This document shows positions 1 to 64,000 of a stretch of 64,000 bases of DNA, in pieces. Numbering within the stretch: the first letter of the stretch is position 1; each line of letters begins with the position of its first letter. The stretch comes from a virus. The notes below the pieces were generated by a model that saw nothing but the letters and a program-made list of their open reading frames with translations, was not told where the DNA came from and searched no databases. The stretch lies in IMG/VR virus record IMGVR_UViG_3300035687_000001. One strand, 5' to 3'. Position numbers and translations under genes: made by a program.

Positions 1-238
1 AGTTCTGCCAGAGACTGCCGTCCTTGTAGAACTGGCCGCCTCCCTTTCTGTACTCGTGGTGACACTGGCTGGTCTTCAGATCGTGCAGGTGCAGCCCATG
101 GCCGCACCCACAGATCGCCTTCGGAGGCGGCGCGTCGCCGTTCTGCAAGAGCTTCGCCTGTCGGAGACCGCTCGCGCGGCCCATGGCGAAGAAGACCAGC
201 GCGAGCAGTGCGCCGATGATGAGGGTTAGGGGGTCCAC
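1..238 (-). CDS. hypothetical membrane-anchored Cys/His-rich protein, partial (3' end beyond window start)
   Basis: GTG 238 is 7 nt after AAGGAG and overlaps stop of 226..615; translates VDPLTLIIGALLALVFFAMG (TM helix) then CGCGHGLHLHD..CHH; high GC3; frame open to nt 1. Confidence 0.5.
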   Translation of the reverse strand, partial: MDPLTLIIGALLALVFFAMGRASGLRQAKLLQNGDAPPPKAICGCGHGLHLHDLKTSQCHHEYRKGGGQFYKDGSLWQN

Positions 239-615
239 GGTGTCTCCTTTCGTTTCCAGACGGCCAGCCGGACGAGTCCCACCTTCTCGCAGGCGGAGAT
301 GGGTTCGTTGTCCCACGAGACCGTGGGGGCGTCCGGGACCGTGTAGTCGGTGATCTCGATGCCGGTAGCCACCCGGTTCTCGGTGATCCGGGGGCCGGTC
401 ACCAGCCGGAAGTCGAACTCCTCGGTGGGCGTCCCCCAGTACCGGCACACGCCCACGCAGAAGGGGTGACGGCCGATGTCCCGGATGACGTCGCCGTCCG
501 GGTGGTGCTCGATCAGGGGCTTGCCGTCCGGGTGGTGGTGGTAGCCCAGCTGGCAGCCGCAGGGGACCGGAATCTCACCCTCCAGTCTCATGTGCGGCTG
601 CGTCGAGACGGTCAT
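226..615 (-). CDS. hypothetical protein (129 aa, Cys/His-rich)
   Basis: ATG 615 in ATGA overlap with stop of 612..1319; MTVSTQPHMRLEG..; rest of track ORF 226..1104 is R/A/G-rich shadow. Confidence 0.65.
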   Translation of the reverse strand: MTVSTQPHMRLEGEIPVPCGCQLGYHHHPDGKPLIEHHPDGDVIRDIGRHPFCVGVCRYWGTPTEEFDFRLVTGPRITENRVATGIEITDYTVPDAPTVSWDNEPISACEKVGLVRLAVWKRKETPWTP

Positions 616-1319
616 CGCAGTCGCACCTCCAGCGGCCAGAAGTCGTCTCCAAGGTCGCCGAGACGGCCATGCGGCTCGCTGAACACCCGGGGCAGGCTCA
701 GCTTCTCCGTGACGGTTCGAGAAGTCCTGCCGAGCACCAGGAGCCCAGAGAACTGGTTGAGCAGCCCCTGGGGCATGTGGACCTTGTAGAAGTAGCCCTG
801 CCGGATGTTCGCCAGCACGTGGATCCGCCCGGCCCGGCCAACCTGGAGCAGGTGCTGGAGCCCGTTCAGGAGGCTCTTCCCCGCCTCGCTCGGGTCGTAA
901 CTCGCGGGCAGCGTGGCGAGGTCGAGGATGTCGTGCAGCTCCGGCACCGTCACCAGCATCGGCGCGATGTCCTCGCCCTGCTCGATACGCGCGGCGCGCT
1001 CCAGTGCGATGAGATTGAGTCGCGCCACCTGAGCCGCGCAGCTGGACAGCGAGATGAGCCACCACGGCGGCCGGTCGCGAGGTCCGTGGTACTCCTCGTC
1101 CCACCAGACTTTCGGGTCCAGTTGAACGCGGTCGCCCTCATGCTTGCGGGCCCTCAGTCGGACCAGGTTTTCTCCGGCGCCGTAGGAGTCCCGCTCGATC
1201 ACGAGCAGGTGCGCACGCTCCTGCCACGCCCAGACGGCCTCCAGGCCGCTTTCGTACCGGCCCAGAGGGATCCCCGGCGTCGTGCTGTGCCGGAAGCGCA
1301 GCTTCTTGAAGAAGGTCAT
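612..1319 (-). CDS. FtsK/SpoIIIE-like protein with degenerate Walker A/B (possible pseudo-ATPase)
   Basis: Track ORF, normal composition; HLLVIERDSYGAGEN at Walker A position (no GKS/T), VQLDPK, MLVTVPELHDIL at Walker B position, GRAGRIHVLANIRQ; alignable by eye to CDS 46491..48548. Confidence 0.6.
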   Translation of the reverse strand: MTFFKKLRFRHSTTPGIPLGRYESGLEAVWAWQERAHLLVIERDSYGAGENLVRLRARKHEGDRVQLDPKVWWDEEYHGPRDRPPWWLISLSSCAAQVARLNLIALERAARIEQGEDIAPMLVTVPELHDILDLATLPASYDPSEAGKSLLNGLQHLLQVGRAGRIHVLANIRQGYFYKVHMPQGLLNQFSGLLVLGRTSRTVTEKLSLPRVFSEPHGRLGDLGDDFWPLEVRLR

Positions 1320-1329
1320 CAGCTGCCTC

Positions 1330-1698
1330 TCAGGACCAGTTGCCGTAGTGCACGTCGTCCGGGCCCACGGCAGCGAAGCCGTCGTAGTGCGCGCTCTGGC
1401 GCTTCTGGTCGCGGCACTGCTCGACCTCGCGGAAGAACTCCTCGACCATGTACGTGATGCCGTACTCGTCCTCGATCCGGCCCTCGGCGTAGGTGACCTC
1501 GGCCGTCAGGAACTCGCGCCAGGTCTTCGCGTCGAACAGCCCGGCGGGGGTGCCCGGGATGTCGTTGCCGTTGAAGCCCTGCCAGACGAAGACCCAGCCG
1601 CCCGAGCGCTTGCCGATGTGGACCTCGGCCTCACGGCCGGGCTTGCCGCATTCGCCGCAGTCCTGCGGGTCGCGGTGCAGGTAGAAGTTAGTGGACAC
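1330..1698 (-). CDS. hypothetical protein (122 aa)
   Basis: GTG 1698 is 8 nt after GGAGG of cassette P1; VSTNFYLHRDPQDCGECGKPG..; upstream part of track ORF 1330..2121 is R/P/G-rich. Confidence 0.7.
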   Translation of the reverse strand: MSTNFYLHRDPQDCGECGKPGREAEVHIGKRSGGWVFVWQGFNGNDIPGTPAGLFDAKTWREFLTAEVTYAEGRIEDEYGITYMVEEFFREVEQCRDQKRQSAHYDGFAAVGPDDVHYGNWS

Positions 1699-1706
1699 GG
1701 TGTGCT

Positions 1707-1762
1707 CCTCCGGTGCGGGATGCGTCTCGGCACATACTACCCGAACGGGTAGGGTCAGGCAA
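1707..1762 (-). promoter_or_regulatory. promoter/operator/leader cassette P1
   Basis: Box cctccggtgcgg 1707-1718; core CTACCC-N4-GGGTAG 1737-1752; minus-strand TTGCCT(1757-1762)-17 nt-TAGTAT(1734-1739); precedes CDS 1330..1698. Confidence 0.6.
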
Positions 1763-2222
1763 GCCCCAGTCCCAGGGTGAGGAATTTGAGGCTGAAGGAC
1801 TTGGATGCCGTGCGCACGATCTCGCCGTGGTCGAAGGCCAGCTCGTCCACGTTCACCTCGTGCAGCGGCAGCCATGCGGCCATCAGGGCATCGTCGGCGC
1901 CCCGCACCGGCGGGCGGGGGCCGGTCAGCAGGATGGCGAAGGGGAAGCTGACGTACCTGCCCCGGTGGTCGCGGTCCGGGTGCGCGCGGACCGGCTGCGG
2001 GATCCAGTTGTTGCTCTCGAACGGGATCGCCAGGCCGGTCTCCTCGGCCAGCTCGCGCTCGCAGGTGCCCTCCACCGGCTCGTAGACCTCGACATCGACA
2101 CAGCCGCCCGGCAGCGCCCACTTGCCGTCGTCCTGGCGCTGGATCAGCAACAGCGAGACGCCGCCGCTCTCGGCGTCCTCGTGGAAGACCACCGCGTCGG
2201 CGGCCAGCACTACCTCGATCAT
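1755..2222 (-). CDS. Nudix hydrolase
   Basis: Nudix box GGCVDVEVYEPVEGTCERELAEETGL; ATG 2222 after GGAGGA; track ORF 1755..2402 trimmed. Confidence 0.85.
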   Translation of the reverse strand: MIEVVLAADAVVFHEDAESGGVSLLLIQRQDDGKWALPGGCVDVEVYEPVEGTCERELAEETGLAIPFESNNWIPQPVRAHPDRDHRGRYVSFPFAILLTGPRPPVRGADDALMAAWLPLHEVNVDELAFDHGEIVRTASKSFSLKFLTLGLGLA

Positions 2223-2251
2223 GAGTCCTCCTCGTTTGGTTTCCATGAGTC

Positions 2252-2536
2252 TCAGCGACGGCGGCGGTTCAGTCCGTCCTCGACCTCGTCGGTGATCTGG
2301 TCCTGGAAAGCTCGGACCTGGTTCTCCAGCGGCGCCGTCTCCGCGCGCTCGGCCGCGTTGGCCGCCCGTACCTGGACCTCGTAGCAGCCCTTGACGCGAC
2401 ACGACGTCACGACCTTGCGGCCCATGTCTGACGGAAACTCCATCCCGCTGAAGTCGTGTTCGTGCTCGCCGGGCTCCACCGACACGACCTTGCGCGGCGG
2501 GAAGATCCAGGCCTTGAGCTTCTCGATCGGATTCAT
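2252..2536 (-). CDS. hypothetical protein (94 aa)
   Basis: ATG 2536 (MNPIEKLKAW) 2 nt after stop of 2539..2862; track ORF 2252..2575 trimmed. Confidence 0.65.
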   Translation of the reverse strand: MNPIEKLKAWIFPPRKVVSVEPGEHEHDFSGMEFPSDMGRKVVTSCRVKGCYEVQVRAANAAERAETAPLENQVRAFQDQITDEVEDGLNRRRR

Positions 2537-2538
2537 GA

Positions 2539-2862
2539 TCACTCCTCGTTGGATTCCATCAGCTGCTCGTGACATCGGCAGCAGGTCTTGGGACGCCCGT
2601 CGTTGTCCAGGGCGTCCGCGCCGTTGAAGATCGGCTGCGGGACCTCGGTGGTCTCGCGCAGGTACGTCAGGCCGTTCTCGGCGGCCCAGATCTCGATCTC
2701 GCTCTCCAGCACCGCACCGGCGCGCACGGGACCGGTCGTGCTGGTGCCCATCGCCTCCAGGGTGCAGCGCGGGCAGTACTCCTCAGTTCGCCAGGCGTAG
2801 CCCACGACGTCGGTCGAGCTGCCGCCGTAGGACTGGGTGAATCCGGTTCCATTCCAGCGCAT
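2539..2862 (-). CDS. hypothetical protein with CPRC..CCRC zinc-ribbon-like motifs (107 aa)
   Basis: ATG 2862 (MRWNGTG) 2 nt after stop of 2865..3113; N-terminal extension in track ORF 2539..3003 is R/G-rich. Confidence 0.65.
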   Translation of the reverse strand: MRWNGTGFTQSYGGSSTDVVGYAWRTEEYCPRCTLEAMGTSTTGPVRAGAVLESEIEIWAAENGLTYLRETTEVPQPIFNGADALDNDGRPKTCCRCHEQLMESNEE

Positions 2863-2864
2863 GA

Positions 2865-3113
2865 TCAGCCTTCCTGGGGGAGTTCGGGCGTGGCGGCGAA
2901 GTCGCCGCCCTCGTGCTGGCGCTGAGCCTCGGCCAGCATGTCCGCGAAGGTGATCCGCAGCCGCCACTGGCCCGCGTACTCCGGGCGGGGGTCGGGCTCC
3001 CACTCGCCGATGCGGATGCTCCGGCCTTGCGGGTTCTCGACCTCGACGAAGCGCGGAGCCTCGTGGCTCGGTGGGCCGTCGAAGATGATGTGGATGGCGC
3101 TGGGTTCGTTCAC
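2865..3113 (-). CDS. hypothetical protein (82 aa)
   Basis: GTG 3113 after GAAAGGA; VNEPSAIHIIFDGPP..; the 99 nt upstream (alt ATG 3212) have clearly lower GC3 and hairpin potential, so treated as non-coding. Confidence 0.55.
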   Translation of the reverse strand: MNEPSAIHIIFDGPPSHEAPRFVEVENPQGRSIRIGEWEPDPRPEYAGQWRLRITFADMLAEAQRQHEGGDFAATPELPQEG

Positions 3114-3211
3114 GAGCGAGATCCTTTCAGGGAGAGCCGGGGCGGCTGACCTGCGCAGTGCCTTGAGGCGCCCACATGGACAGGTAATGGCAGCGCCGCC
3201 CCGGCAGGTCA

Positions 3212-3577
3212 TCAGCCCCAGGTCACGCGACGGTTGTGGGCGACCGCGTACTCGGCGATCGCGAGCAGCTCGCCGAGCTTGTCCTGGGTATAGCCCGACC
3301 GGCGGCCGCCCTCGATCCAGCGCGGGTTGTCCAGATCGGCCACCGCCGGGCGGCCCTCGTCCTTCGGCGCGAGACCCAGGGCGATCAGCACCCGGCCGAG
3401 GAAGTCGTGCCCCGTCGGGTACTCGAAGTCCGCCGGGAGGTTCCACGGGTCCGTCGGCAGGCCGAGGGTCTCCAGGAGCATCCCGGCGTTGGCGTTGTTG
3501 ACGTTGATGCCGGGCGAGGCCTCCCACACCGAGTCGTGGTCGAAGTTGGTGCACTCGACGTTGAATTCGACGCTCAT
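3212..3577 (-). CDS. hypothetical protein (121 aa)
   Basis: ATG 3577 is 5 nt after GGAGG of cassette P2; MSVEFNVECTNFDHD..; track ORF 3212..3913 trimmed. Confidence 0.75.
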   Translation of the reverse strand: MSVEFNVECTNFDHDSVWEASPGINVNNANAGMLLETLGLPTDPWNLPADFEYPTGHDFLGRVLIALGLAPKDEGRPAVADLDNPRWIEGGRRSGYTQDKLGELLAIAEYAVAHNRRVTWG

Positions 3578-3582
3578 GGTGG

Positions 3583-3643
3583 CCTCCAGTGCGGCTCGGG
3601 TGGTGATGTGGCCCACCCTACCCGATCGGGTAGGGTCACGCAA
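3583..3643 (-). promoter_or_regulatory. promoter/operator/leader cassette P2
   Basis: Box cctccagtgcgg 3583-3594; core 3618-3633; TTGCGT(3638-3643)-17-TAGGGT(3615-3620) on minus strand; precedes CDS 3212..3577. Confidence 0.6.
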
Positions 3644-3652
3644 GCGGGAGGG

Positions 3653-3684
3653 CCCGCGTCCGGCTCGCCCAAGCAGACGCGGGT
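3653..3684 (-). terminator. possible hairpin terminator after CDS 3739..4470
   Basis: 8-bp stem cccgcgtc/gacgcggg with 16-nt loop; second short hairpin ccgctg/cagcgg at 3699-3716; no clear U-tract. Confidence 0.35.
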
Positions 3685-3738
3685 CCTCGACCTCCGGGCC
3701 GCTGTTGCAGCAGCGGGCGATCCCCGGATGAGAAAAGA

Positions 3739-4470
3739 TCAGTTGTCGAAAAAGAAGATGTACCGCAGCTGGTCCGGCTCGAAGCCCTCGGCCGCCCCGG
3801 CGATCTTGAGGTTGGCCATGCTGGCCAGCAGCCCCCGGGCGACCTCGGCCCAGGTGTGCGACCAGGCGACCTCGGTCAGGTAGGCGACTCCGTTGATCTT
3901 CGAATCGTGCCACGAGTCCTCGGGCACTTCGATCCCGTGGGCCGCGATCAGCTCACGCATCTCGTCATTGGTCACGACCTGCAAGCCCCGGAAGCTGAGC
4001 GGCTGACCCCAGGAGTCCGGCTCGCCGTCCTTCTCGTAGGTCTGGAACTGCCGGGCGTCCACGTGACCGCACTGGCGAATCAGCCTGTGGTCCCAGGGAA
4101 CGGCCTCCAGCTCCTTGAGGGTGAGCCACGAGTGGCTGTGGCCATCGCAGCCCCACTCGTCGATCTCGGTTTTCACCTCGGCGCTGACGTCCTCCGGCAC
4201 ACCGCGCGGCTTGGAGATCGGAGTGATCGGCTCGCCGGTCTTGACGCTGGCGAACCCGATGCCGTTGCGCACGCCCGCGAGCATCGAGAAGACGCGGTAG
4301 TTCCGGTCCTCCCAGATGACGTCGTCGTGGTTGAGGGCCAGCGGGCGGCTGGCGGGCCCACCCTCCTTCTCGTCGCCCGGCTCGTACCACTTGTTGTGCT
4401 CGGGCGGGGTGAACGGGTACCAGGTGTCGCCGATCTTCTTCTCGGCGTACATGTGGATGTCGCAGCCCAT
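3739..4470 (-). CDS. hypothetical protein (243 aa)
   Basis: ATG 4470 7 nt after GGAGG of cassette P3; MGCDIHMYAEKKIGDTWYPF..; track ORF 3739..4701 trimmed. Confidence 0.75.
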   Translation of the reverse strand: MGCDIHMYAEKKIGDTWYPFTPPEHNKWYEPGDEKEGGPASRPLALNHDDVIWEDRNYRVFSMLAGVRNGIGFASVKTGEPITPISKPRGVPEDVSAEVKTEIDEWGCDGHSHSWLTLKELEAVPWDHRLIRQCGHVDARQFQTYEKDGEPDSWGQPLSFRGLQVVTNDEMRELIAAHGIEVPEDSWHDSKINGVAYLTEVAWSHTWAEVARGLLASMANLKIAGAAEGFEPDQLRYIFFFDN

Positions 4471-4477
4471 GAGGCCT

Positions 4478-4529
4478 CCTCCAGTGCGGTGGTCCCGCAA
4501 CACTACCCGTTCGGGTAGAGATGTGGCAA
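4478..4529 (-). promoter_or_regulatory. promoter/operator/leader cassette P3
   Basis: Box 4478-4489; core 4503-4518; TTGCCA(4524-4529)-18-TAGTGT(4500-4505); precedes CDS 3739..4470. Confidence 0.6.
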
Positions 4530-4594
4530 GGTCACCCGCCAGATAGGCTGACAGAGTTCGAGCATCGCTCAGGAACCGAGGGGGCAACGCCAGC

Positions 4595-5122
4595 ATGGTG
4601 AACCCGGAACGGGCGCTGGCCCTGACCGAGGCCGTCAAGCTGCACGCCGGATCGTTCGGCGACAAACAGTTCGAGGAAGACCGAGATGCGGTGCTCGCCA
4701 CGGCGGTGCGCTTCTACGCCTTCCTCACCGGCCCCGCGACGGCAACAGTGGCCTTCGGCCCCATCGTGAAGCAGAACACTCTGGAACCCACCGGAAAGGC
4801 TGGTACTGCCATGGCCCAGATCCACGACGACGAGGAATTCGACGTCTCGCTCACCGCTGCCGACGCCAAAGGCGCCGAGGTCCTCGACAAGGCGGGCGAC
4901 ACCTCCGACGACCCGGCGTTCGTCAGCTCGGACGAGAGCGTCTTCACCTACCGGATCGACTCGAACGACCCGCGCCAGGCCACGGTCGTCGCCGGGATGC
5001 CGGGCTCGGCGGTCGGCACGATCACCCTGGGCAGCATCACGGTGACCCACGCGGTGGACGTGGTCGCGGGCGACGTCGCCGTGGTGAACGTCAGCGAGGG
5101 TGCGGCCCGCAAGCAGGCCTGA
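4595..5122 (+). CDS. hypothetical protein with Ig-like (Big_2-type) C-terminal region
   Basis: Only well-formed plus-strand ORF in a gap between minus CDS; C-terminus VVAGMPGSAVGTITLGSITVTHAVDVVAGDVAVVNV resembles bacterial Ig-like repeats; followed by hairpin 5166-5219. Confidence 0.7.
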   Translation: MVNPERALALTEAVKLHAGSFGDKQFEEDRDAVLATAVRFYAFLTGPATATVAFGPIVKQNTLEPTGKAGTAMAQIHDDEEFDVSLTAADAKGAEVLDKAGDTSDDPAFVSSDESVFTYRIDSNDPRQATVVAGMPGSAVGTITLGSITVTHAVDVVAGDVAVVNVSEGAARKQA

Positions 5123-5165
5123 TCGGCTACCCTGACCCGTGGGTTAGGGGCCCGCCTCAACGCAG

Positions 5166-5219
5166 CGAACCCCCGCCGGATCTGTCTCCCTAGGACAGTG
5201 CTCTCCGCGCGGGGGTTCG
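5166..5219. terminator. bidirectional hairpin terminator between convergent CDS
   Basis: 11-bp stem cgaacccccgc/gcgggggttcg with inner ctgtc/gacag stem; lies between stops at 5122 (+) and 5232 (-). Confidence 0.6.
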
Positions 5220-5231
5220 TTGTGTCCGGGG

Positions 5232-5624
5232 TCAGTAGACCGAGGTGCCGTCCGGCCAGCGGACGTCCGCCTTCTCGATGATCAGCTTGCCCCGGCGGAT
5301 GCCGTATCGCACGATGTCGCCCTGCTCCTCGCCCTCGCGCACCAGCCAGCCCACCGTGTCGCGGTCGGGGCCGATCAGCTCGGCGATCTCCTTCAGGTGG
5401 TTCTCCAGCTTGTAGTGCTTGCGCCGCTCCTCGGGGCCGACGACCGCGACGGCCGTGCGCGTGATGATCTCGTCGTCACCCTCGGTCCGCGTCTTCACGG
5501 CCAGCTCGAACCAGACACCCCGCAACGCGCCGAGGGAATCCACGTACTCGCTGCCCACGACCGCGCTCCAGGGCAGCGGCGGATCGATCTCGATGCGGCC
5601 TTCCAGGCTGCTGTAGTAACCCAT
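5232..5624 (-). CDS. hypothetical protein (130 aa)
   Basis: ATG 5624 after GGAGGA; MGYYSSLEGRIEIDPP..; track ORF 5232..5846 trimmed. Confidence 0.7.
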   Translation of the reverse strand: MGYYSSLEGRIEIDPPLPWSAVVGSEYVDSLGALRGVWFELAVKTRTEGDDEIITRTAVAVVGPEERRKHYKLENHLKEIAELIGPDRDTVGWLVREGEEQGDIVRYGIRRGKLIIEKADVRWPDGTSVY

Positions 5625-5644
5625 GTGTCCTCCAATGTGGACAG

Positions 5645-5995
5645 TCAGACCCATTCCATTTCGTACTCCTCGGCCAGGCCGGAGAGCCAGCTCCCGGCCC
5701 ACGCGTCGCCCAGCTGCATCGCCTGTCGCAGCGCGTAGATCAATCCGACCAGCTGGTTGCGCGTGAGGTTCATCGCGCCGAGGCGCTCGGGCCAGCGGTA
5801 GGACTCCTGGATCGGGATCCCCGTGTAGTCCTCTCCCCAGGCCCACCCGCAGAAGAAGGCGATCTCCAGGGCGTTGGCCATGTCCTGGCGGCAGCCCTCG
5901 CAGCCGGTGAGCGAGTGGAGGGTTTGCCCATCGCGCTCGATCGCCTTGACGAGTGCCTCGACGGCCTCGGGACTGCCGAAGGTGAACAGCTCCAT
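5645..5995 (-). CDS. hypothetical protein (116 aa)
   Basis: Track ORF; ATG 5995 overlaps TAA of upstream CDS by 1 nt. Confidence 0.75.
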   Translation of the reverse strand: MELFTFGSPEAVEALVKAIERDGQTLHSLTGCEGCRQDMANALEIAFFCGWAWGEDYTGIPIQESYRWPERLGAMNLTRNQLVGLIYALRQAMQLGDAWAGSWLSGLAEEYEMEWV

Positions 5996-6447
5996 TACGC
6001 GACCCGCCCCCCGGACAGACGCCGGTCCGCGATCAGCCCAGGAGTCAGCTCGACGACCTCATCCCAACGCGGAACGATGATCTGCCGGGCCTCCTCCTTC
6101 GCCTCGTCCCAGGTCGGCGCGTTCGGCATCAGCGGCGCGTCTTCGGTGAAGAACCCGAAGTCCGATCCGGCGGTGAACTCGATCGGCAGACCATGCAGCT
6201 GGAACCAGTACTCGGAAGCGGCCTGGCCAGCGGCATCCACCAGCAGCATCCCCCGGTAGAGAGTCCAGTCCTTGGCGCTGCCGTCCGCCGGGTACTTGAA
6301 GCTCCTCAGGTCGCAGTAGGCGCCGGTGATCTCGCTGGACCAGAAGGAGGTCTCCAGCGTGATCCCCCGGCTTCCCAGGCCGACCTCCTTGGCCGTGATG
6401 AGGTGCCCCAGCTCGTGCGCGGCAACCATCTCGTCAGGCCACTTCAT
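5995..6447 (-). CDS. zinc metallopeptidase-like protein (HExxH, FtsH/M41 protease-domain-like)
   Basis: Track ORF; VAAHELGHLI motif near N-terminus and later AAGQAASE, resembling the FtsH protease domain. Confidence 0.7.
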   Translation of the reverse strand: MKWPDEMVAAHELGHLITAKEVGLGSRGITLETSFWSSEITGAYCDLRSFKYPADGSAKDWTLYRGMLLVDAAGQAASEYWFQLHGLPIEFTAGSDFGFFTEDAPLMPNAPTWDEAKEEARQIIVPRWDEVVELTPGLIADRRLSGGRVA

Positions 6448-6659
6448 CAGGACTCCCAGTGGTTGAGGTAGGAGCCCGCGTCAGCGACGCGGCGCTGGGC
6501 AGCGGCCAGCTCGGCCTGGAGCTTCTTGATCTCTGCCTCGTAGACCCGGGCCGCGCGGTTGAACGCGGTGTCCTCGGTCTCCGGCGGCATCTCGACGATG
6601 GGGCGCGGGTAGGTGTACTCGTGATACGCCTCGGCGCGCACGGCCAGCAGGTCCCTCAC
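6447..6659 (-). CDS. hypothetical protein (70 aa)
   Basis: Track ORF; start and stop overlap the neighbouring CDS. Confidence 0.65.
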   Translation of the reverse strand: MRDLLAVRAEAYHEYTYPRPIVEMPPETEDTAFNRAARVYEAEIKKLQAELAAAQRRVADAGSYLNHWES

Positions 6660-7144
6660 TCTCCCTCACCCCGCGCCACGTCCTCGGCCTGCTCGTCGAT
6701 GAAGTAGCCCGGCGCGCGCGGCCCTCGGGGACGCGGCTCCGGAAGACCCGCCTTGTCGAGAGCGGCGAGCATCCGCTTCCGGTCCTCGTAGGGCAGCGGC
6801 TTGAGCACCTTGCCGGTCGGGTCGGCCTCGCGCACCAGGTCCGGTCCGAGCACCTTGTCCAGCTCGGCGATGATGACCTGGAGCCCGTAGCTCTCGGGCG
6901 TGAAGTCCGGCTCCCGGTCCAGCATCTGATAGGCGGTGTCGCGCGCCCTGCTTGCGGCCTGGAGGCCCTCGTCCGCCACCGTGACCGTCATGACGCGCCC
7001 TTCGGTCGCCTTGCGCAGCTCGCGCTCGTAAACCTCGGCTCCGCCCGCGAACGCCTGCCCGGCGTCCTGGGTTGTGATCGCGGCTCGGCGGAAGGCGTAG
7101 AGCGCCTCGACGCGCAGTGCGCGCAGCTCTTCGTCAGTACTCAT
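6656..7144 (-). CDS. hypothetical protein (162 aa)
   Basis: ATG 7144 (MSTDEELRAL) in ATGA overlap with stop of 7141..7350; track ORF 6656..7324 trimmed. Confidence 0.65.
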   Translation of the reverse strand: MSTDEELRALRVEALYAFRRAAITTQDAGQAFAGGAEVYERELRKATEGRVMTVTVADEGLQAASRARDTAYQMLDREPDFTPESYGLQVIIAELDKVLGPDLVREADPTGKVLKPLPYEDRKRMLAALDKAGLPEPRPRGPRAPGYFIDEQAEDVARGEGE

Positions 7145-7350
7145 GACCTGTCCTCCAGGGGGACGATGACGGCCTCGTGGCCGGTGACATACAGAACCCA
7201 CGCGGCCGCTGCCTCCTTGCAGCCGGGCAGATTGCAGACGTAGGTGGACGCGTGCGGCTCGCCGTCGACCGGGATGCCGGTGGGCCAGCAGGAGCGCTCG
7301 TGAAAGCCCTGGTCGTGGAGGCACGAGGGCATGGGGACGAGGTCCGCCAT
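7141..7350 (-). CDS. hypothetical Cys-rich protein (69 aa)
   Basis: Track ORF; six Cys; start overlaps stop of 7350..7451. Confidence 0.65.
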   Translation of the reverse strand: MADLVPMPSCLHDQGFHERSCWPTGIPVDGEPHASTYVCNLPGCKEAAAAWVLYVTGHEAVIVPLEDRS

Positions 7351-7451
7351 CAGTTCTTCTCCCGCGCGTCCTTGAGGGCCTTGGCCAGCGCGCGCTGGGT
7401 CTCCCTCTCGCGGGCTTCGCGGGCCTGCTTCTCGGCTTCGGTCTCCGGCAT
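7350..7451 (-). CDS. small charged helical protein (33 aa)
   Basis: ATG 7451 is 7 nt after GGAGG of cassette P4; MPETEAEKQAREARERETQRALAKALKDAREKN; below ORF-track size cutoff. Confidence 0.5.
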   Translation of the reverse strand: MPETEAEKQAREARERETQRALAKALKDAREKN

Positions 7452-7458
7452 GATCGGA

Positions 7459-7514
7459 CCTCCAGTGCGGTCGGGTGAGCCTCCAGGTTACCCTACCCAG
7501 AAGGGTAGGGTCAA
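7459..7514 (-). promoter_or_regulatory. promoter/operator/leader cassette P4 (class with -35-like hexamer abutting core)
   Basis: Box 7459-7470; core 7493-7508; TTGACC 7509-7514 directly abuts core; -10 candidate TAACCT 7485-7490 at 18 nt. Confidence 0.5.
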
Positions 7515-7518
7515 CCGG

Positions 7519-7614
7519 TTACAGAAAGCAGTACGCCGCCGCGAGCGTGAGGAACACGATGGCGGCGGCGCTGCCGACGAAGGCGCGCGCGATGCGCAGC
7601 CCAGTCGAAGACAT
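7519..7614 (-). CDS. small hydrophobic membrane peptide (31 aa)
   Basis: ATG 7614 after GGAG; MSSTGLRIARAFVGSAAAIVFLTLAAAYCFL; fills gap between 7622..7987 and P4. Confidence 0.45.
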   Translation of the reverse strand: MSSTGLRIARAFVGSAAAIVFLTLAAAYCFL

Positions 7615-7621
7615 GGATCTC

Positions 7622-7987
7622 CTACGGGGTAAAGGGAACGGTCGGGTGGAGCTGGAGCGTACCGTCCGCGCTCAGCTCCGAGATCAGGAAGTAGTTGTTG
7701 TGGCTCGGGTCCTTGGACCAGGCGTCCGGCCAGCGCGTCGACTGCCAGATCGCGATCTCGCCGACGAGGGTGAACTGGCTGACCCACTCCGCCGGGTTGT
7801 TCGTCAGCGGCGTCAGGGGGCTGAAGGCCAGCAGCTTCTCCAGGTAAGTCCGCATGAGCGGCCAGTTCGTCTCGGGGTTCGGGACGTCGGCGAAGTTGCC
7901 GACGATGGTGATCAGCGGCGTCTTGATCACATCCGGCGCGTTGATCGCGGTCAACTCGGCGATGGCGTGATCACCCAGTGCAGTCAT
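7622..7987 (-). CDS. hypothetical protein (121 aa)
   Basis: ATG 7987 (MTALGDHAI) after AAGGAG; track ORF 7622..8014 trimmed. Confidence 0.7.
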   Translation of the reverse strand: MTALGDHAIAELTAINAPDVIKTPLITIVGNFADVPNPETNWPLMRTYLEKLLAFSPLTPLTNNPAEWVSQFTLVGEIAIWQSTRWPDAWSKDPSHNNYFLISELSADGTLQLHPTVPFTP

Positions 7988-7998
7988 CTGATCTCCTT

Positions 7999-8042
7999 GG
8001 TCCGGCGGCTTCACCAGTTGAGGTGCATAAGGCCGCCGGACC
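7999..8042 (-). terminator. hairpin terminator after CDS 8051..8155
   Basis: 11-bp stem ggtccggcggc/gccgccggacc, 22-nt loop. Confidence 0.5.
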
Positions 8043-8050
8043 GCAGGAAA

Positions 8051-8155
8051 TCAGCGGCGCGGGCACTTCCCGATGTGGCCATCCGGCCAGCCGCCGCAGA
8101 TCGTGCACTGGTCCGGGTGCAGCACAGACAGCACGGTCTTCCACAGTCGTCTCAT
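8051..8155 (-). CDS. small CxxC..C zinc-ribbon-like protein (34 aa)
   Basis: ATG 8155 8 nt after CACTGGAGG; MRRLWKTVLSVLHPDQCTICGGWPDGHIGKCPRR; rest of track ORF 8051..8755 is R-rich shadow. Confidence 0.5.
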   Translation of the reverse strand: MRRLWKTVLSVLHPDQCTICGGWPDGHIGKCPRR

Positions 8156-8319
8156 GGCGCGTTCCTCCAGTGATCGTCGGTCCCGGCAGGGCGCCGCATC
8201 AGGATCCGCTCGCTGTTCTGGGCCACCCAGTGGCGGGCCCGCTCTTCGGTGGGAAAGGGCCCCAGGGTCTGGTTCGGGGCCTGGTCGGGGTAGCGGATGC
8301 CGTACTCGAAGCCGCCCAC
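8152..8319 (-). CDS. hypothetical protein (55 aa)
   Basis: GTG 8319 7 nt after GGAGGA; very high GC3; ATGA overlap with 8051..8155; VGGFEYGIRYPDQAPNQTLGPFPTEERARHW.. Confidence 0.55.
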   Translation of the reverse strand: MGGFEYGIRYPDQAPNQTLGPFPTEERARHWVAQNSERILMRRPAGTDDHWRNAP

Positions 8320-8322
8320 CGC

Positions 8323-8802
8323 TCAGTCCTCCGGCCAGTCCTTCGAGGTCAGGACCGACGAGTTGCCCTCCTGGTCCGTGGCCACGGTGATCAGCCCGGA
8401 CTTGCGCATGATGTGGTTCGTCGAGCCCATGCGCGAGGACATGTCCGGGAAGACCATCTTCTCCTCGTCCTCGCGCTCCTCCGGCTCGCCGTAGCACTCG
8501 GCGTTCGGGTCCACCTCGAACCAGGCGTGCCCGAAGCTGGACGCGAAGACCTTGCCGTTCTCGTACGCGTAGGCGTAGTCCGTCGTGCCCGAGTTCTCCC
8601 ACGGCCAGGGCCACGGCTCGGTCGGCCGCGTGACGTCGTCGCGCGCGGCGAAGAACGCCGTCACGGCCGTGCGGTACTCGTGCTCGGTCGTCGGGAAGAA
8701 GACGGCGTCGTCGATCCCGGCCGGGTAGCCGTCCCAGGTGATGGAGCCCAGCCACTCAGCCTTGCGGCCGCGCCCCACGTAGAAGTCCGCTCGTGTGCCC
8801 AT
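8323..8802 (-). CDS. hypothetical protein (159 aa)
   Basis: ATG 8802 (MGTRADFYVGRG) 8 nt after AAGGAG; alt ATG 8808 is too close to the SD; track ORF 8323..8886 trimmed. Confidence 0.7.
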   Translation of the reverse strand: MGTRADFYVGRGRKAEWLGSITWDGYPAGIDDAVFFPTTEHEYRTAVTAFFAARDDVTRPTEPWPWPWENSGTTDYAYAYENGKVFASSFGHAWFEVDPNAECYGEPEEREDEEKMVFPDMSSRMGSTNHIMRKSGLITVATDQEGNSSVLTSKDWPED

Positions 8803-8804
8803 GG

Positions 8805-9158
8805 TCATTTCTCCTTCGGTGTGATGTTGTCGGTCTGCTCCAGGAGCTGCTGGAGGGCCTGAAGATCGGAGATCTCCCCTTCCCACAGCTCGATGCGCTT
8901 CCGTCGTCGAGCGATGCGGTCCCTGACCGACTCCACGGAGAAGCTGTCCGGGCGCTCGAAGGTGACCGGCACCGTGAGAGCGCGCAGCCGGAAGTTGTGT
9001 CGGACCTGTCCCTCAGCGCCGATCACGTGCGCAATCGGCCACGAGGATCGCCCATCTCGTACCGGGCGCGCCAGCAGCAGCCACCAGCCTCCGTGGTAGA
9101 TGAACATCCCCGGACGCAGATGGCTGATCGCCCACTCGCGGCGTGGAGGCGGCGTCAC
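8805..9158 (-). CDS. hypothetical protein (117 aa)
   Basis: GTG 9158 in GTGA overlap with stop of 9155..9640; alt internal ATG (MFIYHGGWW); track ORF 8805..9551 trimmed. Confidence 0.55.
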   Translation of the reverse strand: MTPPPRREWAISHLRPGMFIYHGGWWLLLARPVRDGRSSWPIAHVIGAEGQVRHNFRLRALTVPVTFERPDSFSVESVRDRIARRRKRIELWEGEISDLQALQQLLEQTDNITPKEK

Positions 9159-9640
9159 TGCTCCACCAACGGCTCGAAGCGCACCAGGACGAAGCGCGTC
9201 TCGCCGGGCCCGAGGTAGCTGTTCGCTCGGTGCTTGACCACGCGCTCGGCCACCTCCTCGGTGATCAGCACCCGCGACTTGTCCGGGTCGCTGAAGCGCG
9301 CGACCTCGACCTCGGCGCCGAGAGGGAGATCGCCGGACATCCCCATCAGGAACCACTCCGAGCCGAAGGCGGGCATCCGGATGAACTTCGGCGGCTCTCG
9401 CCGGAAGTGGTACTTGCCGTCCGGGATGCGCGGGAGCCGCCCCGTCTGGTGGCAGGCTGCCCAGTGCTCGTCGGCCGCCTCGATCAGCTGGTTCAGCGGC
9501 AGGAAGGCGACGGACTCGCCGAGCACGGCGTGCTCTCCAGGGCGCGGGCAATCGAGGTGCACCAGCTGCCAGCGCTCATAGCCGTTGTTGAGTGGCTGCT
9601 GCACGGGCATGCCGACGAACTGGCCGTAGGGGATCGACAT
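9155..9640 (-). CDS. hypothetical protein (161 aa)
   Basis: Track ORF, normal composition; start overlaps stop of 9640..9855. Confidence 0.75.
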   Translation of the reverse strand: MSIPYGQFVGMPVQQPLNNGYERWQLVHLDCPRPGEHAVLGESVAFLPLNQLIEAADEHWAACHQTGRLPRIPDGKYHFRREPPKFIRMPAFGSEWFLMGMSGDLPLGAEVEVARFSDPDKSRVLITEEVAERVVKHRANSYLGPGETRFVLVRFEPLVEQ

Positions 9641-9855
9641 CAGTTACCGCCTGCCACTGCTCCTGCGATGGCGATGTTGACCGCCAGCTGGGTGTTCGGA
9701 TCCAGTGCGCCACCACCGCCGCTTGCGGGCGGCTTCGGCGGCTTGTTCCACGGGTCGTTGCCCGTGAGGTAGACGTGCAGCCGCTGCCACCACGGCCGGT
9801 GACCCGGCTTCCGCCGGGCCCAGGCTGGCTCATCGAAGCCGTCCCACATGCCCAT
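9640..9855 (-). CDS. hypothetical protein (71 aa)
   Basis: Track ORF; coupled to both neighbours. Confidence 0.6.
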   Translation of the reverse strand: MGMWDGFDEPAWARRKPGHRPWWQRLHVYLTGNDPWNKPPKPPASGGGGALDPNTQLAVNIAIAGAVAGGN

Positions 9856-10037
9856 CAGCTCTTCCTCCAGGGATAGCCGTTGTTCAGCAGGCCACCGAGC
9901 ACAACGGCCAGCAAGGCGGTGGGTACGCCGATCGCGGCCGAGCCGCCCAGGAACAGGGTCAGGGCGGTCGTCGCCAGCGACACGCTGAAGACGACGTAGA
10001 GCGCAGCTCGGACCCGGCGCCGTGCGGTCGCGGTCAT
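9855..10037 (-). CDS. small membrane protein (60 aa, two hydrophobic helices)
   Basis: ATG 10037 in ATGA overlap with stop of 10034..10297; MTATARRRVRAALYVVFSVSLATTALTLFLGG.. Confidence 0.6.
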   Translation of the reverse strand: MTATARRRVRAALYVVFSVSLATTALTLFLGGSAAIGVPTALLAVVLGGLLNNGYPWRKS

Positions 10038-10297
10038 TCTTTGTCCTCCAGCAGGGTCTCGGCCCAGAACTGGTCTCGCTCGCGCGCCACGAGCCTGGCG
10101 ATGTGCAGTTCCCGCTCTGTGGCCGTGGGCAGCCACCTCTGAAGTCGAGCCACGTCGGCAGACGGCGCCTCGGTCTCGATCAGGATCACGTAGCGCACCC
10201 GACGAGCGATGCAGTCGTGGAACTGGCAGACGTCGCGCGGGCCCTGGTGACTGATGAACGGGTTGTTGGCGGACACGTGGGTGTCGGTGATGTTCAT
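10034..10297 (-). CDS. hypothetical protein (87 aa)
   Basis: ATG 10297 (MNITDTHV) in ATGA overlap with stop of 10294..10875. Confidence 0.65.
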   Translation of the reverse strand: MNITDTHVSANNPFISHQGPRDVCQFHDCIARRVRYVILIETEAPSADVARLQRWLPTATERELHIARLVARERDQFWAETLLEDKE

Positions 10298-10875
10298 CGG
10301 CCCGCCAGCTTCCGCGCACGCTCCATGACGCCGGGCTCCTGCGCCGTGCCGCCGCCGTTGACGAGCAGGAACAGCTCGGCCTCGGACTCCGGGCTGGGCA
10401 GCTGCGCCTCGACCATCGGCAACTGGAACCCGTGGCCCTGGTGGCGCTGCATCGGCAGCGTGAGCCAGCTGTACTTGACCCACTTCTGCCCGGTCTGCGC
10501 GCCGCCGAAGTCGATGGTCTGCTCGACGTGCTCCGGGTCGAACCAGTCGGCCGGGACGGTGAGCTGGTTCTCGAACCACCAGCGCGCGGTCTCGATGCGC
10601 TGCTTGCCGTCCACGCAGCCGTAGACGATCGCGTCCTCGCGCTCGTAGACGTCGCCGGTCGTCTTCTTCCAGCCGGGGTTGTCGCGCAGGTTGATGATCA
10701 CGATGCCGACCGGGACGCCCATGATCCAGGACCGCACCAGCTCACGGCGCTGGCCAACGGTCCAGACGTGGTCGCGCTGGTAGGGCGGGTTCATGTCCAT
10801 CTGCGGGACCATCTGCCGCGCCACCTCGCGGGCGTTGCGGTTGGTCGGGGAGAGGCGGTACTCGGGGAGCGCCAT
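10294..10875 (-). CDS. DUF262 (GmrSD N-terminal-type, ParB/Srx-fold) domain protein
   Basis: Track ORF; NPPYQRDHVW and VDGKQRIE motifs typical of DUF262; first gene after cassette P5. Confidence 0.8.
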   Translation of the reverse strand: MALPEYRLSPTNRNAREVARQMVPQMDMNPPYQRDHVWTVGQRRELVRSWIMGVPVGIVIINLRDNPGWKKTTGDVYEREDAIVYGCVDGKQRIETARWWFENQLTVPADWFDPEHVEQTIDFGGAQTGQKWVKYSWLTLPMQRHQGHGFQLPMVEAQLPSPESEAELFLLVNGGGTAQEPGVMERARKLAGR

Positions 10876-10880
10876 GCTGA

Positions 10881-10937
10881 CCTCCAGTGCGGTCTCGGTG
10901 ATGACCCCACACTACCCGATCGAGTAGTGTGGGGCAA
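10881..10937 (-). promoter_or_regulatory. promoter/operator/leader cassette P5
   Basis: Box 10881-10892; core 10912-10927 within 30-bp imperfect palindrome 10905-10934; TTGCCC(10932-10937)-17-TAGTGT(10909-10914). Confidence 0.6.
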
Positions 10938-10944
10938 CCCCGTC

Positions 10945-11400
10945 TTACAGCGACTCGGCCCGGAGAGGGAAGTACCGCCGGTTCAGGTGCTCGACGATCT
11001 CGGCCGCGTCGGCCGCGCGCAGCTGCATCTCGCACCGGCAGGCGACGAGAGCGTCCCGCATGCGACGCTGCTCCTCCACACCGACGGCCCAGCGCTTGCG
11101 CGCGCCGGAGTCGTCGTGGTTGGCCGCCATGAAGGCCGACTGCTCTTCCAGGTACACGGCGTAGCAGTACGGGCACACCTGCCCGGTGTTCGGCGTGAGC
11201 TGGCAGTGCAGGCGCCCGACCTCGTAGTTCTCCCACCTGCTCGCGGCCCAGGCGTCGAACGTGATCCAGCCGTCGTGGCCGTAGGTCATGCCGGACGCGG
11301 GGTTCTCGTCCGGCAGCCGGGTTAGGCCGCCACCGTAGGAGATCGGCTTGGTGACCCTGCGGTCGAAGAGGGCGTCAGTGATCTTGTCGAGCCAGCCCAT
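10945..11400 (-). CDS. hypothetical Cys-containing protein (151 aa)
   Basis: ATG 11400 (MGWLDKITD) 2 nt after stop of 11403..12092; track ORF 10945..11817 trimmed. Confidence 0.7.
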   Translation of the reverse strand: MGWLDKITDALFDRRVTKPISYGGGLTRLPDENPASGMTYGHDGWITFDAWAASRWENYEVGRLHCQLTPNTGQVCPYCYAVYLEEQSAFMAANHDDSGARKRWAVGVEEQRRMRDALVACRCEMQLRAADAAEIVEHLNRRYFPLRAESL

Positions 11401-11402
11401 GA

Positions 11403-12092
11403 TCAGTCCTTCTCGTCGGCGAGGTGCGCGCGAGGGTTCTTGACCCCGCGCTCCTTGCGCGCCCGCGTCACGGCGGCGTCGTAGTCGATGTTCATGTGGA
11501 CGACGTCGTAGTTCGCGGTGTGGACCTCGCCCGGGTCGTACTCCTTGTAGTCGTCCTCGACCTCGCCGTGGTGGTCGATCATCGGCAGGTGGCTGGGGAT
11601 GTCGTCCCCCTCCAGGTAGACGGCGGGCGGCGGCGTCCAGCCTGCCGCGAGGAGCAGCGCGCGGATCTCCATCGCCTGGTCCCGCATGCCGCCTTCCAGC
11701 GAGCCGACCTGGGAGACGATGTAGTCGACGATCGGCTGGGCGTCCTCCTCGAACGGGATGACGTCCACGGCAGGCTCGATGTCGATCTCGCCGATGGCGC
11801 AGCCGCCGCCGGTGCACTCCCCGCCGACCTGCTTGGCCAGCTCGTCGGCCTTCTCGTGCACGGCCTGGATCTCGTCGTAGTCGAAGTCCGGCTTGTGCAG
11901 GGTGACCGACGAGTAGGTCTCCTCGGGGATGTAGGGGTCGGCGACGGACAGCGGGTCGTCGGCCTCGGAGAACGGCTCGCCCTTGGCGTAGTTGAAGACG
12001 GAGCCGACGGTCCAGCCCTCGATCTCGCCGAGCTTGACCAGCTTGGCGGCCGCGTCGGCGTCGGGGACGTTGAAGAACAGGTCACGGATCAC
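11403..12092 (-). CDS. hypothetical acidic protein (229 aa)
   Basis: GTG 12092 after GGAAGGA of cassette P6; VIRDLFFNVPDADAAAKLV..; track ORF 11403..12554 trimmed. Confidence 0.7.
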   Translation of the reverse strand: MIRDLFFNVPDADAAAKLVKLGEIEGWTVGSVFNYAKGEPFSEADDPLSVADPYIPEETYSSVTLHKPDFDYDEIQAVHEKADELAKQVGGECTGGGCAIGEIDIEPAVDVIPFEEDAQPIVDYIVSQVGSLEGGMRDQAMEIRALLLAAGWTPPPAVYLEGDDIPSHLPMIDHHGEVEDDYKEYDPGEVHTANYDVVHMNIDYDAAVTRARKERGVKNPRAHLADEKD

Positions 12093-12099
12093 GGGGATT

Positions 12100-12155
12100 C
12101 CTTCCGATGCAGGATGTTGCGAGTCGACACTACTCGATCGAGTAGTGTCGGTCAA
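12100..12155 (-). promoter_or_regulatory. promoter/operator/leader cassette P6 (variant box)
   Basis: Variant box ccttccgatgcag 12100-12112; perfect 24-bp palindrome gacactactcga/tcgagtagtgtc 12126-12149; TTGACC(12150-12155)-17-TAGTGT(12127-12132). Confidence 0.6.
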
Positions 12156-12367
12156 ACGCGGCGGCGCGGGTGCGGCCGCTCCTTGCGCTCGATGAAGTAG
12201 CTGGCCTTGACGGTCACGGCCGCGATGCTCGCGTGCCTGCGGGACAGCCCGCCCGCCATCAGGTCCTCGACCAGCTGCTCGTGCTGGTCCTCGACGGTCG
12301 GGTGGGACGAGTTGGTGCCCGCGCACGAGCACCGGACGCCGCAGAGCATGAGTGCGCAGGTGGCCAT
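12152..12367 (-). CDS. hypothetical Cys-rich protein (71 aa)
   Basis: ATG 12367 (MATCALMLCGVRCSCAG) overlaps stop of 12367..12666 by 1 nt. Confidence 0.6.
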   Translation of the reverse strand: MATCALMLCGVRCSCAGTNSSHPTVEDQHEQLVEDLMAGGLSRRHASIAAVTVKASYFIERKERPHPRRRV

Positions 12368-12666
12368 CAGCCCTTCTCCTGCCACTTGCGGCGAGCCTGT
12401 TCGTTGGCGATCGCGCGGGCGAGGTCTTCCAGCTCGATGTATCCCATGCTGAGCAGGTCGCTCTGCGGGTCCTCGATGTGGACCACAGGGCCCTTGTACG
12501 CGGGCGCCACGGGCCACGGGGCGTCGTACCCCTCGGCCTCCACGACTTCGGCACACGCGCGCAACCAGGCGCTCGTACGCTCCTTCCCGGCCCGCTGGGC
12601 CAGCTCGGCTACACGCCGGAGTGCGGAGATGATCGGACCCCGGGGGTTCGCGACGCTGCGGCCCAT
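12367..12666 (-). CDS. hypothetical protein (99 aa)
   Basis: ATG 12666 (MGRSVANPRG) 2 nt after stop of 12669..13040. Confidence 0.65.
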   Translation of the reverse strand: MGRSVANPRGPIISALRRVAELAQRAGKERTSAWLRACAEVVEAEGYDAPWPVAPAYKGPVVHIEDPQSDLLSMGYIELEDLARAIANEQARRKWQEKG

Positions 12667-12668
12667 GA

Positions 12669-13040
12669 TCAGATCACCTCCGAGATCGCGACGTACTTCT
12701 CGCCCCTGCGGTTGTGGAAGATCGGCATGTAGCCGGTGCTCTTCTCGCCGACGCGCACGACGATCTCGTCCCCATCGGGCACGTAGCCACCCGCCAGCCA
12801 GGTCTTCAGGCACTCGACGGCCCCCTCCAGCGTGGTGCACTGACCGGTGATGTCGGTGTCGTGTTCCTCCGGCGAGCCGAGCCAGTACTGGACGACGTAC
12901 CAGAGCTTCTCGTTGCCGCCGGACTGGTAGATGCCGTAGTTGTTCAGGTCGACGCGCACGGAGAAGAGATTGTTGCTGGCGTTCTTCTCCCGTGACACCA
13001 CCCAGCCCTCGGGCCAGGTGACAGTTTCGGGTTCGATCAT
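12669..13040 (-). CDS. hypothetical protein (123 aa)
   Basis: Track ORF; AAGGAGAG upstream of ATG 13040. Confidence 0.75.
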   Translation of the reverse strand: MIEPETVTWPEGWVVSREKNASNNLFSVRVDLNNYGIYQSGGNEKLWYVVQYWLGSPEEHDTDITGQCTTLEGAVECLKTWLAGGYVPDGDEIVVRVGEKSTGYMPIFHNRRGEKYVAISEVI

Positions 13041-13069
13041 CGGATCTCTCCTTGCTGAACGTTGACAGC

Positions 13070-13112
13070 GACGCAGCGTTCCTTACGCCCTGGGGGCAAG
13101 AAACGCTGCGTC
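13070..13112 (-). terminator. hairpin overlapping stop of CDS 13111..13359
   Basis: 11-bp stem gacgcagcgtt/aacgctgcgtc, 21-nt loop. Confidence 0.5.
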
Positions 13113-13359
13113 AGCCGGTGTGCGGGGTGGACTGAGATCGGACCTTTGCGGCGACCACGTACGGATCGGCGAAGGCGTGGGTGCAGTGGCCCATCTGCGC
13201 GGCCACCAGGCGGGCCTCGAAGGCGCTCTCGGCTTCGACCTCGACCACGAGCACCTCGGGGGTGAACCACGGGCCGCCCCAGAGCTGGTCCGGCGCGCCC
13301 GGCGGGCGCTTCATCGCGCTGTGCTCGACGACGTGGACATCAACGGTGAAGACGGACAT
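13111..13359 (-). CDS. hypothetical protein (82 aa)
   Basis: ATG 13359 (MSVFTVDV) 8 nt after GGGAGG; track start 13368 abuts the SD. Confidence 0.65.
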   Translation of the reverse strand: MSVFTVDVHVVEHSAMKRPPGAPDQLWGGPWFTPEVLVVEVEAESAFEARLVAAQMGHCTHAFADPYVVAAKVRSQSTPHTG

Positions 13360-13364
13360 GCGGA

Positions 13365-13544
13365 TCACCTCCCGAGGATGTAGATGGCTCCGGTAGCCAG
13401 GAACCCTGCCGAGATCACAGAGGCCAACGTCACGAGGAGCATGACCTCAGCCCAACGATCCTGAGCTGCGCGTAGTACTGCGGCGAGCCAGAAGAACACG
13501 CCGGTGGCGAGCCAGAGGATGATCCAGAAGTACTCCCAGAACAT
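13365..13544 (-). CDS. small membrane protein (59 aa, two TM)
   Basis: ATG 13544 (MFWEYFWIILWLATGVFFWLAAV..) overlaps stop of next small ORF. Confidence 0.6.
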   Translation of the reverse strand: MFWEYFWIILWLATGVFFWLAAVLRAAQDRWAEVMLLVTLASVISAGFLATGAIYILGR

Positions 13545-13648
13545 CAGCGCACCTTCGCGAAGAGGATGCAGCCCACGATGAACAGCAGGGCTCCGAGGAC
13601 CCACATCAGCGTCCAGAAGCCGTCGTCGCTCAGCTCGATCGCGTACAT
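13544..13648 (-). CDS. small membrane peptide (34 aa)
   Basis: MYAIELSDDGFWTLMWVLGALLFIVGCILFAKVR; start and stop each overlap a neighbour by 1 nt; below track cutoff. Confidence 0.45.
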   Translation of the reverse strand: MYAIELSDDGFWTLMWVLGALLFIVGCILFAKVR

Positions 13649-13731
13649 CAGCGCACCCCCGCTCTGACGAACAGCCACAGCAGCGCGTAGCGCTTCCACA
13701 TCTCGACGTAGAAGCCCGGCAACGGGTCCAT
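13648..13731 (-). CDS. possible small hydrophobic peptide (27 aa)
   Basis: ATG 13731 2 nt after stop of 13734..13973; MDPLPGFYVEMWKRYALLWLFVRAGVR. Confidence 0.35.
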   Translation of the reverse strand: MDPLPGFYVEMWKRYALLWLFVRAGVR

Positions 13732-13733
13732 GA

Positions 13734-13973
13734 TCACAACCTCGATCCTGCGACGGAGCACGCCATGCCGAAGATGGCGATCACCGCGAGCAGCGTGGTC
13801 GGGACGAAGATCCACAACCCGACATTGCCCAGCGTCTCGTTCTGGTTGATCGCACCGATGCAGACCACGGCGAGACTGCCGAAGAACAGCACGAGCCACG
13901 TGACCACGATGGCCACGAACACACGCCCCTCACGCCGGACGGAGGCCTCGATTTCAGCCTGGGTCTTGTCCAT
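13734..13973 (-). CDS. small membrane protein (79 aa, two TM)
   Basis: Track ORF; VFVAIVVTWLVLFFGSLAVVCIGA and LWIFVPTTLLAVIAIFGMA helices. Confidence 0.65.
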   Translation of the reverse strand: MDKTQAEIEASVRREGRVFVAIVVTWLVLFFGSLAVVCIGAINQNETLGNVGLWIFVPTTLLAVIAIFGMACSVAGSRL

Positions 13974-13975
13974 GA

Positions 13976-14290
13976 TCAGTCCTTCCAGACGATGACGAGC
14001 GCGTACTCGTCGCGGACCTCGAAGGTCCAGTCCTGCTCAGCGGCCAGCGACTTGCCGGTCTCGCTCTCGACGTACTCCAGGGTCCAGGCCTCCTTGCCGT
14101 ACCAGGCGATCTCTACGCGGCCCTTGGGCAGCTCGGCCGCGTGGTGCCCGGCGGAGTTGAACTCGCGGACGTTGACGTCGTAGAACTTCGCGGCGTCGAT
14201 GGCCACGGTGGCGCTGATGGCCGCTTCGAGCGAGCTGCCGTCCCCCGCCCAGGCCGGGCCGAGGATGTAGCTGTCGGAGTGGGCTCCCAT
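13976..14290 (-). CDS. hypothetical protein (104 aa)
   Basis: ATG 14290 5 nt after GGAGG of cassette P7; MGAHSDSYILGPAW.. Confidence 0.75.
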   Translation of the reverse strand: MGAHSDSYILGPAWAGDGSSLEAAISATVAIDAAKFYDVNVREFNSAGHHAAELPKGRVEIAWYGKEAWTLEYVESETGKSLAAEQDWTFEVRDEYALVIVWKD

Positions 14291-14295
14291 GATGA

Positions 14296-14356
14296 CCTCC
14301 GGTGCGGTCCTTGAACTGACAAGACCCACACTACCCGAGTGGGTAGTGTGGGTCAA
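14296..14356 (-). promoter_or_regulatory. promoter/operator/leader cassette P7 (extended-palindrome subfamily)
   Basis: Box 14296-14307; leader hairpin 14306-14326 (CTGAC loop); 32-bp palindrome gacccacactaccc-N4-gggtagtgtgggtc 14323-14354; TTGACC(14351-14356)-17-TAGTGT(14328-14333). Confidence 0.65.
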
Positions 14357-14370
14357 GCCTACTGGCTGGG

Positions 14371-15144
14371 TCAGGCGAAGATGACGTCGGTGAGCAGCGT
14401 GAAGGCGATCGTGCCGACCGCCAGTATCGAGGTCGCCACCTCGAAGGCCAGCACCGCGCGGGGACTGAGCCCGGCGGCGCTGAGTACCCGGCTGAAGATC
14501 CGCCCGCCGTCGAAGGGGAACAGCGGGATCATGTTCAGGATGCCGAGCGAGACCGAGAGCAACCCGGCCAGCACGAGCGCCAGGGAGGCGTTGTCCGCCA
14601 GGCTGAACAGGCGGACGGTGCCCACGACGCCGATCTGGCTGTGATCCATCACGGCGAGGACGGTGCCCCAGATGAGCAGGCCGAGCGCAGGGATCCCGAG
14701 CACCGGCACCACGTAGGCCGCAAAGAGCTTACGTCCCAGCCACAGCAGCGTCGCGGCGGCGAGGTAGGCCAGACAGCCGGTCCAGTTGCCGATCGTCAGC
14801 GCGGCGAGGCTGAGCAGAACCAAGCCGAGCGCCAGGTTGATCACGACGCCGGAGCCCATGATCCAAGTGAACTGCCGGTAGGGCAGCTCGTCGATCCGCT
14901 TCTCGTCCCGTTCGTCGGCGCGCACGAAGGCGCCGAGCACCCAGGGGGACAGCTGGAACTTTGTCACCGTGCCGTCCGGGTTCTTCTTCCGGTAGACGGT
15001 GAACGTGGGCGGGAAGGGGAAGCCCACCCCCGCCGAGTGGATGCGGACGCCCGCGCGGCGCATGGACGCGTAGTGCCCGGCCTCGTGAGCGACGATAGTG
15101 CCGAGGAACAGCACCGCCGCCAGGGTGATCCAGAGTGCGCTCAT
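14371..15144 (-). CDS. M50 family site-2 protease (RseP-like intramembrane metalloprotease)
   Basis: HEAGHYASM (HExxH) in first TM region; NMIPLFPFDGGRIF motif near C-terminus; multiple TM helices; ATG 15144; track ORF 14371..15252 trimmed. Confidence 0.85.
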   Translation of the reverse strand: MSALWITLAAVLFLGTIVAHEAGHYASMRRAGVRIHSAGVGFPFPPTFTVYRKKNPDGTVTKFQLSPWVLGAFVRADERDEKRIDELPYRQFTWIMGSGVVINLALGLVLLSLAALTIGNWTGCLAYLAAATLLWLGRKLFAAYVVPVLGIPALGLLIWGTVLAVMDHSQIGVVGTVRLFSLADNASLALVLAGLLSVSLGILNMIPLFPFDGGRIFSRVLSAAGLSPRAVLAFEVATSILAVGTIAFTLLTDVIFA

Positions 15145-15181
15145 TGGTCTTCTTCCTGTTGGGGGAGACGGTATCCGGCGA

Positions 15182-15481
15182 TCACGGCCGCTCCTCGATC
15201 CGCAGCCGGATCGCGCGGCCGCGCCCGGCTGCTTCCTCGGCCTTGTAGCCATGGGCGAAGTTGATGTTGAAAAGGCTCTTGTGGGTGATCATCTCCGGTA
15301 CGCCCGTGTTGCGCGGGTGGCCCTCGCGATCGTCCAGCCAGCCGAGGTAGTCGCCGTTGGGACTCTGGATCACCTCGACCGGCACCGGGTTCGCGCACCC
15401 GTGCATCTTCACCGTGCGGCAGTCGCTGATCACGATCCACTCGCCGTCGCCCTTGGGATAGCCGAACATCTCCCAGCTCAT
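15182..15481 (-). CDS. hypothetical protein (99 aa)
   Basis: Track ORF; ATGA overlap with 15478..15843. Confidence 0.7.
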   Translation of the reverse strand: MSWEMFGYPKGDGEWIVISDCRTVKMHGCANPVPVEVIQSPNGDYLGWLDDREGHPRNTGVPEMITHKSLFNINFAHGYKAEEAAGRGRAIRLRIEERP

Positions 15482-15843
15482 CGGCGCACGTCCCGCAGGA
15501 TCTCGGCGATCAGGTTGCGCAGCTCGACGGCCGAGTCACCGTCGTGGTCACGGGCGATCTGCTCCATGCCGTCCAGCGCGCGCATGAGCAGCCGGGTATC
15601 GCCGCCCGAGGTCGCCAGCGCGCGGCGCACCCGCAGGAGGTCCAGCGCCAGCTCGGCGCCCTCCTCGGTGTCGTACGCCTCGGGCGTCATGATCCGCATC
15701 GCGTCGTAGCCGGAGTAGTCGAACCACTGCATGCAGATCGTGACCGGGCCCATCGTCGCGTGGTCGTAGAGCCGGTAGTGCACGTCGTCGCGGTGCCGGT
15801 GGCTGTCAGCCTCGGGGTCGACGCCGTAGTTCACGTAGGACAT
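15478..15843 (-). CDS. hypothetical protein (121 aa)
   Basis: ATG 15843 8 nt after GGAGG of cassette P8; MSYVNYGVDPEADSHRH.. Confidence 0.75.
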   Translation of the reverse strand: MSYVNYGVDPEADSHRHRDDVHYRLYDHATMGPVTICMQWFDYSGYDAMRIMTPEAYDTEEGAELALDLLRVRRALATSGGDTRLLMRALDGMEQIARDHDGDSAVELRNLIAEILRDVRR

Positions 15844-15851
15844 GGGTTCCT

Positions 15852-15900
15852 CCTCCAGTGCGGATCCACCCAGACTACCCGAACGGGTAGGGTTGGTCAA
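15852..15900 (-). promoter_or_regulatory. promoter/operator/leader cassette P8
   Basis: Box 15852-15863; core 15875-15890; TTGACC(15895-15900)-17-TAGTCT(15872-15877). Confidence 0.6.
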
Positions 15901-16076
15901 CGAGACCGTCCACCCGCTCGAAGGTAGGCGGTGAGGAAGCGATCCCAGGCCCGGCGTCGCTGTTTGCGAGCCCTGAACCAGCCCGGCGTCAGAGGGATCC
16001 TCCGGCGCTGCTCTTCGACCCAGGTCAGCCACTCGCGCTCGGCTGCCGAGATGTCCTCCAGAAAGGGATCAGTCAT
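15897..16076 (-). CDS. hypothetical basic protein (59 aa)
   Basis: ATG 16076 overlaps end of 16069..16530 by 8 nt; MTDPFLEDISAAEREWLTWVEEQRRR..; weak RBS; 3' end overlaps P8. Confidence 0.45.
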   Translation of the reverse strand: MTDPFLEDISAAEREWLTWVEEQRRRIPLTPGWFRARKQRRRAWDRFLTAYLRAGGRSR

Positions 16077-16530
16077 CGGTCCGCCAGATGCTGACCTCGG
16101 TGACCGGGAAGGAGAAGCCGAAGGCCAGGCCGTCCTCGGTCTTGCCGAACGCCTCGATCACGCCACCGCTGCGCCCGACCTCGCTGACCCGGATGCCGTC
16201 GCTGTCGGTCAGTAGAGCCGAGACGATGAAGTCGAGCAGCTCCTTCGGCTCCGGCAGCTCGCGCTCGGCCATCTCCTCGGCGCTCTTGGCCTGTTCGACG
16301 TCGGAAGCCAGCACGCAGACGTTGTTCACGCCGCCGTTGGCGTTGCCCCAGTAGAAGGCGCACGGCTTCCCGTCGACCTCGCCGTCCGGGATGTAGTCCT
16401 CCACCTCGAACTCGAAGCCCTTCAGGTAGAGACGCTCGCCGTCGAGGCCGTTCTGCCGGATCAGCACGAGGTCCTTGGTGTTGTTGTTGTTGACGCGCGC
16501 CAGCGCGCCTCGCTTCATCGGTTCGATCAT
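16069..16530 (-). CDS. hypothetical protein (153 aa)
   Basis: Track ORF, normal composition; ATGA-coupled to 16527..16871. Confidence 0.75.
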   Translation of the reverse strand: MIEPMKRGALARVNNNNTKDLVLIRQNGLDGERLYLKGFEFEVEDYIPDGEVDGKPCAFYWGNANGGVNNVCVLASDVEQAKSAEEMAERELPEPKELLDFIVSALLTDSDGIRVSEVGRSGGVIEAFGKTEDGLAFGFSFPVTEVSIWRTDD

Positions 16531-16871
16531 GTCTGCTCCTCGGTTTTCTTCAGCTCGTCCATGAGCGACTTGAGCTGCTGGCGGATGCGGTCGATGCTCG
16601 CGATAGCCTCGGCCCAGTCGAAGTACTCGGTGCTCTCGGCCAGGATCTTCTCGACGCTCTTGCGGAAGTCACGCAGCTGGTGCAGTTCGGTCATCACCTC
16701 GAAGGCGGGCGTGCCGGAGTAGTACTGCTGGTCCGGCGAGAGCGTCAGTCCGATGAGGACTTGAGCGTCTCGCAGCTCCCTCCGGACCTTGTTCAGCTCC
16801 TCGGCGATCGTCGGGTGCGCCGGGTAGAACTGATCGCCGATCTTGATCATCGGCCCCTTCGGCGCGGTCAT
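16527..16871 (-). CDS. hypothetical protein (114 aa)
   Basis: Track ORF; coupled to metallophosphoesterase gene. Confidence 0.75.
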   Translation of the reverse strand: MTAPKGPMIKIGDQFYPAHPTIAEELNKVRRELRDAQVLIGLTLSPDQQYYSGTPAFEVMTELHQLRDFRKSVEKILAESTEYFDWAEAIASIDRIRQQLKSLMDELKKTEEQT

Positions 16872-17686
16872 CCGTCCATCTCCTCAAGCCAGAGGTGCGG
16901 GGCCGGAACCTCTTGCAGGGTCCTGGTGTCGAGCAGCACGAAGTTGCCCGGCTCGCCGTCCATGTCCAGGCCCATCACGCGGGTGCCGTACGGCTCGATC
17001 GTCTGCCGGACGACGCGGTGGTAGTGCCCGTGGACGAGCAGCTCGGGCTGGACCTTGTCCACGACGTCCTGGAGCTGATCGCGGTGCGCGTCGCTGCGCG
17101 CGAGGTCCATCACGTCCCAGATGCTCGGCGGCTGGCCGAAGGCCATCTTCACCGCGCTCGGCGAGTCGTGCGTCAGCATGGCGTGCACCTTGCCCGGCCG
17201 CTGGGCGTGCTTGATCTGCTCGCCGGTGAGGGTCTCCTCGGGCCACCAGGACCGGCCCTTGACCCGCACGGCCGCATCGACCGACACAGCGCCACCCAGG
17301 CCCACCCAGGTCTTGCGGTGCCAGGTCCAGCGGTGCCCACGCGGGATCCAGAAGATCGACGCCTCCGGCCCGGGGCGGTCGATCGGGACGAGCCCGTGAT
17401 TCCCGTGGCTCAGCTCCTCCTCGCGTAGCGCGATCAGCTCGGGGTGCCACTCGTGGTTGCCGTCCACGAACCACAGCTCGATGTCGGCGAGCTGGAGCGA
17501 GAACGAGATGTCGTCCAGGAACTGGCGCCCGGTCGCGCCCGGCCAGACGCCGAAGTCGCCCGCGTGCAGGATGATCTTGCGCTCCTCGCGCTTGAGCAGT
17601 TGCCGGGCCTTCCCGATCACGTGGCGAGCCCAGCCGCTGTTGCCGTGCCAGTCGCCCGCCAGCACCACGGCTCCGGGGTCCGTCAT
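16868..17686 (-). CDS. calcineurin-like metallophosphoesterase
   Basis: GDWHGN, HAGDFG, DGNHEWH, LTHD, LVHGHYH motifs in canonical order; ATG 17686 in ATGA overlap. Confidence 0.85.
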   Translation of the reverse strand: MTDPGAVVLAGDWHGNSGWARHVIGKARQLLKREERKIILHAGDFGVWPGATGRQFLDDISFSLQLADIELWFVDGNHEWHPELIALREEELSHGNHGLVPIDRPGPEASIFWIPRGHRWTWHRKTWVGLGGAVSVDAAVRVKGRSWWPEETLTGEQIKHAQRPGKVHAMLTHDSPSAVKMAFGQPPSIWDVMDLARSDAHRDQLQDVVDKVQPELLVHGHYHRVVRQTIEPYGTRVMGLDMDGEPGNFVLLDTRTLQEVPAPHLWLEEMDG

Positions 17687-17931
17687 CGGTTCCTCGCGTT
17701 CATCTTCAGCGCGTAGGCCTTCAGGCCCGCGATCGCGGGGCCGGTCAGGGTCTCCACGCTGACCACCCGGCCGTCGTCGAGCACCGTGCCGTCGAGTCGG
17801 TCCCAGACGTCCTCCCAGTCGACCTGGATGGCCTGGTACCAGCCGTCCACGATGTCGTCCACGGCGCACTTGACCTCGTCCGGGATCTCCTCGAAAGAAG
17901 TCCGCGAGGTGATCTCCAAGTAGTCGCTCAC
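17683..17931 (-). CDS. hypothetical protein (82 aa)
   Basis: GTG 17931 in GTGA overlap with stop of 17928..18197; VSDYLEITSRTSFEEIPDE.. Confidence 0.65.
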   Translation of the reverse strand: MSDYLEITSRTSFEEIPDEVKCAVDDIVDGWYQAIQVDWEDVWDRLDGTVLDDGRVVSVETLTGPAIAGLKAYALKMNARNR

Positions 17932-18197
17932 ACGCCCTCCGGCTGACTCGACGGGAACTCGTCCGGCCACCCGGTCTCCTTGACCTTGAGGTAGTCCTCG
18001 AAGGCCTTGCGCTGGGCGTCGTCCCAGTACTGGGACGCGTCGCGCAGCGCGGTCAGCAGGCTGGCGACCTGATCGACCGCTTCGCAGGTGGTGGCCTCTT
18101 CGAGCAGGCTCAGCGCACGGTCGGCCTGCTGGACGGTCAGTGCCGCCACGCCGTGCGTCCGCATCCGTTCGATGAGCGCTGCGGTGGTGCCATCCAT
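17928..18197 (-). CDS. hypothetical protein (89 aa)
   Basis: ATG 18197 after GAAGGAGGA; MDGTTAALIERMRTHG.. Confidence 0.7.
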   Translation of the reverse strand: MDGTTAALIERMRTHGVAALTVQQADRALSLLEEATTCEAVDQVASLLTALRDASQYWDDAQRKAFEDYLKVKETGWPDEFPSSQPEGV

Positions 18198-18265
18198 CGG
18201 ATCCTCCTTCAGTCGGTGCTTCACGACTTCCCTTCGCTCTCGTGGCGGGTGCTCGACCGGCGTGG

Positions 18266-18481
18266 TCACGACTCCATCGCTTCGCGCAGGACATACAGGC
18301 CCTCCGAGGTGATGTTGCACTTCCAGACCCGGTCCTCGTCCGCCAGCTCGGCGGTGATCAAGCCGCGCCGGACGAGGGCGTCGAGCGTCCGGACGTAGGT
18401 CGACTTCGCCAGGAACGTGACGTCCGGCCCGCGCCAGTCGACCTCGGAGAGCACCTGGTGCTGGGTCTCGCTGAGCTTCAT
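18266..18481 (-). CDS. winged-helix (MarR-like) DNA-binding protein (71 aa)
   Basis: Track ORF; TYVRTLDALVRRGLITAE....ITSEG pattern typical of wHTH. Confidence 0.65.
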   Translation of the reverse strand: MKLSETQHQVLSEVDWRGPDVTFLAKSTYVRTLDALVRRGLITAELADEDRVWKCNITSEGLYVLREAMES

Positions 18482-18484
18482 GGA

Positions 18485-18727
18485 TCACTCCTCGATGAGA
18501 CGGCATTCGGGGCAGTCCGGGCCGGTACACGGCTTGCCCGCCGGAGGACCAGGACACTGCTCGGGGGAGTGGCGCTGGCGCATGGACTTGCAACGCTCCG
18601 GCGCGTGCTCCGGGCACTCGGGCACGGTCTGGTCCTCTGGGACCAATCCGCACGGCGCCTTCGGGCAGGGACACTCGTCTTCGAGCGGGTGGCCGGACCA
18701 GCTCCGGCCGATGTGGTGGCTCAGCAT
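18485..18727 (-). CDS. hypothetical Cys/Pro-rich protein (80 aa)
   Basis: Track ORF; about 12 Cys in CPCP, CPEH, CPGPP, CPEC patterns. Confidence 0.6.
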   Translation of the reverse strand: MLSHHIGRSWSGHPLEDECPCPKAPCGLVPEDQTVPECPEHAPERCKSMRQRHSPEQCPGPPAGKPCTGPDCPECRLIEE

Positions 18728-18730
18728 GAT

Positions 18731-19009
18731 CTACATCCCCTCGGTGGTCTTGATCCAGATGCGGTCACCGTCGGCGTAGTCGTAGAGGCCGCGCATGATC
18801 TCGTCGAACATCCCCACCGAGCTGCCGAACTTGGCGAAGTCGCTGAACTCGTCGAGGATGTCCTGGATCTCGAACGTCCAGTCGTTCCGGAAGAACGCAG
18901 AGATCTCGATACGCCCGGCGACCTTGCTGGCCTTCTCGCCCAGGGTCAGCGTGTCGTCGTGGTAGAAGTCGCTCAGGTCGAGCGTGTAGGTCCAGACGTT
19001 CGTGGGCAT
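18731..19009 (-). CDS. hypothetical protein (92 aa)
   Basis: Track ORF; ATG 19009 5 nt after GGAGG of cassette P9. Confidence 0.75.
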   Translation of the reverse strand: MPTNVWTYTLDLSDFYHDDTLTLGEKASKVAGRIEISAFFRNDWTFEIQDILDEFSDFAKFGSSVGMFDEIMRGLYDYADGDRIWIKTTEGM

Positions 19010-19014
19010 CGCGG

Positions 19015-19074
19015 CCTCCAGTGCGGCTTGGGTGCGTTCCCCACGATACTACCCGTTCGGGTAGTGGTTGTCTA
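19015..19074 (-). promoter_or_regulatory. promoter/operator/leader cassette P9
   Basis: Box 19015-19026; core 19049-19064; TAGACA(19069-19074)-17-TAGTAT(19046-19051). Confidence 0.6.
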
Positions 19075-19362
19075 CCCGCGCCGGGCGCGCCACTTCGCCA
19101 GCAGGTCGGCGCCCTTCGAGGTGACCCGCAGACGGCGGCGGGCCTGGTGCCCGACCATGATGTGCTCGCTGTGCACGATGGCCTCGGCCGCGAGCAGCAG
19201 CAGCACGGGGTGCCGGTCCTGCGGCTTGTGGACGAACACCTCGCGCTGGAGGTAACTGACGCCCAGGCCGCCCGGGTTGAAGGAATGCAGGTCGCCGTCC
19301 TCGGCTGCCACCAGCGTCTCCTGACGCTCGGGCGTCCACGCGATCTCGCGCGTCTCGCTCAT
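19072..19362 (-). CDS. winged-helix DNA-binding protein, candidate regulator (96 aa)
   Basis: Track ORF; sole CDS between cassettes P10 and P9; C-terminal RLRVTSKGADLLAKW resembles a wHTH wing. Confidence 0.65.
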   Translation of the reverse strand: MSETREIAWTPERQETLVAAEDGDLHSFNPGGLGVSYLQREVFVHKPQDRHPVLLLLAAEAIVHSEHIMVGHQARRRLRVTSKGADLLAKWRARRG

Positions 19363-19367
19363 CCTGA

Positions 19368-19435
19368 CCTCCAGTGTGGTCCTGCACGTGCAGATGGATG
19401 GGCATCACGCTACCCGTTCGGGTAGATCGGCTCAA
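19368..19435 (-). promoter_or_regulatory. promoter/operator/leader cassette P10
   Basis: Variant box cctccagtgtgg 19368-19379; core 19410-19425; TTGAGC(19430-19435)-17-TAGCGT(19407-19412). Confidence 0.6.
19382..19393. promoter_or_regulatory. 12-bp perfect palindrome CTGCACGTGCAG in leader of CDS 19072..19362
   Basis: Lies between -10 of P10 and its SD box; not present in other cassettes. Confidence 0.4.
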
Positions 19436-19505
19436 GAGGCCAACCGGATGATCACAGGCCAGACAGGCTGTAGGCCGTTCGTTGAGGGTACTTCTGCCGT
19501 CATGA

Positions 19506-19543
19506 CACGGGCCCCGTCCGGCCGAAGCCAGGCGGGGCCCGTG
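19506..19543 (-). terminator. hairpin terminator after CDS 19554..19859
   Basis: 11-bp stem cacgggccccg/cggggcccgtg, 16-nt loop. Confidence 0.6.
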
Positions 19544-19553
19544 GTGTGCTCGA

Positions 19554-19859
19554 TCAGGCAGGAACGTCGAACAGGTCGACGATCTTGCCGTCGTACAGCT
19601 CGCCCTCGACCTGCTCGGCGTTGGTCCAGCCCGGCACCGTGAGCGTGCCCACGAGCATGTCCACGGTCGGGTCGTCGAGGTAGCCCTCCACCGTGGCCTC
19701 GTCGGCCAGGTCGTCGAGCAGCCGGACCGGCTCGTCCTCGGGGTTGGTGTAGTTGAGCCAGCTCAGCTTTTCGGCGAGGTCGGCCAGGGCCGTCTCGTTG
19801 CCGTCCACCTGAAGCCAGAAGGTGCCCTTGACGCTGTCGAGGTACTTGCGGAACTGCAT
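19554..19859 (-). CDS. hypothetical protein (101 aa), paralog of 20155..20535
   Basis: Track ORF; shares FWLQVDGNET, L-VP-W and LY-G...LF with 20155..20535. Confidence 0.75.
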   Translation of the reverse strand: MQFRKYLDSVKGTFWLQVDGNETALADLAEKLSWLNYTNPEDEPVRLLDDLADEATVEGYLDDPTVDMLVGTLTVPGWTNAEQVEGELYDGKIVDLFDVPA

Positions 19860-19870
19860 GATCGTCTCCC

Positions 19871-20158
19871 TCAGTCGTCGTCGGTGTCGGCGGCGCGCAG
19901 CTCGCGCATCGCGTCGTCGTAACCGACCCAGTTGTCCACGCCGTACTGCTCCAGGGCGTTGAGCTTGTCCTGGTCCTCGATCAGGCGCTTGTACCGGTTG
20001 GGGCCGACCACCACGTGCGTGGACAGGTAGCCCGCGATCCGGCGCAGATCCTGTTGCACCTCGTCTCCGGTGCTGCGAGCGCCGGACTTGCGGTCCTGCT
20101 CGTCGAACCAGTCGGCCAGGAAACGCAGCTTGCCCGCGTCGTCGTCGATCCTGCTCAC
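19871..20158 (-). CDS. hypothetical protein (95 aa)
   Basis: Track ORF; GTG 20158 in GTGA overlap. Confidence 0.7.
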   Translation of the reverse strand: MSRIDDDAGKLRFLADWFDEQDRKSGARSTGDEVQQDLRRIAGYLSTHVVVGPNRYKRLIEDQDKLNALEQYGVDNWVGYDDAMRELRAADTDDD

Positions 20159-20535
20159 GTGGTCGCCGTCTCGTGGAACAGCTTGGCGACCCCGCCCTTG
20201 TACAGGTCCCGCTCCATGCGGCTGCCGAAGTCGATCGGCGCGGGCCAGTTCGGCACCCGCAGCACGCCGGTGACCTTGTGGTCGCTGGCCATGTAGCCGC
20301 CCTCCTCCTCGTCGGCCTGCTCGATCAGGACGTCCACGTAGGACTCGTCCTTGGCGTGGTCGGTCGAGTCGAGCACGAAGGGTGAGCCGGGCTCGCCGTC
20401 GTCGTAGAGCACCTTGAGCGCGGCCAGGGCGATGTACAGCCGCTCCAGTTCGGTCTCGTTGCCGTCGACCTGGAGCCAGAAGCGCCAGGTCTCACCCTCG
20501 TGCTCGTTCTCCTCGGTGAGCTTAATGAACTTCAC
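20155..20535 (-). CDS. hypothetical protein (126 aa), paralog of 19554..19859
   Basis: Track ORF; GTG 20535 after AAGGAG preceded by CCACACCGAAGG box variant. Confidence 0.75.
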   Translation of the reverse strand: MKFIKLTEENEHEGETWRFWLQVDGNETELERLYIALAALKVLYDDGEPGSPFVLDSTDHAKDESYVDVLIEQADEEEGGYMASDHKVTGVLRVPNWPAPIDFGSRMERDLYKGGVAKLFHETATT

Positions 20536-20660
20536 GATCTTCTCCTTCGGTGTGGAGGGGCGGCCACCGCGAGCACGGTACTTCCGCCGAAGCGGCCCGC
20601 GCCCGACCAGCCCAGCGCGCTACTCGCGGTCGTTCTGCGGCTGTCCACGCCGCCCCTGGT

Positions 20661-21053
20661 TTACTGCTTGAACTCGGGGAAGCAGCCCATGTGCCCCTGC
20701 GGACCGGTCGGCCCGCCGCAGCGCGTGCAGTGCATGCTGACGCACACGCCGTTGATCTCCGAGCACAACGGGCCGTGGATCGGCGCGACCGCCTGGCTGC
20801 CCTCGCCGGACTGGCCGCGCACCGCGAGCAGCACCGGCTTTCCCGAGGGGACCAGGAACGGCACCATGCCCATCTCGCGGCCGACGCCATCCTCGCGCGG
20901 CAGGCGGCCGGTGATGACCTCCAGGCCACCCCACGAGTCGAACACGATCCAGCGCTGCTCGGCGGGCTCCTTCAACTCCGGGTGCTGATCCGGCCAGAAC
21001 AGCGCGACCGCGCTGCCGACGTCGTAGAACATGCCGGGCGTGTAGTCGCTCAC
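20661..21053 (-). CDS. hypothetical protein (130 aa)
   Basis: Track ORF; GTG 21053 in GTGA overlap. Confidence 0.7.
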   Translation of the reverse strand: MSDYTPGMFYDVGSAVALFWPDQHPELKEPAEQRWIVFDSWGGLEVITGRLPREDGVGREMGMVPFLVPSGKPVLLAVRGQSGEGSQAVAPIHGPLCSEINGVCVSMHCTRCGGPTGPQGHMGCFPEFKQ

Positions 21054-21418
21054 CGGTTCTCCTCCATCATCTGGTCGACCCAGCGCCGTCGCTGAACGTG
21101 CTCCTCCAGGGCCTCGGCCGAGGGCAGCACGATCTCGATGGCCCAGCCGTGGAGCGCGCGGCCCCGGCGGTCGCGCCAGATGTTGCCTGCGTAGTCGATG
21201 ACCGGCACTCCGGCGGGCACGGTCTCTCCAGCGAGGAAGACGCGCCCCATCTGCGGGCTCGGCACGAGCTGACTCCAGGAGTCCGGGATGACTTCGATCA
21301 TGCCCTGCTTGTCCCAGGAGCCGAGGATGTTGCGCCCCAGTTCGATGAACTCGCCGTCCGACGTCTCGACCGCGAGGCTGGTCCCCTCCGGGCTCTGGTA
21401 TACCTCGGGCAAGATCAT
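21050..21418 (-). CDS. hypothetical protein (122 aa)
   Basis: ATG 21418 (MILPEVYQSPEG) in ATGA overlap; track ORF 21050..21649 trimmed. Confidence 0.7.
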   Translation of the reverse strand: MILPEVYQSPEGTSLAVETSDGEFIELGRNILGSWDKQGMIEVIPDSWSQLVPSPQMGRVFLAGETVPAGVPVIDYAGNIWRDRRGRALHGWAIEIVLPSAEALEEHVQRRRWVDQMMEENR

Positions 21419-21834
21419 GACTGCTCCTCTCCGGCGTGCTTCCACCCGGCCAGCGGCGTCTCGGCGGCCCGGCGGCACGCGGCTTGGAGGTTCCAGGCGC
21501 GCACGGTCAGGGTGAAGGGCTCGTACTCCACCGGCTCGGCGCCGTCGCGGTAGTACCCATCGCCGTCGCGGTAGGCGCCCTGCACCATGACCTGGAAGTG
21601 GAACTGGTGGCCGCGCCGCGCGTCCCCGCTGTCCCGGCAGAAGGTGCACAGGCCGTCAGCCGTGCTGCTGGCCGCGCGCGAGCGCTCGTTCTCCTGGCAG
21701 CTGATGCACTTCACCTGGCCGGGCGTGAGCGGCCCGGTCGGCGCGTCGTAGTCGTCGACCCTGTTCACGGCTCGTGCAGCATGATCGAACTCTCGCGCGG
21801 AGTTGCGCAGCATCTCCTCGGTGGCCTCGTCCAT
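21415..21834 (-). CDS. hypothetical zinc-ribbon protein (139 aa)
   Basis: ATG 21834 overlaps stop of ParB-like gene by 1 nt; CISC...CTFC motif; track ORF 21415..22548 trimmed. Confidence 0.7.
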   Translation of the reverse strand: MDEATEEMLRNSAREFDHAARAVNRVDDYDAPTGPLTPGQVKCISCQENERSRAASSTADGLCTFCRDSGDARRGHQFHFQVMVQGAYRDGDGYYRDGAEPVEYEPFTLTVRAWNLQAACRRAAETPLAGWKHAGEEQS

Positions 21835-22643
21835 CACGCCAGCTTGAAGTGCTCGTCGGTCAGCTCGGGCAGCCCCTTGAGCACGAGGACCTTGATCTTC
21901 TTCCCCTCGCGCTTGGCGTTCCAGGCCTTGGTTCCGGCGGCCAGGAACGGCTTCACCGGCTTCTCGCCGCCCTTCTGCGCGTGGCGGATGATCAACGCCC
22001 GCAGGGCCAGCTCCGGATCGCCCTGGTGCAGCCCCTCGCCGCGCATGACGCCTTCCCAGAACTCCAGGGCCGTGGCCGCGTCGATCCGGAAGGTGAGGAA
22101 GTACAGGCAGCCGAACGCCGCCGGGAGCCCGCCGATCTCGTTGCGCAGCCCCATGCCGTAACGCACTGCCTGGCCGATCGCGTCGCGGTTCGCCACGACG
22201 TAGTCGACGATCTCGGTGTCGGTGGGCTTGTAGACCTCGCCCCGGACTTCTTCGACCTCCCAGAGCAGCGCGAGCCGGGCCACGGCCGAGGCCGATTTCG
22301 CCGACGGGACGTCGTGGCCCATCTTCAGCTCGTCGGACGCGGTCCGGCGCCGGTTCCGGTCCATCTTGAAGCGGTCTTCGCGCGGGATGCCCTCGATGAT
22401 GAAGAACTCGACCGTCACGCCCGCCTCGACCAGCGCTTCCAGCCGGTGCTGGCCGTCGATCAGGTGACCGTCCTCGTCGAACTTGATCGTCTCGCCGATG
22501 TTGGGGAACTGGTTGTTCCGCATGTCCCGGGCCATCTTGCCGACCCACGAAGGCGACGGTGAGCGGTTGTCGCTATTCGTGAGCAGCCACTTCTTCGCCA
22601 GCTGCGGTGTGACCGGCATCTTCTTGGCCCTCAGGTTGCTCAA
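21834..22643 (-). CDS. ParB N-terminal-domain (ParB-like nuclease) protein
   Basis: Track ORF; DEDGHLIDGQHRLEAL motif; TTG 22643 6 nt after GGAGG (alt ATG 22619); first gene after cassette P11. Confidence 0.8.
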   Translation of the reverse strand: MSNLRAKKMPVTPQLAKKWLLTNSDNRSPSPSWVGKMARDMRNNQFPNIGETIKFDEDGHLIDGQHRLEALVEAGVTVEFFIIEGIPREDRFKMDRNRRRTASDELKMGHDVPSAKSASAVARLALLWEVEEVRGEVYKPTDTEIVDYVVANRDAIGQAVRYGMGLRNEIGGLPAAFGCLYFLTFRIDAATALEFWEGVMRGEGLHQGDPELALRALIIRHAQKGGEKPVKPFLAAGTKAWNAKREGKKIKVLVLKGLPELTDEHFKLA

Positions 22644-22658
22644 AATCAGCCTCCATTC

Positions 22659-22711
22659 CCTCCGGTGCGGGTTGCTCCAATCAGACTACCCGATTAGGTA
22701 GGTTCTGACCA
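22659..22711 (-). promoter_or_regulatory. promoter/operator/leader cassette P11 (weak -35)
   Basis: Box 22659-22670; core ctacccgattaggtag 22686-22701; TAGTCT 22683-22688; -35 position reads TGGTCA. Confidence 0.5.
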
Positions 22712-22722
22712 GAGAATCTCCA

Positions 22723-22784
22723 CTTTCCCAGCATAAGACGTGTCGTGACTACACATTGTCACATAGCTTCTGAGCTGGGGAAAG
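22723..22784 (-). terminator. possible long-loop hairpin in low-GC gap after CDS 22844..23068
   Basis: Imperfect inverted repeat ctttcccagc / gctggggaaag enclosing gtgac..gtcac. Confidence 0.3.
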
Positions 22785-22843
22785 TGTCGAGTCGCCTCAG
22801 GCGCTACCTCGGCACCTGGAGATCAATTACTACTCTCTGTGAT

Positions 22844-23068
22844 TTATTCTACGTAGCGCCACATACGCGGGTCGACGCGGGCATTCCGCGCCGATTCGGA
22901 GCGCAGGTAGGCGTGCACCCAGAGGATGTCGCCCTGCTCGATCTCGGTGCGCCTCGGCGTGAAGAGCACCTCGCAGTGGTAGCCGTCGCCGATGCTCACG
23001 ATGGTCCAGGGCCCGACCCTCCAGGGCTCGCCGAGGAATCGGACAGGCACCCTCGTGATGTCGTTCAC
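22844..23068 (-). CDS. hypothetical protein (74 aa)
   Basis: GTG 23068 in GTGA overlap; VNDITRVPVRFLGEPWRVGPW..; track ORF 22844..23302 trimmed. Confidence 0.6.
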   Translation of the reverse strand: MNDITRVPVRFLGEPWRVGPWTIVSIGDGYHCEVLFTPRRTEIEQGDILWVHAYLRSESARNARVDPRMWRYVE

Positions 23069-23409
23069 GGGTACCGCTCGATCGACCCGTTCGGCCAGAT
23101 CAGCATGGTGTTGTGCTCGCTCGCGATGGGGCAGTGCTTGGCGTCGCGCAGGTGCAGCCGGGCAGCGCGGCGCGCCTCGTTCAGCGAGTGCCCGAAGAAC
23201 TCGCATTCGCTGGTGATGTCGATGTCCCGCAAAAAGCCCAGCGGGGTGCGCACCAAACAGGGGATCGCCACTCGGATCGTGCCCTGTGACCAGGTGTGCC
23301 ATGGCGGGATCGTGGGCCAGGCCTTAGGGTCGTTGTCCCGGTTGGCCGCCCAGCACCGCGCGCACTCGCATACCGGCTGCTCCTCGTCGAAGAGGCTCGG
23401 GGCCGTCAT
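23065..23409 (-). CDS. hypothetical Cys-containing protein (114 aa)
   Basis: ATG 23409 (MTAPSLFDEEQPVCECARCW) in ATGA overlap; track ORF 23065..23655 trimmed. Confidence 0.7.
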   Translation of the reverse strand: MTAPSLFDEEQPVCECARCWAANRDNDPKAWPTIPPWHTWSQGTIRVAIPCLVRTPLGFLRDIDITSECEFFGHSLNEARRAARLHLRDAKHCPIASEHNTMLIWPNGSIERYP

Positions 23410-23630
23410 TCCGGATGCCGCTCGAACCAGGCCTTGACCGCACCGTGCAGGTCGTCGAGAGCCTTGGCGGCGTCCCCGGCGCGGTCCATGATCTCCTGGC
23501 CGTCGGGCCATTGCTTCGCGTCCTGCTCCAGGTCCTCGACGTCGTACAGCGCGCTGAGCACGGTGTCCTCGTCGTTCTCCACCGGCCCGGTCTTGCGCAG
23601 CTCCTGCTGGCGATCGCTGAGGGGGTTCAT
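23406..23630 (-). CDS. hypothetical acidic protein (74 aa)
   Basis: ATG 23630 (MNPLSDRQQEL) in ATGA overlap with 23627..23836. Confidence 0.65.
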   Translation of the reverse strand: MNPLSDRQQELRKTGPVENDEDTVLSALYDVEDLEQDAKQWPDGQEIMDRAGDAAKALDDLHGAVKAWFERHPE

Positions 23631-23836
23631 GCTGGTCCCGATCCCTTCGGCGCACGGCCGTGCGCCAGCTCGTTGTTGGACCAGCTCGTCATGGCATGGT
23701 TCGGCCCGGCGAAGTGCGCGTGGTCGATGCAGATGAGGTAGCCGTTGACCACGGTCAGCGCGGCGTCCAGCCAGGCCACCGGGCGCTCCCCGGGTTCCAG
23801 GAAGAGGCACACGCTGCACCGCAGCGGCTGGCGCAT
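23627..23836 (-). CDS. hypothetical protein (69 aa)
   Basis: ATG 23836 (MRQPLRCSVCLFLEPG) overlaps stop of 23836..24267. Confidence 0.6.
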   Translation of the reverse strand: MRQPLRCSVCLFLEPGERPVAWLDAALTVVNGYLICIDHAHFAGPNHAMTSWSNNELAHGRAPKGSGPA

Positions 23837-24267
23837 CACGCCGGGCTCCCTGCGGGCAGCTGGCGGCCGATCTCCCAGTTGTCGTAGACGGTGCCGCCGG
23901 TGCTGGTGCGCATGTACGGCAGGAAGACCTGCGGCGTGGTGACCATCTCCGTCTGGATGATCGCCATCTGCGCGCGTACCCAGTCCCGCAGGATGCGCCA
24001 GGCCACACGCTCGGCGTGCTCGAAGGTCCAGTACCGGCGGTCGACCTTCTGGGCCTTCAGCGTGGCACTCACCTTGTCGACGTGCACCGGCAGCGTGTAG
24101 TGGTACGTGTCGCCGTCGAAGACGAGCGCGAAGGTCAGCGCGGTGACGCGCCGGGCGTCGTCGTACTCGGTGGCGATGCCCCGGGCACCGGCCTTGATCA
24201 GCATCTCGGTGATCTCGTTGACGCTCTTGGTCGGCGCCACGGTCGAGGTGTAGTTCGCGATGGGCAT
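23836..24267 (-). CDS. hypothetical protein (143 aa)
   Basis: ATG 24267 (MPIANYTSTVAPTKSVNEIT); track ORF 23836..24369 trimmed. Confidence 0.7.
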   Translation of the reverse strand: MPIANYTSTVAPTKSVNEITEMLIKAGARGIATEYDDARRVTALTFALVFDGDTYHYTLPVHVDKVSATLKAQKVDRRYWTFEHAERVAWRILRDWVRAQMAIIQTEMVTTPQVFLPYMRTSTGGTVYDNWEIGRQLPAGSPA

Positions 24268-24272
24268 GATGA

Positions 24273-24557
24273 TCAGTCCTTGTCGTCTTCCCGGGCGCGA
24301 GCAATAAGTCGCTTCCGGGGGCCTTCGGTGAGGCGCTCCATCCAGAGCCTGGCCCAGTACGGGTACCACAGGGCCAGGCTGGCCGCGCCGAGGCAGAACA
24401 TGATCAGCCCCAGGATCGACCCGTCGAGGTCCACCTTCATCACGTCCCGGGCCCAGTAGGTCAGGCCGAGGTTGAGCAGCATGCAGGGGCCGACCAGTGT
24501 GGTCAGGTCGGCCAGGAAAATCAGCCCCACCAGCAGGTAGGCGTTGTTCCTCTTCAC
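24273..24557 (-). CDS. membrane protein (94 aa)
   Basis: GTG 24557 in GTGA overlap; three hydrophobic helices. Confidence 0.6.
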   Translation of the reverse strand: MKRNNAYLLVGLIFLADLTTLVGPCMLLNLGLTYWARDVMKVDLDGSILGLIMFCLGAASLALWYPYWARLWMERLTEGPRKRLIARAREDDKD

Positions 24558-24778
24558 CGGCCGGTCAGCTCCTTCCAGATGTGGTTCCAGCCCACGAAGA
24601 AGTCGAGCATGAAGGCCAGGCCTGCCATGATCGTGAAGTTCGCGGCCAGCAGCAGCGCGCCCCACCACGGGAACCAGATCAGCAAGGTCAGGGCGACCAT
24701 GATCAGGCCGAAGCCCACGCCCGCCAGAGCCCACCATCCGGGCCGGTGCTCTTCCGAGCTGCGATGCTGGCCGCTCAT
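24554..24778 (-). CDS. membrane protein (74 aa)
   Basis: ATG 24778 (alt GTG 24781); WWALAGVGFGLIMVALTLLIWFPWWGALLLAANFTIMAGLAFML. Confidence 0.6.
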   Translation of the reverse strand: MSGQHRSSEEHRPGWWALAGVGFGLIMVALTLLIWFPWWGALLLAANFTIMAGLAFMLDFFVGWNHIWKELTGR

Positions 24779-24966
24779 CACCGCAGCCTTCCGATCGCCT
24801 GGACGACGTTGCCCAGCTCGGTGCTCAGGTCGTGGAAGGCCTCGGCCTGGGCCAGGGCGATGTGCGCCTGAGCCAGCTCCATCGACTGCTCACGCTTGAG
24901 GCCGTCGGACTTCGCGGCCTCCTTCAGCGCCTCGTTGGCCGCGTTGCGGCTGGAATGGAACGTCAT
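24778..24966 (-). CDS. hypothetical helical protein (62 aa)
   Basis: ATG 24966 after GGAGAGGG; MTFHSSRNAANEALKEAAK.. Confidence 0.65.
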   Translation of the reverse strand: MTFHSSRNAANEALKEAAKSDGLKREQSMELAQAHIALAQAEAFHDLSTELGNVVQAIGRLR

Positions 24967-24968
24967 GC

Positions 24969-25217
24969 TCAACCCTCTCCGAGGCACTTCGGATAGCTGC
25001 ACATCCCGGCGCAGGCGACCTGACACACACCCTTGGCGCGGACCACGTCCAGCGAGCACTCGGTGCAACGCCAGTGTGTGCGCTTCGCCCGTCGGAACCA
25101 GCGCACGCGCTTCTCGATCGAGAAGAGGTTGTGGGCGAGCATCCCTCGCTGCATGCAGGGCTCGGTGCGCAGGCGCTCGTACTGCGCCTGGGTCATGGGG
25201 TCGTCGAAGTGGATCAC
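24969..25217 (-). CDS. hypothetical Cys-rich zinc-finger-like protein (82 aa)
   Basis: GTG 25217 in GTGA overlap; WRCTECS..CQVACAGMCSYPKC. Confidence 0.6.
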   Translation of the reverse strand: MIHFDDPMTQAQYERLRTEPCMQRGMLAHNLFSIEKRVRWFRRAKRTHWRCTECSLDVVRAKGVCQVACAGMCSYPKCLGEG

Positions 25218-25405
25218 TCGTCCACCCGCTCGACGGGGCCGATGGTGCGCTTGGCGAGCTTCCGCGCGCCGGGCAGCGACAGCCGCACCCACTCGCGCGC
25301 GTCCGCCTCGTTGCCGCAGGGCAGGAACTGTTCGTCCTCGGGGTCGTCGGCCGGGAGCACGTAGCCCCAGACCACGTGCTCCGTGGTGCTGATCATGGGC
25401 AGCAT
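25214..25405 (-). CDS. hypothetical protein (63 aa)
   Basis: ATG 25405 overlaps TAA of 25405..25611. Confidence 0.6.
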   Translation of the reverse strand: MLPMISTTEHVVWGYVLPADDPEDEQFLPCGNEADAREWVRLSLPGARKLAKRTIGPVERVDE

Positions 25406-25611
25406 TACTCGCCTTCCTGCTTGAGTTCGGCGGCGGCCGCAGCGTGATCGGCTCGGATCGCCTCGTTGCGGTGCCGGGAGGGGATGAGCACGCCCCGAGT
25501 GCCGCCGCAGCGGTGGCAGGCGTGCCGCCAGGTCAGGCTGGCGCCGGAGCGCTTCCACCCGCACTGGGCGCACACCCACGTGCCGCACACGGGGCACTCG
25601 GGGATGATCAT
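25405..25611 (-). CDS. zinc-ribbon protein (68 aa)
   Basis: Track ORF; CPVCGTWVCAQCG ... CHRCGG. Confidence 0.65.
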   Translation of the reverse strand: MIIPECPVCGTWVCAQCGWKRSGASLTWRHACHRCGGTRGVLIPSRHRNEAIRADHAAAAAELKQEGE

Positions 25612-25913
25612 CAGCGAGAGCAGCGCGGGTCGGCGAGCTTGACCAGCGTGACGGTGGAGGTCAGGCCGCCGCCGTTCTGGCCACCGGCGGTGTCCGAGCC
25701 TCGCGAGGTGACGGCGAGCGAGTCGCCTGCGGTGTTGCAGAACTCGATGACGTTGCGGAAGCCGTCCGGCAGCTGGTAGGCGCCGACGATCTTCGGGGGC
25801 TTGACGTTGGCCGGGAGCGGGTCCGGACCGGACTGCTGGGACAGACCGGCGCAGCCACTCAGGGCGAACAGCGCGACGATGGCGCTGGCGCCGATGGCGA
25901 TCTTCTTGTTCAT
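25611..25913 (-). CDS. lipoprotein (100 aa)
   Basis: Track ORF; signal peptide MNKKIAIGASAIVALFALSGC with LSGC lipobox; first gene after cassette P12. Confidence 0.8.
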   Translation of the reverse strand: MNKKIAIGASAIVALFALSGCAGLSQQSGPDPLPANVKPPKIVGAYQLPDGFRNVIEFCNTAGDSLAVTSRGSDTAGGQNGGGLTSTVTLVKLADPRCSR

Positions 25914-25921
25914 GGGGTGCT

Positions 25922-25981
25922 CCTCCGATGCGGGGCAGGTAGATATGGGTAGACCCTACCCGAGTGGGTAGGGTCGGTCAA
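25922..25981 (-). promoter_or_regulatory. promoter/operator/leader cassette P12
   Basis: Variant box cctccgatgcgg 25922-25933; extra GGTAG/GGGTAG half-sites 25939-25952; core 25956-25971; TTGACC(25976-25981)-17-TAGGGT(25953-25958). Confidence 0.6.
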
Positions 25982-25990
25982 GCGGGTCGT

Positions 25991-26287
25991 TCAGCTCTCC
26001 AGGGCCTTGCGGATCGTATGCTCCAGCAGCTCGGCCACCCGGCGCTGCTCAGCCTTGATCGAGCGCTCCGCGATAGTGCCGTAGGGGTCTGCGCTCGCCA
26101 GCGGCGCGTAGCCCAGCGCACGCAGCCCCTCGGCGAAGGTGATCACGTCCTCCAGAGCACGGAAGACCTCGCCGCCGAGCACGCCCAGGGCCCGGCGGTA
26201 CTCCGTGCCGTTGACGTTGACGACCACGAGCCGATCGGCTTGCTCGGCCAGCAGCACGCGGTTCTCGTTGATCTCCTCGGCGGCCAT
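25991..26287 (-). CDS. hypothetical protein (98 aa)
   Basis: ATG 26287 (MAAEEINENRVLL) overlaps stop of 26287..26808. Confidence 0.7.
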   Translation of the reverse strand: MAAEEINENRVLLAEQADRLVVVNVNGTEYRRALGVLGGEVFRALEDVITFAEGLRALGYAPLASADPYGTIAERSIKAEQRRVAELLEHTIRKALES

Positions 26288-26808
26288 CAGCTGAAGACCT
26301 TGAGCACGGCGGCCTCGATGCGGTCGGCGATCTGTTCCTGAGCCTGCCGCCATGCGAAGGCCTCATCAGGGCTCGTGCCCTCGACCCACCCCTTGGACTC
26401 CTCACGCAGCTCTTCGGCCACCGTGAGCGCCTCCTGGGCGGCCATGAAGGCCTTGCCCGCCGCCTCGCCGCGCCGTACGCCGACCATGGCGCCCACCGGC
26501 GCGCTGACCCAGCCGGGCTGGGTGGACAGCTCGATCTCGTGCGCCGTGCGCGCGTAGTCGCGCAGCGCCTGCCGCGCCTTGCTGATCGTGTCGGTCATGG
26601 AATCCTCCTTAGGGGCCCTCAACAGGCTTTCCAGCGAGATCAGCACAGAGAGCCGGTCCTCGTAGGGCAGCTGGACGAACTTGCGCTCGATCAGCAGCTT
26701 GATCGCTTTGGGGTGCAGCAGATCTGTCGCGGTGCTGGCCGTGGTGAAGGGGCCGTGTTCATGTCGCAGGTCTCCAAGCCCCGCCAAGAGATCCCAGATG
26801 TCGCTCAT
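26287..26808 (-). CDS. hypothetical protein (173 aa)
   Basis: Track ORF; ATG 26808 in ATGA overlap; strong internal in-frame SD AAGGAGGA before ATG 26598 could give a shorter isoform. Confidence 0.65.
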   Translation of the reverse strand: MSDIWDLLAGLGDLRHEHGPFTTASTATDLLHPKAIKLLIERKFVQLPYEDRLSVLISLESLLRAPKEDSMTDTISKARQALRDYARTAHEIELSTQPGWVSAPVGAMVGVRRGEAAGKAFMAAQEALTVAEELREESKGWVEGTSPDEAFAWRQAQEQIADRIEAAVLKVFS

Positions 26809-27053
26809 ACCAGCTCCTTCTTGATCTTCACCAGTAGCCCGCGAGCGAGGTACAGCTGCCCGGCCGTGTGTCCCTCGCCGAAGTCGGTGCCGCTCGCCTC
26901 GGCGTTGAGATTCCCGACCTCGGCGAGCCCGTCCAGCACGGCGAACAGCGCGTCCTGCTGCTGCCTGATGACCTGGCCTGGCCTCAGGCGGGCTTCCAGC
27001 GTGTCCACCAGCGCCACGACGTCGGCCAGCAGCCAGGCGTACTCGTCGCTCAT
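26805..27053 (-). CDS. hypothetical protein (82 aa)
   Basis: ATG 27053 (MSDEYAWLLADVV) in ATGA overlap. Confidence 0.65.
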   Translation of the reverse strand: MSDEYAWLLADVVALVDTLEARLRPGQVIRQQQDALFAVLDGLAEVGNLNAEASGTDFGEGHTAGQLYLARGLLVKIKKELV

Positions 27054-27319
27054 CCCAGGACCTCCGTGATCGAGTGGTGGATGAGGCTGATCAAGCGGAA
27101 GCGCGCCATGCCCTCGTCGCGGGCGGGCTCCTGGGCGGGGAAGTACTCGGCCCACTTCACGAAGCTCTCGACGGCCTCCTCCATCACGCCCAGAGCGGCG
27201 TGCAGGGCCTCGTAGGGGCTGGTACTCCCCTCGTACGGGAAGTGCTCGTCACGGAGCTGCTGGCGGGTCTCCTGGATGCCGTGGTGCAGGTCCCGCGCTT
27301 CCTTGGCGAACTCGCTCAT
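27050..27319 (-). CDS. hypothetical protein (89 aa)
   Basis: Track ORF; coupled. Confidence 0.7.
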   Translation of the reverse strand: MSEFAKEARDLHHGIQETRQQLRDEHFPYEGSTSPYEALHAALGVMEEAVESFVKWAEYFPAQEPARDEGMARFRLISLIHHSITEVLG

Positions 27320-27573
27320 GCCTCCGCCACCCGCACGATCGCTTCGAGCAGCTGCCGGGCCAGGCTCTGCTTGCCCCGGATGTAGGCGTTCTCCTCGGCG
27401 TTGACCGCGTACGCGGGGTCGAGTTCGGTGACCTGGCGCAGGATGCCGGTAACGGCCTCCAGAGCGTCCATCTGCCGGTCGACGAAGGCGTGCATCTCGC
27501 CCAGGTCCAGGGCGTCCATCAGCGACTGGGCCGAGGCGACGATCTCGTCGTGGTGCGGGCGCGGCGCGCTCAC
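27316..27573 (-). CDS. hypothetical protein (85 aa)
   Basis: Track ORF; coupled. Confidence 0.7.
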   Translation of the reverse strand: MSAPRPHHDEIVASAQSLMDALDLGEMHAFVDRQMDALEAVTGILRQVTELDPAYAVNAEENAYIRGKQSLARQLLEAIVRVAEA

Positions 27574-28361
27574 TTCACCACGACCTCGACGTAGCGCGCG
27601 AGGACGCGGCGGGTGCCGTCCGGGCCGTACTCCGGCATCGTGTCCATGAGGCGGTAGTGCGTGACCTCACCGCTCACGTCCCGCATGAAGAAGTTGGTCT
27701 CGACGATGTCGCTCTGGAGCAGCTGGTCACCGTTGGAGTCGATGTAGGTGTACTTCGGCTCGGGCTTCGGCGCGGGCTTGAGCTTGGCCAGCTGCTCCCG
27801 CAGGCTCGCCTCCTCCTGCTCGGCGATGTCCTCCAGGCTGCGGTAGTAGCTCCGGCCGGTGATGCCCTCGGCACCCGGGCCGAACTCGTAGGCCATGAAG
27901 CCCTCACGCTGGTAGCCCTTCACCGAGCCGTCGGCGGCCACGTAGTCGAAGCGCTGCGGGGTGAAGGGCTCGTCGCCCTCCCACAGCTCGTCGCCGGTCT
28001 CGCTGTCCACCAGCTCGTACCGCTGCACCTCGTGCTTGTTCTCGGGCTCGACCGGCAGGAAGCACCGGGCCACGGCCTCACGCCGGTCCTCGGGCATCTC
28101 CAGCATGGCCGCGTCCACGACCAGGTTGGCCGGGTAGTTGCGGGTCAGCTCGTGGATACTGCCACGCAGCTTCTGCGGCAGGCCGGTCTGCGAGTAGGGC
28201 TCGACGACCTCGGCCGGGTGCGGGGTCACGTTTTCGTCGAACAGGTACCGGAGCAGGCCACGGCGTTCCTCGGCGGTCAGCATGTCGATGCTCTTGAGCG
28301 CCACCGTCCTGCCGGTGAACGTGCGGTGCAGCTTCTCCAGGCTGCTCATCAATTCAGTCAC
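27570..28361 (-). CDS. hypothetical protein (263 aa)
   Basis: GTG 28361 7 nt after GGAGG of orphan box cctccaatgcgg 28369-28380 (alt ATG 28349); track ORF 27570..28430 trimmed. Confidence 0.7.
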   Translation of the reverse strand: MTELMSSLEKLHRTFTGRTVALKSIDMLTAEERRGLLRYLFDENVTPHPAEVVEPYSQTGLPQKLRGSIHELTRNYPANLVVDAAMLEMPEDRREAVARCFLPVEPENKHEVQRYELVDSETGDELWEGDEPFTPQRFDYVAADGSVKGYQREGFMAYEFGPGAEGITGRSYYRSLEDIAEQEEASLREQLAKLKPAPKPEPKYTYIDSNGDQLLQSDIVETNFFMRDVSGEVTHYRLMDTMPEYGPDGTRRVLARYVEVVVK

Positions 28362-28475
28362 TTGTGGGCCTCCAATGCGGCGGTAATGCGGGCGAAAGTC
28401 ATCTTCTTTGTAAGACTTTGTGGTGCGCAATGTAGCAAGAAGTCCCTGCGAATGCAGGACCTATCGCAAGATCGG

Positions 28476-28988
28476 TCATTTGTCATCCAGCTCGACGCCC
28501 AGGTCCACCAGGGCGTTCTGGAGCTGCTCGTGCATGTCGTTCAGCTCGATGATCGCGGCGGTGTACTCGATGTCGTTGCTCAGCCCGTCCACGACGTACT
28601 TGCGCGGCTTGACGACCAGCTCCAGGAAGGTGCTGATGGCCTGGACCGTGAGGTACTCGGCGCGCTTCTCGGGGGTGTCCTCGGCCTTGAACCACCGCAT
28701 CTCACCCCGAAGGCGCTCGGCAAGGGCCTCTGCCAGCGAAGCCTCTTCCTCGACGGGCTCAGGCAGGGTCAAGCCGGTCTGCTCCGCGAACATCACCAGC
28801 TTCCGCTCGCAGGCGTCCCGGGTGCTGGCGATGTTGGGGAAGCCCTCGAACGTCACGCCGGTCCAGTTGAAGAGGATGTCCCAGGCCTGGTTGTCAGGGC
28901 TGGGCTTGACCACGAAGGCCACGCGCGCGCCCACATTGCCCAGCCAGTGGCTGGTGTCCTGCTGAAGCTGCCACGTGATGCGTCCCAT
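28476..28988 (-). CDS. hypothetical protein (170 aa), ITW-family paralog
   Basis: ATG 28988 (MGRITWQLQQDTSHWLGNVGARVAF); tandem with related 28991..29530. Confidence 0.7.
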   Translation of the reverse strand: MGRITWQLQQDTSHWLGNVGARVAFVVKPSPDNQAWDILFNWTGVTFEGFPNIASTRDACERKLVMFAEQTGLTLPEPVEEEASLAEALAERLRGEMRWFKAEDTPEKRAEYLTVQAISTFLELVVKPRKYVVDGLSNDIEYTAAIIELNDMHEQLQNALVDLGVELDDK

Positions 28989-28990
28989 GA

Positions 28991-29530
28991 TCAGCGCTCC
29001 CTGTCCCAGCCGAGGCGACGCAGCTCGGTGAGCAGGTCGTCCAGCCGCAGGTCGAACTCGGCGAAGGCGTGGCCGCCGCCGTCGACCAGCTCGCCCGCGA
29101 TCTCGCCCAGGTACGTGCGCGCCTGCTGGGTGGTGGTGAAGGCGGCGCGGGCTCCCTCGACGCGCAGCGTGGTCCACGGCTCGTCGATGATCCCGGAGAG
29201 GGTCTTGGCCACCTCATCGGTGATCTGTTCGGCGCGCGAGGGGCCGACGGGTTCCGGCGGGGTCACCAGGCCGGTCAGGCTCAGGAAACGCTCCAGCTCG
29301 ACCTCGGCGTGTTTGCGGGCGTCGAGTTGGTTCATCGGAACCAGCCGCTCCGTTTGACCGCCCAGGAGGTGGCTCTTCAGCTGCCACTCGCACCGGTAGA
29401 CGCCGGTCAGCGTCTCGTCCAGCGTCTGAGGGACGTCGGCGATGAGAGTGAAAGCCACTACGCGACCCAGGCGAGCCTGCCAAGTGTTGTCGACCGGGCT
29501 GAGGACGCGGCGCCAGGTAAGTGTGCTCAT
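28991..29530 (-). CDS. hypothetical protein (179 aa), ITW-family paralog
   Basis: Track ORF; MSTLTWRRVLSPVDNTWQARLGRVVAF. Confidence 0.75.
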   Translation of the reverse strand: MSTLTWRRVLSPVDNTWQARLGRVVAFTLIADVPQTLDETLTGVYRCEWQLKSHLLGGQTERLVPMNQLDARKHAEVELERFLSLTGLVTPPEPVGPSRAEQITDEVAKTLSGIIDEPWTTLRVEGARAAFTTTQQARTYLGEIAGELVDGGGHAFAEFDLRLDDLLTELRRLGWDRER

Positions 29531-29533
29531 GGA

Positions 29534-29926
29534 TCAGCTCTCCTCGGGGATGAAGACCTCGCGACGAGCGCGGGCGTCGTATTCGAACTGGCCGATGATC
29601 AGCCAGCCGTTGCCGGTGAAGCGGGCGACCGGGTTGGTGCCGCCCTTGTCCATGTGCGCGACGACCTCGCCGTGCGTCCGGAGGTAGCCCACGACCTTCA
29701 GCGCCTCGGCGTGCACGCTGCCGCCCCAGACCCGCAGCGAGCGAGGGCTGGAGACGTGCGGGATGCCCGCGTGGTCGGCGATCTCCACGGCTTCGGCGGC
29801 GGTGTGCGCCACGATGTACCACGTGCCCTGGGACTGGCCCAGCCGAGCGCCCAGCAATTCGCGCGTGTCGCGCGGCAGGTAGCTGTCGCAGGACTGCTTG
29901 GCCTCGTAGATCTTGAGCTGCGGCAT
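29534..29926 (-). CDS. hypothetical protein (130 aa)
   Basis: Track ORF; first gene after cassette P13. Confidence 0.75.
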   Translation of the reverse strand: MPQLKIYEAKQSCDSYLPRDTRELLGARLGQSQGTWYIVAHTAAEAVEIADHAGIPHVSSPRSLRVWGGSVHAEALKVVGYLRTHGEVVAHMDKGGTNPVARFTGNGWLIIGQFEYDARARREVFIPEES

Positions 29927-29935
29927 GGAAACCGA

Positions 29936-29995
29936 CCTCCGGTGCGGTCTTGAACTGATACGCCCACCCTACCCGATCGGGTAGGGTGGGCGCAA
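29936..29995 (-). promoter_or_regulatory. promoter/operator/leader cassette P13
   Basis: Box 29936-29947; perfect 28-bp palindrome cccaccctacccga/tcgggtagggtggg 29963-29990; TTGCGC(29990-29995)-18-TAGGGT(29966-29971). Confidence 0.6.
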
Positions 29996-30000
29996 GGGGT

Positions 30001-30207
30001 TCAGCAGGGTTGCGTCAACGTGACGTGCTGGACGGCGACACCGTCTTCACTCAGTTCACCGTCGGTCAGCATGATATGAGCCTCGACGGCAACCAGCTTC
30101 AAGCCCTCGCGATGGAAGATGGTGCCCACAGGCACAAAGGGCATCATCCCTACCCAGTCGCGGGTGTGACGGCTGCTGATCACGCTCACGTAGGTCTTCA
30201 GCATCAT
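30001..30207 (-). CDS. hypothetical protein (68 aa), paralog of 30242..30442
   Basis: ATG 30207/30204 (MMLKTYVSVISS); shares TY(V/I)S, P..P.GT(I/V)F, AVQ(H/Y)V with neighbour. Confidence 0.6.
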   Translation of the reverse strand: MMLKTYVSVISSRHTRDWVGMMPFVPVGTIFHREGLKLVAVEAHIMLTDGELSEDGVAVQHVTLTQPC

Positions 30208-30241
30208 CGCTCTCTTCGAAGAAGTGCACGGCGTAAGTGGT

Positions 30242-30442
30242 TCAGCTACGCGGGAAGGCGCTGACGTACTGCACGGCCTCCGCGTCGAAGTCGGGCGCGT
30301 CATCCAGGTCGACGAACGAGCTGGTGACCACGTAGAAGTGGCCGCCGGTCCGGAAGACCGTGCCCTCGGGGAGCAGCGGGTACAGGTCGTGGCGCTCGTC
30401 GCCGCCGCCGGGGGTCTCGATGCTGATGTAGGTGTCGAACAC
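30242..30442 (-). CDS. hypothetical protein (66 aa)
   Basis: Track ORF. Confidence 0.65.
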   Translation of the reverse strand: MFDTYISIETPGGGDERHDLYPLLPEGTVFRTGGHFYVVTSSFVDLDDAPDFDAEAVQYVSAFPRS

Positions 30443-30452
30443 GATGCTCTCC

Positions 30453-30686
30453 TCAGGCCTGGATGCGCAGGTGGCGGTTGGCGGCGTCGTGGGCCGGGCC
30501 CACGGGGATCTCGTGGATGGCCTCCATGTCGTAGTGGTCGCCCGCCTCGATCACGCGCGCCACCACGATGACGGCGCCCGGCTCGGGGACCACCTCGTCG
30601 ATCATGAGCCGCGCGTGCAGCTCGATGTCGACGAGGGTGAGCCCCACCAGGTCGGCGGTGGCGTTCTCGGCGGTGAGCATCTGCAT
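30453..30686 (-). CDS. hypothetical protein (77 aa)
   Basis: Track ORF; first gene after cassette P14. Confidence 0.7.
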   Translation of the reverse strand: MQMLTAENATADLVGLTLVDIELHARLMIDEVVPEPGAVIVVARVIEAGDHYDMEAIHEIPVGPAHDAANRHLRIQA

Positions 30687-30691
30687 GGTGG

Positions 30692-30751
30692 CCTCCGGTG
30701 CGGCTCGGTTGGTGATACCTGAACCCTACCCGTTCGGGTAGTGTGCGTCAA
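30692..30751 (-). promoter_or_regulatory. promoter/operator/leader cassette P14
   Basis: Box 30692-30703; core 30726-30741; TTGACG(30746-30751)-17-TAGGGT(30723-30728); overlaps last codons of 30726..31199. Confidence 0.6.
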
Positions 30752-31199
30752 GCCATGCAGCGGAAACGGGCGACAACATGAGCTGCTGGAAACAGCCGAT
30801 CGGCGGCTTCCTCACACCGTCGAAGATCACCTTGGACTTGAGCGCGAGGCTGTCGTCCTGGCGCCAGCGCCACAGCATGGTGCGCACCGCCGAGGGCAGC
30901 GCACGCCACTCGCTGGTGCCCATCCGCTCGTAGAAGCGCCACGACCACGCGTTGTGCTCCAGCAGCGTGCCCTTGCGCATCTCCAGCAGCACCTCCAGCT
31001 CAAGCTCATCGGGCGCCTGGGCGATGCGGCGGGAGGCGGCCGCACGGAAGCTCTCGTTGGCCTCCTGGGCCACCTGAGAGGCCGTGGCAGCGTCCAGACC
31101 CTTGACGACCCAGTGGCCGGTCCACAGGTCGGTGACGGCCATCTCCTGCGGCGTGCGGTGGCCGCGCAGGACGTCGAGGAAACGGTCTTCGATGATCAC
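30726..31199 (-). CDS. hypothetical protein (157 aa)
   Basis: Track ORF; ATGA-coupled; C-terminal HYPNG is encoded by the cassette palindrome. Confidence 0.75.
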   Translation of the reverse strand: MIIEDRFLDVLRGHRTPQEMAVTDLWTGHWVVKGLDAATASQVAQEANESFRAAASRRIAQAPDELELEVLLEMRKGTLLEHNAWSWRFYERMGTSEWRALPSAVRTMLWRWRQDDSLALKSKVIFDGVRKPPIGCFQQLMLSPVSAAWLDAHYPNG

Positions 31200-31750
31200 T
31201 TGTCCAGCTCCGCCAGCAGGGCCTCGCCGAGGTCGGTCAGGATGACCTGGTGGTAGGCGACCGTCGTGGCGTTGACCTTCGCCGGGCGGATGTCGTAGGC
31301 CAGGGCCTTGAGGTTGCGCAGGCGGCGCAGGGCCTGGCGGCGCTCCTCCGGGATCCCGATGGGCAGGCGCCCGATGACCTCGCAGAAGTTCCGGTCCAGC
31401 AGGCTGTCCTCGTCGGCGCGGTGCACCACGGTGGTGGCCGTGACCGAACGCAGCGCGAAGGCGAAGGCCCGGCGGTTGTCCGCGCTGATGCGGCCCAGGA
31501 TCTCGGTGGCGCGCGCCTTCAGCTCGATCGCGTCCACGACCTCGTCGGCGTCCACGCTGTGCTCGGCGAGCAGCTCGCGGGCGGTGAGCGAGACGACCTT
31601 CACGTACTTGAGCACCTCGGCGTGGCCCGACCCGAGGGCGGCGACCATCTCCTCCAGCTTGTTGCGCTGGACGCGGTAGAGGTTGATCAGGTCCTGCGCG
31701 TCCTCGGTCAGCTCGGCGGTCTCGGTGATCTCGTCGAAGTCGTTCAGCAT
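31196..31750 (-). CDS. hypothetical protein (184 aa)
   Basis: Track ORF; first gene after cassette P15. Confidence 0.75.
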   Translation of the reverse strand: MLNDFDEITETAELTEDAQDLINLYRVQRNKLEEMVAALGSGHAEVLKYVKVVSLTARELLAEHSVDADEVVDAIELKARATEILGRISADNRRAFAFALRSVTATTVVHRADEDSLLDRNFCEVIGRLPIGIPEERRQALRRLRNLKALAYDIRPAKVNATTVAYHQVILTDLGEALLAELDK

Positions 31751-31755
31751 CGTGG

Positions 31756-31815
31756 CCTCCGGTGCGGCGTTCAGCGGGTATGACCGACCCTACCCGAATG
31801 GGTAGGGTCGGTCAA
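31756..31815 (-). promoter_or_regulatory. promoter/operator/leader cassette P15
   Basis: Box 31756-31767; 26-bp palindrome 31785-31810; TTGACC(31810-31815)-17-TAGGGT(31787-31792). Confidence 0.65.
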
Positions 31816-31823
31816 GGGGTGAA

Positions 31824-32207
31824 TCAGGAGAGGTGGACGATGACCGCGTGAGCGTCATCGCCCGTCCACTCGACCTCGAAGCCCTCGCCCCGGAATACCT
31901 CGGTGAGCGTCTGGGCGGCCACCAGGTCCGGCCCACCGTGGCCGAAGAAGATCTCGTACGCCTCGCCCTCAGCGCGACCATTGCGGTAGAGGGGCTGACC
32001 GTTGCGCCACACCAGCTGCTGTCCCTGACCGCCGAAGTGCCAGGCGTGGGGCTGCTCCGTACGAGCCTCGGCGCTCGGCAGACCCAGGTCGGAGAAGGTG
32101 GTGCAGCTCCGGCAACACGTCATGACGTTCAGCGCGAGGTGCACACCTCGCGCCCGGACGCCGTTCACGGCGGCCTCGAAGCGGACCTGGGCGTTAGTGA
32201 GAGACAT
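31824..32207 (-). CDS. hypothetical protein (127 aa)
   Basis: Track ORF. Confidence 0.7.
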   Translation of the reverse strand: MSLTNAQVRFEAAVNGVRARGVHLALNVMTCCRSCTTFSDLGLPSAEARTEQPHAWHFGGQGQQLVWRNGQPLYRNGRAEGEAYEIFFGHGGPDLVAAQTLTEVFRGEGFEVEWTGDDAHAVIVHLS

Positions 32208-32209
32208 GA

Positions 32210-32464
32210 TCAGGCGTCCTTTCCATCTTCGCTGAGCAGACCGGCCAGATTCAGGACCTTGACCACGCGACGCTCGGCTTCGGCCTTGGCCGCCTCCAGG
32301 TCCGCGAAGGTGAAGTGCCGGTCGCGGTCCTTACCGCCCAGGGTGACCTCGACGGTGAACTGCTCGGTCTGCCCCGAGACGAAGGCGCAGGTGAGCTGTC
32401 CGAGGTTGCCGACGTGCTGCGTGCCGCTGAACGAGTGCTTCGTGGTCCAGGTGAGCCGAGACAT
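32210..32464 (-). CDS. hypothetical protein (84 aa), ITW-family paralog
   Basis: ATG 32464 after orphan box cctccagtgtgg 32473-32484; MSRLTWTTKHSFSGTQHVGNLGQLTCAF. Confidence 0.7.
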   Translation of the reverse strand: MSRLTWTTKHSFSGTQHVGNLGQLTCAFVSGQTEQFTVEVTLGGKDRDRHFTFADLEAAKAEAERRVVKVLNLAGLLSEDGKDA

Positions 32465-32502
32465 GATCTTGACCTCCAGTGTGGTCGAGAAGCGGAGAAG
32501 GT

Positions 32503-32533
32503 CCGGCGGGACGCAGAGGGTGCGCCCCGCCGG
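32503..32533 (-). terminator. hairpin terminator after CDS 32538..32807
   Basis: 13-bp stem (1 mismatch) ccggcgggacgca/tgcgccccgccgg, 5-nt loop. Confidence 0.6.
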
Positions 32534-32537
32534 GTGA

Positions 32538-32807
32538 TCAGGAGTGGAGGCTGGCGCCCACGCGGCACATCGCGCACTCGCACGGCGTCTTGGCGCAGCG
32601 CTTGAAGTGCGGCAGGTGCTTGGCCGGGATACGGCCACCAGCGATCGCGCTGGACAGCGTCGCGTCGGCAAGGTACGGGCGCCCGGTGCGAGTCGAGGTC
32701 ACCCAGGCGACCATGGTGCAGCCGCAGTCGCGACAGGTGGCCTTGGGTCGGGTGTCGCGGGCGATCGAGGCGCTGATCGCGGCGTTGGCCTGAGCGGTGA
32801 TGTCCAT
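32538..32807 (-). CDS. zinc-finger protein (89 aa)
   Basis: Track ORF; CRDCGC ... CAKTPCECAMC; first gene after cassette P16. Confidence 0.7.
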   Translation of the reverse strand: MDITAQANAAISASIARDTRPKATCRDCGCTMVAWVTSTRTGRPYLADATLSSAIAGGRIPAKHLPHFKRCAKTPCECAMCRVGASLHS

Positions 32808-32812
32808 GGTGA

Positions 32813-32871
32813 CCTCCGGTGCGGTCTTGCGGTGTACTCATGACACTACCTATTCAGGTAGTGTGAGTCAA
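32813..32871 (-). promoter_or_regulatory. promoter/operator/leader cassette P16
   Basis: Box 32813-32824; core ctacctattcaggtag 32846-32861; TTGACT(32866-32871)-17-TAGTGT(32843-32848). Confidence 0.6.
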
Positions 32872-32989
32872 CCGCCGTTTGAGGGCGGGCGCACACGCCC
32901 CGCGCCGCCCGCCGACCTGGAGCATCCAGGTGATCATCAGGGTAGGGCGAGGAGGTCCGAGCAGGCCTCTCATTTCGCCGTAGAGCGGT

Positions 32990-33055
32990 GCGGAGAGGCT
33001 CGGCGGCCCCACGATGCTCAGCGAGCCTCTCCGCGTCCCCAGGCACACCTGGGGA
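32990..33055 (-). terminator. tandem hairpin terminators after CDS 33057..33584
   Basis: 8-bp stem tccccagg/cctgggga (33036-33055) then 13-bp stem gcggagaggctcg/cgagcctctccgc (32990-33034). Confidence 0.65.
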
Positions 33056-33056
33056 G

Positions 33057-33584
33057 TCAGTGGAAGGCGATGAGCCCGTCCTCGGCCGCGAGCTTGCACG
33101 CCTTGTGGAAGTCGGCGAACGGGCCGTTGTAGGGATCGTCGAGCGCGCCCAGTTCGTGGTCCGGGCCGTAGGCCTCGAAGTCGGCCAGCAGGTTCTGCGC
33201 GGCCAGCGAACCGATCGTGCCCGCGTTGTCGGCGAACCAGATCAGCTCGAAGAAGGGCTCGGTCTCCTTGCGGTCCGGGTTGTACTTCTCCTGGAGCTGC
33301 TCGCGCCACCGGCCGTAGCCTCCGTAGGAACCGGCGCGGAAGCCGTGGGTCTGCGTGGTCTCGGTGATCTCGTAGCAGCCGCCGATCAGGAGATCGTCGC
33401 GGCGCTCCAGGATCGGCACGGCGAGGAACGAGAGCGGGAAGCTGTCGTAGACGTAGGCGCTGACGTGGTTGTCGTAGTAGCACCAGCTCGTCAGGCTGCC
33501 CGGCTCGCCATCGTTCAGCTCGGGGTCCTTCTCGTGCTGGCCCATGGCCTTCAGGTGGCTGTAGGCGGTGATGTCCAGGCCCAT
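33057..33584 (-). CDS. hypothetical protein (175 aa)
   Basis: Track ORF; GAGGAG before ATG 33584. Confidence 0.75.
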   Translation of the reverse strand: MGLDITAYSHLKAMGQHEKDPELNDGEPGSLTSWCYYDNHVSAYVYDSFPLSFLAVPILERRDDLLIGGCYEITETTQTHGFRAGSYGGYGRWREQLQEKYNPDRKETEPFFELIWFADNAGTIGSLAAQNLLADFEAYGPDHELGALDDPYNGPFADFHKACKLAAEDGLIAFH

Positions 33585-33606
33585 GATGGGCTCCTCTCGA
33601 TTCGGG

Positions 33607-33840
33607 TTAGGAAAACTGCTCGGGCACAGCGGCCTTGGCCGCGTACTGCCATGTGCCCTTGCGCACGTAGGGCACGTCCTGGCCCGGGTAGAACAGGCGG
33701 TTGCTGTGTCCGCCGTCGCGGTGGCGCACGACCACCACCAGGTCCCCGTCTCCGTTGACGCCCTCGACCTCGACCACGGTCATCTCCGGGACGCCCTTGT
33801 CGAAGTACACGTCGCCCGGTTCCAGCTCGTCAGCGATCAC
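33607..33840 (-). CDS. hypothetical protein (77 aa)
   Basis: Track ORF; GTG 33840 after GGAGAG. Confidence 0.65.
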   Translation of the reverse strand: MIADELEPGDVYFDKGVPEMTVVEVEGVNGDGDLVVVVRHRDGGHSNRLFYPGQDVPYVRKGTWQYAAKAAVPEQFS

Positions 33841-33859
33841 GATCTCTCCTGTGGATCAG

Positions 33860-33886
33860 GGCCGGGGCGCGGTGTGCGCCCCGGCC
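33860..33886 (-). terminator. hairpin terminator after CDS 33895..34803
   Basis: 11-bp GC stem ggccggggcgc/gcgccccggcc, 5-nt loop. Confidence 0.7.
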
Positions 33887-33894
33887 GGGGTAGG

Positions 33895-34803
33895 TCAGTG
33901 GCTCCAGCGAGCCATCTCCGCCTGGGCGCCCCTGATGGCCGAGCGGACCTTCGCCTGGACCTTCTTGTCCAGCTGGGTGGCCATCTCCTCGGTGGTGACG
34001 CCCGCCTTGTGGGCCAGCGCGGCCAGGTAGCGCTGCGCGTCCTTGGCGTGGCTGGCGGCGTACTCGCCGCAGACCCGGACGTGGTAGGCGTTGTCCGTGG
34101 CGCCCTGGAAGACCTGCGCCGGGGTGCCGAAGAAGATCGACATCGCCGCGTCCTCGATGTACTCGCTGCGGACCTTGGACTCGCGCTTGATCTCGTAGCC
34201 GATGCCGTCCAGAACCGGGGTGCCGTCCGGGTTGGTGATCGCCTCGGCGGCGTTCTTCGCGGCCTTGGTGGCCTTCTTGGCGTCGCGGGCGGCGGCAGCG
34301 GCCTCGCGCTCCTCACGAGCGGCGATGCGGGCCGGGGTGTCGATGCGGGCGTCACGCTTGGCCTGCATGACCTCGGCGGGCAGGTTCGGGAAACAGCGGG
34401 CGCAGGCGGCCTCGCCGGAGAGATTGCCCATCTCGTCCTGCTCGGTGCCGGAGAACTGGGTCAGCCAGCCGAAGTCGGTGTCGTCGAAGCAGGTGTCGCA
34501 CGAGGTCGAGGTGTGCACGTGGCCGCCGGTGTTGGTGACCAGGTAGTAGCGGGTCCAGCCGCCACGGCCCCGGTACTCGTCGTCCAGCGTCTCGCGCTCC
34601 TCGATCAGCGTGTTGCGCTCGATGACGAAGTTGCGGATGTCGGTCTCGGCCTTCGCCTTGGCCTGATCGGTGACGTAGACGCCGCCATCGATCGTGTACT
34701 CGGCGCGGCGGATGCCCATCTCGATCTCGGCGCGGCGGACCATGACGGCGGCGAAGCGGGTGTCGATCTCGGCGGGGGTGGCGGTGGCGAGGTTGGCGAT
34801 CAT
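33895..34803 (-). CDS. hypothetical protein (302 aa)
   Basis: Track ORF; first gene after cassette P17; central Cys cluster (SCDTC..CARC) and Lys/Ala-rich linker. Confidence 0.8.
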   Translation of the reverse strand: MIANLATATPAEIDTRFAAVMVRRAEIEMGIRRAEYTIDGGVYVTDQAKAKAETDIRNFVIERNTLIEERETLDDEYRGRGGWTRYYLVTNTGGHVHTSTSCDTCFDDTDFGWLTQFSGTEQDEMGNLSGEAACARCFPNLPAEVMQAKRDARIDTPARIAAREEREAAAAARDAKKATKAAKNAAEAITNPDGTPVLDGIGYEIKRESKVRSEYIEDAAMSIFFGTPAQVFQGATDNAYHVRVCGEYAASHAKDAQRYLAALAHKAGVTTEEMATQLDKKVQAKVRSAIRGAQAEMARWSH

Positions 34804-34808
34804 CTGGG

Positions 34809-34871
34809 CCTCCGGTGCGGCTCGTTCTTGCTGACAAGAATGAGATTACACTACCCACTTGGGTAGTGCAA
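34809..34871 (-). promoter_or_regulatory. promoter/operator/leader cassette P17 (-35-like hexamer abutting core)
   Basis: Box 34809-34820; leader hairpin ttcttg-ctga-caagaa 34825-34840; core 34851-34866; TTGCAC(34866-34871)-17-TAATCT(34843-34848); TGACCTGCG 34880-34888 just upstream. Confidence 0.55.
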
Positions 34872-34914
34872 CCCCCTCTTGACCTGCGGTTATGCGGTTG
34901 TCAGCTCCAGATGA

Positions 34915-35295
34915 TCATGCAGTCTTCGGGCGGAAGCCGTAACGCGCCTCGTGCAGGTCGGCGGCCAGCTCCTTGCCCAGGTTGGCGATGGCCTGCGTCG
35001 TGCTCTCGATGAACGAGGGCAGGTCCTCGCCCTCGACGAGCAGCTTGGTCAGCCGCTCGTTGGCCTTGACCAGCTTCGCGCGGCCCAGCTCGATGTCGCT
35101 CTCCAGCGTCACTCCGGCCAGGTGAGCGGCGAAGACCTTCTTCTGCCAGGCCTGCGAGCGCGACGGGGGCGCCTCGTTGGTGTAGCTCGTCCAACCGCCG
35201 CAGGTGCACTTCACGTCGGTGCCCGACGTACCGCGCATGCCCTTGATCGGGCTGCCGCCCCGCAGGCGCTTGGTGGCGATGAGTTCGTGCTTCAT
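34915..35295 (-). CDS. hypothetical protein (126 aa)
   Basis: ATG 35295 8 nt after GGAGG of cassette P18; MKHELIATKRLRGGSPIKG.. Confidence 0.7.
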   Translation of the reverse strand: MKHELIATKRLRGGSPIKGMRGTSGTDVKCTCGGWTSYTNEAPPSRSQAWQKKVFAAHLAGVTLESDIELGRAKLVKANERLTKLLVEGEDLPSFIESTTQAIANLGKELAADLHEARYGFRPKTA

Positions 35296-35303
35296 GGTGG
35301 GCT

Positions 35304-35366
35304 CCTCCGGTGCGGGCCTTCGTGCTGACAAGGACGACCCTACCCTACCCGTTCGGGTAGTGTCAA
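35304..35366 (-). promoter_or_regulatory. promoter/operator/leader cassette P18 (-35-like hexamer abutting core)
   Basis: Box 35304-35315; leader hairpin 35317-35333; core 35345-35360; TTGACA(35361-35366)-18-TAGGGT(35337-35342, second of two tandem TAGGGT). Confidence 0.55.
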
Positions 35367-35671
35367 CCGCTGGGCTGCACCGCCATGTGCGTGTAGGTGA
35401 TGCCGTCGATCTCGACCCCGTCGTCCAGCTCACGCCACGGCGCGTCCTGAGCGGCCTCGTGCAGGCTCAAGACGCCCTGCTGCTGGCGGTCATTGTCGGG
35501 GAACCAGAAGGGCACCACAGAGCCGTTCAGCTCGCGCAAGAGCGGGTTCAGCCGGTGCGGCTCCACGTCGCGCAGGTGCAGGCGGATGTCCGCCAGCGGC
35601 TGTGGGTTGCCCAGTGCCGGAGTGAGGAACTGGTAGGCGGCCATGAGCCGCTCGGTCAGCTCGACGTCCAT
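35363..35671 (-). CDS. hypothetical protein (102 aa)
   Basis: ATG 35671 9 nt after AAGGAGGG; track start 35677 (GTG) too close to the SD. Confidence 0.7.
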   Translation of the reverse strand: MDVELTERLMAAYQFLTPALGNPQPLADIRLHLRDVEPHRLNPLLRELNGSVVPFWFPDNDRQQQGVLSLHEAAQDAPWRELDDGVEIDGITYTHMAVQPSG

Positions 35672-35673
35672 GA

Positions 35674-35982
35674 TCACTCACCCTCCTTGTCCTGCTGCGC
35701 CCGTAGGCGGGCCTCGATGCCGTTCTGGTCGTCGTAGATCACGATGGCGTTGCCCCCGGCCCGGCGGACCTCGCGCAGCGCCTCGGCCGCGACGTAGTCG
35801 AAGTTCGGGCTGGCCATCCGCTTGCCGTTACTCGGCCGGGTGATCTCCCAGCAGAAGTGGCCCGCCGGACGCAACACCGTGATCACGGTCATCGCGCGGT
35901 ACTCGTCGAGCATGTCCAGCGGATCGGGGTTGTGCTGGTGTGCCTTGGCGGCCGGGTCCCAGTCGCCGAATTCGTCGGTCAT
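35674..35982 (-). CDS. hypothetical protein (102 aa)
   Basis: Track ORF. Confidence 0.7.
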   Translation of the reverse strand: MTDEFGDWDPAAKAHQHNPDPLDMLDEYRAMTVITVLRPAGHFCWEITRPSNGKRMASPNFDYVAAEALREVRRAGGNAIVIYDDQNGIEARLRAQQDKEGE

Positions 35983-36170
35983 CAGAAGTCACCAGCCTGA
36001 CTGTGTCCGCCCGCCCAGGCTTCCGGCAGGAAGCCGTTGCCGGAGAGCCAGTTGTCCAGCCCCTCGACCAGCTCGATGAGGCGCGCGGTTTTCCCCGCGC
36101 TCAGTTCGCCGTAGTTGGCGTGCTCCTCGTTCAGCCTGCGGATTTCGGCCAGTGCAGCATTGGGGTCCAT
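35982..36170 (-). CDS. hypothetical protein (62 aa)
   Basis: ATG 36170 after AAGGAG; MDPNAALAEIRRLNEEHANYG..; track ORF 35982..36920 trimmed. Confidence 0.65.
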   Translation of the reverse strand: MDPNAALAEIRRLNEEHANYGELSAGKTARLIELVEGLDNWLSGNGFLPEAWAGGHSQAGDF

Positions 36171-36185
36171 TGCGGACTCCTTTCT

Positions 36186-36213
36186 GGCGGGGGCTCCACC
36201 GGGAGCCCCCGCC
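36186..36213 (-). terminator. hairpin terminator after CDS 36221..37114
   Basis: 12-bp stem ggcgggggctcc/ggagcccccgcc, 4-nt loop. Confidence 0.7.
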
Positions 36214-36220
36214 GGTTGTC

Positions 36221-37114
36221 TCAGCGGATGACGGCCTTGGCGGGCCGCTTGAAGTAGGCGAAGGTCTCGTCGTCCGAGGCCTGCTCGAAGGTGGCGGTGA
36301 AGGCCACCCGGGTGCCCTGCTCGACGTCGGCGATCGCGGCCGGGACGGTGCCCCAGACCCGGGCGCCGTTGTCCAGGGTCACGGTCATCACCATGCGGAT
36401 GCCGCCGGTGAAGTCGTTGTCCCGGGTGTCCAGCTTGGTCACGGTGCCCTCGATCACCACGCGGCCCTCGGGGGCCGGACCGGCGTCGCTCTTGACCGCC
36501 GCGATCTCCGCGTTGCGCTGCTCCTGCTCGGCGAAGCGCTCGTCGAGCTGGGTCAGGATCCGGCTCACGAAGGCCAGCTGCTTCACGGAGACGTCGCCGC
36601 CGTACTGGCGAGCCTTGTGGGCGATGTCGGCGAGCGGGCCAACGCCCCAGATGTCCGCACCGGCGGGAGCGGCAGCCTCGATGTTCCAGGCGTAGGTGGC
36701 GTAGGCAAGGTCCTGGTAGGCGTCGCAGGCGGCCAGGAAGCCGTCCAGCAGCTTGTGCGCCTCGCGGGCGGCCTTGGCCTCGGCCATCATCCGCTTGACC
36801 TCGTCCTTGGCCATCGCGAAGCGGCCGACGAGGCAGTTCAGACCGACCTCGACCAGCGCGTTCGACGGGTGGTGGAAGAGGACCGCGACGTAGCGCAGGT
36901 GCTGGCCGCAGGCGTCGCACTGGTAGTGCGGGTGGACGAGCACGTAGGGGAAGCCCTCGGTCTCCATCGCGCGGACCGCCTTGCGGCCCCGGCTGTCGTC
37001 GGCACGGAACGGGCTGGTGTCGGTGTCCAGCACGCCGATGAACTTGTAGTCGGCCGGGTCGAAGTTGACGTGAGCGGCGGTGTGGACATCATGGCGGGCG
37101 ATCGAGGTGGTCAT
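36221..37114 (-). CDS. hypothetical protein (297 aa)
   Basis: Track ORF; first gene after cassette P19. Confidence 0.8.
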   Translation of the reverse strand: MTTSIARHDVHTAAHVNFDPADYKFIGVLDTDTSPFRADDSRGRKAVRAMETEGFPYVLVHPHYQCDACGQHLRYVAVLFHHPSNALVEVGLNCLVGRFAMAKDEVKRMMAEAKAAREAHKLLDGFLAACDAYQDLAYATYAWNIEAAAPAGADIWGVGPLADIAHKARQYGGDVSVKQLAFVSRILTQLDERFAEQEQRNAEIAAVKSDAGPAPEGRVVIEGTVTKLDTRDNDFTGGIRMVMTVTLDNGARVWGTVPAAIADVEQGTRVAFTATFEQASDDETFAYFKRPAKAVIR

Positions 37115-37119
37115 CGTGG

Positions 37120-37188
37120 CCTCCGGTGCGGCTCGTTCCGTGCTGACATGAGGAACTCTACACTACCTATCCGGGTAGTGTCCATACC
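37120..37188 (-). promoter_or_regulatory. promoter/operator/leader cassette P19 (weak -35)
   Basis: Box 37120-37131; leader hairpin gttcc..ggaac 37135-37156; core ctacctatccgggtag 37163-37178; TAGTGT 37160-37165; TGACCTGCG 37192-37200 upstream. Confidence 0.5.
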
Positions 37189-37225
37189 CTCTGACCTGCG
37201 ACTTTGGTTCCGGTGGTGGGTAGAA

Positions 37226-37261
37226 GGCGGCCCCCGTCCCACCGGAGTGACGGGGGCCGCC
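37226..37261 (-). terminator. hairpin terminator after CDS 37267..37875
   Basis: 13-bp stem ggcggcccccgtc/gacgggggccgcc, 10-nt loop. Confidence 0.65.
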
Positions 37262-37266
37262 GGTCT

Positions 37267-37875
37267 CTACAGGGCGTCGCGCATCTCGCCTTCGGCGATC
37301 TTGAGCAGTTCCGCGATCGAGAGCGCCTCGACGCCCACGTGGCAGGAGTGGTGCCACTTGTCCACGTGGGCGCACAGGCAGTACAGCTGGACCTCGGTCA
37401 TCGTCACGCGGTCGTCGTCGGCGAAGGTGCCCGCGAACTCGCTCCACGTGTCGTTCTGCGGCTCGCTGCTCTTGTCCCAGTCGATGCCACACAGCAGCGT
37501 GTGGATCAGCTCGTCCTGCCACGCGTAGCTGCCGTACTGACCGAACACCTTGCCCTTGAGCAGGATGTACGCGGTCAGCTCGTTCACCGAGGTCTTGCCG
37601 CCGGGGTTCATGTGCGCGAGCACGTCGGCCACGGTGGGCACCGCGAAGCCCTCGGGCAACCAGAACCGCTGGTGGCCGTTCCACTCCTCGTCGTGCTCCA
37701 GGCCGAGGTCCCGCAGAGCCTTCGCGCCGGGTAACTGACGCTTCACCTCGGCGGGCAGCTGCGGCTCCCAGTCGGCCTTGCCGATCGCTATCGGCACATC
37801 GCTGTGCTTGTCATAGCACTTGGTCACGTGCATGCGCCGCAGCAGCAGCGCCAGCTCGGGGGTGGGCTTCTTCAT
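37267..37875 (-). CDS. hypothetical protein (202 aa)
   Basis: ATG 37875 (MKKPTPELALLLRRMHV) 2 nt after stop of 37878..38204; track ORF trimmed. Confidence 0.75.
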   Translation of the reverse strand: MKKPTPELALLLRRMHVTKCYDKHSDVPIAIGKADWEPQLPAEVKRQLPGAKALRDLGLEHDEEWNGHQRFWLPEGFAVPTVADVLAHMNPGGKTSVNELTAYILLKGKVFGQYGSYAWQDELIHTLLCGIDWDKSSEPQNDTWSEFAGTFADDDRVTMTEVQLYCLCAHVDKWHHSCHVGVEALSIAELLKIAEGEMRDAL

Positions 37876-37877
37876 GA

Positions 37878-38204
37878 TCAGACTCCCGCCAGCTCGAAGA
37901 AGGAGACCTGCGCGACGGCGCCGGTCTTTTCGCCGTCGAACGCCAGCGTGCCCTCCGCATAGTCGAAGTCGCGAGCGAAGGTGACCCGGCACCGAACCAG
38001 ACCGTGCGAGTTGACGCGCTGGCCAGTCCGCTCGACACGAGCGAGCTGCTTGCCAGTGAAGCCCTCAACGATCAGGCCCGCCGGAGTGATGGCCACCAGG
38101 TCGTAGCGTCCACCTTGGTCAGTCTCGACGAAGAGCATGCGCAGCACCGAGCTGAACTGCCCGCGCAGCGCCTCGATCTCGGCGAGGGTGATGGTGTTCT
38201 GCAT
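37878..38204 (-). CDS. hypothetical protein (108 aa)
   Basis: Track ORF; first gene after cassette P20. Confidence 0.75.
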   Translation of the reverse strand: MQNTITLAEIEALRGQFSSVLRMLFVETDQGGRYDLVAITPAGLIVEGFTGKQLARVERTGQRVNSHGLVRCRVTFARDFDYAEGTLAFDGEKTGAVAQVSFFELAGV

Positions 38205-38209
38205 GGTGA

Positions 38210-38272
38210 CCTCCGGTGCGGTCGTGGTGTGCTGACCTGACCCACACTACCCGTTCAGGTAGTGTGGGTCAA
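38210..38272 (-). promoter_or_regulatory. promoter/operator/leader cassette P20 (extended-palindrome subfamily)
   Basis: Box 38210-38221; 32-bp palindrome 38239-38270; TTGACC(38267-38272)-17-TAGTGT(38244-38249). Confidence 0.65.
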
Positions 38273-38527
38273 CCCCCAGGGTCCGTAGGTCACATGGGCG
38301 GTGTGCTGCTCGTCGATGACGATCTCGCCACACGCGAGCATGTCGTCGAGCGCAGCGGCGGTCGGCGCGAACGTGACCGGCATCCACTCGTCGAGGTCCA
38401 ACGAGAGGCTCTCGCGGATTGCCCAGCCCTCGTCGTCCTTGCGGACCATGGGGATGCCGGTGTGCTCCGTGATCAACAGGATCGGTCGCACGATGTCGTG
38501 CATGGGACTGCGCCAGACGTCGCTCAC
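38255..38527 (-). CDS. hypothetical protein (90 aa)
   Basis: GTG 38527 in GTGA overlap; VSDVWRSPMHDIVRPILLITEHTG..; 3' end runs into P20 palindrome. Confidence 0.6.
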   Translation of the reverse strand: MSDVWRSPMHDIVRPILLITEHTGIPMVRKDDEGWAIRESLSLDLDEWMPVTFAPTAAALDDMLACGEIVIDEQHTAHVTYGPWGLTHTT

Positions 38528-39177
38528 AGCTCTTCCCCCGCCATCGTCGCGATCGCGGGCAGGACCTTGGTCGCGAACCACTCCGCCGGGCCGCCGGTGC
38601 CGGTGTGGAAGTTGCCGAAGTACTCCAGGCCGTCTCGGCCGATGTACCACTGGCACTGGTATTCGTTCTGCCAGGCCCACTCGCAGCCGCGCTCGTCGAG
38701 CCACTCGCCCAGCTCGTGGATGAACCGCGCGTGCCGCTGCGAGCACGACTCACCCCGGTCGTTCATGAAGCTGTAGGTGGTGTCGATCGAGATCTCGACA
38801 TCGGCCCAGCCGCACTCGCGCGGGTTGGCCACCACATCGGCGTCATGCTCGGCGACGTCCTCGGCGCTGACCCAGTAGCGCTCCTGCGGCAGGTCCCACT
38901 CGGCCCAGCCCACGCGCCGGGCACAGAACTTGTCGCAGTCGTGGGTCAGCAGGCCGTCGGGGCTGTAGTACATGATCAGCCACGCTTCCAGGCCGAGACC
39001 GGGCTGGTGCCAGAACTCCTTGACGCCGGGAGCCCGCGACGAGCCGCTGGCGTTGTCCAGCTCGGTCATGATCGGCGTTCCGGACGGCGTGCTGAGCAGA
39101 GCACGGCAGTACTCGAAGATCTCGCGAGGGGTCGCCTTCTCGGCGGTGCGGATCGCGATGCGGGTATCGAGAGTCAT
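38524..39177 (-). CDS. hypothetical protein (217 aa)
   Basis: ATG 39177 7 nt after GGAGG; MTLDTRIAIRTAEKATPREIFEY.. Confidence 0.75.
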   Translation of the reverse strand: MTLDTRIAIRTAEKATPREIFEYCRALLSTPSGTPIMTELDNASGSSRAPGVKEFWHQPGLGLEAWLIMYYSPDGLLTHDCDKFCARRVGWAEWDLPQERYWVSAEDVAEHDADVVANPRECGWADVEISIDTTYSFMNDRGESCSQRHARFIHELGEWLDERGCEWAWQNEYQCQWYIGRDGLEYFGNFHTGTGGPAEWFATKVLPAIATMAGEEL

Positions 39178-39198
39178 GATCAATCCTCCAGCGTGGGG

Positions 39199-39447
39199 TC
39201 AGGACAGGGCGAAGTTGATTCGGCTTTCGGTGACCTCGTACTCGGCCAACTGCTCCAGCAGCATCTCGCGGAAGTCCGCATCCGAAGCGGTGTCGACGAC
39301 CTGACCGTTTTCGATGCCCTGCCACTCGTCACCCTTGCGAATCCAGGCGCACCCCTTGGTCGCGGTCCACCCGGTCATCTCCCGAGCCGGAGTGAAACGG
39401 AAGGCGGCCTTGAGCAGGTGTTCGGTGCGGAAGGTGTCGAGCGACAT
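39199..39447 (-). CDS. hypothetical protein (82 aa)
   Basis: ATG 39447 5 nt after GGAGG of cassette P21. Confidence 0.7.
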   Translation of the reverse strand: MSLDTFRTEHLLKAAFRFTPAREMTGWTATKGCAWIRKGDEWQGIENGQVVDTASDADFREMLLEQLAEYEVTESRINFALS

Positions 39448-39452
39448 TGCGA

Positions 39453-39514
39453 CCTCCGGTGCGGTCTCTCTAACTGACAAGACCCACACTACCCGTCTGG
39501 GTAGTGTGGGTCAA
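39453..39514 (-). promoter_or_regulatory. promoter/operator/leader cassette P21 (extended-palindrome subfamily)
   Basis: Box 39453-39464; leader hairpin 39463-39484; 32-bp palindrome 39481-39512; TTGACC(39509-39514)-17-TAGTGT(39486-39491); near-identical to P22. Confidence 0.65.
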
Positions 39515-39528
39515 GCCTTAGGCGACAA

Positions 39529-39921
39529 TCACACCCGACCCATCAGCATCGCGGCGGCGCGCTTCGAGCCTTCGAGGCGGGCCGACTGCTCGCGGAGCTT
39601 CTCCTTCAGCGCCAGGCGCTCGCGATAGGCCAGCTCGGCCAGCGCCCGCTCGCCCAGGCCGCCCATGTCGGTCTCGGCGACGCGCCACAGCATGTGGTCG
39701 GTGAAGTGGGCGAAGTTGCGAACCTCGACTCCCAGGATGTCGATCACGCGGACCAGCACGTTGCGCCAGCGGTCGCCATCGGCGGTGAGCAGGGTGACCG
39801 GGACCACCTTGTCAGCGCCCAGGCCGTTGAGGTTCGGGCGCTGCACCAGCCAGCCGGTGACGCTCTGCGGGATGAGCCGGACGTAGACATAGCCGGTGAT
39901 GAGCTGCGGGGTGTGGGACAC
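39529..39921 (-). CDS. hypothetical protein (130 aa)
   Basis: Track ORF; GTG 39921 5 nt after GGAGG of cassette P22. Confidence 0.7.
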   Translation of the reverse strand: MSHTPQLITGYVYVRLIPQSVTGWLVQRPNLNGLGADKVVPVTLLTADGDRWRNVLVRVIDILGVEVRNFAHFTDHMLWRVAETDMGGLGERALAELAYRERLALKEKLREQSARLEGSKRAAAMLMGRV

Positions 39922-39926
39922 GTTGA

Positions 39927-39986
39927 CCTCCGGTGTGGCCTTTAACTGACAAGACCCACACTACCCGTCTGGGTAGTGTGGGTCAA
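39927..39986 (-). promoter_or_regulatory. promoter/operator/leader cassette P22 (extended-palindrome subfamily)
   Basis: Variant box cctccggtgtgg 39927-39938; 32-bp palindrome 39953-39984; TTGACC(39981-39986)-17-TAGTGT(39958-39963). Confidence 0.65.
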
Positions 39987-40003
39987 GCCCTGAAGCGCTG
40001 GAT

Positions 40004-40360
40004 CTACAGCTCGGCGCCCGCGCTCTCCGGCACCCGGACGAGCACGTCCTCGTTCTCGGCGGCGGTCCAGTCCTGGACGCCCTCGATCGCACCCGCGTAG
40101 GTGGCCCAGCCGCCCTCGTCGTCCTCCATCACCGGGTGCATGCCCCGGGCCTTGCCCGGCTCCGCGAAGAAGTCGGCGAAGCCCAGGTCGATCTGCTGCG
40201 TCTCCGGGTCCTGCACGAAGCCCACCAGGCGGCTCGGGGTGCCGTTCCAGAAGTCCTGGCGGCCGACCTGGCCGCGCTCGTCGCCCTCGGCCACGAGGTG
40301 GAACGGGTACGGCAGCACGCCGTCTTCGCGCGGCTGCGGCTGGATCGTGATCATCTTCAT
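40004..40360 (-). CDS. hypothetical protein (118 aa)
   Basis: Track ORF; GAGGAG before ATG 40360. Confidence 0.75.
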   Translation of the reverse strand: MKMITIQPQPREDGVLPYPFHLVAEGDERGQVGRQDFWNGTPSRLVGFVQDPETQQIDLGFADFFAEPGKARGMHPVMEDDEGGWATYAGAIEGVQDWTAAENEDVLVRVPESAGAEL

Positions 40361-40394
40361 GTAGTGCTCCTCTTCCGGTGTAGCGATCTACCGC

Positions 40395-40772
40395 TCAGGC
40401 GTTCTGGGCGGCGCGGTCGAGTGCTTCGGCCAGCATGCGCTGGCGCGGGGCGTCGTCCCACGAGGTGGGGCCGGTCAAGGCTTCGATCGCCTTGCCGATC
40501 GGGCCGTTGCCGTAGTTGTAGGTGTCGTCGCGGATCACGATCGGTCCCGCCGGGCCCTGCTCGTTCGCCGGGGTCTCGCAGACGAAGAACTGCGTGATGT
40601 GCACGTAGGCCGCGCCCTCGCCCGGCTCGCCGGTGCGCGTGAAGCCCTCCTCGGTGACCGCGTACAGGTCGGTGCCGGGGATCGGGGCCTGCCAGTACCG
40701 CAGCAGCGTCGGCTCGCCCAGCACCGGAGTGGGCACGCTGGTCAGCTCGACGTGGTCCAGGGCGATGGTCAT
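40395..40772 (-). CDS. hypothetical protein (125 aa)
   Basis: ATG 40772 5 nt after GGAGG of cassette P23; MTIALDHVELTSVPTPVLG.. Confidence 0.7.
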   Translation of the reverse strand: MTIALDHVELTSVPTPVLGEPTLLRYWQAPIPGTDLYAVTEEGFTRTGEPGEGAAYVHITQFFVCETPANEQGPAGPIVIRDDTYNYGNGPIGKAIEALTGPTSWDDAPRQRMLAEALDRAAQNA

Positions 40773-40777
40773 CGGGT

Positions 40778-40829
40778 CCTCCAGGTAGGTCGGTGAGACC
40801 TTGACCCTACCCGATCGGGTAGGGTCAAG
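40778..40829 (-). promoter_or_regulatory. promoter/operator/leader cassette P23 (perfect 30-bp palindrome)
   Basis: Variant box cctccaggtagg 40778-40789; cttgaccctacccga/tcgggtagggtcaag 40800-40829 with TTGACC on both arms; no well-spaced -10. Confidence 0.45.
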
Positions 40830-40852
40830 ACTGGACAGAAGCTGGACAGTTA

Positions 40853-41008
40853 CTAGCGGTTGTCCGGCAGCTGCACCTCGGTCCAATGCGGCTGCGCTGC
40901 ATCGACGGTGTTGTCCCGCCCAGTGATGGTGTCGAACTCGGTGATGCCGAACTCGTCCTCCCACGCGATTTCCTCGCGGGTGGGCGAAAGCCAGACTCTG
41001 CGGATCAT
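40853..41008 (-). CDS. hypothetical protein (51 aa)
   Basis: ATG 41008 6 nt after CCTGGAGG; MIRRVWLSPTREEIAWEDEFGITEFD..; below track cutoff. Confidence 0.5.
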   Translation of the reverse strand: MIRRVWLSPTREEIAWEDEFGITEFDTITGRDNTVDAAQPHWTEVQLPDNR

Positions 41009-41027
41009 GCTGACCTCCAGGGATAGA

Positions 41028-41064
41028 CCGGACGGGGCGGGAAGAGAATTGCCGCCCCGTCCGG
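41028..41064 (-). terminator. hairpin terminator after ArdC-like gene
   Basis: 13-bp stem ccggacggggcgg/ccgccccgtccgg, 11-nt loop. Confidence 0.65.
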
Positions 41065-41069
41065 AGCTT

Positions 41070-42017
41070 TCAGGCGGCCGTGGTGGCCTGCTCGTCGGTC
41101 TCCTCGGTCTTGGCCTGCTCGCGGCCGAGGATCATGTCAGCGGCCTTCTGGGCCTTCCCGGCGGCCACGATGATCGCGCGCGGGTCCTCCTTGATCGTCT
41201 TGATCCAGGAGGCCAGGTAGGCGGCCGAGTTGTCGAGAGTGGCCTGGATGCCGGTCTCGGCGCAGAGGAACGCGGCGCCCATCTCGGCGATCAGCTCCTC
41301 GCGGCCGTAGGCGTGGCTGCCGAAGGCGTTGCCCCGGCTCTCCTTACGGTCCAGGCGGTGCTCGGCGGCGGTCGAGTGGGTCAGCTCGTGGAAGAGGGTC
41401 GCGTGGTACTCGTCGAGCCCCTTGAAGCTCTCCACCGGCGGCATCGTGAGCACGTCCGTGGACCAGGTGAAGTGGGCCGAGTCGCCGCCGTGCTCAATGA
41501 CCGGCTTGGCGGCCCAGGCGTCCACCACGGACTGCGCGGCCGCGTGGCGCTCTTCGGCACTGGGGACCGGGCGGGCGACCGGGAAGGCGTCCTTGGGCAG
41601 CTTCTCGATGCCCTCGGTCTGGTCCAGGTTGAACAGGTAGAAGTGCTTGAGCAGCGGGATCATCTTCTTCTTGCCGGTCGCCTCGTCCTCGATCGGCAGC
41701 AGCTTCCAGAAGGTGACCAGGGTGCCCTTCTGCGTGCCCTTCTCGCCCTTCAGGCGGCCGCCAAGCTTGGCCATCTGGTTGAAGGTCAGCCAGTACGCGC
41801 TGCGGTAGTTCTTCTCGGCCTGCTCCAGGCCCAGCAGGATGGCGTTGACGCCCCGGTAGGCCTTGCGCGAGGAGAACGACTTCGGCGCGCCGGTGACGCT
41901 GTCCCACGGCTTGCTCCACGGCGCGGTGCCGTTCTCCAGCGCGGCCAGGATCTTGGTGGTGACGACGTCGTAGACATCGACCTTGGGCTTGCGGGTGGCG
42001 GTGGTCTTCGCGGCCAT
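41070..42017 (-). CDS. ardC: ArdC-type anti-restriction protein (ssDNA-binding N-domain + zincin metalloprotease domain)
   Basis: Track ORF; N-terminal DVYDVVTTKILAALENGTAPWSKPW and C-terminal HELTHSTAAEHRLDR motifs. Confidence 0.85.
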   Translation of the reverse strand: MAAKTTATRKPKVDVYDVVTTKILAALENGTAPWSKPWDSVTGAPKSFSSRKAYRGVNAILLGLEQAEKNYRSAYWLTFNQMAKLGGRLKGEKGTQKGTLVTFWKLLPIEDEATGKKKMIPLLKHFYLFNLDQTEGIEKLPKDAFPVARPVPSAEERHAAAQSVVDAWAAKPVIEHGGDSAHFTWSTDVLTMPPVESFKGLDEYHATLFHELTHSTAAEHRLDRKESRGNAFGSHAYGREELIAEMGAAFLCAETGIQATLDNSAAYLASWIKTIKEDPRAIIVAAGKAQKAADMILGREQAKTEETDEQATTAA

Positions 42018-42022
42018 GGTGT

Positions 42023-42088
42023 CCTCCGGTGCGGACTGTGTTCTTTGCTGACAAGACCCACACTACCCATTTAGGTAGTGTGGGTCAA
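42023..42088 (-). promoter_or_regulatory. promoter/operator/leader cassette P24 (extended-palindrome subfamily)
   Basis: Box 42023-42034; leader hairpin 42042-42056; 32-bp palindrome 42055-42086; TTGACC(42083-42088)-17-TAGTGT(42060-42065). Confidence 0.65.
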
Positions 42089-42117
42089 GGGGTGGAGCGG
42101 AAGAAATCTGCGAGCGG

Positions 42118-42351
42118 TCAGCCCGCGTTGATGTGCTCGTGCACGATGCCCTGCTTGACGCGGGGTCCCGCCGTGCCGATCTTCTGGAGCTTCGCCTTCC
42201 CGTGCGCCCAGACCTCCGGCGACTGGTCGCCACGCGTGCCCTTCGCCAGCTCGCGAGCGAGCTTCGGCGTGGCCGCCGCCACGACGAGCGACGCCATCTC
42301 GTCGTGGTCGACTTTGTCTGCCGGGCGCTCGATCAGGTAGAGATTCAGCAT
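42118..42351 (-). CDS. hypothetical protein (77 aa)
   Basis: Track ORF. Confidence 0.7.
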   Translation of the reverse strand: MLNLYLIERPADKVDHDEMASLVVAAATPKLARELAKGTRGDQSPEVWAHGKAKLQKIGTAGPRVKQGIVHEHINAG

Positions 42352-42372
42352 GTCGGATCCCTTCGTGGAAGT

Positions 42373-42399
42373 GGCGGGACGCCGGTGTGGCGTCCCGCC
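42373..42399 (-). terminator. hairpin terminator after CDS 42406..42774
   Basis: 11-bp stem ggcgggacgcc/ggcgtcccgcc, 5-nt loop. Confidence 0.7.
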
Positions 42400-42405
42400 C
42401 GGGGG

Positions 42406-42774
42406 TCAGCGGCCCTGGAGGCTGAGGTAGTAGCGCTCGCGGGCGTCCTCTTCGAGGTCCTCGGCGGTCGGCGCACGGAAGGCGCCCTCGAAGTACATCT
42501 CGGTGCGGCGCTCGGCCAGCATCTCGGCGCGGGCCTCGGCCTCCGCGTCGTAGTTCACGCCGAAGCAGTAGCGCACGTGCTCGACGGTGGCGTGACGGAT
42601 GACGTCACGGATCTTGACCTGCCCAGCGTCCCACTCGGCGCGGCGAGCGTGCTGGGTGCACGAGCCGCACACGATGCCGGTGAGCGTGGCGTCCGGCAGT
42701 TCCGCGTAGGCGCCGCGACCCTCCAGCTGATCGATGGGGCGGGCCTGGCTGGCGGGGATTGCGGTGCGGGTCAT
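42406..42774 (-). CDS. hypothetical protein (122 aa)
   Basis: Track ORF; first gene after cassette P25. Confidence 0.75.
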   Translation of the reverse strand: MTRTAIPASQARPIDQLEGRGAYAELPDATLTGIVCGSCTQHARRAEWDAGQVKIRDVIRHATVEHVRYCFGVNYDAEAEARAEMLAERRTEMYFEGAFRAPTAEDLEEDARERYYLSLQGR

Positions 42775-42779
42775 TCTGG

Positions 42780-42845
42780 CCTCCGGTGCGGCGCTCGCTT
42801 CGTGCTGACGTGAGGAAGCCTACCTACCCATTCGGGTAGTGTCAA
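42780..42845 (-). promoter_or_regulatory. promoter/operator/leader cassette P25 (-35-like hexamer abutting core)
   Basis: Box 42780-42791; leader hairpin gcttc..gaagc 42797-42819; core 42824-42839; TTGACA(42840-42845)-17-TAGGCT(42817-42822). Confidence 0.55.
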
Positions 42846-43040
42846 CTACCAGGGTGCCCGGGGTCGAGGAAGAACGCGCAGGCCCTGACGCAAGATCCCC
42901 GGCGGCAGGGGGCTGATGGTCATCAGCCACATCACCAGGACGGTGAGAACCCAGGCCAGCTGATGGGTCAGCCGGAGCAGCATCAGGACGCTCCAGCCGA
43001 CCCACCTCGCGACGTAGAGCGTGAACAGGTCGTCGTACAC
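42846..43040 (-). CDS. small membrane protein (64 aa)
   Basis: GTG 43040 2 nt after stop of 43043..43486; VYDDLFTLYVARWVGWSVLMLLRLTHQLAWVLTVLVMWLM.. Confidence 0.55.
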   Translation of the reverse strand: MYDDLFTLYVARWVGWSVLMLLRLTHQLAWVLTVLVMWLMTISPLPPGILRQGLRVLPRPRAPW

Positions 43041-43042
43041 GG

Positions 43043-43486
43043 TCAGGCCTTCATCGCGGCCTGCGCCTTGAGCCGGTAGCCCAGACGAGCCTGGGGGGAC
43101 AGCCCCTTCCAGATGGCGCTCCACATCTCGTCGTCGCACGCGAACTCACCCCGGAGCGTCACCCGGGCGATCGCCTGCGCAGCGGCCTCCAGCTGCTCCG
43201 AGTCCAGAGCGGCGTCGATGCGATCGGCCTTCGGTGCCTCGACGCCCGCCGCGAGCAGGCTGTTGAGGTGGATCTTCAGCATGGTCTCGGCAGTCTCCTG
43301 CGCGGCCGCCTCCGTAGCGTGCTCGGTGGTCTGCTTGATCCCGGGCAGGTTGGCCTTCAGCTGCCACGGGGTGTCCGACCCGCGCACCATGCCGTAGATA
43401 GTGCTGAACACCCGGGTCTTGCCGACATAGCCGTACTTGACGCTGTAGCCACCCTGCTTCCACGTGATGGCGGTCGTCTGCTTCAT
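43043..43486 (-). CDS. hypothetical protein (147 aa), ITW-family paralog
   Basis: ATG 43486 6 nt after GGAGG of cassette P26; MKQTTAITWKQGGYSVKYGYVGKTRVF. Confidence 0.7.
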   Translation of the reverse strand: MKQTTAITWKQGGYSVKYGYVGKTRVFSTIYGMVRGSDTPWQLKANLPGIKQTTEHATEAAAQETAETMLKIHLNSLLAAGVEAPKADRIDAALDSEQLEAAAQAIARVTLRGEFACDDEMWSAIWKGLSPQARLGYRLKAQAAMKA

Positions 43487-43492
43487 GATCTG

Positions 43493-43554
43493 CCTCCGGT
43501 GCGGCTCGGTGCTTGACGGGGTTGACGGTACCCTACCCGAATGGGTAGTGTCAA
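43493..43554 (-). promoter_or_regulatory. promoter/operator/leader cassette P26 (-35-like hexamer abutting core)
   Basis: Box 43493-43504; tandem TTGACGG x2 in leader (43512-43528); core 43533-43548; TTGACA(43549-43554)-18-TACCGT(43525-43530). Confidence 0.55.
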
Positions 43555-43730
43555 CTCGACAGCTCCAGAGAGTCGTACTCCACCGCCACGCGCTTGCCGT
43601 CCACGATGAGTGCGGCCATGTCGATGCCGTGGCGGCCGTGGGAGAAGCTGCCCAGGTAGGTGCCCTCCACCCGGTCGCCGGTCTCCGGCACGATACCCGC
43701 CACCTCGGTGCCGATGTCCGGTTCACGCAC
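43551..43730 (-). CDS. hypothetical protein (59 aa)
   Basis: GTG 43730 overlaps end of 43723..43914 by 8 nt; VREPDIGTEVAGIVPETGDRVEGTYLG..; high GC3; below track cutoff. Confidence 0.5.
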   Translation of the reverse strand: MREPDIGTEVAGIVPETGDRVEGTYLGSFSHGRHGIDMAALIVDGKRVAVEYDSLELSS

Positions 43731-43914
43731 GAGGAGGCACCTCGATCCAGTCCTCGACGATGATGATGCGGCGCTGGTACACCCTGCCGCCGTCCCGCTG
43801 CTTGTGCGTGATCCACTCCGTGAGCGGGTAGACCTGCTCCACCTCCGGATCGTTCGGCCGGACCGCCATCGAGCCTCCGGACATCACGATGGCGTGCTCG
43901 GTGACCTCAGCCAC
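43723..43914 (-). CDS. hypothetical protein (63 aa)
   Basis: GTG 43914 overlaps end of 43907..44476 by 8 nt; alt ATG 43869 4 nt after GGAGG. Confidence 0.5.
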   Translation of the reverse strand: MAEVTEHAIVMSGGSMAVRPNDPEVEQVYPLTEWITHKQRDGGRVYQRRIIIVEDWIEVPPRA

Positions 43915-44476
43915 GGCTGGCCGCCCAGCCCTCAAGGACATCCCACAGAGCCCGCTCGCGGCACCAGACCGTGTCGATGACGTCCAGGTTCGCCGCGTTG
44001 TCCAGGTCGTGCTGAGCGGCCGAGGAGATGTAGGGGAGGCAGTTGTCAGTGGTCCACCGGCCGCCGGTGACCACCACACCGTCCTCCTTGGACAGTGGCT
44101 CGTCGTGGAGCAGGCTATCCAGCACGAGCATCCCGGCGCCCTCCAGGTGACGCCGGAACTCCAGCATGTCGACCCGGGCCAGGTAGCCGCTGACGTACGC
44201 GCGCTGTTCGACCACCACACCGTTGATCTCCCACCGGCCGCCGGGCTGACTCTGGTGGGTGAAGAACCCGGCGGTGTTCACTCGCGCGAGCATGGACAGC
44301 AGCGGCACGGTCTCGGGGTCCGGCACGTCGTAGCCACTCGGGTGCGAGCCCAGCTCACCTCTGGCCCACTTGGCGCTGCGCAGGGCCAGATCGTCGAGGC
44401 TCTGAGCTTGACGCCAGTCGCGGTACTGCCCCCAGCGATACTTGACGTCTGCCCAGGCTTCCTTCAAGTCGATCAT
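43907..44476 (-). CDS. hypothetical protein (189 aa)
   Basis: Track ORF, normal composition. Confidence 0.75.
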   Translation of the reverse strand: MIDLKEAWADVKYRWGQYRDWRQAQSLDDLALRSAKWARGELGSHPSGYDVPDPETVPLLSMLARVNTAGFFTHQSQPGGRWEINGVVVEQRAYVSGYLARVDMLEFRRHLEGAGMLVLDSLLHDEPLSKEDGVVVTGGRWTTDNCLPYISSAAQHDLDNAANLDVIDTVWCRERALWDVLEGWAASRG

Positions 44477-44901
44477 CCGAATCCCTTCTCGGCGTAGATG
44501 CGCAGCTGGTCCTCCAGCGCGTGCGAGACGCTGTGACGGCTGGCCAGGATGGCCGCCTTCGCCTCGTCGTACGGTGCGCGCGGCACGATGAAGCGCAGCC
44601 GGGCGCGGGGCGTCTTGGCGCGGAACGGCGGGCGCCGCGCGGGGTCGTACTGCGGGTCCGGCCGAGCCTCGGCGGCGGCCGCGAACAGCAAGGCGCGAGC
44701 GACGGCGGCGTAGTCCACTCCGTCGCTCTCCGCGCGCTTGCTGGCGAGCCGGTTCACTTCCGCGTCGAGCAGGATGTCCGCCTCGAAGGTCTCCTGCGCC
44801 GGGTCGATGCCGTGCTGAGCCAGGATCTTCGAGAACGTGGCCTGAATTCGGGCCACCTGCGCATAGCCGCGTGCGTACCGGCCGATGCGTTCGATCGTCA
44901 C
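44473..44901 (-). CDS. hypothetical protein (142 aa)
   Basis: GTG 44901 in GTGA overlap; VTIERIGRYARGYAQVARIQ.. Confidence 0.65.
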   Translation of the reverse strand: MTIERIGRYARGYAQVARIQATFSKILAQHGIDPAQETFEADILLDAEVNRLASKRAESDGVDYAAVARALLFAAAAEARPDPQYDPARRPPFRAKTPRARLRFIVPRAPYDEAKAAILASRHSVSHALEDQLRIYAEKGFG

Positions 44902-45341
44902 GCCTTGGCGTCCTCGGTCAGCTCGTCCTCGACGGCCATGCCGACACGTTCCACGGTGGCCACCTCCCAACTCAACGTGTAGGCGCCGTAGAGCTTCTCC
45001 ACGTGCTCCTTGGCCAGCTTCACCGCCTCGACATGATCGCGCGGCGGCCAGGTGACAAAGGTCGTGACGTAGCCGTCCATGAAGGTCACCCGCCAGATCT
45101 CCTTGTCCTTCTGGGTCTGGTGGTTCCAGGTCACGTCCCGGGGCTGCAAGGGCAGGCGCTCGCCGTTGCCCTGCGCCTTGGAGGTCCACTCCAGACTCGC
45201 GCGCCGCTGGTTCGCGGCCTTGGGGCCGGTGTGCTTGGCGACGAACTCGGCGGACCCGTCGAAGATCCGCCAGAACTCCTTGGCCATCTGCGCCAGGATG
45301 CTCGGGCCCTTCTTCTTCGGCCGCTTCTTCGGCTTGGCCAT
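44898..45341 (-). CDS. hypothetical protein with basic N-terminus (147 aa)
   Basis: Track ORF; MAKPKKRPKKKG; ATG 45341 after CCCCTGGAGGG box variant; no canonical cassette upstream. Confidence 0.75.
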   Translation of the reverse strand: MAKPKKRPKKKGPSILAQMAKEFWRIFDGSAEFVAKHTGPKAANQRRASLEWTSKAQGNGERLPLQPRDVTWNHQTQKDKEIWRVTFMDGYVTTFVTWPPRDHVEAVKLAKEHVEKLYGAYTLSWEVATVERVGMAVEDELTEDAKA

Positions 45342-45387
45342 GATCCCTCCAGGGGTGGTTCAGGATTGCGTTCTCGCAGGGTATGTT

Positions 45388-45406
45388 ACCCCGTAGCCTA
45401 CGGGGT
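45388..45406. promoter_or_regulatory. 19-bp palindrome ACCCCGTAG-C-CTACGGGGT in divergent control region
   Basis: 9+1+9 perfect inverted repeat between divergent CDS 44898..45341 (-) and 45422..45691 (+); TATCCT at 45410-45415 ends 6 nt before ATG 45422. Confidence 0.45.
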
Positions 45407-45421
45407 GAGTATCCTACGGTC

Positions 45422-45691
45422 ATGACTTACGACTCCGAGCGTGACGAGACCCCGAGCTACGAGGGCGAGGTGACCGAGGTCCGTGAGGGCATGCGCCTGC
45501 GGACCAAGGTCGTCATCGGCGCGCTCGGCGCCGGGGTCGGACTGGCAGCGACCGGGAACTGGATGCTGCTGATCATGCTGATCTGCGCCTACGTGACCTG
45601 GATGTTCGTGCGGACGTGGCTGGAGAAGCGCCGTCGGGACCGGACCTGGCGAGACGGCGGCGGAACGATCGAGCGAGGAGGGATCCTGTGA
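45422..45691 (+). CDS. small membrane protein (89 aa)
   Basis: ATG 45422 (MTYDSERDE..), two adjacent TM helices VVIGALGAGVGLAATGNWMLLIMLICAYVTWMF; no SD, possibly leaderless; GTGA-coupled to next CDS. Confidence 0.6.
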   Translation: MTYDSERDETPSYEGEVTEVREGMRLRTKVVIGALGAGVGLAATGNWMLLIMLICAYVTWMFVRTWLEKRRRDRTWRDGGGTIERGGIL

Positions 45692-46494
45692 AGCTGCCCG
45701 ATGGCGGCAAGCTCGTGTCCTGGGCGGGCTTCATCTTCGGCACGGCGGTGTCGGTCGCCGCGAACGTGCTGGCCGCCCGGATCCCGCCGGATCACGCCGC
45801 GCCGGACTGGGCGCCCCGCATTGACACCCAGCTGGGCTCGGCCGTGTGGCCGCTGGCTCTGCTGCTCTCGATCGAGGTGCTCGCCCGGGTCGCCTGGCCC
45901 AAGGGCCTCTGGTGGAGCGTCGCGCGCTTCGGCGGCCTGAGCATCGTGGCCAGCGGCGCGTTCGTCATCTCCTACCAGCACATCAACCACGTGCTGGCCT
46001 CGTGGGGTTACGAGTGGCTGAGTCAGGGCGTCGGCCCGCTGGTGATCGACGGCCTGATGGTCATCTGCGGTGTGGCGATGCTGGCCAAGCCGGGCACGCT
46101 GCGCAAGCTGCTCGCGGGCAAGGACGAGCCGGAGCAGGACGTCACCCCCAAGGCCCCGAAGTCGATGCTGCGGCCGGTGAACGAGTCGAACATCGTCGGT
46201 CTGGGCAAGCCCTCGCCTGCCGAGGAGTCGCTGACCCTGGCCGACCTGGAGCACGACGTCCCGGTGCAGCGCACCAACGGCCACCGGGTGTCGACCGCGC
46301 TGAAGAGCGGCCCGAAGGCGCCCGCGCGCCGGACGTCGGGCAAGAGCGACGAGGAGATCGCCGCCGTGCTGCGCGCGGAGATCGAGCGCCGGGAGAGCCC
46401 GGACCTCACCAAGCGTGGCGTGATGACGCGATTCGGCATCGGCGCGCCGCGCTGGGCCCAGATCACCGAGCTGCTGAAGAAGGAGGAGTCGTGA
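45688..46494 (+). CDS. DUF2637-like membrane protein with C-terminal HTH-like tail
   Basis: GTG 45688 5 nt after GAGGAGGG; four TM helices, AFVISYQHINHVLASWGY..GPLVIDGLMV signature; track ORF 45616..46494 trimmed. Confidence 0.75.
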   Translation: MKLPDGGKLVSWAGFIFGTAVSVAANVLAARIPPDHAAPDWAPRIDTQLGSAVWPLALLLSIEVLARVAWPKGLWWSVARFGGLSIVASGAFVISYQHINHVLASWGYEWLSQGVGPLVIDGLMVICGVAMLAKPGTLRKLLAGKDEPEQDVTPKAPKSMLRPVNESNIVGLGKPSPAEESLTLADLEHDVPVQRTNGHRVSTALKSGPKAPARRTSGKSDEEIAAVLRAEIERRESPDLTKRGVMTRFGIGAPRWAQITELLKKEES

Positions 46495-48548
46495 GCGGAG
46501 AGTCAAAGGGGGTGGTGAAGGAGATCCTCGGCACGGCGGGCGGAGTCCTCGTTGCCGAGGGGATCGGGCGGGGGTGGAAGCGCGGCCGCAGGCTGATGTT
46601 CCGCTGGCGGCGCGCGCTCACCCCGCTGTGGTTCGGGTTCCTGATCTTCCTCACCTGCGTCATCTGGCGCTGGCAGATCCCGCAGTGGTGGCCGGTCGTG
46701 CTGACCGTGCCGGTCGGCGGCCTGCTGCTGGCGATCTTCGGGCCGAAGCTGTCGGACCGCTGGTCCCGGGTGGCGATGGCGTTGGTGCCCAGCGGGCTCG
46801 ACAAGGGCAAGGACGGGGTGCTGGACCGGCTCGTGGAGCGGGTCTACTTCGGCACCTTGACGACCTACATCGGCACCTACATGGTCCTGCGGATCGTGGA
46901 CGGCTCCAGCTCGTTCTCGGGCTGGATGTGGCAGCTCGGCGTGGCGGGCTTCGGCGGCGCCTGGTGGTACCACCGCCGGGTGCGGGTCGCCGGGCGCGCC
47001 GACCGATTCGCGAAGAAGTGGCCGAAGCTGTCCGACAAGACGACCTGCCCGCCCCGGCTCGTGCCGCTGGTCAACTCGAAGGTGGTCGACGCGCGGGCGT
47101 ACGGGAAGACCTCGAAGCTGAAGATCCGGCTCGGCGAGGGCCACACCGTGGACTCGGTGGCGCACCTACGTGACGCGCTGGCGAGCTTCTTCGGCATGCG
47201 GCCGCAGTCGGTGTTCATCGCGCCGGACGAGGATCAGGCTCGCAATGTGATGATCACGTTCCTGCCGAAGGACCCCTGGAGCGGCAAGATCGCGCACCCG
47301 GTCTTCACCGGCGACGTCAAGCCGGGCGAGACCAGCCTGAAGTCGATGGGCAAGCGCTTCGCCATGGGTCTGTACGCCCACGGCGAACGCATCATGTACC
47401 AGCTCCAGCACACGCTCGTCGTCGGCGCGTCCGGCTCGGGCAAGTCGGGCTGGCTGCACTCACTGATGACGTGGCTGGTCAGCTTCTGCGACGTCGTGGT
47501 GGTCGGCATCGACATGGCCGCCGGGGCGACCCTGGGCGTCTGGCGCAAGACCCTGGCGCTCCCGCTCGCCGAGGAGATCGACGCGGCGATCATCATCCTG
47601 GAGCGCGTCTTCGGCGTGATCCGGGACCGGGAGGCCCGGCTGGGTCTGGCCTCGGAAGACGACGATGACGCCGAGGACAGCTTCGAGCCCTCGCGTAAGA
47701 CCCCGTGGCTGATCCTGGTGATCGACGAGTTCCCGGACCTGCTGGCCGAGGCGAAGGCGACCACGAAGTACAACGAAGACGGCAAGGCCGACGGCAACTA
47801 CCTGGCCTACGTCATCGCCCTGCTGTCGCGCATCGCGAAGAAGGCGCGCAAGTGCGGGGTCCGGATCGTCATCGCCTCTCAGAACGGGACCAAGGCGGAC
47901 CTGGGCTCGAAGGAGATGCAGGCCCAGCTGCGCGCGATCGTGGGTCTGAGCCTGGACCCGCAGCAGTCGAAGAACCTCTGGCAGAACGACATGCACCGGG
48001 GCTGGAACTCGACGAACCTACGGGACGGCCAGTTCCTCCTGAAGGACGACGAGCACGGGACTCCGGACCCGGGCAAGGGGTACTGGGTCGAGAACAAGGA
48101 CCGCCGGGACCTCGTCAAGAAGGTGGCGCCGAAGGGGTACCGCGAGGTCTATCTGGAACCGACCGCGTGGGCCATCCTCACCGGCGAGGTCGAGCCCGAG
48201 ACCGTCGAGGGTGAAGTCATCGCGGAGGAGACCTTCGGTCCCGAGTACGCGGTCCTGGAGTACCTCCGGGTCGAGGCCAAGGACGGGGCGAAGGTGGAGA
48301 CCATCTCCGACGTCCTGACCCGGGCCAAGGAGGAGACCGGCGGGTCCGGGCCCGGTACCAGCCGGGCGACGATCTACCGGCACCTGGAGAAGCTGGAGAA
48401 GGGCGAGCTGGTCATCCGCAACGGCGGCGGCGAGGGCTTCTGGAAGGCGGCCGCTGTCACGACCACCACGCCGGTGCCCGAGCCCCGTACGGAGATCGAG
48501 GGGCCGGTGGTGATCGCCAGCATCCAGGGCGAGGCGATGGCGGAGTAG
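46491..48548 (+). CDS. TraB/FtsK/SpoIIIE-family DNA translocase (N-terminal TM, ATPase, C-terminal wHTH)
   Basis: GTG 46491 after AAGGAGGA, GTGA-coupled; Walker A GASGSGKSG, Walker B LILVIDEFPDL, VRIVIASQ; C-terminal SRATIYRHLEKLEKGELV wHTH; track ORF 45846..48548 trimmed. Confidence 0.85.
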   Translation: MSGESKGVVKEILGTAGGVLVAEGIGRGWKRGRRLMFRWRRALTPLWFGFLIFLTCVIWRWQIPQWWPVVLTVPVGGLLLAIFGPKLSDRWSRVAMALVPSGLDKGKDGVLDRLVERVYFGTLTTYIGTYMVLRIVDGSSSFSGWMWQLGVAGFGGAWWYHRRVRVAGRADRFAKKWPKLSDKTTCPPRLVPLVNSKVVDARAYGKTSKLKIRLGEGHTVDSVAHLRDALASFFGMRPQSVFIAPDEDQARNVMITFLPKDPWSGKIAHPVFTGDVKPGETSLKSMGKRFAMGLYAHGERIMYQLQHTLVVGASGSGKSGWLHSLMTWLVSFCDVVVVGIDMAAGATLGVWRKTLALPLAEEIDAAIIILERVFGVIRDREARLGLASEDDDDAEDSFEPSRKTPWLILVIDEFPDLLAEAKATTKYNEDGKADGNYLAYVIALLSRIAKKARKCGVRIVIASQNGTKADLGSKEMQAQLRAIVGLSLDPQQSKNLWQNDMHRGWNSTNLRDGQFLLKDDEHGTPDPGKGYWVENKDRRDLVKKVAPKGYREVYLEPTAWAILTGEVEPETVEGEVIAEETFGPEYAVLEYLRVEAKDGAKVETISDVLTRAKEETGGSGPGTSRATIYRHLEKLEKGELVIRNGGGEGFWKAAAVTTTTPVPEPRTEIEGPVVIASIQGEAMAE

Positions 48549-48552
48549 GGCC

Positions 48553-48566
48553 GTTTGCGCAGGTCA
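48553..48566 (-). repeat. TGACCTGCGCAAAC repeat, inverted copy
   Basis: Plus strand gtttgcgcaggtca; exact reverse complement of 48674-48687. Confidence 0.7.
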
Positions 48567-48590
48567 ACGGCCCATGAGCGGCTTAGAGTG

Positions 48591-48630
48591 CAGAAGGCCC
48601 CGGGTGTGCTCGACCACCCGGGGCCTTCTG
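48591..48630. terminator. strong hairpin terminator after translocase gene
   Basis: Perfect 16-bp stem cagaaggccccgggtg/cacccggggccttctg, 8-nt loop. Confidence 0.75.
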
Positions 48631-48673
48631 CTGTCCGCCCTGCGAAGAAGGACATCTTAGCCTAACACGCGCC

Positions 48674-48687
48674 TGACCTGCGCAAAC
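48674..48687 (+). repeat. TGACCTGCGCAAAC repeat, direct copy
   Basis: Exact 14-mer. Confidence 0.7.
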
Positions 48688-48753
48688 GTGCCTCGCGCGC
48701 CTGCGAACACGTACGTACGTACTGCATGCGCACACGCTACGTGCGCGCTGCGC

Positions 48754-48777
48754 GTCTCACGTCGCATGTCTCACGTC
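48754..48777 (+). repeat. tandem GTCTCACGTC repeat (14-nt period)
   Basis: gtctcacgtcgcat gtctcacgtc. Confidence 0.65.
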
Positions 48778-48842
48778 ATGCGTAACACGCGCAGGCGCGG
48801 ACGCTGCGAGAACACGAGATTGATCAAATATGCCCAGGTCAC

Positions 48843-48856
48843 TGACCTGCGGAAAC
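48843..48856 (+). repeat. TGACCTGCGGAAAC repeat, direct copy (1 mismatch)
   Basis: 13/14 match to 48674-48687. Confidence 0.65.
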
Positions 48857-48911
48857 TCTCAGAGGCCATCCTGGGGGTCTCGGCCCGTCTCGCTCCGGGT
48901 CGCGATCATGA

Positions 48912-48944
48912 AAGAGCCCCCGGCACCGTCTCCCGGGGGCTCTT
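48912..48944. terminator. hairpin terminator after minus-strand CDS 48960..49235
   Basis: 12-bp stem aagagcccccgg/ccgggggctctt, 9-nt loop; TTT follows on minus strand. Confidence 0.7.
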
Positions 48945-48959
48945 CTCGACGCAGCGTGA

Positions 48960-49235
48960 CTAGCTCTGGTCGTCCCAGCGGAACAGCCAGCGGCCGTTGC
49001 CGTAGTCCAGCACGGCACCGGGGATCCCGTACTGAGCGTGGGTCTCGGTCAGGATCCGGGTCACCACGGGACCGGCCTGCTGGCACAGGAAGGCGTCGAC
49101 CTTGCGTCCCCAGACCCAGCCCATGATCCCGCTGGGATCGCGGTACCGCTCGAAGGTGACGTGGAACAGAGCGTCCTGCAACCACTCGGAGTCGCTCTGG
49201 TCCCGGGTCGTGTCCCGCACGGCGTCGAGTTCCAT
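48960..49235 (-). CDS. hypothetical protein (91 aa)
   Basis: ATG 49235 (MELDAVRDTTRDQ); weak RBS, alt GTG 49250; track ORF 48960..49481 trimmed. Confidence 0.55.
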   Translation of the reverse strand: MELDAVRDTTRDQSDSEWLQDALFHVTFERYRDPSGIMGWVWGRKVDAFLCQQAGPVVTRILTETHAQYGIPGAVLDYGNGRWLFRWDDQS

Positions 49236-49294
49236 GATGAGGTGTTCCACGCTCGGCGCGAGACCCAGGTTGGGTCCGGTCCCAGTACCGGCGC

Positions 49295-49645
49295 TCACGG
49301 CATGGTCCCGACCCAGCGGAGCTGGAACCGCTCGGGACTCGCCTGGGTCACGGTCCCGTCGAGGTTCAGGTCCATCGACGCCGTCGCGAGGACCTCCTGG
49401 GCCAGGTCCGTGTGGGCCCAGCCGTAGTCGTCGGCCGGTACTGCAGCCTCGATCGCGGTCCCGTCGACCCCCGTGAGGCACAGTTCCGAGATCACCCAGT
49501 ACCGGGCCGCGTGGTACCGGTCCTTGTCGGTCTCGATCGGCGCCGCCGGGTTCGGCATGATCCGCACCAGCCGCTCCTTCGCCGCCTGCGCTGCGCCGAG
49601 AACCTCCGCCATCGCGGGCGGCGCCTCGGCCTTCGTGGTTGCCAT
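49295..49645 (-). CDS. hypothetical protein (116 aa)
   Basis: Track ORF; GGGAGAGAG before ATG. Confidence 0.7.
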   Translation of the reverse strand: MATTKAEAPPAMAEVLGAAQAAKERLVRIMPNPAAPIETDKDRYHAARYWVISELCLTGVDGTAIEAAVPADDYGWAHTDLAQEVLATASMDLNLDGTVTQASPERFQLRWVGTMP

Positions 49646-49682
49646 CTCTCTCCCTTCTCAGCCCCCGGGTGTCCGGGAACTG

Positions 49683-50387
49683 TCAATTGGTCAGAAGCTG
49701 GACGATCTCCCACCACGGCCTTCCGGCGGTCATCAGCGTGGCGGTGCCCAGCAGGCCGACCCCCACGGCCAGGCCCATCGTCACGGCGCCCTCGCCGAGA
49801 TTCACCCACGACCAGCGGGACAGGGTCTTGACCCGGCCCTTCTCGCGGTGGCCGCCGACGCGGAAGCGGGCGATCTCGGGGCAGGTCCAGACCGAGAACC
49901 AGCGCTTGCCGTTGTGCTCGACGAAGGGGGCCCAGAGCGGGATCCCGCTCAGCGTGATGCTGTCCCCCCACAGGTGCGCGAAGTGGCCCAGGGTCATGGC
50001 CAGCGAGGCCCACAGGGCCCAGTCGGACGCGGGACTGGCCGAGACCCCGAAGTAGGTCCCGAGACCCACCAGGACGCCCCAGACGGCCGTGTGGGTCAGG
50101 GTCCGGTGACCCGGGAATCGGCCCATCCGGTCCTTGGGGGTCCGGGTCGCCTCCCAGACGATGATCGAGAGCTTGTTGATCAGCCAGGCCAGGATCCAGG
50201 TGATCGGTCCCAGCAGCTTCGCGGCCTTGGCCTTCGGCATGTCCAGGTCCGGCAGCAGGGCCCCGATCCCGACGATCCCGACGAAGACCAGGGTCACCAC
50301 CGCGTTGGCGGGACCCGGGTGCGGGACCACCGGGGCCACGGCGAGCGCGACCACGTACCCGGAGAGCTGGTGTCCCGTGTGTTCCAT
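49683..50387 (-). CDS. membrane-bound metal-dependent hydrolase (YdjM/DUF457-like)
   Basis: Track ORF; multiple TM helices with conserved His/Asp (LLPDLD, GHRTLTH, LGHFAHLWGDSIT..GIPLWAPF). Confidence 0.75.
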   Translation of the reverse strand: MEHTGHQLSGYVVALAVAPVVPHPGPANAVVTLVFVGIVGIGALLPDLDMPKAKAAKLLGPITWILAWLINKLSIIVWEATRTPKDRMGRFPGHRTLTHTAVWGVLVGLGTYFGVSASPASDWALWASLAMTLGHFAHLWGDSITLSGIPLWAPFVEHNGKRWFSVWTCPEIARFRVGGHREKGRVKTLSRWSWVNLGEGAVTMGLAVGVGLLGTATLMTAGRPWWEIVQLLTN

Positions 50388-50390
50388 GGG

Positions 50391-50618
50391 TCAGCCCTCC
50401 GTGGTCTCGCGCTCACGCGCGGCGTCCCGCAGCTCGGCGAGATACTGCGCGACCTGACGGCAGGCCCAGGCCTCGTCGGACATGGCCTTCACGGTGCGCA
50501 GCTGGTCCGCCTTGCCGTAGGTCTCGGCCGCTCGCTCGTACTTGCGCTGGTCGGCCAGCACCGCGTTACGCGCCTTGTTCAGCGCGTGGACGTGCTCCGG
50601 ACCCAGCTCGATGCTCAT
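50391..50618 (-). CDS. hypothetical helical protein (75 aa)
   Basis: ATG 50618 overlaps stop of 50618..50812. Confidence 0.65.
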   Translation of the reverse strand: MSIELGPEHVHALNKARNAVLADQRKYERAAETYGKADQLRTVKAMSDEAWACRQVAQYLAELRDAARERETTEG

Positions 50619-50812
50619 CAGGGACTCCAGGGATCGACGTAGGGACCGCGCTCGTCGTCTCGCGAGTCGCAGAGGGACGTGTGCTCGTGGATCTCGAACT
50701 TGCCCTCGTGCGCGACTTCGCAGGGCGTGCAGCAGTGCTGGTAGACCACCCGCACCTGCCGGAGGCAAGCCGGGGTGTCGCACTTCTTCAGCTCCCAGGC
50801 CAGCGCGATCAC
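50618..50812 (-). CDS. hypothetical Cys-rich protein (64 aa)
   Basis: GTG 50812 in GTGA overlap; KKCDTPACLRQVRVVYQHCCTPCEVAHEG. Confidence 0.55.
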   Translation of the reverse strand: MIALAWELKKCDTPACLRQVRVVYQHCCTPCEVAHEGKFEIHEHTSLCDSRDDERGPYVDPWSP

Positions 50813-51222
50813 GAGCCCACCACCGGCGAGCAGGGGCCGAGGTGCGGGTGACAGGTGCCCTGGCAGTCCCAGCACCAGCCACCGGTGCACTCCTCGCCGG
50901 ACACGCCGCTGCCGCCGCACGGGCAGCCACAGGCCCCGCAGCAGCCCCGGCGGCTGTGCATCCGGCACCAGGCGTCGCTCTGGGTCGGGGTGCAGCTGCA
51001 CTCCAGGGCGTTGTGCCGGGTGCAGCTCGGGCAGATGCCCTGGTGGTGACCCGGCTCGCCGGGCACCGGGAAGTTCGCGCGCGGGTTGAAGCCGTCCCAC
51101 TCGTGCCCGCCGGAGAAGCGGCCGCACAGCGGGCAGGGCAGCCAGAAGTAGCCGAGCAGCAGCGCGTAGCCCCGATGGACCCAGCGGGGCAGCCAGGAAA
51201 TGTCGTCGAACCGGCGGATCAT
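50809..51222 (-). CDS. hypothetical cysteine-dense protein with one TM helix (137 aa)
   Basis: ATG 51222 in ATGA overlap; about 24 Cys incl. CCGACGCPCGGSG..CTGGWCWDCQGTC; track ORF 50809..51510 trimmed. Confidence 0.65.
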   Translation of the reverse strand: MIRRFDDISWLPRWVHRGYALLLGYFWLPCPLCGRFSGGHEWDGFNPRANFPVPGEPGHHQGICPSCTRHNALECSCTPTQSDAWCRMHSRRGCCGACGCPCGGSGVSGEECTGGWCWDCQGTCHPHLGPCSPVVGS

Positions 51223-51575
51223 GAGACCGCATCTCCGATCATGAAGACGCCGTGCTGGTCGAGGTGGCAGTAGAAGTCGCCCTCGACCACGGCGTGCTGG
51301 AGCTGCATCGTGGCCGCGCGAGTCATCGGGCAGTCGCGCAGATTCGGGCGGCAGGCCAGCGGGTGCTTGATCGTCCAGCTCTCCGGGGCCAGGCTGATCA
51401 CGTGCTGGCCGTTGTCCTCGACCGGCATCAGCCGGACGACGTCCTCGGGCAGCTTCTCGGGGATGCGACCGGCGAAGCCACGTCCCATAGCGGGGACGTA
51501 CTGCCCCCACTTACTGCTCCGCTCAAAGATCACCTCACGGCTCGGCGACCACCACAACTCGGGCATCTCAGGCAT
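51219..51575 (-). CDS. hypothetical protein (118 aa)
   Basis: ATG 51575 9 nt after GGAGG (alt ATG 51566). Confidence 0.65.
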   Translation of the reverse strand: MPEMPELWWSPSREVIFERSSKWGQYVPAMGRGFAGRIPEKLPEDVVRLMPVEDNGQHVISLAPESWTIKHPLACRPNLRDCPMTRAATMQLQHAVVEGDFYCHLDQHGVFMIGDAVS

Positions 51576-51957
51576 CTCGCTCCGCCTCCAGCTCGCTGAT
51601 GCGCTCACGCAGCCGCTCGTTCTCATCGCAGACCCGGCTGAAGGCGGCCTCGACGGAGTGCTCCTCGCTCAGTACGCCACCCGCGACGAAGACGTTCCAG
51701 GTGCGTTCAGGCCAACGCTCCTCGAAATCGTGGGCGGCCGTGGCGATCGCCTCGAAGAACTGGTTCAGCTCGCTGAGGGCCAGCGAAGCCGGAACCTCGG
51801 CGATCATCTGGTAGATCTCGTCGTCCCCGCCGCTCCGCGCGGCCGATCGCATGGCCTGCTCGACCGTGTTCAGCAGGGCCTCCAGCTCCCAACCCGCGTC
51901 GAGACTCAGGTCCTGGGGGACGTAGATCCGCAGGTGGTCCTCGAAGTCCTCGCTCAT
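51568..51957 (-). CDS. hypothetical protein (129 aa)
   Basis: ATG 51957 (MSEDFEDHLRIYVPQD) in ATGA overlap. Confidence 0.7.
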   Translation of the reverse strand: MSEDFEDHLRIYVPQDLSLDAGWELEALLNTVEQAMRSAARSGGDDEIYQMIAEVPASLALSELNQFFEAIATAAHDFEERWPERTWNVFVAGGVLSEEHSVEAAFSRVCDENERLRERISELEAERDA

Positions 51958-52736
51958 GAGAACAGGTCCAGCATCGAGACGCCGTGGCCGAAGCCATTGC
52001 GCAGGGTCTCCGGGCTCATCGCTTCCATCCCCTTCTGCTGGCGCAGGCCAGCCATGGCCAGGTCCCAGCGCTCGTCGTCGGTGTTGTCGTCGTACCAGGC
52101 GTCCTCGTTGAGCGGCTCGCCCTCGCCGTCCTGAGGGCCGACCCATCCGGCGACGTACTGGTTCGGGAAGCTGTCGGTCACCGAGTACGAGGTGACCACG
52201 GGGTGCTCGGAGCCGGAGCGCAACAGCGTCTGCACCTTGTCCCAGCCCATGCCGTCGCGGTAGAGACCGGTATCGAGACCCTGCTGGATCACGTCGGCCA
52301 GCCAGGCCCGGTCCGGCCCCTCGACCCAGGCGTGGATCTCGCACTGGGCGTGCAGCCGGGCGAACAGGCACAGCGGGTCGTTGCCGAGCATCAGGATGGT
52401 GTTGAGCTGGAGGCTGAAGGTCTCCAGTGGCTTGCCTTCGTGCTGGAAGAGACACCGCTCCAAGCCGACGCTGAACGACGAGCGCAGGTAGGCCTTGTCC
52501 AGCAGCGGACCGTGCTTCTCCAGGGTGACCGGGTCCACCGAGCTGCCGTCCGGGTAGGCGTCGCGTGCGTACCTCTGCTGGGCCTCCGGCACCATCGCGG
52601 CGAACACCTCGCGGTCCGAGAACTCCGGCAAATGCGAGACGGCCAGTTTGGTGACCATGAGACCCATGTGCGCGCGCTCGGCGCCGTGGACCTCGGCCTC
52701 GCCCTCGTGCTGGGTGTGGAAGTAGATGCGGCTCAC
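51954..52736 (-). CDS. hypothetical protein (260 aa)
   Basis: GTG 52736 in GTGA overlap; VSRIYFHTQHEGEAEVHGAERAHMG..; track ORF 51954..53138 trimmed. Confidence 0.7.
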   Translation of the reverse strand: MSRIYFHTQHEGEAEVHGAERAHMGLMVTKLAVSHLPEFSDREVFAAMVPEAQQRYARDAYPDGSSVDPVTLEKHGPLLDKAYLRSSFSVGLERCLFQHEGKPLETFSLQLNTILMLGNDPLCLFARLHAQCEIHAWVEGPDRAWLADVIQQGLDTGLYRDGMGWDKVQTLLRSGSEHPVVTSYSVTDSFPNQYVAGWVGPQDGEGEPLNEDAWYDDNTDDERWDLAMAGLRQQKGMEAMSPETLRNGFGHGVSMLDLFS

Positions 52737-52954
52737 GGGTTCTCCTCGATGTAGACGGGCGAGTCCCAGCGGTGCCGCCAGGTCACGACCTTCAGTCCGG
52801 CGCGCTGGGCACGGCGTGCTTCGAGCAGCGCGTGCAGTTGAGCCTGCCGCTCGGCGGCCTCTCGCTGGGCCAGCACCAGCCGGTTCTCGACTTTGGCGAT
52901 CTGGGCGTCCAGCTCCTCGACGTTCAGGACCTGGCACTGCGGGTAGAGGCTCAT
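52733..52954 (-). CDS. hypothetical coiled-coil protein (73 aa)
   Basis: Track ORF. Confidence 0.7.
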   Translation of the reverse strand: MSLYPQCQVLNVEELDAQIAKVENRLVLAQREAAERQAQLHALLEARRAQRAGLKVVTWRHRWDSPVYIEENP

Positions 52955-53208
52955 GCGGGGTCCGGCTGCCCGTAGTAAGGATCGACGTCGGCGGCGCGGT
53001 AGTTGGACCGGGCCGCGCTGTCGAGGCGAGTGACCTTGATCCGGACACCTCGGCGCGGGACCGCAGAGCCGCCCAGCTCGTCGTACCAGGTGGTGCAGAC
53101 GGCGTAGATCGGCTGATCCGGGCCGATGCTGTCGACACGCAGGAAGCGCGTCGCGCGATTGCGCGGGTCGTTGTCGATGAAGAGAGATCCGGGCTCGGGC
53201 GTGGTCAT
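52951..53208 (-). CDS. hypothetical protein (85 aa)
   Basis: Track ORF; first gene after cassette P27; heads an 11-gene run with no further cassette down to terminator 48912-48944. Confidence 0.75.
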   Translation of the reverse strand: MTTPEPGSLFIDNDPRNRATRFLRVDSIGPDQPIYAVCTTWYDELGGSAVPRRGVRIKVTRLDSAARSNYRAADVDPYYGQPDPA

Positions 53209-53216
53209 TGCCTCAT

Positions 53217-53273
53217 CCTCCAGTGCGGATGCGTTGTCAGTGGGATACTACCCGATTGGGTAGGTGATCACAA
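53217..53273 (-). promoter_or_regulatory. promoter/operator/leader cassette P27
   Basis: Box 53217-53228; core 53248-53263; TTGTGA(53268-53273)-17-TAGTAT(53245-53250). Confidence 0.6.
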
Positions 53274-53378
53274 GCGCTTCCGGCGGCGGTCCTGCCGTAT
53301 CGAGCGCTCGCGGTTGGACAGCTTGCCCTCGCGGTAGGCCCGGACGAGACGCCGCACGAGACGCGCGAAGCCGATCAC
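53268..53378 (-). CDS. possible small basic protein (36 aa)
   Basis: GTG 53378 in GTGA overlap; VIGFARLVRRLVRAYREGKLSNRERSIRQDRRRKRL. Confidence 0.4.
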   Translation of the reverse strand: MIGFARLVRRLVRAYREGKLSNRERSIRQDRRRKRL

Positions 53379-53566
53379 AGCGGCCACGACCAGGTCACCG
53401 GCGCCATCGCGCGCAGTTCGTCGAGCTTGGCCAGCGAGAACCCCGCCAGCGGGACGAACCGGCCGCGCCAGCTGAACCCGCTGTGCTTGCTCGCACGGTG
53501 GCGGGCGAGGGTCGGCGGCGTTCTCAGCGGCAGGCTGCACACGCGGTGCAGCAGCTCCTTCAGCAT
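53375..53566 (-). CDS. hypothetical protein (63 aa)
   Basis: ATG 53566 after TGGAGGAAG; high GC3; MLKELLHRVCSLPLRTPP.. Confidence 0.55.
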   Translation of the reverse strand: MLKELLHRVCSLPLRTPPTLARHRASKHSGFSWRGRFVPLAGFSLAKLDELRAMAPVTWSWPL

Positions 53567-53593
53567 GATGTCTTCCTCCAGGGCGGAGACGGG

Positions 53594-53635
53594 CCGAGCC
53601 CGGCAGCTGGTTGTCACACCAGTTGCCGGGCTCGG
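53594..53635 (-). terminator. hairpin terminator after WhiB-like gene
   Basis: 18-bp stem (1 mismatch) ccgagcccggcagctggt/accagttgccgggctcgg, 6-nt loop. Confidence 0.7.
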
Positions 53636-53652
53636 GTTCGGGGGTGAACAGC

Positions 53653-53904
53653 TCAGACGCGGGAGCGGGTGAGCTTGCGACGCTCGTCGGGGGTCGTGCC
53701 GCCGAAGATGCCGTGGTCGAGACCGTTCTCCAGGGCGAAGCCCAGGCAGACCTCCCTGACCGGGCAGGTGCCGCAGACCGCCTTCGCCTGCGCCGTCTGC
53801 CGCTCGCCGGGCCCGAACTCGGAGACCGGGAAGAACAGCTCCGGGTCCTCGTCCTTGCACGCGGCGAAGTCGCTCCACGCGAACTGTCCGATGCGCTCGT
53901 TCAT
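53653..53904 (-). CDS. whiB: WhiB-family Fe-S transcription factor
   Basis: Track ORF; four Cys (C..CGTCPVREVC) plus GIFGG turn and basic tail; GAGGAGG before ATG. Confidence 0.9.
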   Translation of the reverse strand: MNERIGQFAWSDFAACKDEDPELFFPVSEFGPGERQTAQAKAVCGTCPVREVCLGFALENGLDHGIFGGTTPDERRKLTRSRV

Positions 53905-53967
53905 GATCGGCCTCCTCTCAGGCTTCGGTACGAAGTGAAACGGAATGGAACGTTCTGGAACAGCGGA

Positions 53968-54141
53968 TTACCGCTGGACCTCGCCACGGTCGATCACGGC
54001 CGACATCGTGTTGAGGCCGTTCTGGACCTCGTCGAGCAGGTCCGTCTCGCTCAGCTCGAAGCCCACCATGGCGGGGTCGAGGACGAACCTGACGGAGACG
54101 GTGACTTCGTACAGGCCGTTCTCGTTCTGCTTGGCGCGCAT
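53968..54141 (-). CDS. hypothetical protein (57 aa)
   Basis: ATG 54141 5 nt after GGAGG of cassette P28; MRAKQNENGLYEVTVSVRFVLDPAM..; below track cutoff. Confidence 0.6.
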   Translation of the reverse strand: MRAKQNENGLYEVTVSVRFVLDPAMVGFELSETDLLDEVQNGLNTMSAVIDRGEVQR

Positions 54142-54146
54142 TGTGG

Positions 54147-54206
54147 CCTCCGGTGCGGCTTGGTGGTGTACTGATCACAGTACCCGAATGGGTAGGGTAG
54201 GCGCAA
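54147..54206 (-). promoter_or_regulatory. promoter/operator/leader cassette P28
   Basis: Box 54147-54158; core gtacccgaatgggtag 54180-54195; TTGCGC(54201-54206)-18-TACTGT(54177-54182). Confidence 0.55.
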
Positions 54207-54209
54207 GCC

Positions 54210-54323
54210 CTACTTCCGGCGTCTCTTGCGCCAGCGCCGGAAGAGCGGCTCGACGCCGAGCCAGAGGAATGCCATACCCGCAATCGCAGCGCCGGACACG
54301 CCGATGTACCCCAGCGTGGTCAC
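54210..54323 (-). CDS. small membrane peptide with basic tail (37 aa)
   Basis: GTG 54323 in GTGA overlap; VTTLGYIGVSGAAIAGMAFLWLGVEPLFRRWRKRRRK. Confidence 0.45.
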   Translation of the reverse strand: MTTLGYIGVSGAAIAGMAFLWLGVEPLFRRWRKRRRK

Positions 54324-54616
54324 GAGGCCCGCTCCCGGCGACGGCGCTCCCACCAGTGCTCCTTGGTGAAGACCACCTTGCCGCCGACGAACTGTTGTCC
54401 GCAGGTGCGCGGCGGCTTGCGCCGGACCCAGACCTGCCCGCAGTCGTCGCACTGCCAGCGGCAGCCGACCGGGAAGTCCATGCCATGAGGCGGCGCGGAG
54501 GTCACCGTTCCGGCCGGGAGACCCAGCCGGTTCCCCTCGGGCAGCGGTGGCTTCTGTCCCCAGCCCGGGTAGCAGCGATGGTTCGACTTGGGCTTGAAGA
54601 TGACCCGGCCGCTCAC
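54320..54616 (-). CDS. zinc-ribbon protein (98 aa)
   Basis: Track ORF; CRWQCDDCGQVW. Confidence 0.7.
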   Translation of the reverse strand: MSGRVIFKPKSNHRCYPGWGQKPPLPEGNRLGLPAGTVTSAPPHGMDFPVGCRWQCDDCGQVWVRRKPPRTCGQQFVGGKVVFTKEHWWERRRRERAS

Positions 54617-54855
54617 GAGGCCAGCTCACGCAGCTCGGTCAGCACGTCCTCGGGGATGACCTCGGTCAGACCGAGCATGTCGGCCAGCTCCAGGTAGTCC
54701 TCCGGGCTGGCCGACATGGGCAGGAGGTTCTTAGCCGCCCGCACCCGCTCCTCGCGCCGGTAGGCCTGCTCGGCCTCGCGCATCTCGGCGTCGGTCTTGC
54801 CGAGCCGCGTGGTCAGCGGGTTCCAGGTGCCGTTGTTGGCGATCGTGCTGCGCAT
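54613..54855 (-). CDS. hypothetical protein (80 aa)
   Basis: Track ORF. Confidence 0.7.
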   Translation of the reverse strand: MRSTIANNGTWNPLTTRLGKTDAEMREAEQAYRREERVRAAKNLLPMSASPEDYLELADMLGLTEVIPEDVLTELRELAS

Positions 54856-55073
54856 CAGGCTGCCGCCTCCTCGATGTCGGTGTGGACCACGCCGGTGGGC
54901 TCGAAGCCGCCCCGCTCGTCGAAGGGCTCACCGTGCCAGCCGCGCTGCCAGGCGCGGTAGGACACCGTGGTCGGGTGGTAGGGGTTGCCCAGGTCGGGCT
55001 GGGCCTCCAGGTGGGCCGTGTCGCCCTGACGCCAGGCCAGGTGGGTCTGATCGGTACGCGGGATGGCACTCAT
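54855..55073 (-). CDS. hypothetical protein (72 aa)
   Basis: Track ORF; ATG after CCACACCGAAGGGAGCGGAG (orphan box variant 55082-55093). Confidence 0.7.
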   Translation of the reverse strand: MSAIPRTDQTHLAWRQGDTAHLEAQPDLGNPYHPTTVSYRAWQRGWHGEPFDERGGFEPTGVVHTDIEEAAA

Positions 55074-55100
55074 CTCCGCTCCCTTCGGTGTGGGATTGGA

Positions 55101-55149
55101 GCAACCCCCTGCTTGGCGGCCCTAGGGCATCCGCCGGGCAGGGGGTTGC
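55101..55149 (-). terminator. long hairpin terminator after Lsr2-like gene
   Basis: 12-bp stem gcaaccccctgc/gcagggggttgc with inner ggcgg/ccgcc stem. Confidence 0.55.
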
Positions 55150-55160
55150 TGGCTCTTCAT

Positions 55161-55526
55161 CTATTGACGGTGCTTGAGAGGGCCCACGGACCGCTCGAAG
55201 GCGTCCAGCACGGGTGTCGGGACCTTCCCCCGGGTGCTGACCCTCATGCCCTGCTGGTTGGCCCAGGCGCGAACATCGGCCAGCTCGGCGCGCTTGGCCT
55301 GCGCCGGGGTCATGTCCCGGCGGGCCTCCACGTCGATCAGCGGCCGCGCCGCCGTGACGTACTCGATCAGCGCCGCACGCAGGTCCTTGGCGTTGCGGTC
55401 GGAGAGGTCGATGACGTAGCTCGTGCCGTCGATGCCGAAGACGATCTCCTCGTCCGCCGCGATGTCGAGGTTGCCGCGCTGGCGCTCCAGGTCGTCGACC
55501 CGGCGACGGATCACTTGTTCCGCCAT
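55161..55526 (-). CDS. lsr2: Lsr2-like nucleoid-associated protein
   Basis: ATG 55526 after GGGAGG; N-terminal VDDLERQ..EIVFGIDGTSYVIDLSDRNAKDLRAAL and C-terminal VRAWANQQGMRVSTRGKVPTPVLDAF match the Lsr2 dimerisation and AT-hook-like domains; track ORF 55161..55601 trimmed. Confidence 0.85.
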   Translation of the reverse strand: MAEQVIRRRVDDLERQRGNLDIAADEEIVFGIDGTSYVIDLSDRNAKDLRAALIEYVTAARPLIDVEARRDMTPAQAKRAELADVRAWANQQGMRVSTRGKVPTPVLDAFERSVGPLKHRQ

Positions 55527-55636
55527 TACGGCCTCCCTTTCCGTCGGATTCTGCTGGACATTGCGCAGAGTTCTGAGGGTATTCAAGCGTATATCACTCA
55601 CCTCTTTCGATCAATAAGCGCAGGGACTTCGATACG

Positions 55637-55673
55637 AGAAGAGCCGGGAGAGGGGGTCTCTCCCGGCTCTTCT
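55637..55673 (-). terminator. strong hairpin terminator after CDS 55677..56219
   Basis: Perfect 16-bp stem agaagagccgggagag/ctctcccggctcttct, 5-nt loop. Confidence 0.75.
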
Positions 55674-55676
55674 GGG

Positions 55677-56219
55677 TCAGGCCTTGCTCGCGCACTCGTC
55701 GCCGATGCCCGCCGCGCGGGTGTGCTCCCGGGTGAGGCGCTTGCCGCACTTCCAGCACGTGCGGGTCTCCTGGCCAAACCGCACCCCGGCGGCCTCCAGG
55801 TCGGTCGCAGCCAGCTTGCGCAGCACGCCCGCCGCCGCCTTCGCCGGAAGCTTGCGCTGCTCGTCGGAGGCGTAGACGTACACGGCGGTGTTGACGTCGT
55901 TCTTGACCGCGACACGGTAGAAAGCCAGCGCGCCCTCGTTGTTGTCGATCGCGTAGCGGCCCGCCGGGATGAACGGCACCGGCTCGTTCGCCTTGACGTG
56001 AGCCGCGCGGCGGGCGGAGCGCTTGAGGTCGATCAGGGTCTGGATCTCGTGGCTGGCCCGGCTCATGGTCAGCGAGCCACCCTTGCTCAGGTGCGCCAGG
56101 TGCGTCCACGTCTCGCGGGCGGCCTCGACGTTGAACTCGGCGTACTCGGCGCAGAGCGTCTTCAGAGTCTCAACCTGAGCCGGAGTCGCGGTGCGGGTCT
56201 CGTGGCTGGTGCTGTTCAT
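55677..56219 (-). CDS. hypothetical protein with C-terminal CxxC GIG zinc-ribbon (DUF6011-like)
   Basis: ATG 56219 5 nt after GGAGG of cassette P29; C-terminus TCWKCGKRLTREHTRAAGIGDEC. Confidence 0.7.
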   Translation of the reverse strand: MNSTSHETRTATPAQVETLKTLCAEYAEFNVEAARETWTHLAHLSKGGSLTMSRASHEIQTLIDLKRSARRAAHVKANEPVPFIPAGRYAIDNNEGALAFYRVAVKNDVNTAVYVYASDEQRKLPAKAAAGVLRKLAATDLEAAGVRFGQETRTCWKCGKRLTREHTRAAGIGDECASKA

Positions 56220-56224
56220 CTCTG

Positions 56225-56287
56225 CCTCCGGTGCGGCGCTTCGTGCTGTCGAGATGAACACTACCCGTTCGGGTAGGGTGACGTCAA
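56225..56287 (-). promoter_or_regulatory. promoter/operator/leader cassette P29
   Basis: Box 56225-56236; core 56261-56276; TTGACG(56282-56287)-18-TAGTGT(56258-56263). Confidence 0.6.
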
Positions 56288-56715
56288 CCCTCGTCCTCGG
56301 CCTCGATGATGATGATCGCGTTCGGCAGCGGCAGGAGGGCGCGGTCGATCTCCTTGATCAGGAAGCCGTCCGGCTCGATGCCCTGCTCGCGGCACACGCG
56401 GTTCTGCACGACGTCCACCCAGACCCAGAAGGAAGCCCAGTCGACGCGCTGGCGGCCGAAGGCGACCCGGGGAAGCTGGAGTCCCGCCAGCCACGGATGC
56501 TGCCGGTGCAGCTCCTCGCGGAGGCACTCGACCACCGGCGGCGGGTAGAAGGTCAGCGCGGGCAGCCCGATGCCCGAGATCCGCCACATCAGCGGCAGCA
56601 GGCCCTGGTTCTCGGGGATGTCCAGGCGGGCGCGCACGTGCAGGCTGAGCAGGTCGACGAAGTGGAACCTCTCCGGGACATCGAAGAGGCTCACTCCGCC
56701 GCCGGGCTCGCTCAT
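56284..56715 (-). CDS. hypothetical protein (143 aa)
   Basis: ATG 56715 (MSEPGGGVSLFDVPERF) in ATGA overlap. Confidence 0.7.
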   Translation of the reverse strand: MSEPGGGVSLFDVPERFHFVDLLSLHVRARLDIPENQGLLPLMWRISGIGLPALTFYPPPVVECLREELHRQHPWLAGLQLPRVAFGRQRVDWASFWVWVDVVQNRVCREQGIEPDGFLIKEIDRALLPLPNAIIIIEAEDEG

Positions 56716-57080
56716 GACGCTGGCGGAGTCGCGAGATCTTCGAGGTCGATGCCCGGCGGCGGCGCGAAGCCGTTGCCGACCTCGGCGATCTTCTGCCGGA
56801 AGTTGCCCAGCAGGTCCTTGACCATCTCGCGCGCGTAGGCCTCGTCCACGCCAGCCGAGATGAACACCGTGTTGGCGAACCGCTGGAGACCGTTGTTGAT
56901 CGGGACCTCGGCGTAGAGCACCAGCGAGCTGACCATCCGCTGCTTCTCCGTCGGGTGCGGGAGGGTGCACAGGCCCAGCTCCCAGCGGACGTCGAGGCCT
57001 TGGCCGTGCTCGGCGAAGGCCTCCTCGAACCACGGCTCGACGGTCGCGAACAGCCGCTGGGGGCCGGGCGTGGCGGTCAT
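56712..57080 (-). CDS. hypothetical protein (122 aa)
   Basis: ATG 57080 (MTATPGPQRLFATVEPW) in ATGA overlap. Confidence 0.7.
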   Translation of the reverse strand: MTATPGPQRLFATVEPWFEEAFAEHGQGLDVRWELGLCTLPHPTEKQRMVSSLVLYAEVPINNGLQRFANTVFISAGVDEAYAREMVKDLLGNFRQKIAEVGNGFAPPPGIDLEDLATPPAS

Positions 57081-57430
57081 TCGCCCTCCTCGGGAATCAG
57101 GTCGAGCAGCTTGAACATGTCGTCGAAGGACAGCCGGACGTACCCGCGCCCGTCCTTCGTCGGCGCCACCTTCTCCGGCGTGACGCCGAACTCCTTCAGC
57201 TCCTGCGTGAGCTGGAGGGTCTCCAGGAACATCTCGCGGTTGCGCTCGGTGTTCGGGATGCTGTTCTGCTCGAAGTCGTAGAGCATCTTCTGGTAGACGT
57301 CCGGGGGCATGTCCTCCGGGAACTTCAGGTCCAGGAAGTCGGTCTCGGCAATCAGCCGGGTCACTTTGCGCTCGAACTGCCAGTCCCGGGCTGCGGGGTC
57401 GTAGCGAGCGCTCACCTTCGAATACGGCAT
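57077..57430 (-). CDS. hypothetical protein (117 aa)
   Basis: Track ORF; orphan box cctccagtgcgg 57441-57452 upstream without palindrome. Confidence 0.75.
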   Translation of the reverse strand: MPYSKVSARYDPAARDWQFERKVTRLIAETDFLDLKFPEDMPPDVYQKMLYDFEQNSIPNTERNREMFLETLQLTQELKEFGVTPEKVAPTKDGRGYVRLSFDDMFKLLDLIPEEGE

Positions 57431-57506
57431 TTCCCTCGCTCCTCCAGTGCGGATCGGTTGGCCTTATGGTCTCACACCGTTGGCCGCACGCCAGCATCTG
57501 TGATGA

Positions 57507-59666
57507 TCACCGGGCTGGAGCCGGGCTGTTGCTCCAGTCTGCCGGAGCGGCGAGGGAACCGGGGTCCTCCGTGGCCCGGCGGTGACAGTCGAAGAGCTTT
57601 TGCATCAGGCCTTTCTGATCCAGGGCCTTCTCGATGACGTTGCGCGGATCCCACCAGCCCTCGCCGTTCGGGCCGAAGGCGTCGGAGCGGTTGGCGTGCA
57701 CGAACTCCCAGAAGGCGGCGCCGTTCTGGGTCCGGTAGGGCTCCGGCATGGCCAGGATGCCCTCGGCCGCCTCGACCATGCCCTTGACCTCCTCGGCGAT
57801 CCCCGGGCCCTCGGGGAAGCTTTTGAGCGACCAGTCCGGCAGGTGCGGCGGCTTCACGAGCCACTGGTCGGTCACCACGTCGTAGGCCGCGTACGGCCGG
57901 ATCTCGGCGATGTCCCAGCCCTGGAGGTTGGCGAACCAGGTCTGGTCGTAGGTGCCCTCGACGCCCGGGAAGACGTGCTGCGGGTCGTTCAGCTCGGCGT
58001 GCATCTCCCGGGTGAAGCGCGCGGCGATGTCGGCGTCGGAGGCCCAGACGTCCGCGTGGTTGTGCAGCCGGTAGCTGAAGTAGTGGATACCGATCGAGAG
58101 GTCGAAGTCGCTGTTGCCGTGCAGGTCCGGCGCCGTCCACTCGCTGGCCTCGGAGCCGAAAAAGACGATCTTCGCCCAGTGCGGCCAGCCCGCGTAGCCG
58201 TGCCGCTCGCAGAACTCGGTGAACTGCCGGACCACCGAGCTGCGCACGGCCAGCTTGAGCTGCTCGCCGTCCCAGAGCCGGGTGTCCAGGCCGTAGGTCG
58301 GGCCGAACAGCCGCTCTGTGGGCGCCACGTAGCGGCCGCTGCGCCGGGCGCCCTGCTCGTAGGCCTCGTCGTGGTTGCCCGCGCTGAGCACGTGCAGCTC
58401 GTCGCCGTCGTACCGGTGCACCACGCGGTTCAGGAAGTTCAGGTTGGTGGCCTGCCAGCCCTTCAGCGCGCCGTTGAGCGCGTGCGTGGACGGGTGCGGC
58501 TCGCCGCGCCGGAGGCCGTCCACGCGCTCGTGGTAGGCCGTCTGGACGTTCCTCGGCAGCTTGGCCAGGTCCCGGGAGACCTTCGGGTGTTCGGTCAGCG
58601 GCCGGAGTGCTCCTCGTGCGCCCTCTCCGTCGGAGTCCCCGCCGGAGTCCGGTGCCAGTGCTCGCGCGGAGTTGCCTTCCGACGGCGCAGCTCCGCGCGC
58701 CACGTCGGGTGCCACGTGCCGTGGCTTTCCCTTCCCTGCGATTCGGCCATCGTGTTCCTCCATCAGGTCCGAGACGCTCTTGTCGGAGTACTCACCATCG
58801 TGGCTGATTGAGCCGTCAGCGTGCTCCCAGCCGTTCTGCGGGTCGAACTCCACTGGCAATCCGCAGGGGCAGCGGAGCTGCTCCTGGGCCCCGCGCCGAG
58901 GCATCCTGGTCAGCTCGTGCTCGGGGACCTCGCGCAGCACCCGGAAGCCGTGCGGGCTCCGCACGTCGGCGTCGTAGCCCGGGTCCGGCTCCAGCGCGTG
59001 CGCCGGGCCGGAGTGCTCGACCTGGTAGACCCGGGGGCGGCCGCCGGTGTCGATGCCGGACATCTCGGCGTAGCTGCGTGCCATCTGCGGGTCGTGCGTC
59101 GCGTAGGCACGGTCGGTCCGCGTCAGGCCGGTGGACACTTCCCCCTGGCCGTGTCGGTCGGCGGGCACCACGTTGTCCAGGTCGCGCGAGGTTCCGTGGT
59201 AGAGCGGCCGGGCCGCCGCTCTCTTAAAACCCAGGCGCCGCCGGTTGGTGCGATCCTGCACTGAGGTGCCGTTCCGGTAGGTCATCCGGTCCGCGAGGAT
59301 CCGGTGGTGGCCACCGCCGATCCAATGCTCGCCGTTGTGCTCCCAGGTGCTCGGCTCGCCGGGGCGCGGGCCGATGCCCCCGCCGCCGGTGTAGGGGTGG
59401 CGGATGTAGTGCTCCAGCCCGCTCTTGTAGAGAGTGTCCTGAGACGTGTGCAGCGGGACGTTGGCCGGGTGGTGCACCGAGCCAGCCTCCGAGGGATGGA
59501 CCATGTGGTCGTCGTCGACATCACCGGCCTCCCACGGATCTTCGTCGTGGTGGTGGATGCCGTGCTCGCGCATCAGGTGGGCGGCGTCGGAGCCGGAAAT
59601 GATCTCGTCGTACCCGTGCAGCTGATGCAAGGCGTGGCGCTGCACATGGTCCAGATCATCTTCCAC
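57507..59666 (-). CDS. polyvalent protein: ParB-like + Arr-type ADP-ribosyltransferase + Zn ribbon + RelE/ParE-like + nucleotidyltransferase domains
   Basis: Track ORF (719 aa), GTG after GAGGAGG; WIGGGHHRILA; LYHGTS..YATHD..ARSYAE..GRPRVYQVEHSGP..EPDP..FRVLREV; CPCG; KLPRNVQ..LNGALKGWQATNL..RVVHRY..HVLSAGNHDEAY; VFFGSEAS..SDFDLSIG. Confidence 0.8.
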   Translation of the reverse strand: MEDDLDHVQRHALHQLHGYDEIISGSDAAHLMREHGIHHHDEDPWEAGDVDDDHMVHPSEAGSVHHPANVPLHTSQDTLYKSGLEHYIRHPYTGGGGIGPRPGEPSTWEHNGEHWIGGGHHRILADRMTYRNGTSVQDRTNRRRLGFKRAAARPLYHGTSRDLDNVVPADRHGQGEVSTGLTRTDRAYATHDPQMARSYAEMSGIDTGGRPRVYQVEHSGPAHALEPDPGYDADVRSPHGFRVLREVPEHELTRMPRRGAQEQLRCPCGLPVEFDPQNGWEHADGSISHDGEYSDKSVSDLMEEHDGRIAGKGKPRHVAPDVARGAAPSEGNSARALAPDSGGDSDGEGARGALRPLTEHPKVSRDLAKLPRNVQTAYHERVDGLRRGEPHPSTHALNGALKGWQATNLNFLNRVVHRYDGDELHVLSAGNHDEAYEQGARRSGRYVAPTERLFGPTYGLDTRLWDGEQLKLAVRSSVVRQFTEFCERHGYAGWPHWAKIVFFGSEASEWTAPDLHGNSDFDLSIGIHYFSYRLHNHADVWASDADIAARFTREMHAELNDPQHVFPGVEGTYDQTWFANLQGWDIAEIRPYAAYDVVTDQWLVKPPHLPDWSLKSFPEGPGIAEEVKGMVEAAEGILAMPEPYRTQNGAAFWEFVHANRSDAFGPNGEGWWDPRNVIEKALDQKGLMQKLFDCHRRATEDPGSLAAPADWSNSPAPAR

Positions 59667-59698
59667 GGATCCTCCTCGGGTTCGCTCGTTGGGCGCGA

Positions 59699-60307
59699 TC
59701 AGTGGCGGCTGAACAGCCAGATCAGCAGCACGGTGGCGCCCAGGGTGACCACGTTGGCGATCAGGCGGCGGCGGCGCTCGCGCTTCTCCTCGTCGGAGAC
59801 GAACACGTCGAAGCGGATGTCGGTCAGCTTGTCGTAGCGCGGCGCCGGGGCGTGGTTCAGCGCGTGCCGGTAGGCCACTACGAGGAAGGGCAGCGCGACC
59901 CAGATCCAGGGAATGACGTCCGGCGCCAGGCCGAGCAGCACCAGCGAGAGGAAGGCGAACATGCCGACCGCGTAGTGCACGCGGCGAATGGCGTCGTGGC
60001 GGCTCTCAGCGCGCACAGCGGCCCCGGCAAGGCGCTCGTTCTCCCGGCGGACCAGGTCGATGTCCGGCATGCCGTAGAGCCGCTCGTCACGGGTGTCGCG
60101 GTACCAGTAGACGCCGTCGCTGACGTCGATCTGCACCAGGTACTTGCGCGCGTCGGACTCTCGCTGCGGGTAGCTCAGGGCCCAGACGTCCCAGGCCGGG
60201 CCGATCTGGTCCTCGTAGGTGACGTCGAACTCGACGTCCTCGGCCGGGGGCTGCTCGCGGTAGTCGCGGCGGACCTCTTCCCAGCTCAGGGGCTCGAAAT
60301 CGGTCAT
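59699..60307 (-). CDS. membrane protein (202 aa, three C-terminal TM helices)
   Basis: Track ORF; first gene after cassette P30. Confidence 0.75.
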   Translation of the reverse strand: MTDFEPLSWEEVRRDYREQPPAEDVEFDVTYEDQIGPAWDVWALSYPQRESDARKYLVQIDVSDGVYWYRDTRDERLYGMPDIDLVRRENERLAGAAVRAESRHDAIRRVHYAVGMFAFLSLVLLGLAPDVIPWIWVALPFLVVAYRHALNHAPAPRYDKLTDIRFDVFVSDEEKRERRRRLIANVVTLGATVLLIWLFSRH

Positions 60308-60312
60308 GGCAG

Positions 60313-60369
60313 CCTCCAGGTGGTGGGCGGGTCACCACTCATACTACCCGAATGGGTAGGGTAGGTCAA
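60313..60369 (-). promoter_or_regulatory. promoter/operator/leader cassette P30
   Basis: Variant box cctccaggtggt 60313-60324; core 60344-60359; TTGACC(60364-60369)-17-TAGTAT(60341-60346). Confidence 0.6.
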
Positions 60370-60680
60370 CGAGGCATCTGGACACCGGCGCGCTGGTGCG
60401 TCCGCTCGAAGGCCGAGCGGCTCATCCCGAGCTTGACGATGATCTCCATCCGCTTCAGGCCCTGCTCGGCCAGGAAGGTGGTCTCCTCGATGACCTCGGC
60501 CGCGCGGCGGTAGACCGTCGGATAGTCGTCGAGCACGCCGTGCCCCCTGGCCCAGGCGAAGCAGCGGCGGCAGAGGTGCCGGGACTTGTGCACGACGAAG
60601 CCCGGGGGCGGCTGAGTTTCCACCGTCCCCGGGACCATCGGCCAGTCGCACCTCTTGCAAGGCGGCAGGCTGGATTTCAC
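60366..60680 (-). CDS. DNA-binding protein (N-terminal CxxC..CxxC zinc ribbon + C-terminal HTH)
   Basis: Track ORF; CKRCDW..CRRCFAW then EIIVKLGMSRSAFERTHQRAG. Confidence 0.65.
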   Translation of the reverse strand: MKSSLPPCKRCDWPMVPGTVETQPPPGFVVHKSRHLCRRCFAWARGHGVLDDYPTVYRRAAEVIEETTFLAEQGLKRMEIIVKLGMSRSAFERTHQRAGVQMPR

Positions 60681-60880
60681 TCGCTCGGCACCTCGTTCTG
60701 GACCGCGTAGCGCTCGTCGAGCGCTTCCGCCACGAGGTCGAGCAACATGGCCCGCTCCGCCGCCCGGCGCGAGCGACGCTGGAGCGTCCTTGCGGCGGTG
60801 GGGGCGGACGAGATGCAGACGATCTTGTGGTGGGTGTGATGACGAGCAGCGCGGTCCCGGTGAACGGCAGTGGCTTCCAT
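60677..60880 (-). CDS. hypothetical protein (67 aa)
   Basis: ATG 60880 7 nt after GGAGG of cassette P31; track ORF 60677..61174 trimmed. Confidence 0.6.
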   Translation of the reverse strand: MEATAVHRDRAARHHTHHKIVCISSAPTAARTLQRRSRRAAERAMLLDLVAEALDERYAVQNEVPSE

Positions 60881-60887
60881 GACTTTG

Positions 60888-60949
60888 CCTCCAGTGCGGC
60901 GGTGTTCCTTGACCTCTCCAACACTACCCAACCGGGTAGTGCGTGTCAA
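60888..60949 (-). promoter_or_regulatory. promoter/operator/leader cassette P31
   Basis: Box 60888-60899; core 60924-60939; TTGACA(60944-60949)-17-TAGTGT(60921-60926); -35 overlaps terminase stop. Confidence 0.6.
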
Positions 60950-62916
60950 CGCCTCCGGCGGTGCGGGTTGCGCGCGGGGTTCAGGCCTCCGGCGCGCACC
61001 CGCGACCGGCCGCCGGGGATCAGCTGGTCGAAGACCTGCCGGTCGGCCTCCTGGCGCTGGTACGGGTTGAAGCCGCCCTGCTGGCCGGTCACGATGTTCA
61101 TCTCGCGCAGCATGCCCGCCTGCCAGTTCCGGACCTGCTCGCCGAGGATGGTCCAGACCACTTCCATCATGCACCTGGCCACGTCGTCATGGACAACGGG
61201 CCCGGTGTCCTGGTGCACGACGCGGTTGGTGGTCGCGGTGGTCTTCAGCTGGAGGAACTTCAGCTCCAGCTCGGCGGTCTCGTACCAGGGCGCCTCGACC
61301 CAGCCCTGGTTGATCGCGACCTTGAAGCACTCGGCCACCTGCCAGTTGTGCTTGGCGTCGGACTTCTGCTCGAAGATCGTCATGCGCTTCGGCGCGCGGT
61401 TCTGCCGGACCTTGCGGTTGAGCCGCTGGATCGGCATGGCCGAGTTGTGCTGGTCGAAGGTGAACTCGTCGATCTTGAAGCCCCAGATGATCTCCCACAG
61501 CTCGACGTCCACGACCTGGATGTAGTCGATCGTGTGGTCGGGGAACTCGGCCGGATCCCAGTGGTGGAGCAGATCGAAGCGGCAACGGAGGAAGCCGTCC
61601 TCGTGCTCCTCGGCGTGGCCGACCGCGAGGCCGAAGTTGTCGTTGACCTTCGATGGGTCCGCGTGTCCTTTGTAGAACGTCGTGAGGTTCTTGGCCGTGC
61701 GGGTCATCGCGAGATCGCTCTGGAAGATCGCCTCGACCTTCTTCGGGTCCAGGTAGGCGTCCACGACCGACTGCCAGTGCGAGCGCCGCTCGACGGCGAA
61801 GGTGTCGGGGTTGGCCCGCTCCAGCTTCTCCATCCGCTCGTCGTACTCCTGGATGGCGCCCTTGAGCCGCTGGAAATTCGGGTGCGGGCGCTCCAGGTAC
61901 TCCCCGAGGTCGCCGGTGAACTCCGCCGGGAAGACGGGCAGCATGTGCGCGTCTTTCCAGTCGTAGTAGATCTCCCAGCTGGCCAACTGGAGCATCATCA
62001 TCTCGGGGTACTCGGGGTTGCCCTCCTCGTCGAAGGCCAGCGTCATCTCCCAGTTCGCGTAGAACTGGCCGATCTGCTGCCAGGGGCTCGACGGATCGAT
62101 GATGAAGCCGTCCATCTTGAACTGGTCGAGCGACGGCGTCGCGCTGCCGTAGACCTCTTCCGCCGACCGCCCTGCGCCCGAGGGCACCACGTGCGCCATC
62201 TCGTCGAAGCCGAGCCCGAAGGATGCCGGGCCACGCGCGGACATCAGCGTGGCCTCCTTCGGCTGGATCGTGAAGGTCGCCATGTCCCGCGCGGTGTTGA
62301 TCCCGCGCTGGTTCTGCCGCCGCAGCCGGACGAAGTCGTGCGGGGCGTAGATGGTCAGGTTCTCGCCGAGCGACCGGGAGATGTACTTGGCGAAGCACGG
62401 GGCGCCCTGGATGACGTTGACGACGTCCTTCCAGAGGTTCTCCCGGGCCTGCTGCTTCTTCCCGGCGTAGATGAACATCGCCAGCTGCTTGTCGCGGTCG
62501 ATCCCGTAGTACTCCTGGGGATCGCCCTTGGCCATGAAGCGCCAGAGCACGTAGGCCATGGCCAGCGCCGAGACGTAGCCCTTCCCGGCGCGGCGGCCGA
62601 GGACCAGCAGGACCTCGCGGAAGTAGAAGTAGCCCTTGAGCCGGAGCGAGGCCATCCGCTGGCGGATCTTCGGCACGATGCCGTTGTTCCCGTGGCGATC
62701 GAAGGAGTCCTCCCACTCGTCGATGACCATGTGGTCGTACTCGGTGAGGAGGTCGTTGCGCAGGAAGATGACCTTGAGCAAGGTCGCCTGACGCGGGTAG
62801 AGTTGCCCCCGGCCACACCAGCGCGGGCTGATCGCGAAGGTGATGGGGTCAGGAACCGGCAGCCCCGTGAACGCTGCGAAGTCCACGGGGCTGAAGGCCG
62901 GAGGCGAGAGGGTCAT
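60946..62916 (-). CDS. terL: terminase large subunit
   Basis: ATG 62916 in ATGA overlap with 62913..63500; Walker A-like LGRRAGKGY, Walker B GFDEMAH, C-terminal nuclease-type region; first 113 codons of track ORF 60946..63255 are R/G-rich shadow. Confidence 0.9.
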   Translation of the reverse strand: MTLSPPAFSPVDFAAFTGLPVPDPITFAISPRWCGRGQLYPRQATLLKVIFLRNDLLTEYDHMVIDEWEDSFDRHGNNGIVPKIRQRMASLRLKGYFYFREVLLVLGRRAGKGYVSALAMAYVLWRFMAKGDPQEYYGIDRDKQLAMFIYAGKKQQARENLWKDVVNVIQGAPCFAKYISRSLGENLTIYAPHDFVRLRRQNQRGINTARDMATFTIQPKEATLMSARGPASFGLGFDEMAHVVPSGAGRSAEEVYGSATPSLDQFKMDGFIIDPSSPWQQIGQFYANWEMTLAFDEEGNPEYPEMMMLQLASWEIYYDWKDAHMLPVFPAEFTGDLGEYLERPHPNFQRLKGAIQEYDERMEKLERANPDTFAVERRSHWQSVVDAYLDPKKVEAIFQSDLAMTRTAKNLTTFYKGHADPSKVNDNFGLAVGHAEEHEDGFLRCRFDLLHHWDPAEFPDHTIDYIQVVDVELWEIIWGFKIDEFTFDQHNSAMPIQRLNRKVRQNRAPKRMTIFEQKSDAKHNWQVAECFKVAINQGWVEAPWYETAELELKFLQLKTTATTNRVVHQDTGPVVHDDVARCMMEVVWTILGEQVRNWQAGMLREMNIVTGQQGGFNPYQRQEADRQVFDQLIPGGRSRVRAGGLNPARNPHRRRR

Positions 62917-63500
62917 CCCTGGACGGTCTCGGAACCCCGGAAGCGCCGCGCGTCGTCCGGGAACCGCTCGCTGTAGGCACTGGTCGACATCCGCTCGCCC
63001 GAGGGCCACAGCTCGACCATGTCGCCGTCGTCGGTGGCCCAGCTGACGAACGCGGGCTCGTTGCCGGTCAGCTTCGCCTTCTGGAGCGCGTAGACCCGGG
63101 CCTTGTCCGGCGAGTCCTCCTCGGCGGCGACCTCGGGCAGATCGCGGTTCGTGAAGCACACGAACGCGCCGTACACAGCCATGCTCTGCTCCTTTGTGGA
63201 TTTGCGGAGGATCAGGTTGTACTCGACCCGGTCGCCCTCCGCCTTGCGTCCCCACCGGCTCGTAAGGACGTCGAACTGATCACCGTTGACCTCCAGCGCC
63301 GAACCGACCTCGGGAAGGTCGAAGGGGAACACCCCGAAGCCGCTGATGCCGCGATAGTCGTCCTGGCTCGCGGCATGACGCCACGCGAGGAAGGCAGCAC
63401 GCACGTCCAGGACGCTGGACTCTCGGGGCGCAGGAAGACCGGCCACCACGCACCCGGCGAGCAGCGCGGCCAGCTCCTCGGTGGTCTTCCGCTCGCTCAC
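62913..63500 (-). CDS. hypothetical protein (195 aa); small-terminase role suggested only by position
   Basis: Track ORF, coupled to terL; no recognisable motif. Confidence 0.7.
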   Translation of the reverse strand: MSERKTTEELAALLAGCVVAGLPAPRESSVLDVRAAFLAWRHAASQDDYRGISGFGVFPFDLPEVGSALEVNGDQFDVLTSRWGRKAEGDRVEYNLILRKSTKEQSMAVYGAFVCFTNRDLPEVAAEEDSPDKARVYALQKAKLTGNEPAFVSWATDDGDMVELWPSGERMSTSAYSERFPDDARRFRGSETVQG

Positions 63501-63772
63501 TTGACCTCCGACGGCTCCACGGCGAAGCCCTCGTCCTTCAGGCCCTTGCTGGCCAGGAACTCGTCCCAGCTCAGCTCGGTGTCGTCGATCAGCCGGACGT
63601 GGCGGGTGTCGCCGATGTCGTAGCCGATGCCGACCGGCTCGCGTCCGGCCTTGGCGAGATTCCGGCAGACACGGTTGGCGCGCTCCCGGGCAGCCTCCAC
63701 GGTCTCGGCACGCACCTCGGTGAAGACCAGGGTGCCCCTGTCGTCGTTGATCGCGGTCGCCTGCACGCTCAT
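63497..63772 (-). CDS. hypothetical protein (91 aa)
   Basis: Track ORF; coupled. Confidence 0.7.
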   Translation of the reverse strand: MSVQATAINDDRGTLVFTEVRAETVEAARERANRVCRNLAKAGREPVGIGYDIGDTRHVRLIDDTELSWDEFLASKGLKDEGFAVEPSEVK

Positions 63773-64000
63773 CAGTGGTGGTGTCCCTTCGTGTACTGCC
63801 GGACGATGTCGTCGAGGTTGCGCTCGGCCCTGATCACGCTCGGGCCGTCGTTCTTCAGGCCCAGCAGGTTGGACTGGACCTCGTGCGCCATCCGGTCGTG
63901 GTCGAACTCATGCCGGTCGACGCGTCCCTGGATCTCGACGTCGAAGCTCCACAGGTCCGGCACGTGCTCCACCATCGACTCGCCGGTGAGCGGGTGCTGG
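63772..64000 (-). CDS. hypothetical protein, partial (5' end may lie beyond window end)
   Basis: Track ORF 63772..63975; frame stays open to nt 64000 so start uncertain. Confidence 0.55.
   Translation of the reverse strand, partial: QHPLTGESMVEHVPDLWSFDVEIQGRVDRHEFDHDRMAHEVQSNLLGLKNDGPSVIRAERNLDDIVRQYTKGHHH

Follow-up and report, generated by a model that had tools for sequence, protein, structure and literature searches.

What is the role of a repeat that stands 31 times, always in one orientation, ahead of the genes of a single phage? The phage is known from metagenomes alone, and the window analysed here is a 64-kb stretch of its roughly 150-kb genome. As read from the DNA, the repeat is a "standard part" that would start 31 small gene groups and that combines a promoter of host type with a 16-bp palindrome and a fixed leader for ribosome binding (Table 1). 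The explanation that we favour, and hold with about even confidence as a whole, sees in each cassette a host-type promoter, an operator, terminator-capable arms and a leader with a hairpin at the Shine-Dalgarno sequence (SD). Each cassette would then suffice on its own to express one small operon, probably an early one, of an actinobacterial phage; early or anti-defence functions are suggested by the genes downstream of cassettes (ArdC-, Tad3- and gp5.9-like, WhiB, Lsr2).

Census and placement of the cassette

An earlier note on this DNA had counted 31 copies from 1707-1762 to 60888-60949, and a search for CTACCC-N4-GGGTAG at up to two mismatches finds exactly 31 sites over the same span (1737-1752 through 60924-60939). 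With at most one mismatch, the CTACCCNNNNGGGTAG pattern gives 29 matches in the window, against 0.07 expected. The two-fold symmetry is perfect in 23 of the 31 palindromes, and the arms are invariant in sequence, with TAC/GTA in 60/60 cassettes. In 16/31 copies, read by eye, the symmetry reaches into the center (G..C or A..T at positions 7 and 10), which is useless to a hairpin and counts for recognition of the double-stranded DNA type.

The placement described earlier also holds. All 31 palindromes agree in orientation, each ahead of a minus-strand start codon, and all are found either within a short gap or overlapping the final codons of the gene upstream. A coding sequence follows directly, its called start 31 to 49 nt from the palindrome in 30 copies; the gene after palindrome 60924 was missed by the gene caller and starts at 60880. 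That the repeat organizes the whole gene array was an overstatement, as a cassette occupies 31 of the 61 gaps of at least 25 bp and cassettes are absent from 43.6-53.2 kb and from 61-64 kb.

The composite cassette pattern has no match in 185,579 species genomes, where the promoter-plus-palindrome pattern yields only 27 scattered singletons, a chance-level number; a host REP element is rejected on these counts. The motif was not found in GenBank phages and is confined to metagenomic contigs of related phages, a restriction that the earlier note had proposed to check. The cassette might nevertheless be a repeat of the selfish or recombinogenic kind, similar to REP/MITE elements or to integron attachment sites, whose copies spread or shuffle genes, with the expression signals incidental. 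Near-identical copies of 60 to 70 bp, five of them with identical 14-bp arms, would suit such an element, as would the gene content between cassettes, which varies among relatives: in relative L006, a homologue of gene 39529-39921 (59% amino acid identity) occupies the place of the window's 18731-19009. Homology breakpoints do fall at cassettes (22 versus 6.7 expected), but the enrichment is about equal at cassette-free gaps (19 versus 7.1 expected). Neither target-site duplications nor terminal repeats flank the copies, the window shows no transposase or integrase, and the species genomes lack the motif save for the singletons. Largely refuted already by the strict orientation and the constant 31- to 49-nt distance to a start codon, this origin is very improbable.

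Promoter hexamers and two palindrome registers

In 31/31 cassettes, the best pairing joins a -35-like hexamer to a TAnnnT hexamer downstream of it, with a spacing of 17 nt in 22 copies and of 18 nt in 9. Within the -35 hexamer, T1 is conserved in 30/31, T2 in 27/31, and G3 in 31/31 copies; T1, A2, and T6 of the -10 are each present in all 31, T6 being kept with or without pairing to the left flank. The strict pattern TTGAC-N18/19-TA[GC]NNT has 17 minus-strand matches, against 0.18 expected, every one inside a cassette. Promoters of S. coelicolor have the consensus NTGACC plus TANNNT and typical leaders of 30 to 39 nt (PMC4895711). The cassette form (TTGACC, 17-18 nt, TAGNGT) fits this consensus, as had been noted earlier, and the predicted cassette leaders agree with those lengths (PMC4895711). 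Host RNA polymerase with a housekeeping sigma of the HrdB/SigA type would be expected to read TTGAC(C), 17-18 nt, TAGNGT, with a start probably about 8 nt past the -10, at the conserved (G/A)TCA(G/C)C.

The sequence bears out a palindrome across the spacer and the -10, followed by a fixed leader. In class 1 (24 copies), the dyad covers the spacer and the first half of the -10, while in class 2 (6 to 7 copies) it sits exactly between the two hexamers and the -35 abuts the palindrome. The earlier note had recognized this minority class with six members; it exists and has seven (7493, 34851, 35345, 37163, 40807, 42824, and 43533), among which 40807, without a second TAnnnT, is ambiguous. The -35, the -10 and GTCAGC hold a common register, the palindrome shifts by 4 to 5 bp between classes, and the class 2 geometry is conserved in the matching cassettes of relatives. 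The two registers mark the palindrome as a separable module, as expected of an operator, which it most likely is. The 16-bp dyad would be bound by one dimeric DNA-binding protein, probably phage encoded, that would exclude polymerase and so turn all units off together.

TABLE 1 Cassettes, SD boxes outside cassettes, and candidate regulator genes in the window
Feature	Span	Strand	Class	Hexamers and spacing	Palindrome	Box	Start	Remarks
Cassette 1	1707..1762	-	1	TTGCCT-17-TAGTAT	1737-1752	CCGCACCGGAGG 1707-1718	GTG 1698	
Cassette 2	3583..3643	-	1	TTGCGT-17-TAGGGT	3618-3633	3583-3594	ATG 3577	Separate upstream hairpin in gap
Cassette 3	4478..4529	-	1	TTGCCA-18-TAGTGT	4503-4518	4478-4489	ATG 4470	
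Cassette 4	7459..7514	-	2	TTGACC-18-TAACCT	7493-7508	7459-7470	ATG 7451	
Cassette 5	10881..10937	-	1	TTGCCC-17-TAGTGT	10912-10927 (CTACTC/GGGTAG)	10881-10892	ATG 10875	Extended arms GCCCCACA/TGTGGGGT
Cassette 6	12101..12155	-	1		12130-12145 (compensatory CTACTC/GAGTAG)	CTGCATCGGAAG 12101-12112 (compensatory)	GTG 12092	
Cassette 7	14296..14356	-	1	TTGACC-17-TAGTGT	14331-14346	14296-14307	ATG 14290	14-bp arms GACCCACA.../...TGTGGGTC
Cassette 8	15852..15900	-	1	TTGACC-17-TAGTCT	15875-15890	15852-15863	ATG 15843	
Cassette 9	19015..19074	-	1	TAGACA-17-TAGTAT	19049-19064	19015-19026	ATG 19009	Overlaps 3' end of gene 19072-19362
Cassette 10	19368..19435	-	1	TTGAGC-17-TAGCGT	19410-19425	CCACACTGGAGG 19368-19379	ATG 19362	Long leader with second palindrome CTGCACGTGCAG; independent terminator hairpin upstream
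Cassette 11	22643..22711	-	1	TGGTCA (weak), TAGTCT	22686-22701 (CTACCT/GGGTAG)	CCGCACCGGAGG 22659-22670	TTG 22643 (uncertain)	Second GGAGG between box and start
Cassette 12	25922..25981	-	1	TTGACC-17-TAGGGT	25956-25971	CCGCATCGGAGG 25922-25933	ATG 25913	
Cassette 13	29936..29995	-	1	TTGCGC-18-TAGGGT	29969-29984	29936-29947	ATG 29926	16-bp arms CGCCCACC/GGTGGGCG
Cassette 14	30692..30751	-	1	TTGACG-17-TAGGGT	30726-30741	30692-30703	ATG 30686	Palindrome overlaps upstream gene end
Cassette 15	31756..31815	-	1	TTGACC-17-TAGGGT	31790-31805	31756-31767	ATG 31750	15-bp arms GACCGACC/GGTCGGTC
Cassette 16	32813..32871	-	1	TTGACT-17-TAGTGT	32846-32861 (compensatory CTACCT/AGGTAG)	32813-32824	ATG 32807	Separate upstream hairpin
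Cassette 17	34809..34871	-	2	TTGCAC-17-TAATCT	34851-34866	34809-34820	ATG 34803	+1-like GTCAGC
Cassette 18	35304..35366	-	2	TTGACA-18-TAGGGT	35345-35360	35304-35315	ATG 35295	GTCAGC
Cassette 19	37120..37184	-	2	TGGACA-18-TAGAGT	37163-37178 (CTACCC/AGGTAG)	37120-37131	ATG 37114	GTCAGC; strong separate upstream hairpin
Cassette 20	38210..38272	-	1	TTGACC-17-TAGTGT	38247-38262 (CTACCT/GGGTAG)	38210-38221	ATG 38204	Extended arms
Cassette 21	39453..39514	-	1	TTGACC-17-TAGTGT	39489-39504	39453-39464	ATG 39447	14-bp arms
Cassette 22	39927..39986	-	1	TTGACC-17-TAGTGT	39961-39976	CCACACCGGAGG 39927-39938	GTG 39921	14-bp arms
Cassette 23	40778..40833	-	Ambiguous	TTGACC, abuts palindrome	40807-40822	CCTACCTGGAGG (variant) 40778-40789	ATG 40772	15-bp arms TCTTGACC/GGTCAAGG
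Cassette 24	42023..42088	-	1	TTGACC-17-TAGTGT	42063-42078 (CTACCT/GGGTAG)	42023-42034	ATG 42017	14-bp arms; ArdC-like gene
Cassette 25	42780..42845	-	2	TTGACA-17-TAGGCT	42824-42839	42780-42791	ATG 42774	GTCAGC
Cassette 26	43493..43554	-	2	TTGACA-18-TACCGT	43533-43548	43493-43504	ATG 43486	
Cassette 27	53217..53273	-	1	TTGTGA-17-TAGTAT	53248-53263	53217-53228	ATG 53208	Box closing pairs CAT/ATG
Cassette 28	54147..54206	-	1	TTGCGC-18-TACTGT	54180-54195 (CTACCC/GGGTAC)	54147-54158	ATG 54141	
Cassette 29	56225..56287	-	1	TTGACG-18-TAGTGT	56261-56276	56225-56236	ATG 56219	
Cassette 30	60313..60369	-	1	TTGACC-17-TAGTAT	60344-60359	ACCACCTGGAGG (degenerate) 60313-60324	ATG 60307	
Cassette 31	60888..60949	-	1	TTGACA-17-TAGTGT	60924-60939	60888-60899	ATG 60880	66-aa product; palindrome 6 nt past stop of terminase-like gene
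Orphan SD box	28369..28380	-				CCGCATTGGAGG		Without CTACCC/GGGTAG; different palindrome TCCTGCATTCGCAGGG upstream, 28444-28459
Orphan SD box	32473..32484	-				CCACACTGGAGG		Ordinary GC-rich hairpin ahead
Orphan SD box	53575..53586	-				CCGCCCTGGAGG		Ordinary hairpin ahead
Orphan SD box	57441..57452	-				CCGCACTGGAGG		Without palindrome or promoter
Candidate regulator gene, 96 aa	19072..19362	-						Between cassettes 9 and 10; 64-93% identity in 21 metagenomic relatives
Candidate regulator gene, 71 aa	18266..18481	-						Sub-threshold MarR-type winged-helix match (E 0.004)
Candidate regulator gene, 104 aa	60366..60680	-						CxxC motif; weak HTH_23 match (E 0.024)

RNA-level signals in the arms and leader

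Two RNA-level signals, arm covariation and a hairpin at the SD, had escaped the earlier note. In about one third of copies, the arms are lengthened to 13 to 16 bp by sequences that differ yet stay complementary (covariation score of 0.203, versus 0.147±0.012 for shuffled and no more than 0.108 for slid controls). Hairpin energies are -21 to -35 kcal/mol in 10 cassettes whose 16- to 48-nt gap has no separate hairpin, and only -10 to -20 kcal/mol where a separate upstream hairpin (-20 or stronger) is present. The extended arms are new and probably double as terminators: covariation and gap geometry suggest a strong hairpin at the end of the upstream transcript that would, in gaps lacking a separate terminator, provide termination or insulation.

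The palindrome might even act mainly as a hairpin in read-through transcripts, as at the T7 early RNase III sites. Between operons it would then be an intrinsic terminator, a site of RNase III-type processing or a stabilizer of 3' ends, with the hexamers secondary. Besides the arm covariation, the core has two compensatory double changes (12130 CTACTC/GAGTAG and 32846 CTACCT/AGGTAG), and the core arms have 14 sense-strand G·U against three A·C. Such changes are unexpected for a pure double-stranded DNA operator, so that the hairpin itself could be the functional form. The strongest hairpins, in 10 or 11 copies, are found exactly where another terminator is absent, and a consensus scan flags 34851 as terminator-like. 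However, two thirds of copies have a stem of just 6 to 8 bp (-10 to -17 kcal/mol), the U-tract past the stem is poor, and a hairpin role does not need the arm sequence that is nonetheless invariant. The -35 TTG and the -10 T6 are kept at fixed spacing independent of pairing. Ordinary terminator hairpins also occur in this phage, both in other gaps and, for some cassettes, immediately upstream; their sequences vary, with covariation between relatives. A mainly RNA-level role is, on balance, distinctly unlikely.

The CCGCACYGGAGG box has 35 matches at no more than one mismatch, against 2.6 expected; the minus strand has 32 of them, and 27 lie within palindrome cassettes. The box starts 11 to 32 nt after the palindrome end, a correction of the 20 to 45 nt given earlier, and deviates strongly at three sites (12130, CTGCATCGGAAG; 40807, CCTACCTGGAGG; 60344, ACCACCTGGAGG). 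The box is new as a small predicted hairpin pairing an anti-SD with the SD, as shown by the covarying closing pair (n = 55: GC 22, AU 16, UA 4, CG 3, GU 2, and unpaired 8). Its covariation score is 0.228, versus 0.067±0.012 for shuffled and no more than 0.049 for slid controls; RNAalifold predicts the same three pairs, and a compensatory variant, CT/AG, is present at 12130. The mini-hairpin is weak (consensus of -3.5 kcal/mol, mean SD-unpaired probability of ~0.5). According to the covariation, a stem forms between the CC of CCGCAC plus the base preceding it and the final GG of GGAGG plus the base following it, with GCACYGGA displayed in the loop. The leader of 22 to 37 nt would otherwise have little structure, and the mini-hairpin may fix or regulate ribosome loading in the same way for all first genes.

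Candidate regulators, relatives and known systems

Among the window's proteins, none could be tied to the dyad, and the three wHTH/HTH proteins named in the earlier note are unconfirmed, with weak or sub-threshold matches (Table 1). For the product of 19072-19362, which has no Pfam match, a confident structure model suggests weak similarity to a PadR-like fold.

Cassettes persist in relatives though neighboring genes have diverged or been replaced; the cassette region 29933-29998 has 94% identity to relative L008, where the downstream protein has only 29%. A distant sister lineage with the same architecture and another spacer sequence is new. Ten copies were found in its contig UViG_3300044816_000098; 9 of them share an almost unchanged left half of the spacer element (GTTGTACTCCTGCAAT), but only 3 of these have a complementary right half, and CUCC-N2-3-GGAG stands at the SD-hairpin position. 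Such a spacer element is closer in appearance to an asymmetric site, recognized for example by an activator or specificity factor, than to an operator for a dimer.

Repression is only one reading of a spacer site, although near-consensus promoters need no activator. The element could instead be a positive specificity element of middle-type promoters, used by a phage activator, a sigma-appropriating factor as in T4 MotA/AsiA, or a phage sigma or RNA polymerase. Conservation inside the spacer is unusual among plain sigma-70-type promoters, the sister lineage is asymmetric with a varying right half, the repressor search gave no identification, and the phage encodes a WhiB-like protein (53653-53904), from a family whose members make contact with region 4 of sigma. 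Yet with near-consensus hexamers at the optimal 17- to 18-nt spacing, the host holoenzyme should need no help; the two palindrome registers are hard to square with a factor contacting polymerase in a fixed geometry, and symmetry in this lineage is perfect in most copies. No sigma factor or RNA polymerase gene and no MotA-like domain was detected in the 64 kb of the genome covered. We consider positive control unlikely and retain the shared operator as the preferred reading.

The parallel to stoperators drawn in the earlier note is a loose one, since the stoperators of cluster A and R4-like phages are asymmetric and are not promoters, whereas the cassettes are palindromic and each is a full promoter. 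Far closer, and the closest known system, are the start-associated sequences and their extended form (SAS and ESAS) of cluster K mycobacteriophages, a poorly understood motif system whose sequence is unrelated to that of the cassettes (PMC3203893, PMC11373665).

Thirty-one cassettes in a phage lineage without a cultured member

A scan of the window with the palindrome CTACCC-N4-GGGTAG gave 29 matches at up to one mismatch, against 0.07 expected, and exactly 31 at up to two, confirming the count and coordinates of the cassettes listed in the earlier note. Each palindrome occupies a gap or overlaps the final codons of the preceding gene, and the next minus-strand start codon follows 31 to 49 nt away in every copy (after the palindrome at 60924, the true start is the ATG at 60880). 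The leader box CCGCACYGGAGG, which contains the Shine-Dalgarno (SD) sequence and is placed 5 to 9 nt ahead of a start codon, has 35 matches (2.6 expected), with 32 on the minus strand and 27 inside a palindrome cassette; four orphan boxes stand without promoter or palindrome. The pattern is genuine, departs strongly from chance and is confined to a single lineage. The further claim that the cassettes organise the whole minus-strand array is too strong, as only 31 of the 61 gaps of at least 25 bp hold one, and the stretches at 43.6 to 53.2 kb and 61 to 64 kb are cassette-free.

The G+C content is 67 to 69% throughout the window. Gene calling by codon bias gave about 150 genes, nearly all on the minus strand, the exceptions being 4595-5122 and a three-gene block at 45422-48548. 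Pfam matches include ArdC-, Tad3- and T7 gp5.9-like proteins, NUDIX, M50 peptidase and Metallophos domains, a ParB/GmrSD_N-like domain, WhiB, Lsr2 and, on the plus strand, an FtsK/TraB-like protein. We take WhiB and Lsr2 to indicate an actinobacterial host; the two proteins are of actinobacterial regulator types and could reprogramme host transcription. Searches with Pfam and PHROGs over all called window proteins, submitted as concatenated sequences, returned no sigma factor, RNA polymerase, integrase or clear helix-turn-helix (HTH) protein. Rfam 15 gave no match in the window at gathering score, and a tRNA scan of the window found nothing.

Megablast with 20 kb found no DNA-level match among GenBank phages, and distant blastn with one cassette found only chance palindrome matches there, in haloarchaeal viruses. 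Relatives exist only as metagenomic contigs, namely IMG/VR UViG_3300049259_000204, which is syntenic at about 80 to 95% identity, 3300049982_000268 and 3300036773_000146 (149.7 kb), together with JGI and Logan contigs of 97 to 158 kb. The cassette is therefore part of a phage lineage of about 150 kb that has no cultured member. Individual features are collected in the table.

Coordinates of individual features in the window
Coordinates	Strand	Feature	Detail
7622-7987	-	Tad3-like Thoeris inhibitor, anti-defence-like, in a cassette-led operon	E 1e-7
18266-18481		candidate regulator	sub-threshold MarR_2 match, E 0.004; weak SlyA/MarR matches among PDB sequences
19072-19362		candidate regulator	flanked by two cassettes; conserved in 21 metagenomic relatives
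19380-19406	-	leader of 19072-19362	12-bp perfect palindrome CTGCACGTGCAG between promoter and SD box; kept in the related contigs L006, L142, L143 and L144 (G or A at one central position)
19871-20158	-	T7 gp5.9-like RecBCD inhibitor, anti-defence-like, in a cassette-led operon	E 6e-12
22702-22843		142-bp gap directly upstream of cassette 11	unusually AT-rich against the 67% G+C genome
28369 (28369-28380), 32473, 53575, 57441		orphan boxes	
28444-28459	-	palindrome TCCTGCATTCGCAGGG upstream of orphan box 28369-28380	resembles the sister-lineage spacer element TACTCCTGC-N4-GCAGGAGTA
32465-32537, 33841-33894, 36171-36220, 41009-41069, 42352-42405, 55074-55160, 55527-55676		ordinary GC-rich hairpins, often after the first gene of a cassette-led operon	
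41070-42017	-	ArdC-like anti-restriction protein, anti-defence-like, in a cassette-led operon	zincin domain; E 2e-38
43.9-53.2 kb		block	cassette-free as a whole
45342-45421		80-bp divergent region between minus-strand gene 44898-45341 and the plus-strand module	two direct CCGTAGG copies and inverted CTACGGGG (ccgtaggatactcaccccgtaggctacgggg); half-sites GTAG-type, in opposite (everted) order to the cassette dyad
45422-48548	+	small membrane protein; DUF2637-like membrane protein with C-terminal HTH-like tail; 685-aa FtsK/TraB-like translocase	resembles Streptomyces conjugative-plasmid transfer and spread genes
48549-48959		411-bp non-coding stretch	GACGTGAGAC repeats, a (GTAC)n run, hairpins at both ends
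53653-53904	-	WhiB-like protein	E 3e-21
54855-55073	-	72-aa product	sub-threshold match to ribosome modulation factor (RMF), E 7e-4, below the Pfam cut-off
55161-55526	-	Lsr2-like protein	dimerisation and DNA-binding domains both present
60366-60680		candidate regulator	CxxC motifs; weak HTH_23 match, E 0.024; PHROG annotated HNH endonuclease
60946-63255		product similar to large terminases of Rhodococcus phage E3 and cluster C mycobacteriophages	31-34% identity

Promoter, operator and hairpin signals in the cassette

With the palindrome as anchor for the comparison, all 31 cassettes pair TTG(A/C)C(N) with TA(G)NNT across a spacer of 17 nt (22 copies) or 18 nt (nine copies). In the -35 element T1, T2 and G3 are conserved in 30, 27 and 31 of the 31 copies, and in the -10 element T1, A2 and T6 are each invariant. 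T6 is kept even in copies where it has no partner in the left flank, and its conservation therefore does not simply follow from the inverted repeat. The strict pattern TTGAC-N18/19-TA[GC]NNT has 17 minus-strand matches, all in cassettes, against 0.18 expected on both strands; the single plus-strand match also lies inside a cassette, and there is none elsewhere in the 64 kb. The genome-wide consensus of Streptomyces coelicolor is TANNNT at -10 and NTGACC at -35, with leaders typically of 30 to 39 nt (PMC4895711). The fit to a Streptomyces housekeeping-sigma consensus claimed in the earlier note is borne out, since all 31 copies match these hexamers within the 16- to 18-nt spacing of such promoters (PMC4895711), and we judge the predicted leaders of 21 to 37 nt to match the typical length. 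A recurrent (G/A)TCA(G/C)C, present as GTCAGC in 13 window copies, lies 8 nt past the -10 element and is likely the +1 region; it keeps its register with the -10 in both arrangements of the palindrome described below.

Together, these features make it probable that the cassettes are housekeeping-sigma promoters. An N4-type hairpin promoter, served by a phage RNA polymerase, is unlikely, given that full sigma-70-type hexamers are present and that the window holds no polymerase gene. MerR-type activation was dropped because the spacers are the optimal 17 to 18 nt, not 19 to 20, and a RecA-NDp/PafBC-like reading of TTGTCAG was dropped by eye, no TAnnnT lying at the required spacing in the one cassette checked. 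A promoter and terminator scan built on the Escherichia coli consensus, which is unsuited to TAGNNT promoters, found a promoter only at 37163.

The palindrome occupies two positions relative to this promoter. In class 1 (24 copies), the TAG of the right arm forms the first half of the -10 element, while in class 2 (six copies; 7493, 34851, 35345, 37163, 42824 and 43533) the -35 directly adjoins the left arm, with a second, distinct TAnnnT 17 to 18 nt further on; the copy at 40807 has the abutting -35 without a second -10. Class 2 is kept in the corresponding cassettes of relatives. The dyad thus shifts by 4 to 5 bp between the classes, spanning about -26 to -11 or -31 to -16 as placed from the hexamers, while the promoter elements hold their mutual register, which indicates that it is an independent element laid over core promoter DNA.

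Several properties of the dyad point to recognition as DNA. The 6-4-6 dyad is perfect in 23 of 31 copies, its arms are invariant in sequence (TAC/GTA in 60 of 60 cassettes from the window and relatives), and its half-sites lie about 10 bp apart and overlap core promoter elements. Read by eye, central symmetry (G..C or A..T at positions 7 and 10) is present in 16 of 31 copies and favours the duplex, because it would be of no use to a hairpin whose loop is 2 nt long. The dyad fits a duplex site read by a dimer, and a bound dimer would block polymerase. The geometry of the dyad thus supports the putative dimeric repressor over the spacer that the earlier note envisaged. Our best reading is of 31 host-type promoters, each with a putative embedded operator and a standardised leader. 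The full statement, in which every operator would be bound by a repressor, seems to us evenly balanced between true and false.

Hairpin signals in the arms are an addition to what the earlier note described. In about a third of the copies arm complementarity is extended to 13 to 16 bp, with differing sequences (GACCCACA/TGTGGGTC, GACCGACC/GGTCGGTC, CGCCCACC/GGTGGGCG, GCCCCACA/TGTGGGGT, CCGACA/TGTCG and TCTTGACC/GGTCAAGG), and two copies have compensatory double changes in the core (CTACTC/GAGTAG at 12130 and CTACCT/AGGTAG at 32846). Covariation over a 14-pair helix in 60 distinct cassettes from the window and relatives is 0.203, compared with 0.147±0.012 in shuffles (0 of 500 reach it) and at most 0.108 in slid controls, figures that are inflated by related copies, with at least six independent arm variants. 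Among single-arm changes in the core, sense-strand G·U outnumbers A·C by 14 to 3; as a sign of RNA pairing this excess is suggestive only, because the -10 also constrains the right arm.

Folding energies vary with the surroundings of the cassette. Ten or eleven copies have stems of at least 13 bp at -21 to -35 kcal/mol with no other hairpin present and a tail, UUGUCAGUU, that is weakly U-rich. Ten cassettes with an upstream gap of 16 to 48 nt and no other hairpin fold in this same range, in five a strong hairpin (-20 to -36) stands apart upstream and the cassette folds at just -10 to -20, and those abutting the upstream stop codon are mostly weak, a comparison by gap length that is partly confounded because extended arms themselves take up space. 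A terminator or insulator would be needed before many of these promoters, and either a separate hairpin or a lengthened operator dyad may supply it. The E. coli consensus scan flags 34851 alone as terminator-like. Compensatory substitutions between relatives are seen in the hairpin upstream of cassette 19410, and ordinary variable GC-rich hairpins also occur in many cassette-free gaps. Hairpins of this ordinary kind, unrelated in sequence, often follow immediately on the first gene of an operon led by a cassette, positions that suggest attenuation after a highly expressed first gene.

The leader box also shows signs of pairing. In an alignment of 55 distinct boxes and their flanking bases, the nucleotides that immediately precede CCGCAC and follow GGAGG form GC in 22, AU in 16, UA in 4, CG in 3 and GU in 2, with 8 unpaired, whereas column frequencies predict about 17 Watson-Crick pairs. 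Covariation of this closing pair is 0.228 against 0.067±0.012 in shuffles (0 of 500) and at most 0.049 in slid controls, and pairing of N-CC with GG-N' is also what RNAalifold predicts independently. One SD alone is strongly altered, to GGAAG at 12130, and there CT replaces CC to match. The conserved CCGCAC is therefore, at least in part, an anti-SD. The predicted leaders are otherwise not above shuffled sequence in structure (z mostly positive). The mini-hairpin leaves GCACYGGA as an 8-nt loop, with a mean probability of about 0.5 that the SD is unpaired, and the combination of a weak stem with a conserved loop suggests either that the hairpin is recognised or that it sets translation initiation uniformly.

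Conservation across relatives and candidate regulators

Cassettes are kept in relatives down to 64 to 69% identity of a neighbouring 96-aa protein, and they persist where adjacent genes have diverged or been replaced. The cassette at 29933-29998, for example, is 94% identical to the related contig L008, while the downstream protein is 29% identical. At cassette 19410 the phylogenetic footprint runs from the -35 through to the start codon. Cassettes as special recombination boundaries were considered and rejected, homology breakpoints being about equally enriched at other gaps. One locus of the contig L006 (4373-4714, matching window 39604-39939) holds a homologue, at 59% amino acid identity, of the gene at 39529-39921; flanked by counterparts of 18485-18727 and 19072-19362, it takes the place that 18731-19009 has in the window, a gene replacement with cassettes at its borders.

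A sister lineage, the 154-kb contig UViG_3300044816_000098, has a terminase with 53% identity and lacks CTACCC/GGGTAG; the fetched parts of this contig share almost no genes with the window. In corresponding places it carries GTTGTACTCCTGCAAT-N-(G/T)AGTAGAGTC, which we read as TTGTAC-17-TAGAGT, followed by a GTCAGCA-like +1 region and then CTCC(C/T)(C/T)GGAGG, 4 to 6 nt ahead of ATG. This layout implies that the architecture is conserved, that the spacer element has been re-coded, and that the box again sets an anti-SD beside the SD. Among the 10 copies found, the left half of the spacer element hardly varies in 9 and the right half is complementary in only 3, an asymmetry that is the main evidence for a rival explanation in which the spacer element is an asymmetric positive specificity site.

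Host genomes were also scanned. REP and GTAG-tagged palindromic repeats are high-copy extragenic palindromes across bacterial chromosomes (PMC3733652), and the earlier note had named a generic host element of this kind as one outcome that would overturn its interpretation. Among 185,579 species genomes (one per species), the composite pattern has no match, and TTGAC-N5-palindrome gives 27 single matches in taxonomically scattered genomes, at chance level and without a multi-copy locus, which argues against such an element. When IMG/VR was scanned for the palindrome extended by NGT, 15 specified bases in all, the matches listed were mostly chance singletons.

No cognate regulator for the palindrome could be assigned among the window proteins by Pfam, PHROGs, PDB sequence or structure searches. 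The three proteins put forward in the earlier note as HTH candidates (18266-18481, 60366-60680 and 19072-19362) do have weak matches, which fall short of a firm assignment. For 19072-19362 the structure model is confident (pLDDT 89.7) and without a significant PDB match; its best structural match is PadR-like (Foldseek probability 0.9, E 0.15, TM 0.49), and a profile comparison with Rv3488 is weak (E 0.34). To our knowledge, WhiB- and Lsr2-like families are not readers of short dyads. As regards other sites, the palindrome CTGCACGTGCAG in the leader of 19072-19362 could be a second, gene-specific operator, the divergent region at 45342-45421 is possibly a separate operator for the plus-strand module, and the non-coding stretch at 48549-48959 may represent a clt-like or origin-like region.

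Comparison with known systems

The stoperators of cluster A mycobacteriophages such as L5 are present in about 24 to 30 copies in intergenic regions along one transcription direction, under one controlling phage protein. Each is an asymmetric 13-bp site to which the repressor binds as a monomer, forming a roadblock to elongation; most stoperators are not promoters. The parallel drawn in the earlier note holds for the many copies of one short intergenic site along one direction and fails for the defining features: the asymmetric consensus GGTGGMTGTCAAG is not enriched in the window (4 matches, 2.9 expected), and the site here is a dyad inside a promoter. A contrast of cluster K sites with stoperators has likewise been drawn (PMC3203893). 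Cluster O mycobacteriophages have a 17-bp palindrome, TGTTCGG-N3-CCGAACA, in more than 30 near-invariant copies per genome, mostly at gene boundaries, with no fixed relation to promoters, start codons or transcription direction (PMC4351075). The present dyad is similarly short, near-invariant and frequent at gene boundaries, and TGTTCGG-N3-CCGAACA itself has no match in the window at up to two mismatches.

The Streptomyces phage phiC31 is a 41-kb temperate phage whose CIRs, in the work of Ingham and Smith, are reportedly conserved inverted repeats of about 17 bp at many early-region intergenic sites, serving as operators of the c repressor. So described, they share with the cassettes a conserved inverted repeat at many intergenic sites of an actinophage; the phiC31 early promoters are said not to be sigma-70-like, and a CIR not to form part of every promoter spacer. 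In T4 about 40 early promoters are strongly conserved and have no operator dyad, and its RegA is one translational repressor acting at the ribosome-binding sites of many early mRNAs, sites that are not hairpins. Aca-repressed anti-CRISPR promoters are very strong early promoters of anti-defence genes with inverted repeats, shut off by a small HTH protein after the first burst (PMC9410906); such systems control one operon, compared with about 31 units here. The CIRs, the Aca promoters and the T4 early-promoter and RegA logic may serve as functional analogies.

The closest known system is the ESAS/SAS pair of cluster K, and the cassette is ESAS/SAS-like rather than a category of its own. The SAS box, of 13 bp, includes the ribosome-binding site and lies 3 to 9 bp before the start of 13 to 19 genes; roughly one SAS in two has an ESAS upstream (Pope et al. 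2011, PMC3203893). In Adephagia, ESAS was re-described in 2024 as a 46- to 47-bp motif with SigA-like hexamers 17 to 18 bp apart and an imperfect inverted repeat that is possibly bound by a regulator (PMC11373665). As in cluster K, an asymmetric SD box is conserved beyond 16S complementarity near the starts of non-structural genes in one orientation, copies carry upstream SigA-like -35 and -10 elements 17 to 18 bp apart with an inverted repeat, and the box also occurs without the promoter part. The inverted-repeat consensus likewise varies between sublineages, and the motif is absent from host genomes.

The two systems differ in sequence and in proportion. The present box works like SAS but belongs to a different family, as GGGATAGGAGCCC has 3 matches in the window (2.3 expected at up to two mismatches), none at a start codon. 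Compared by description with the ~46- to 50-bp ESAS, the architecture is matched and the repeat sequence unrelated, with a short perfect 6-4-6 dyad here in place of imperfect 15- to 17-bp repeats 4 to 14 bp apart. Of about 35 boxes, 27 to 31 come with a promoter, compared with about half in cluster K, and there are 31 copies in 64 kb compared with 7 ESAS per 60 kb. RNA pairing of ESAS arms was unsupported (Pope et al., PMC3203893), whereas arms and box both show covariation here. The phages also differ, a lineage of about 150 kb with a cluster C/E3-like terminase against a 60-kb temperate siphovirus.

A wider reading, which we regard as doubtful, would make the cassette a four-in-one part consisting of an upstream terminator (the extended palindrome), a host-type promoter, a DNA operator and an RNA operator (the SD mini-hairpin with its 8-nt loop), so that two dedicated factors would switch 31 or so early units, or more, off (or on) at both transcription and translation; sister lineages would have re-coded both elements and kept the architecture. 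If true, it would also explain ESAS/SAS as the same two-level switch. 

Should our reading of the cassettes hold, one small regulator, possibly with one RNA-binding factor, would control about 31 promoters and leaders of this uncultured actinophage lineage, a very clean natural example of modular genome-wide early-gene control. For work in high-GC actinobacteria, Streptomyces and Mycobacterium among them, the cassettes also form a set of about 31 naturally varied parts, each joining a strong and probably repressible promoter to a ribosome-binding site.

The function of ESAS/SAS, open since 2011, was described as unverified in a 2025 survey (PMC12699233). The covariation, evidence for an RNA hairpin in the box and for hairpins formed by some of the repeats, yields testable hypotheses for both systems, and the present lineage supplies a second, sequence-independent case of the cluster K architecture.
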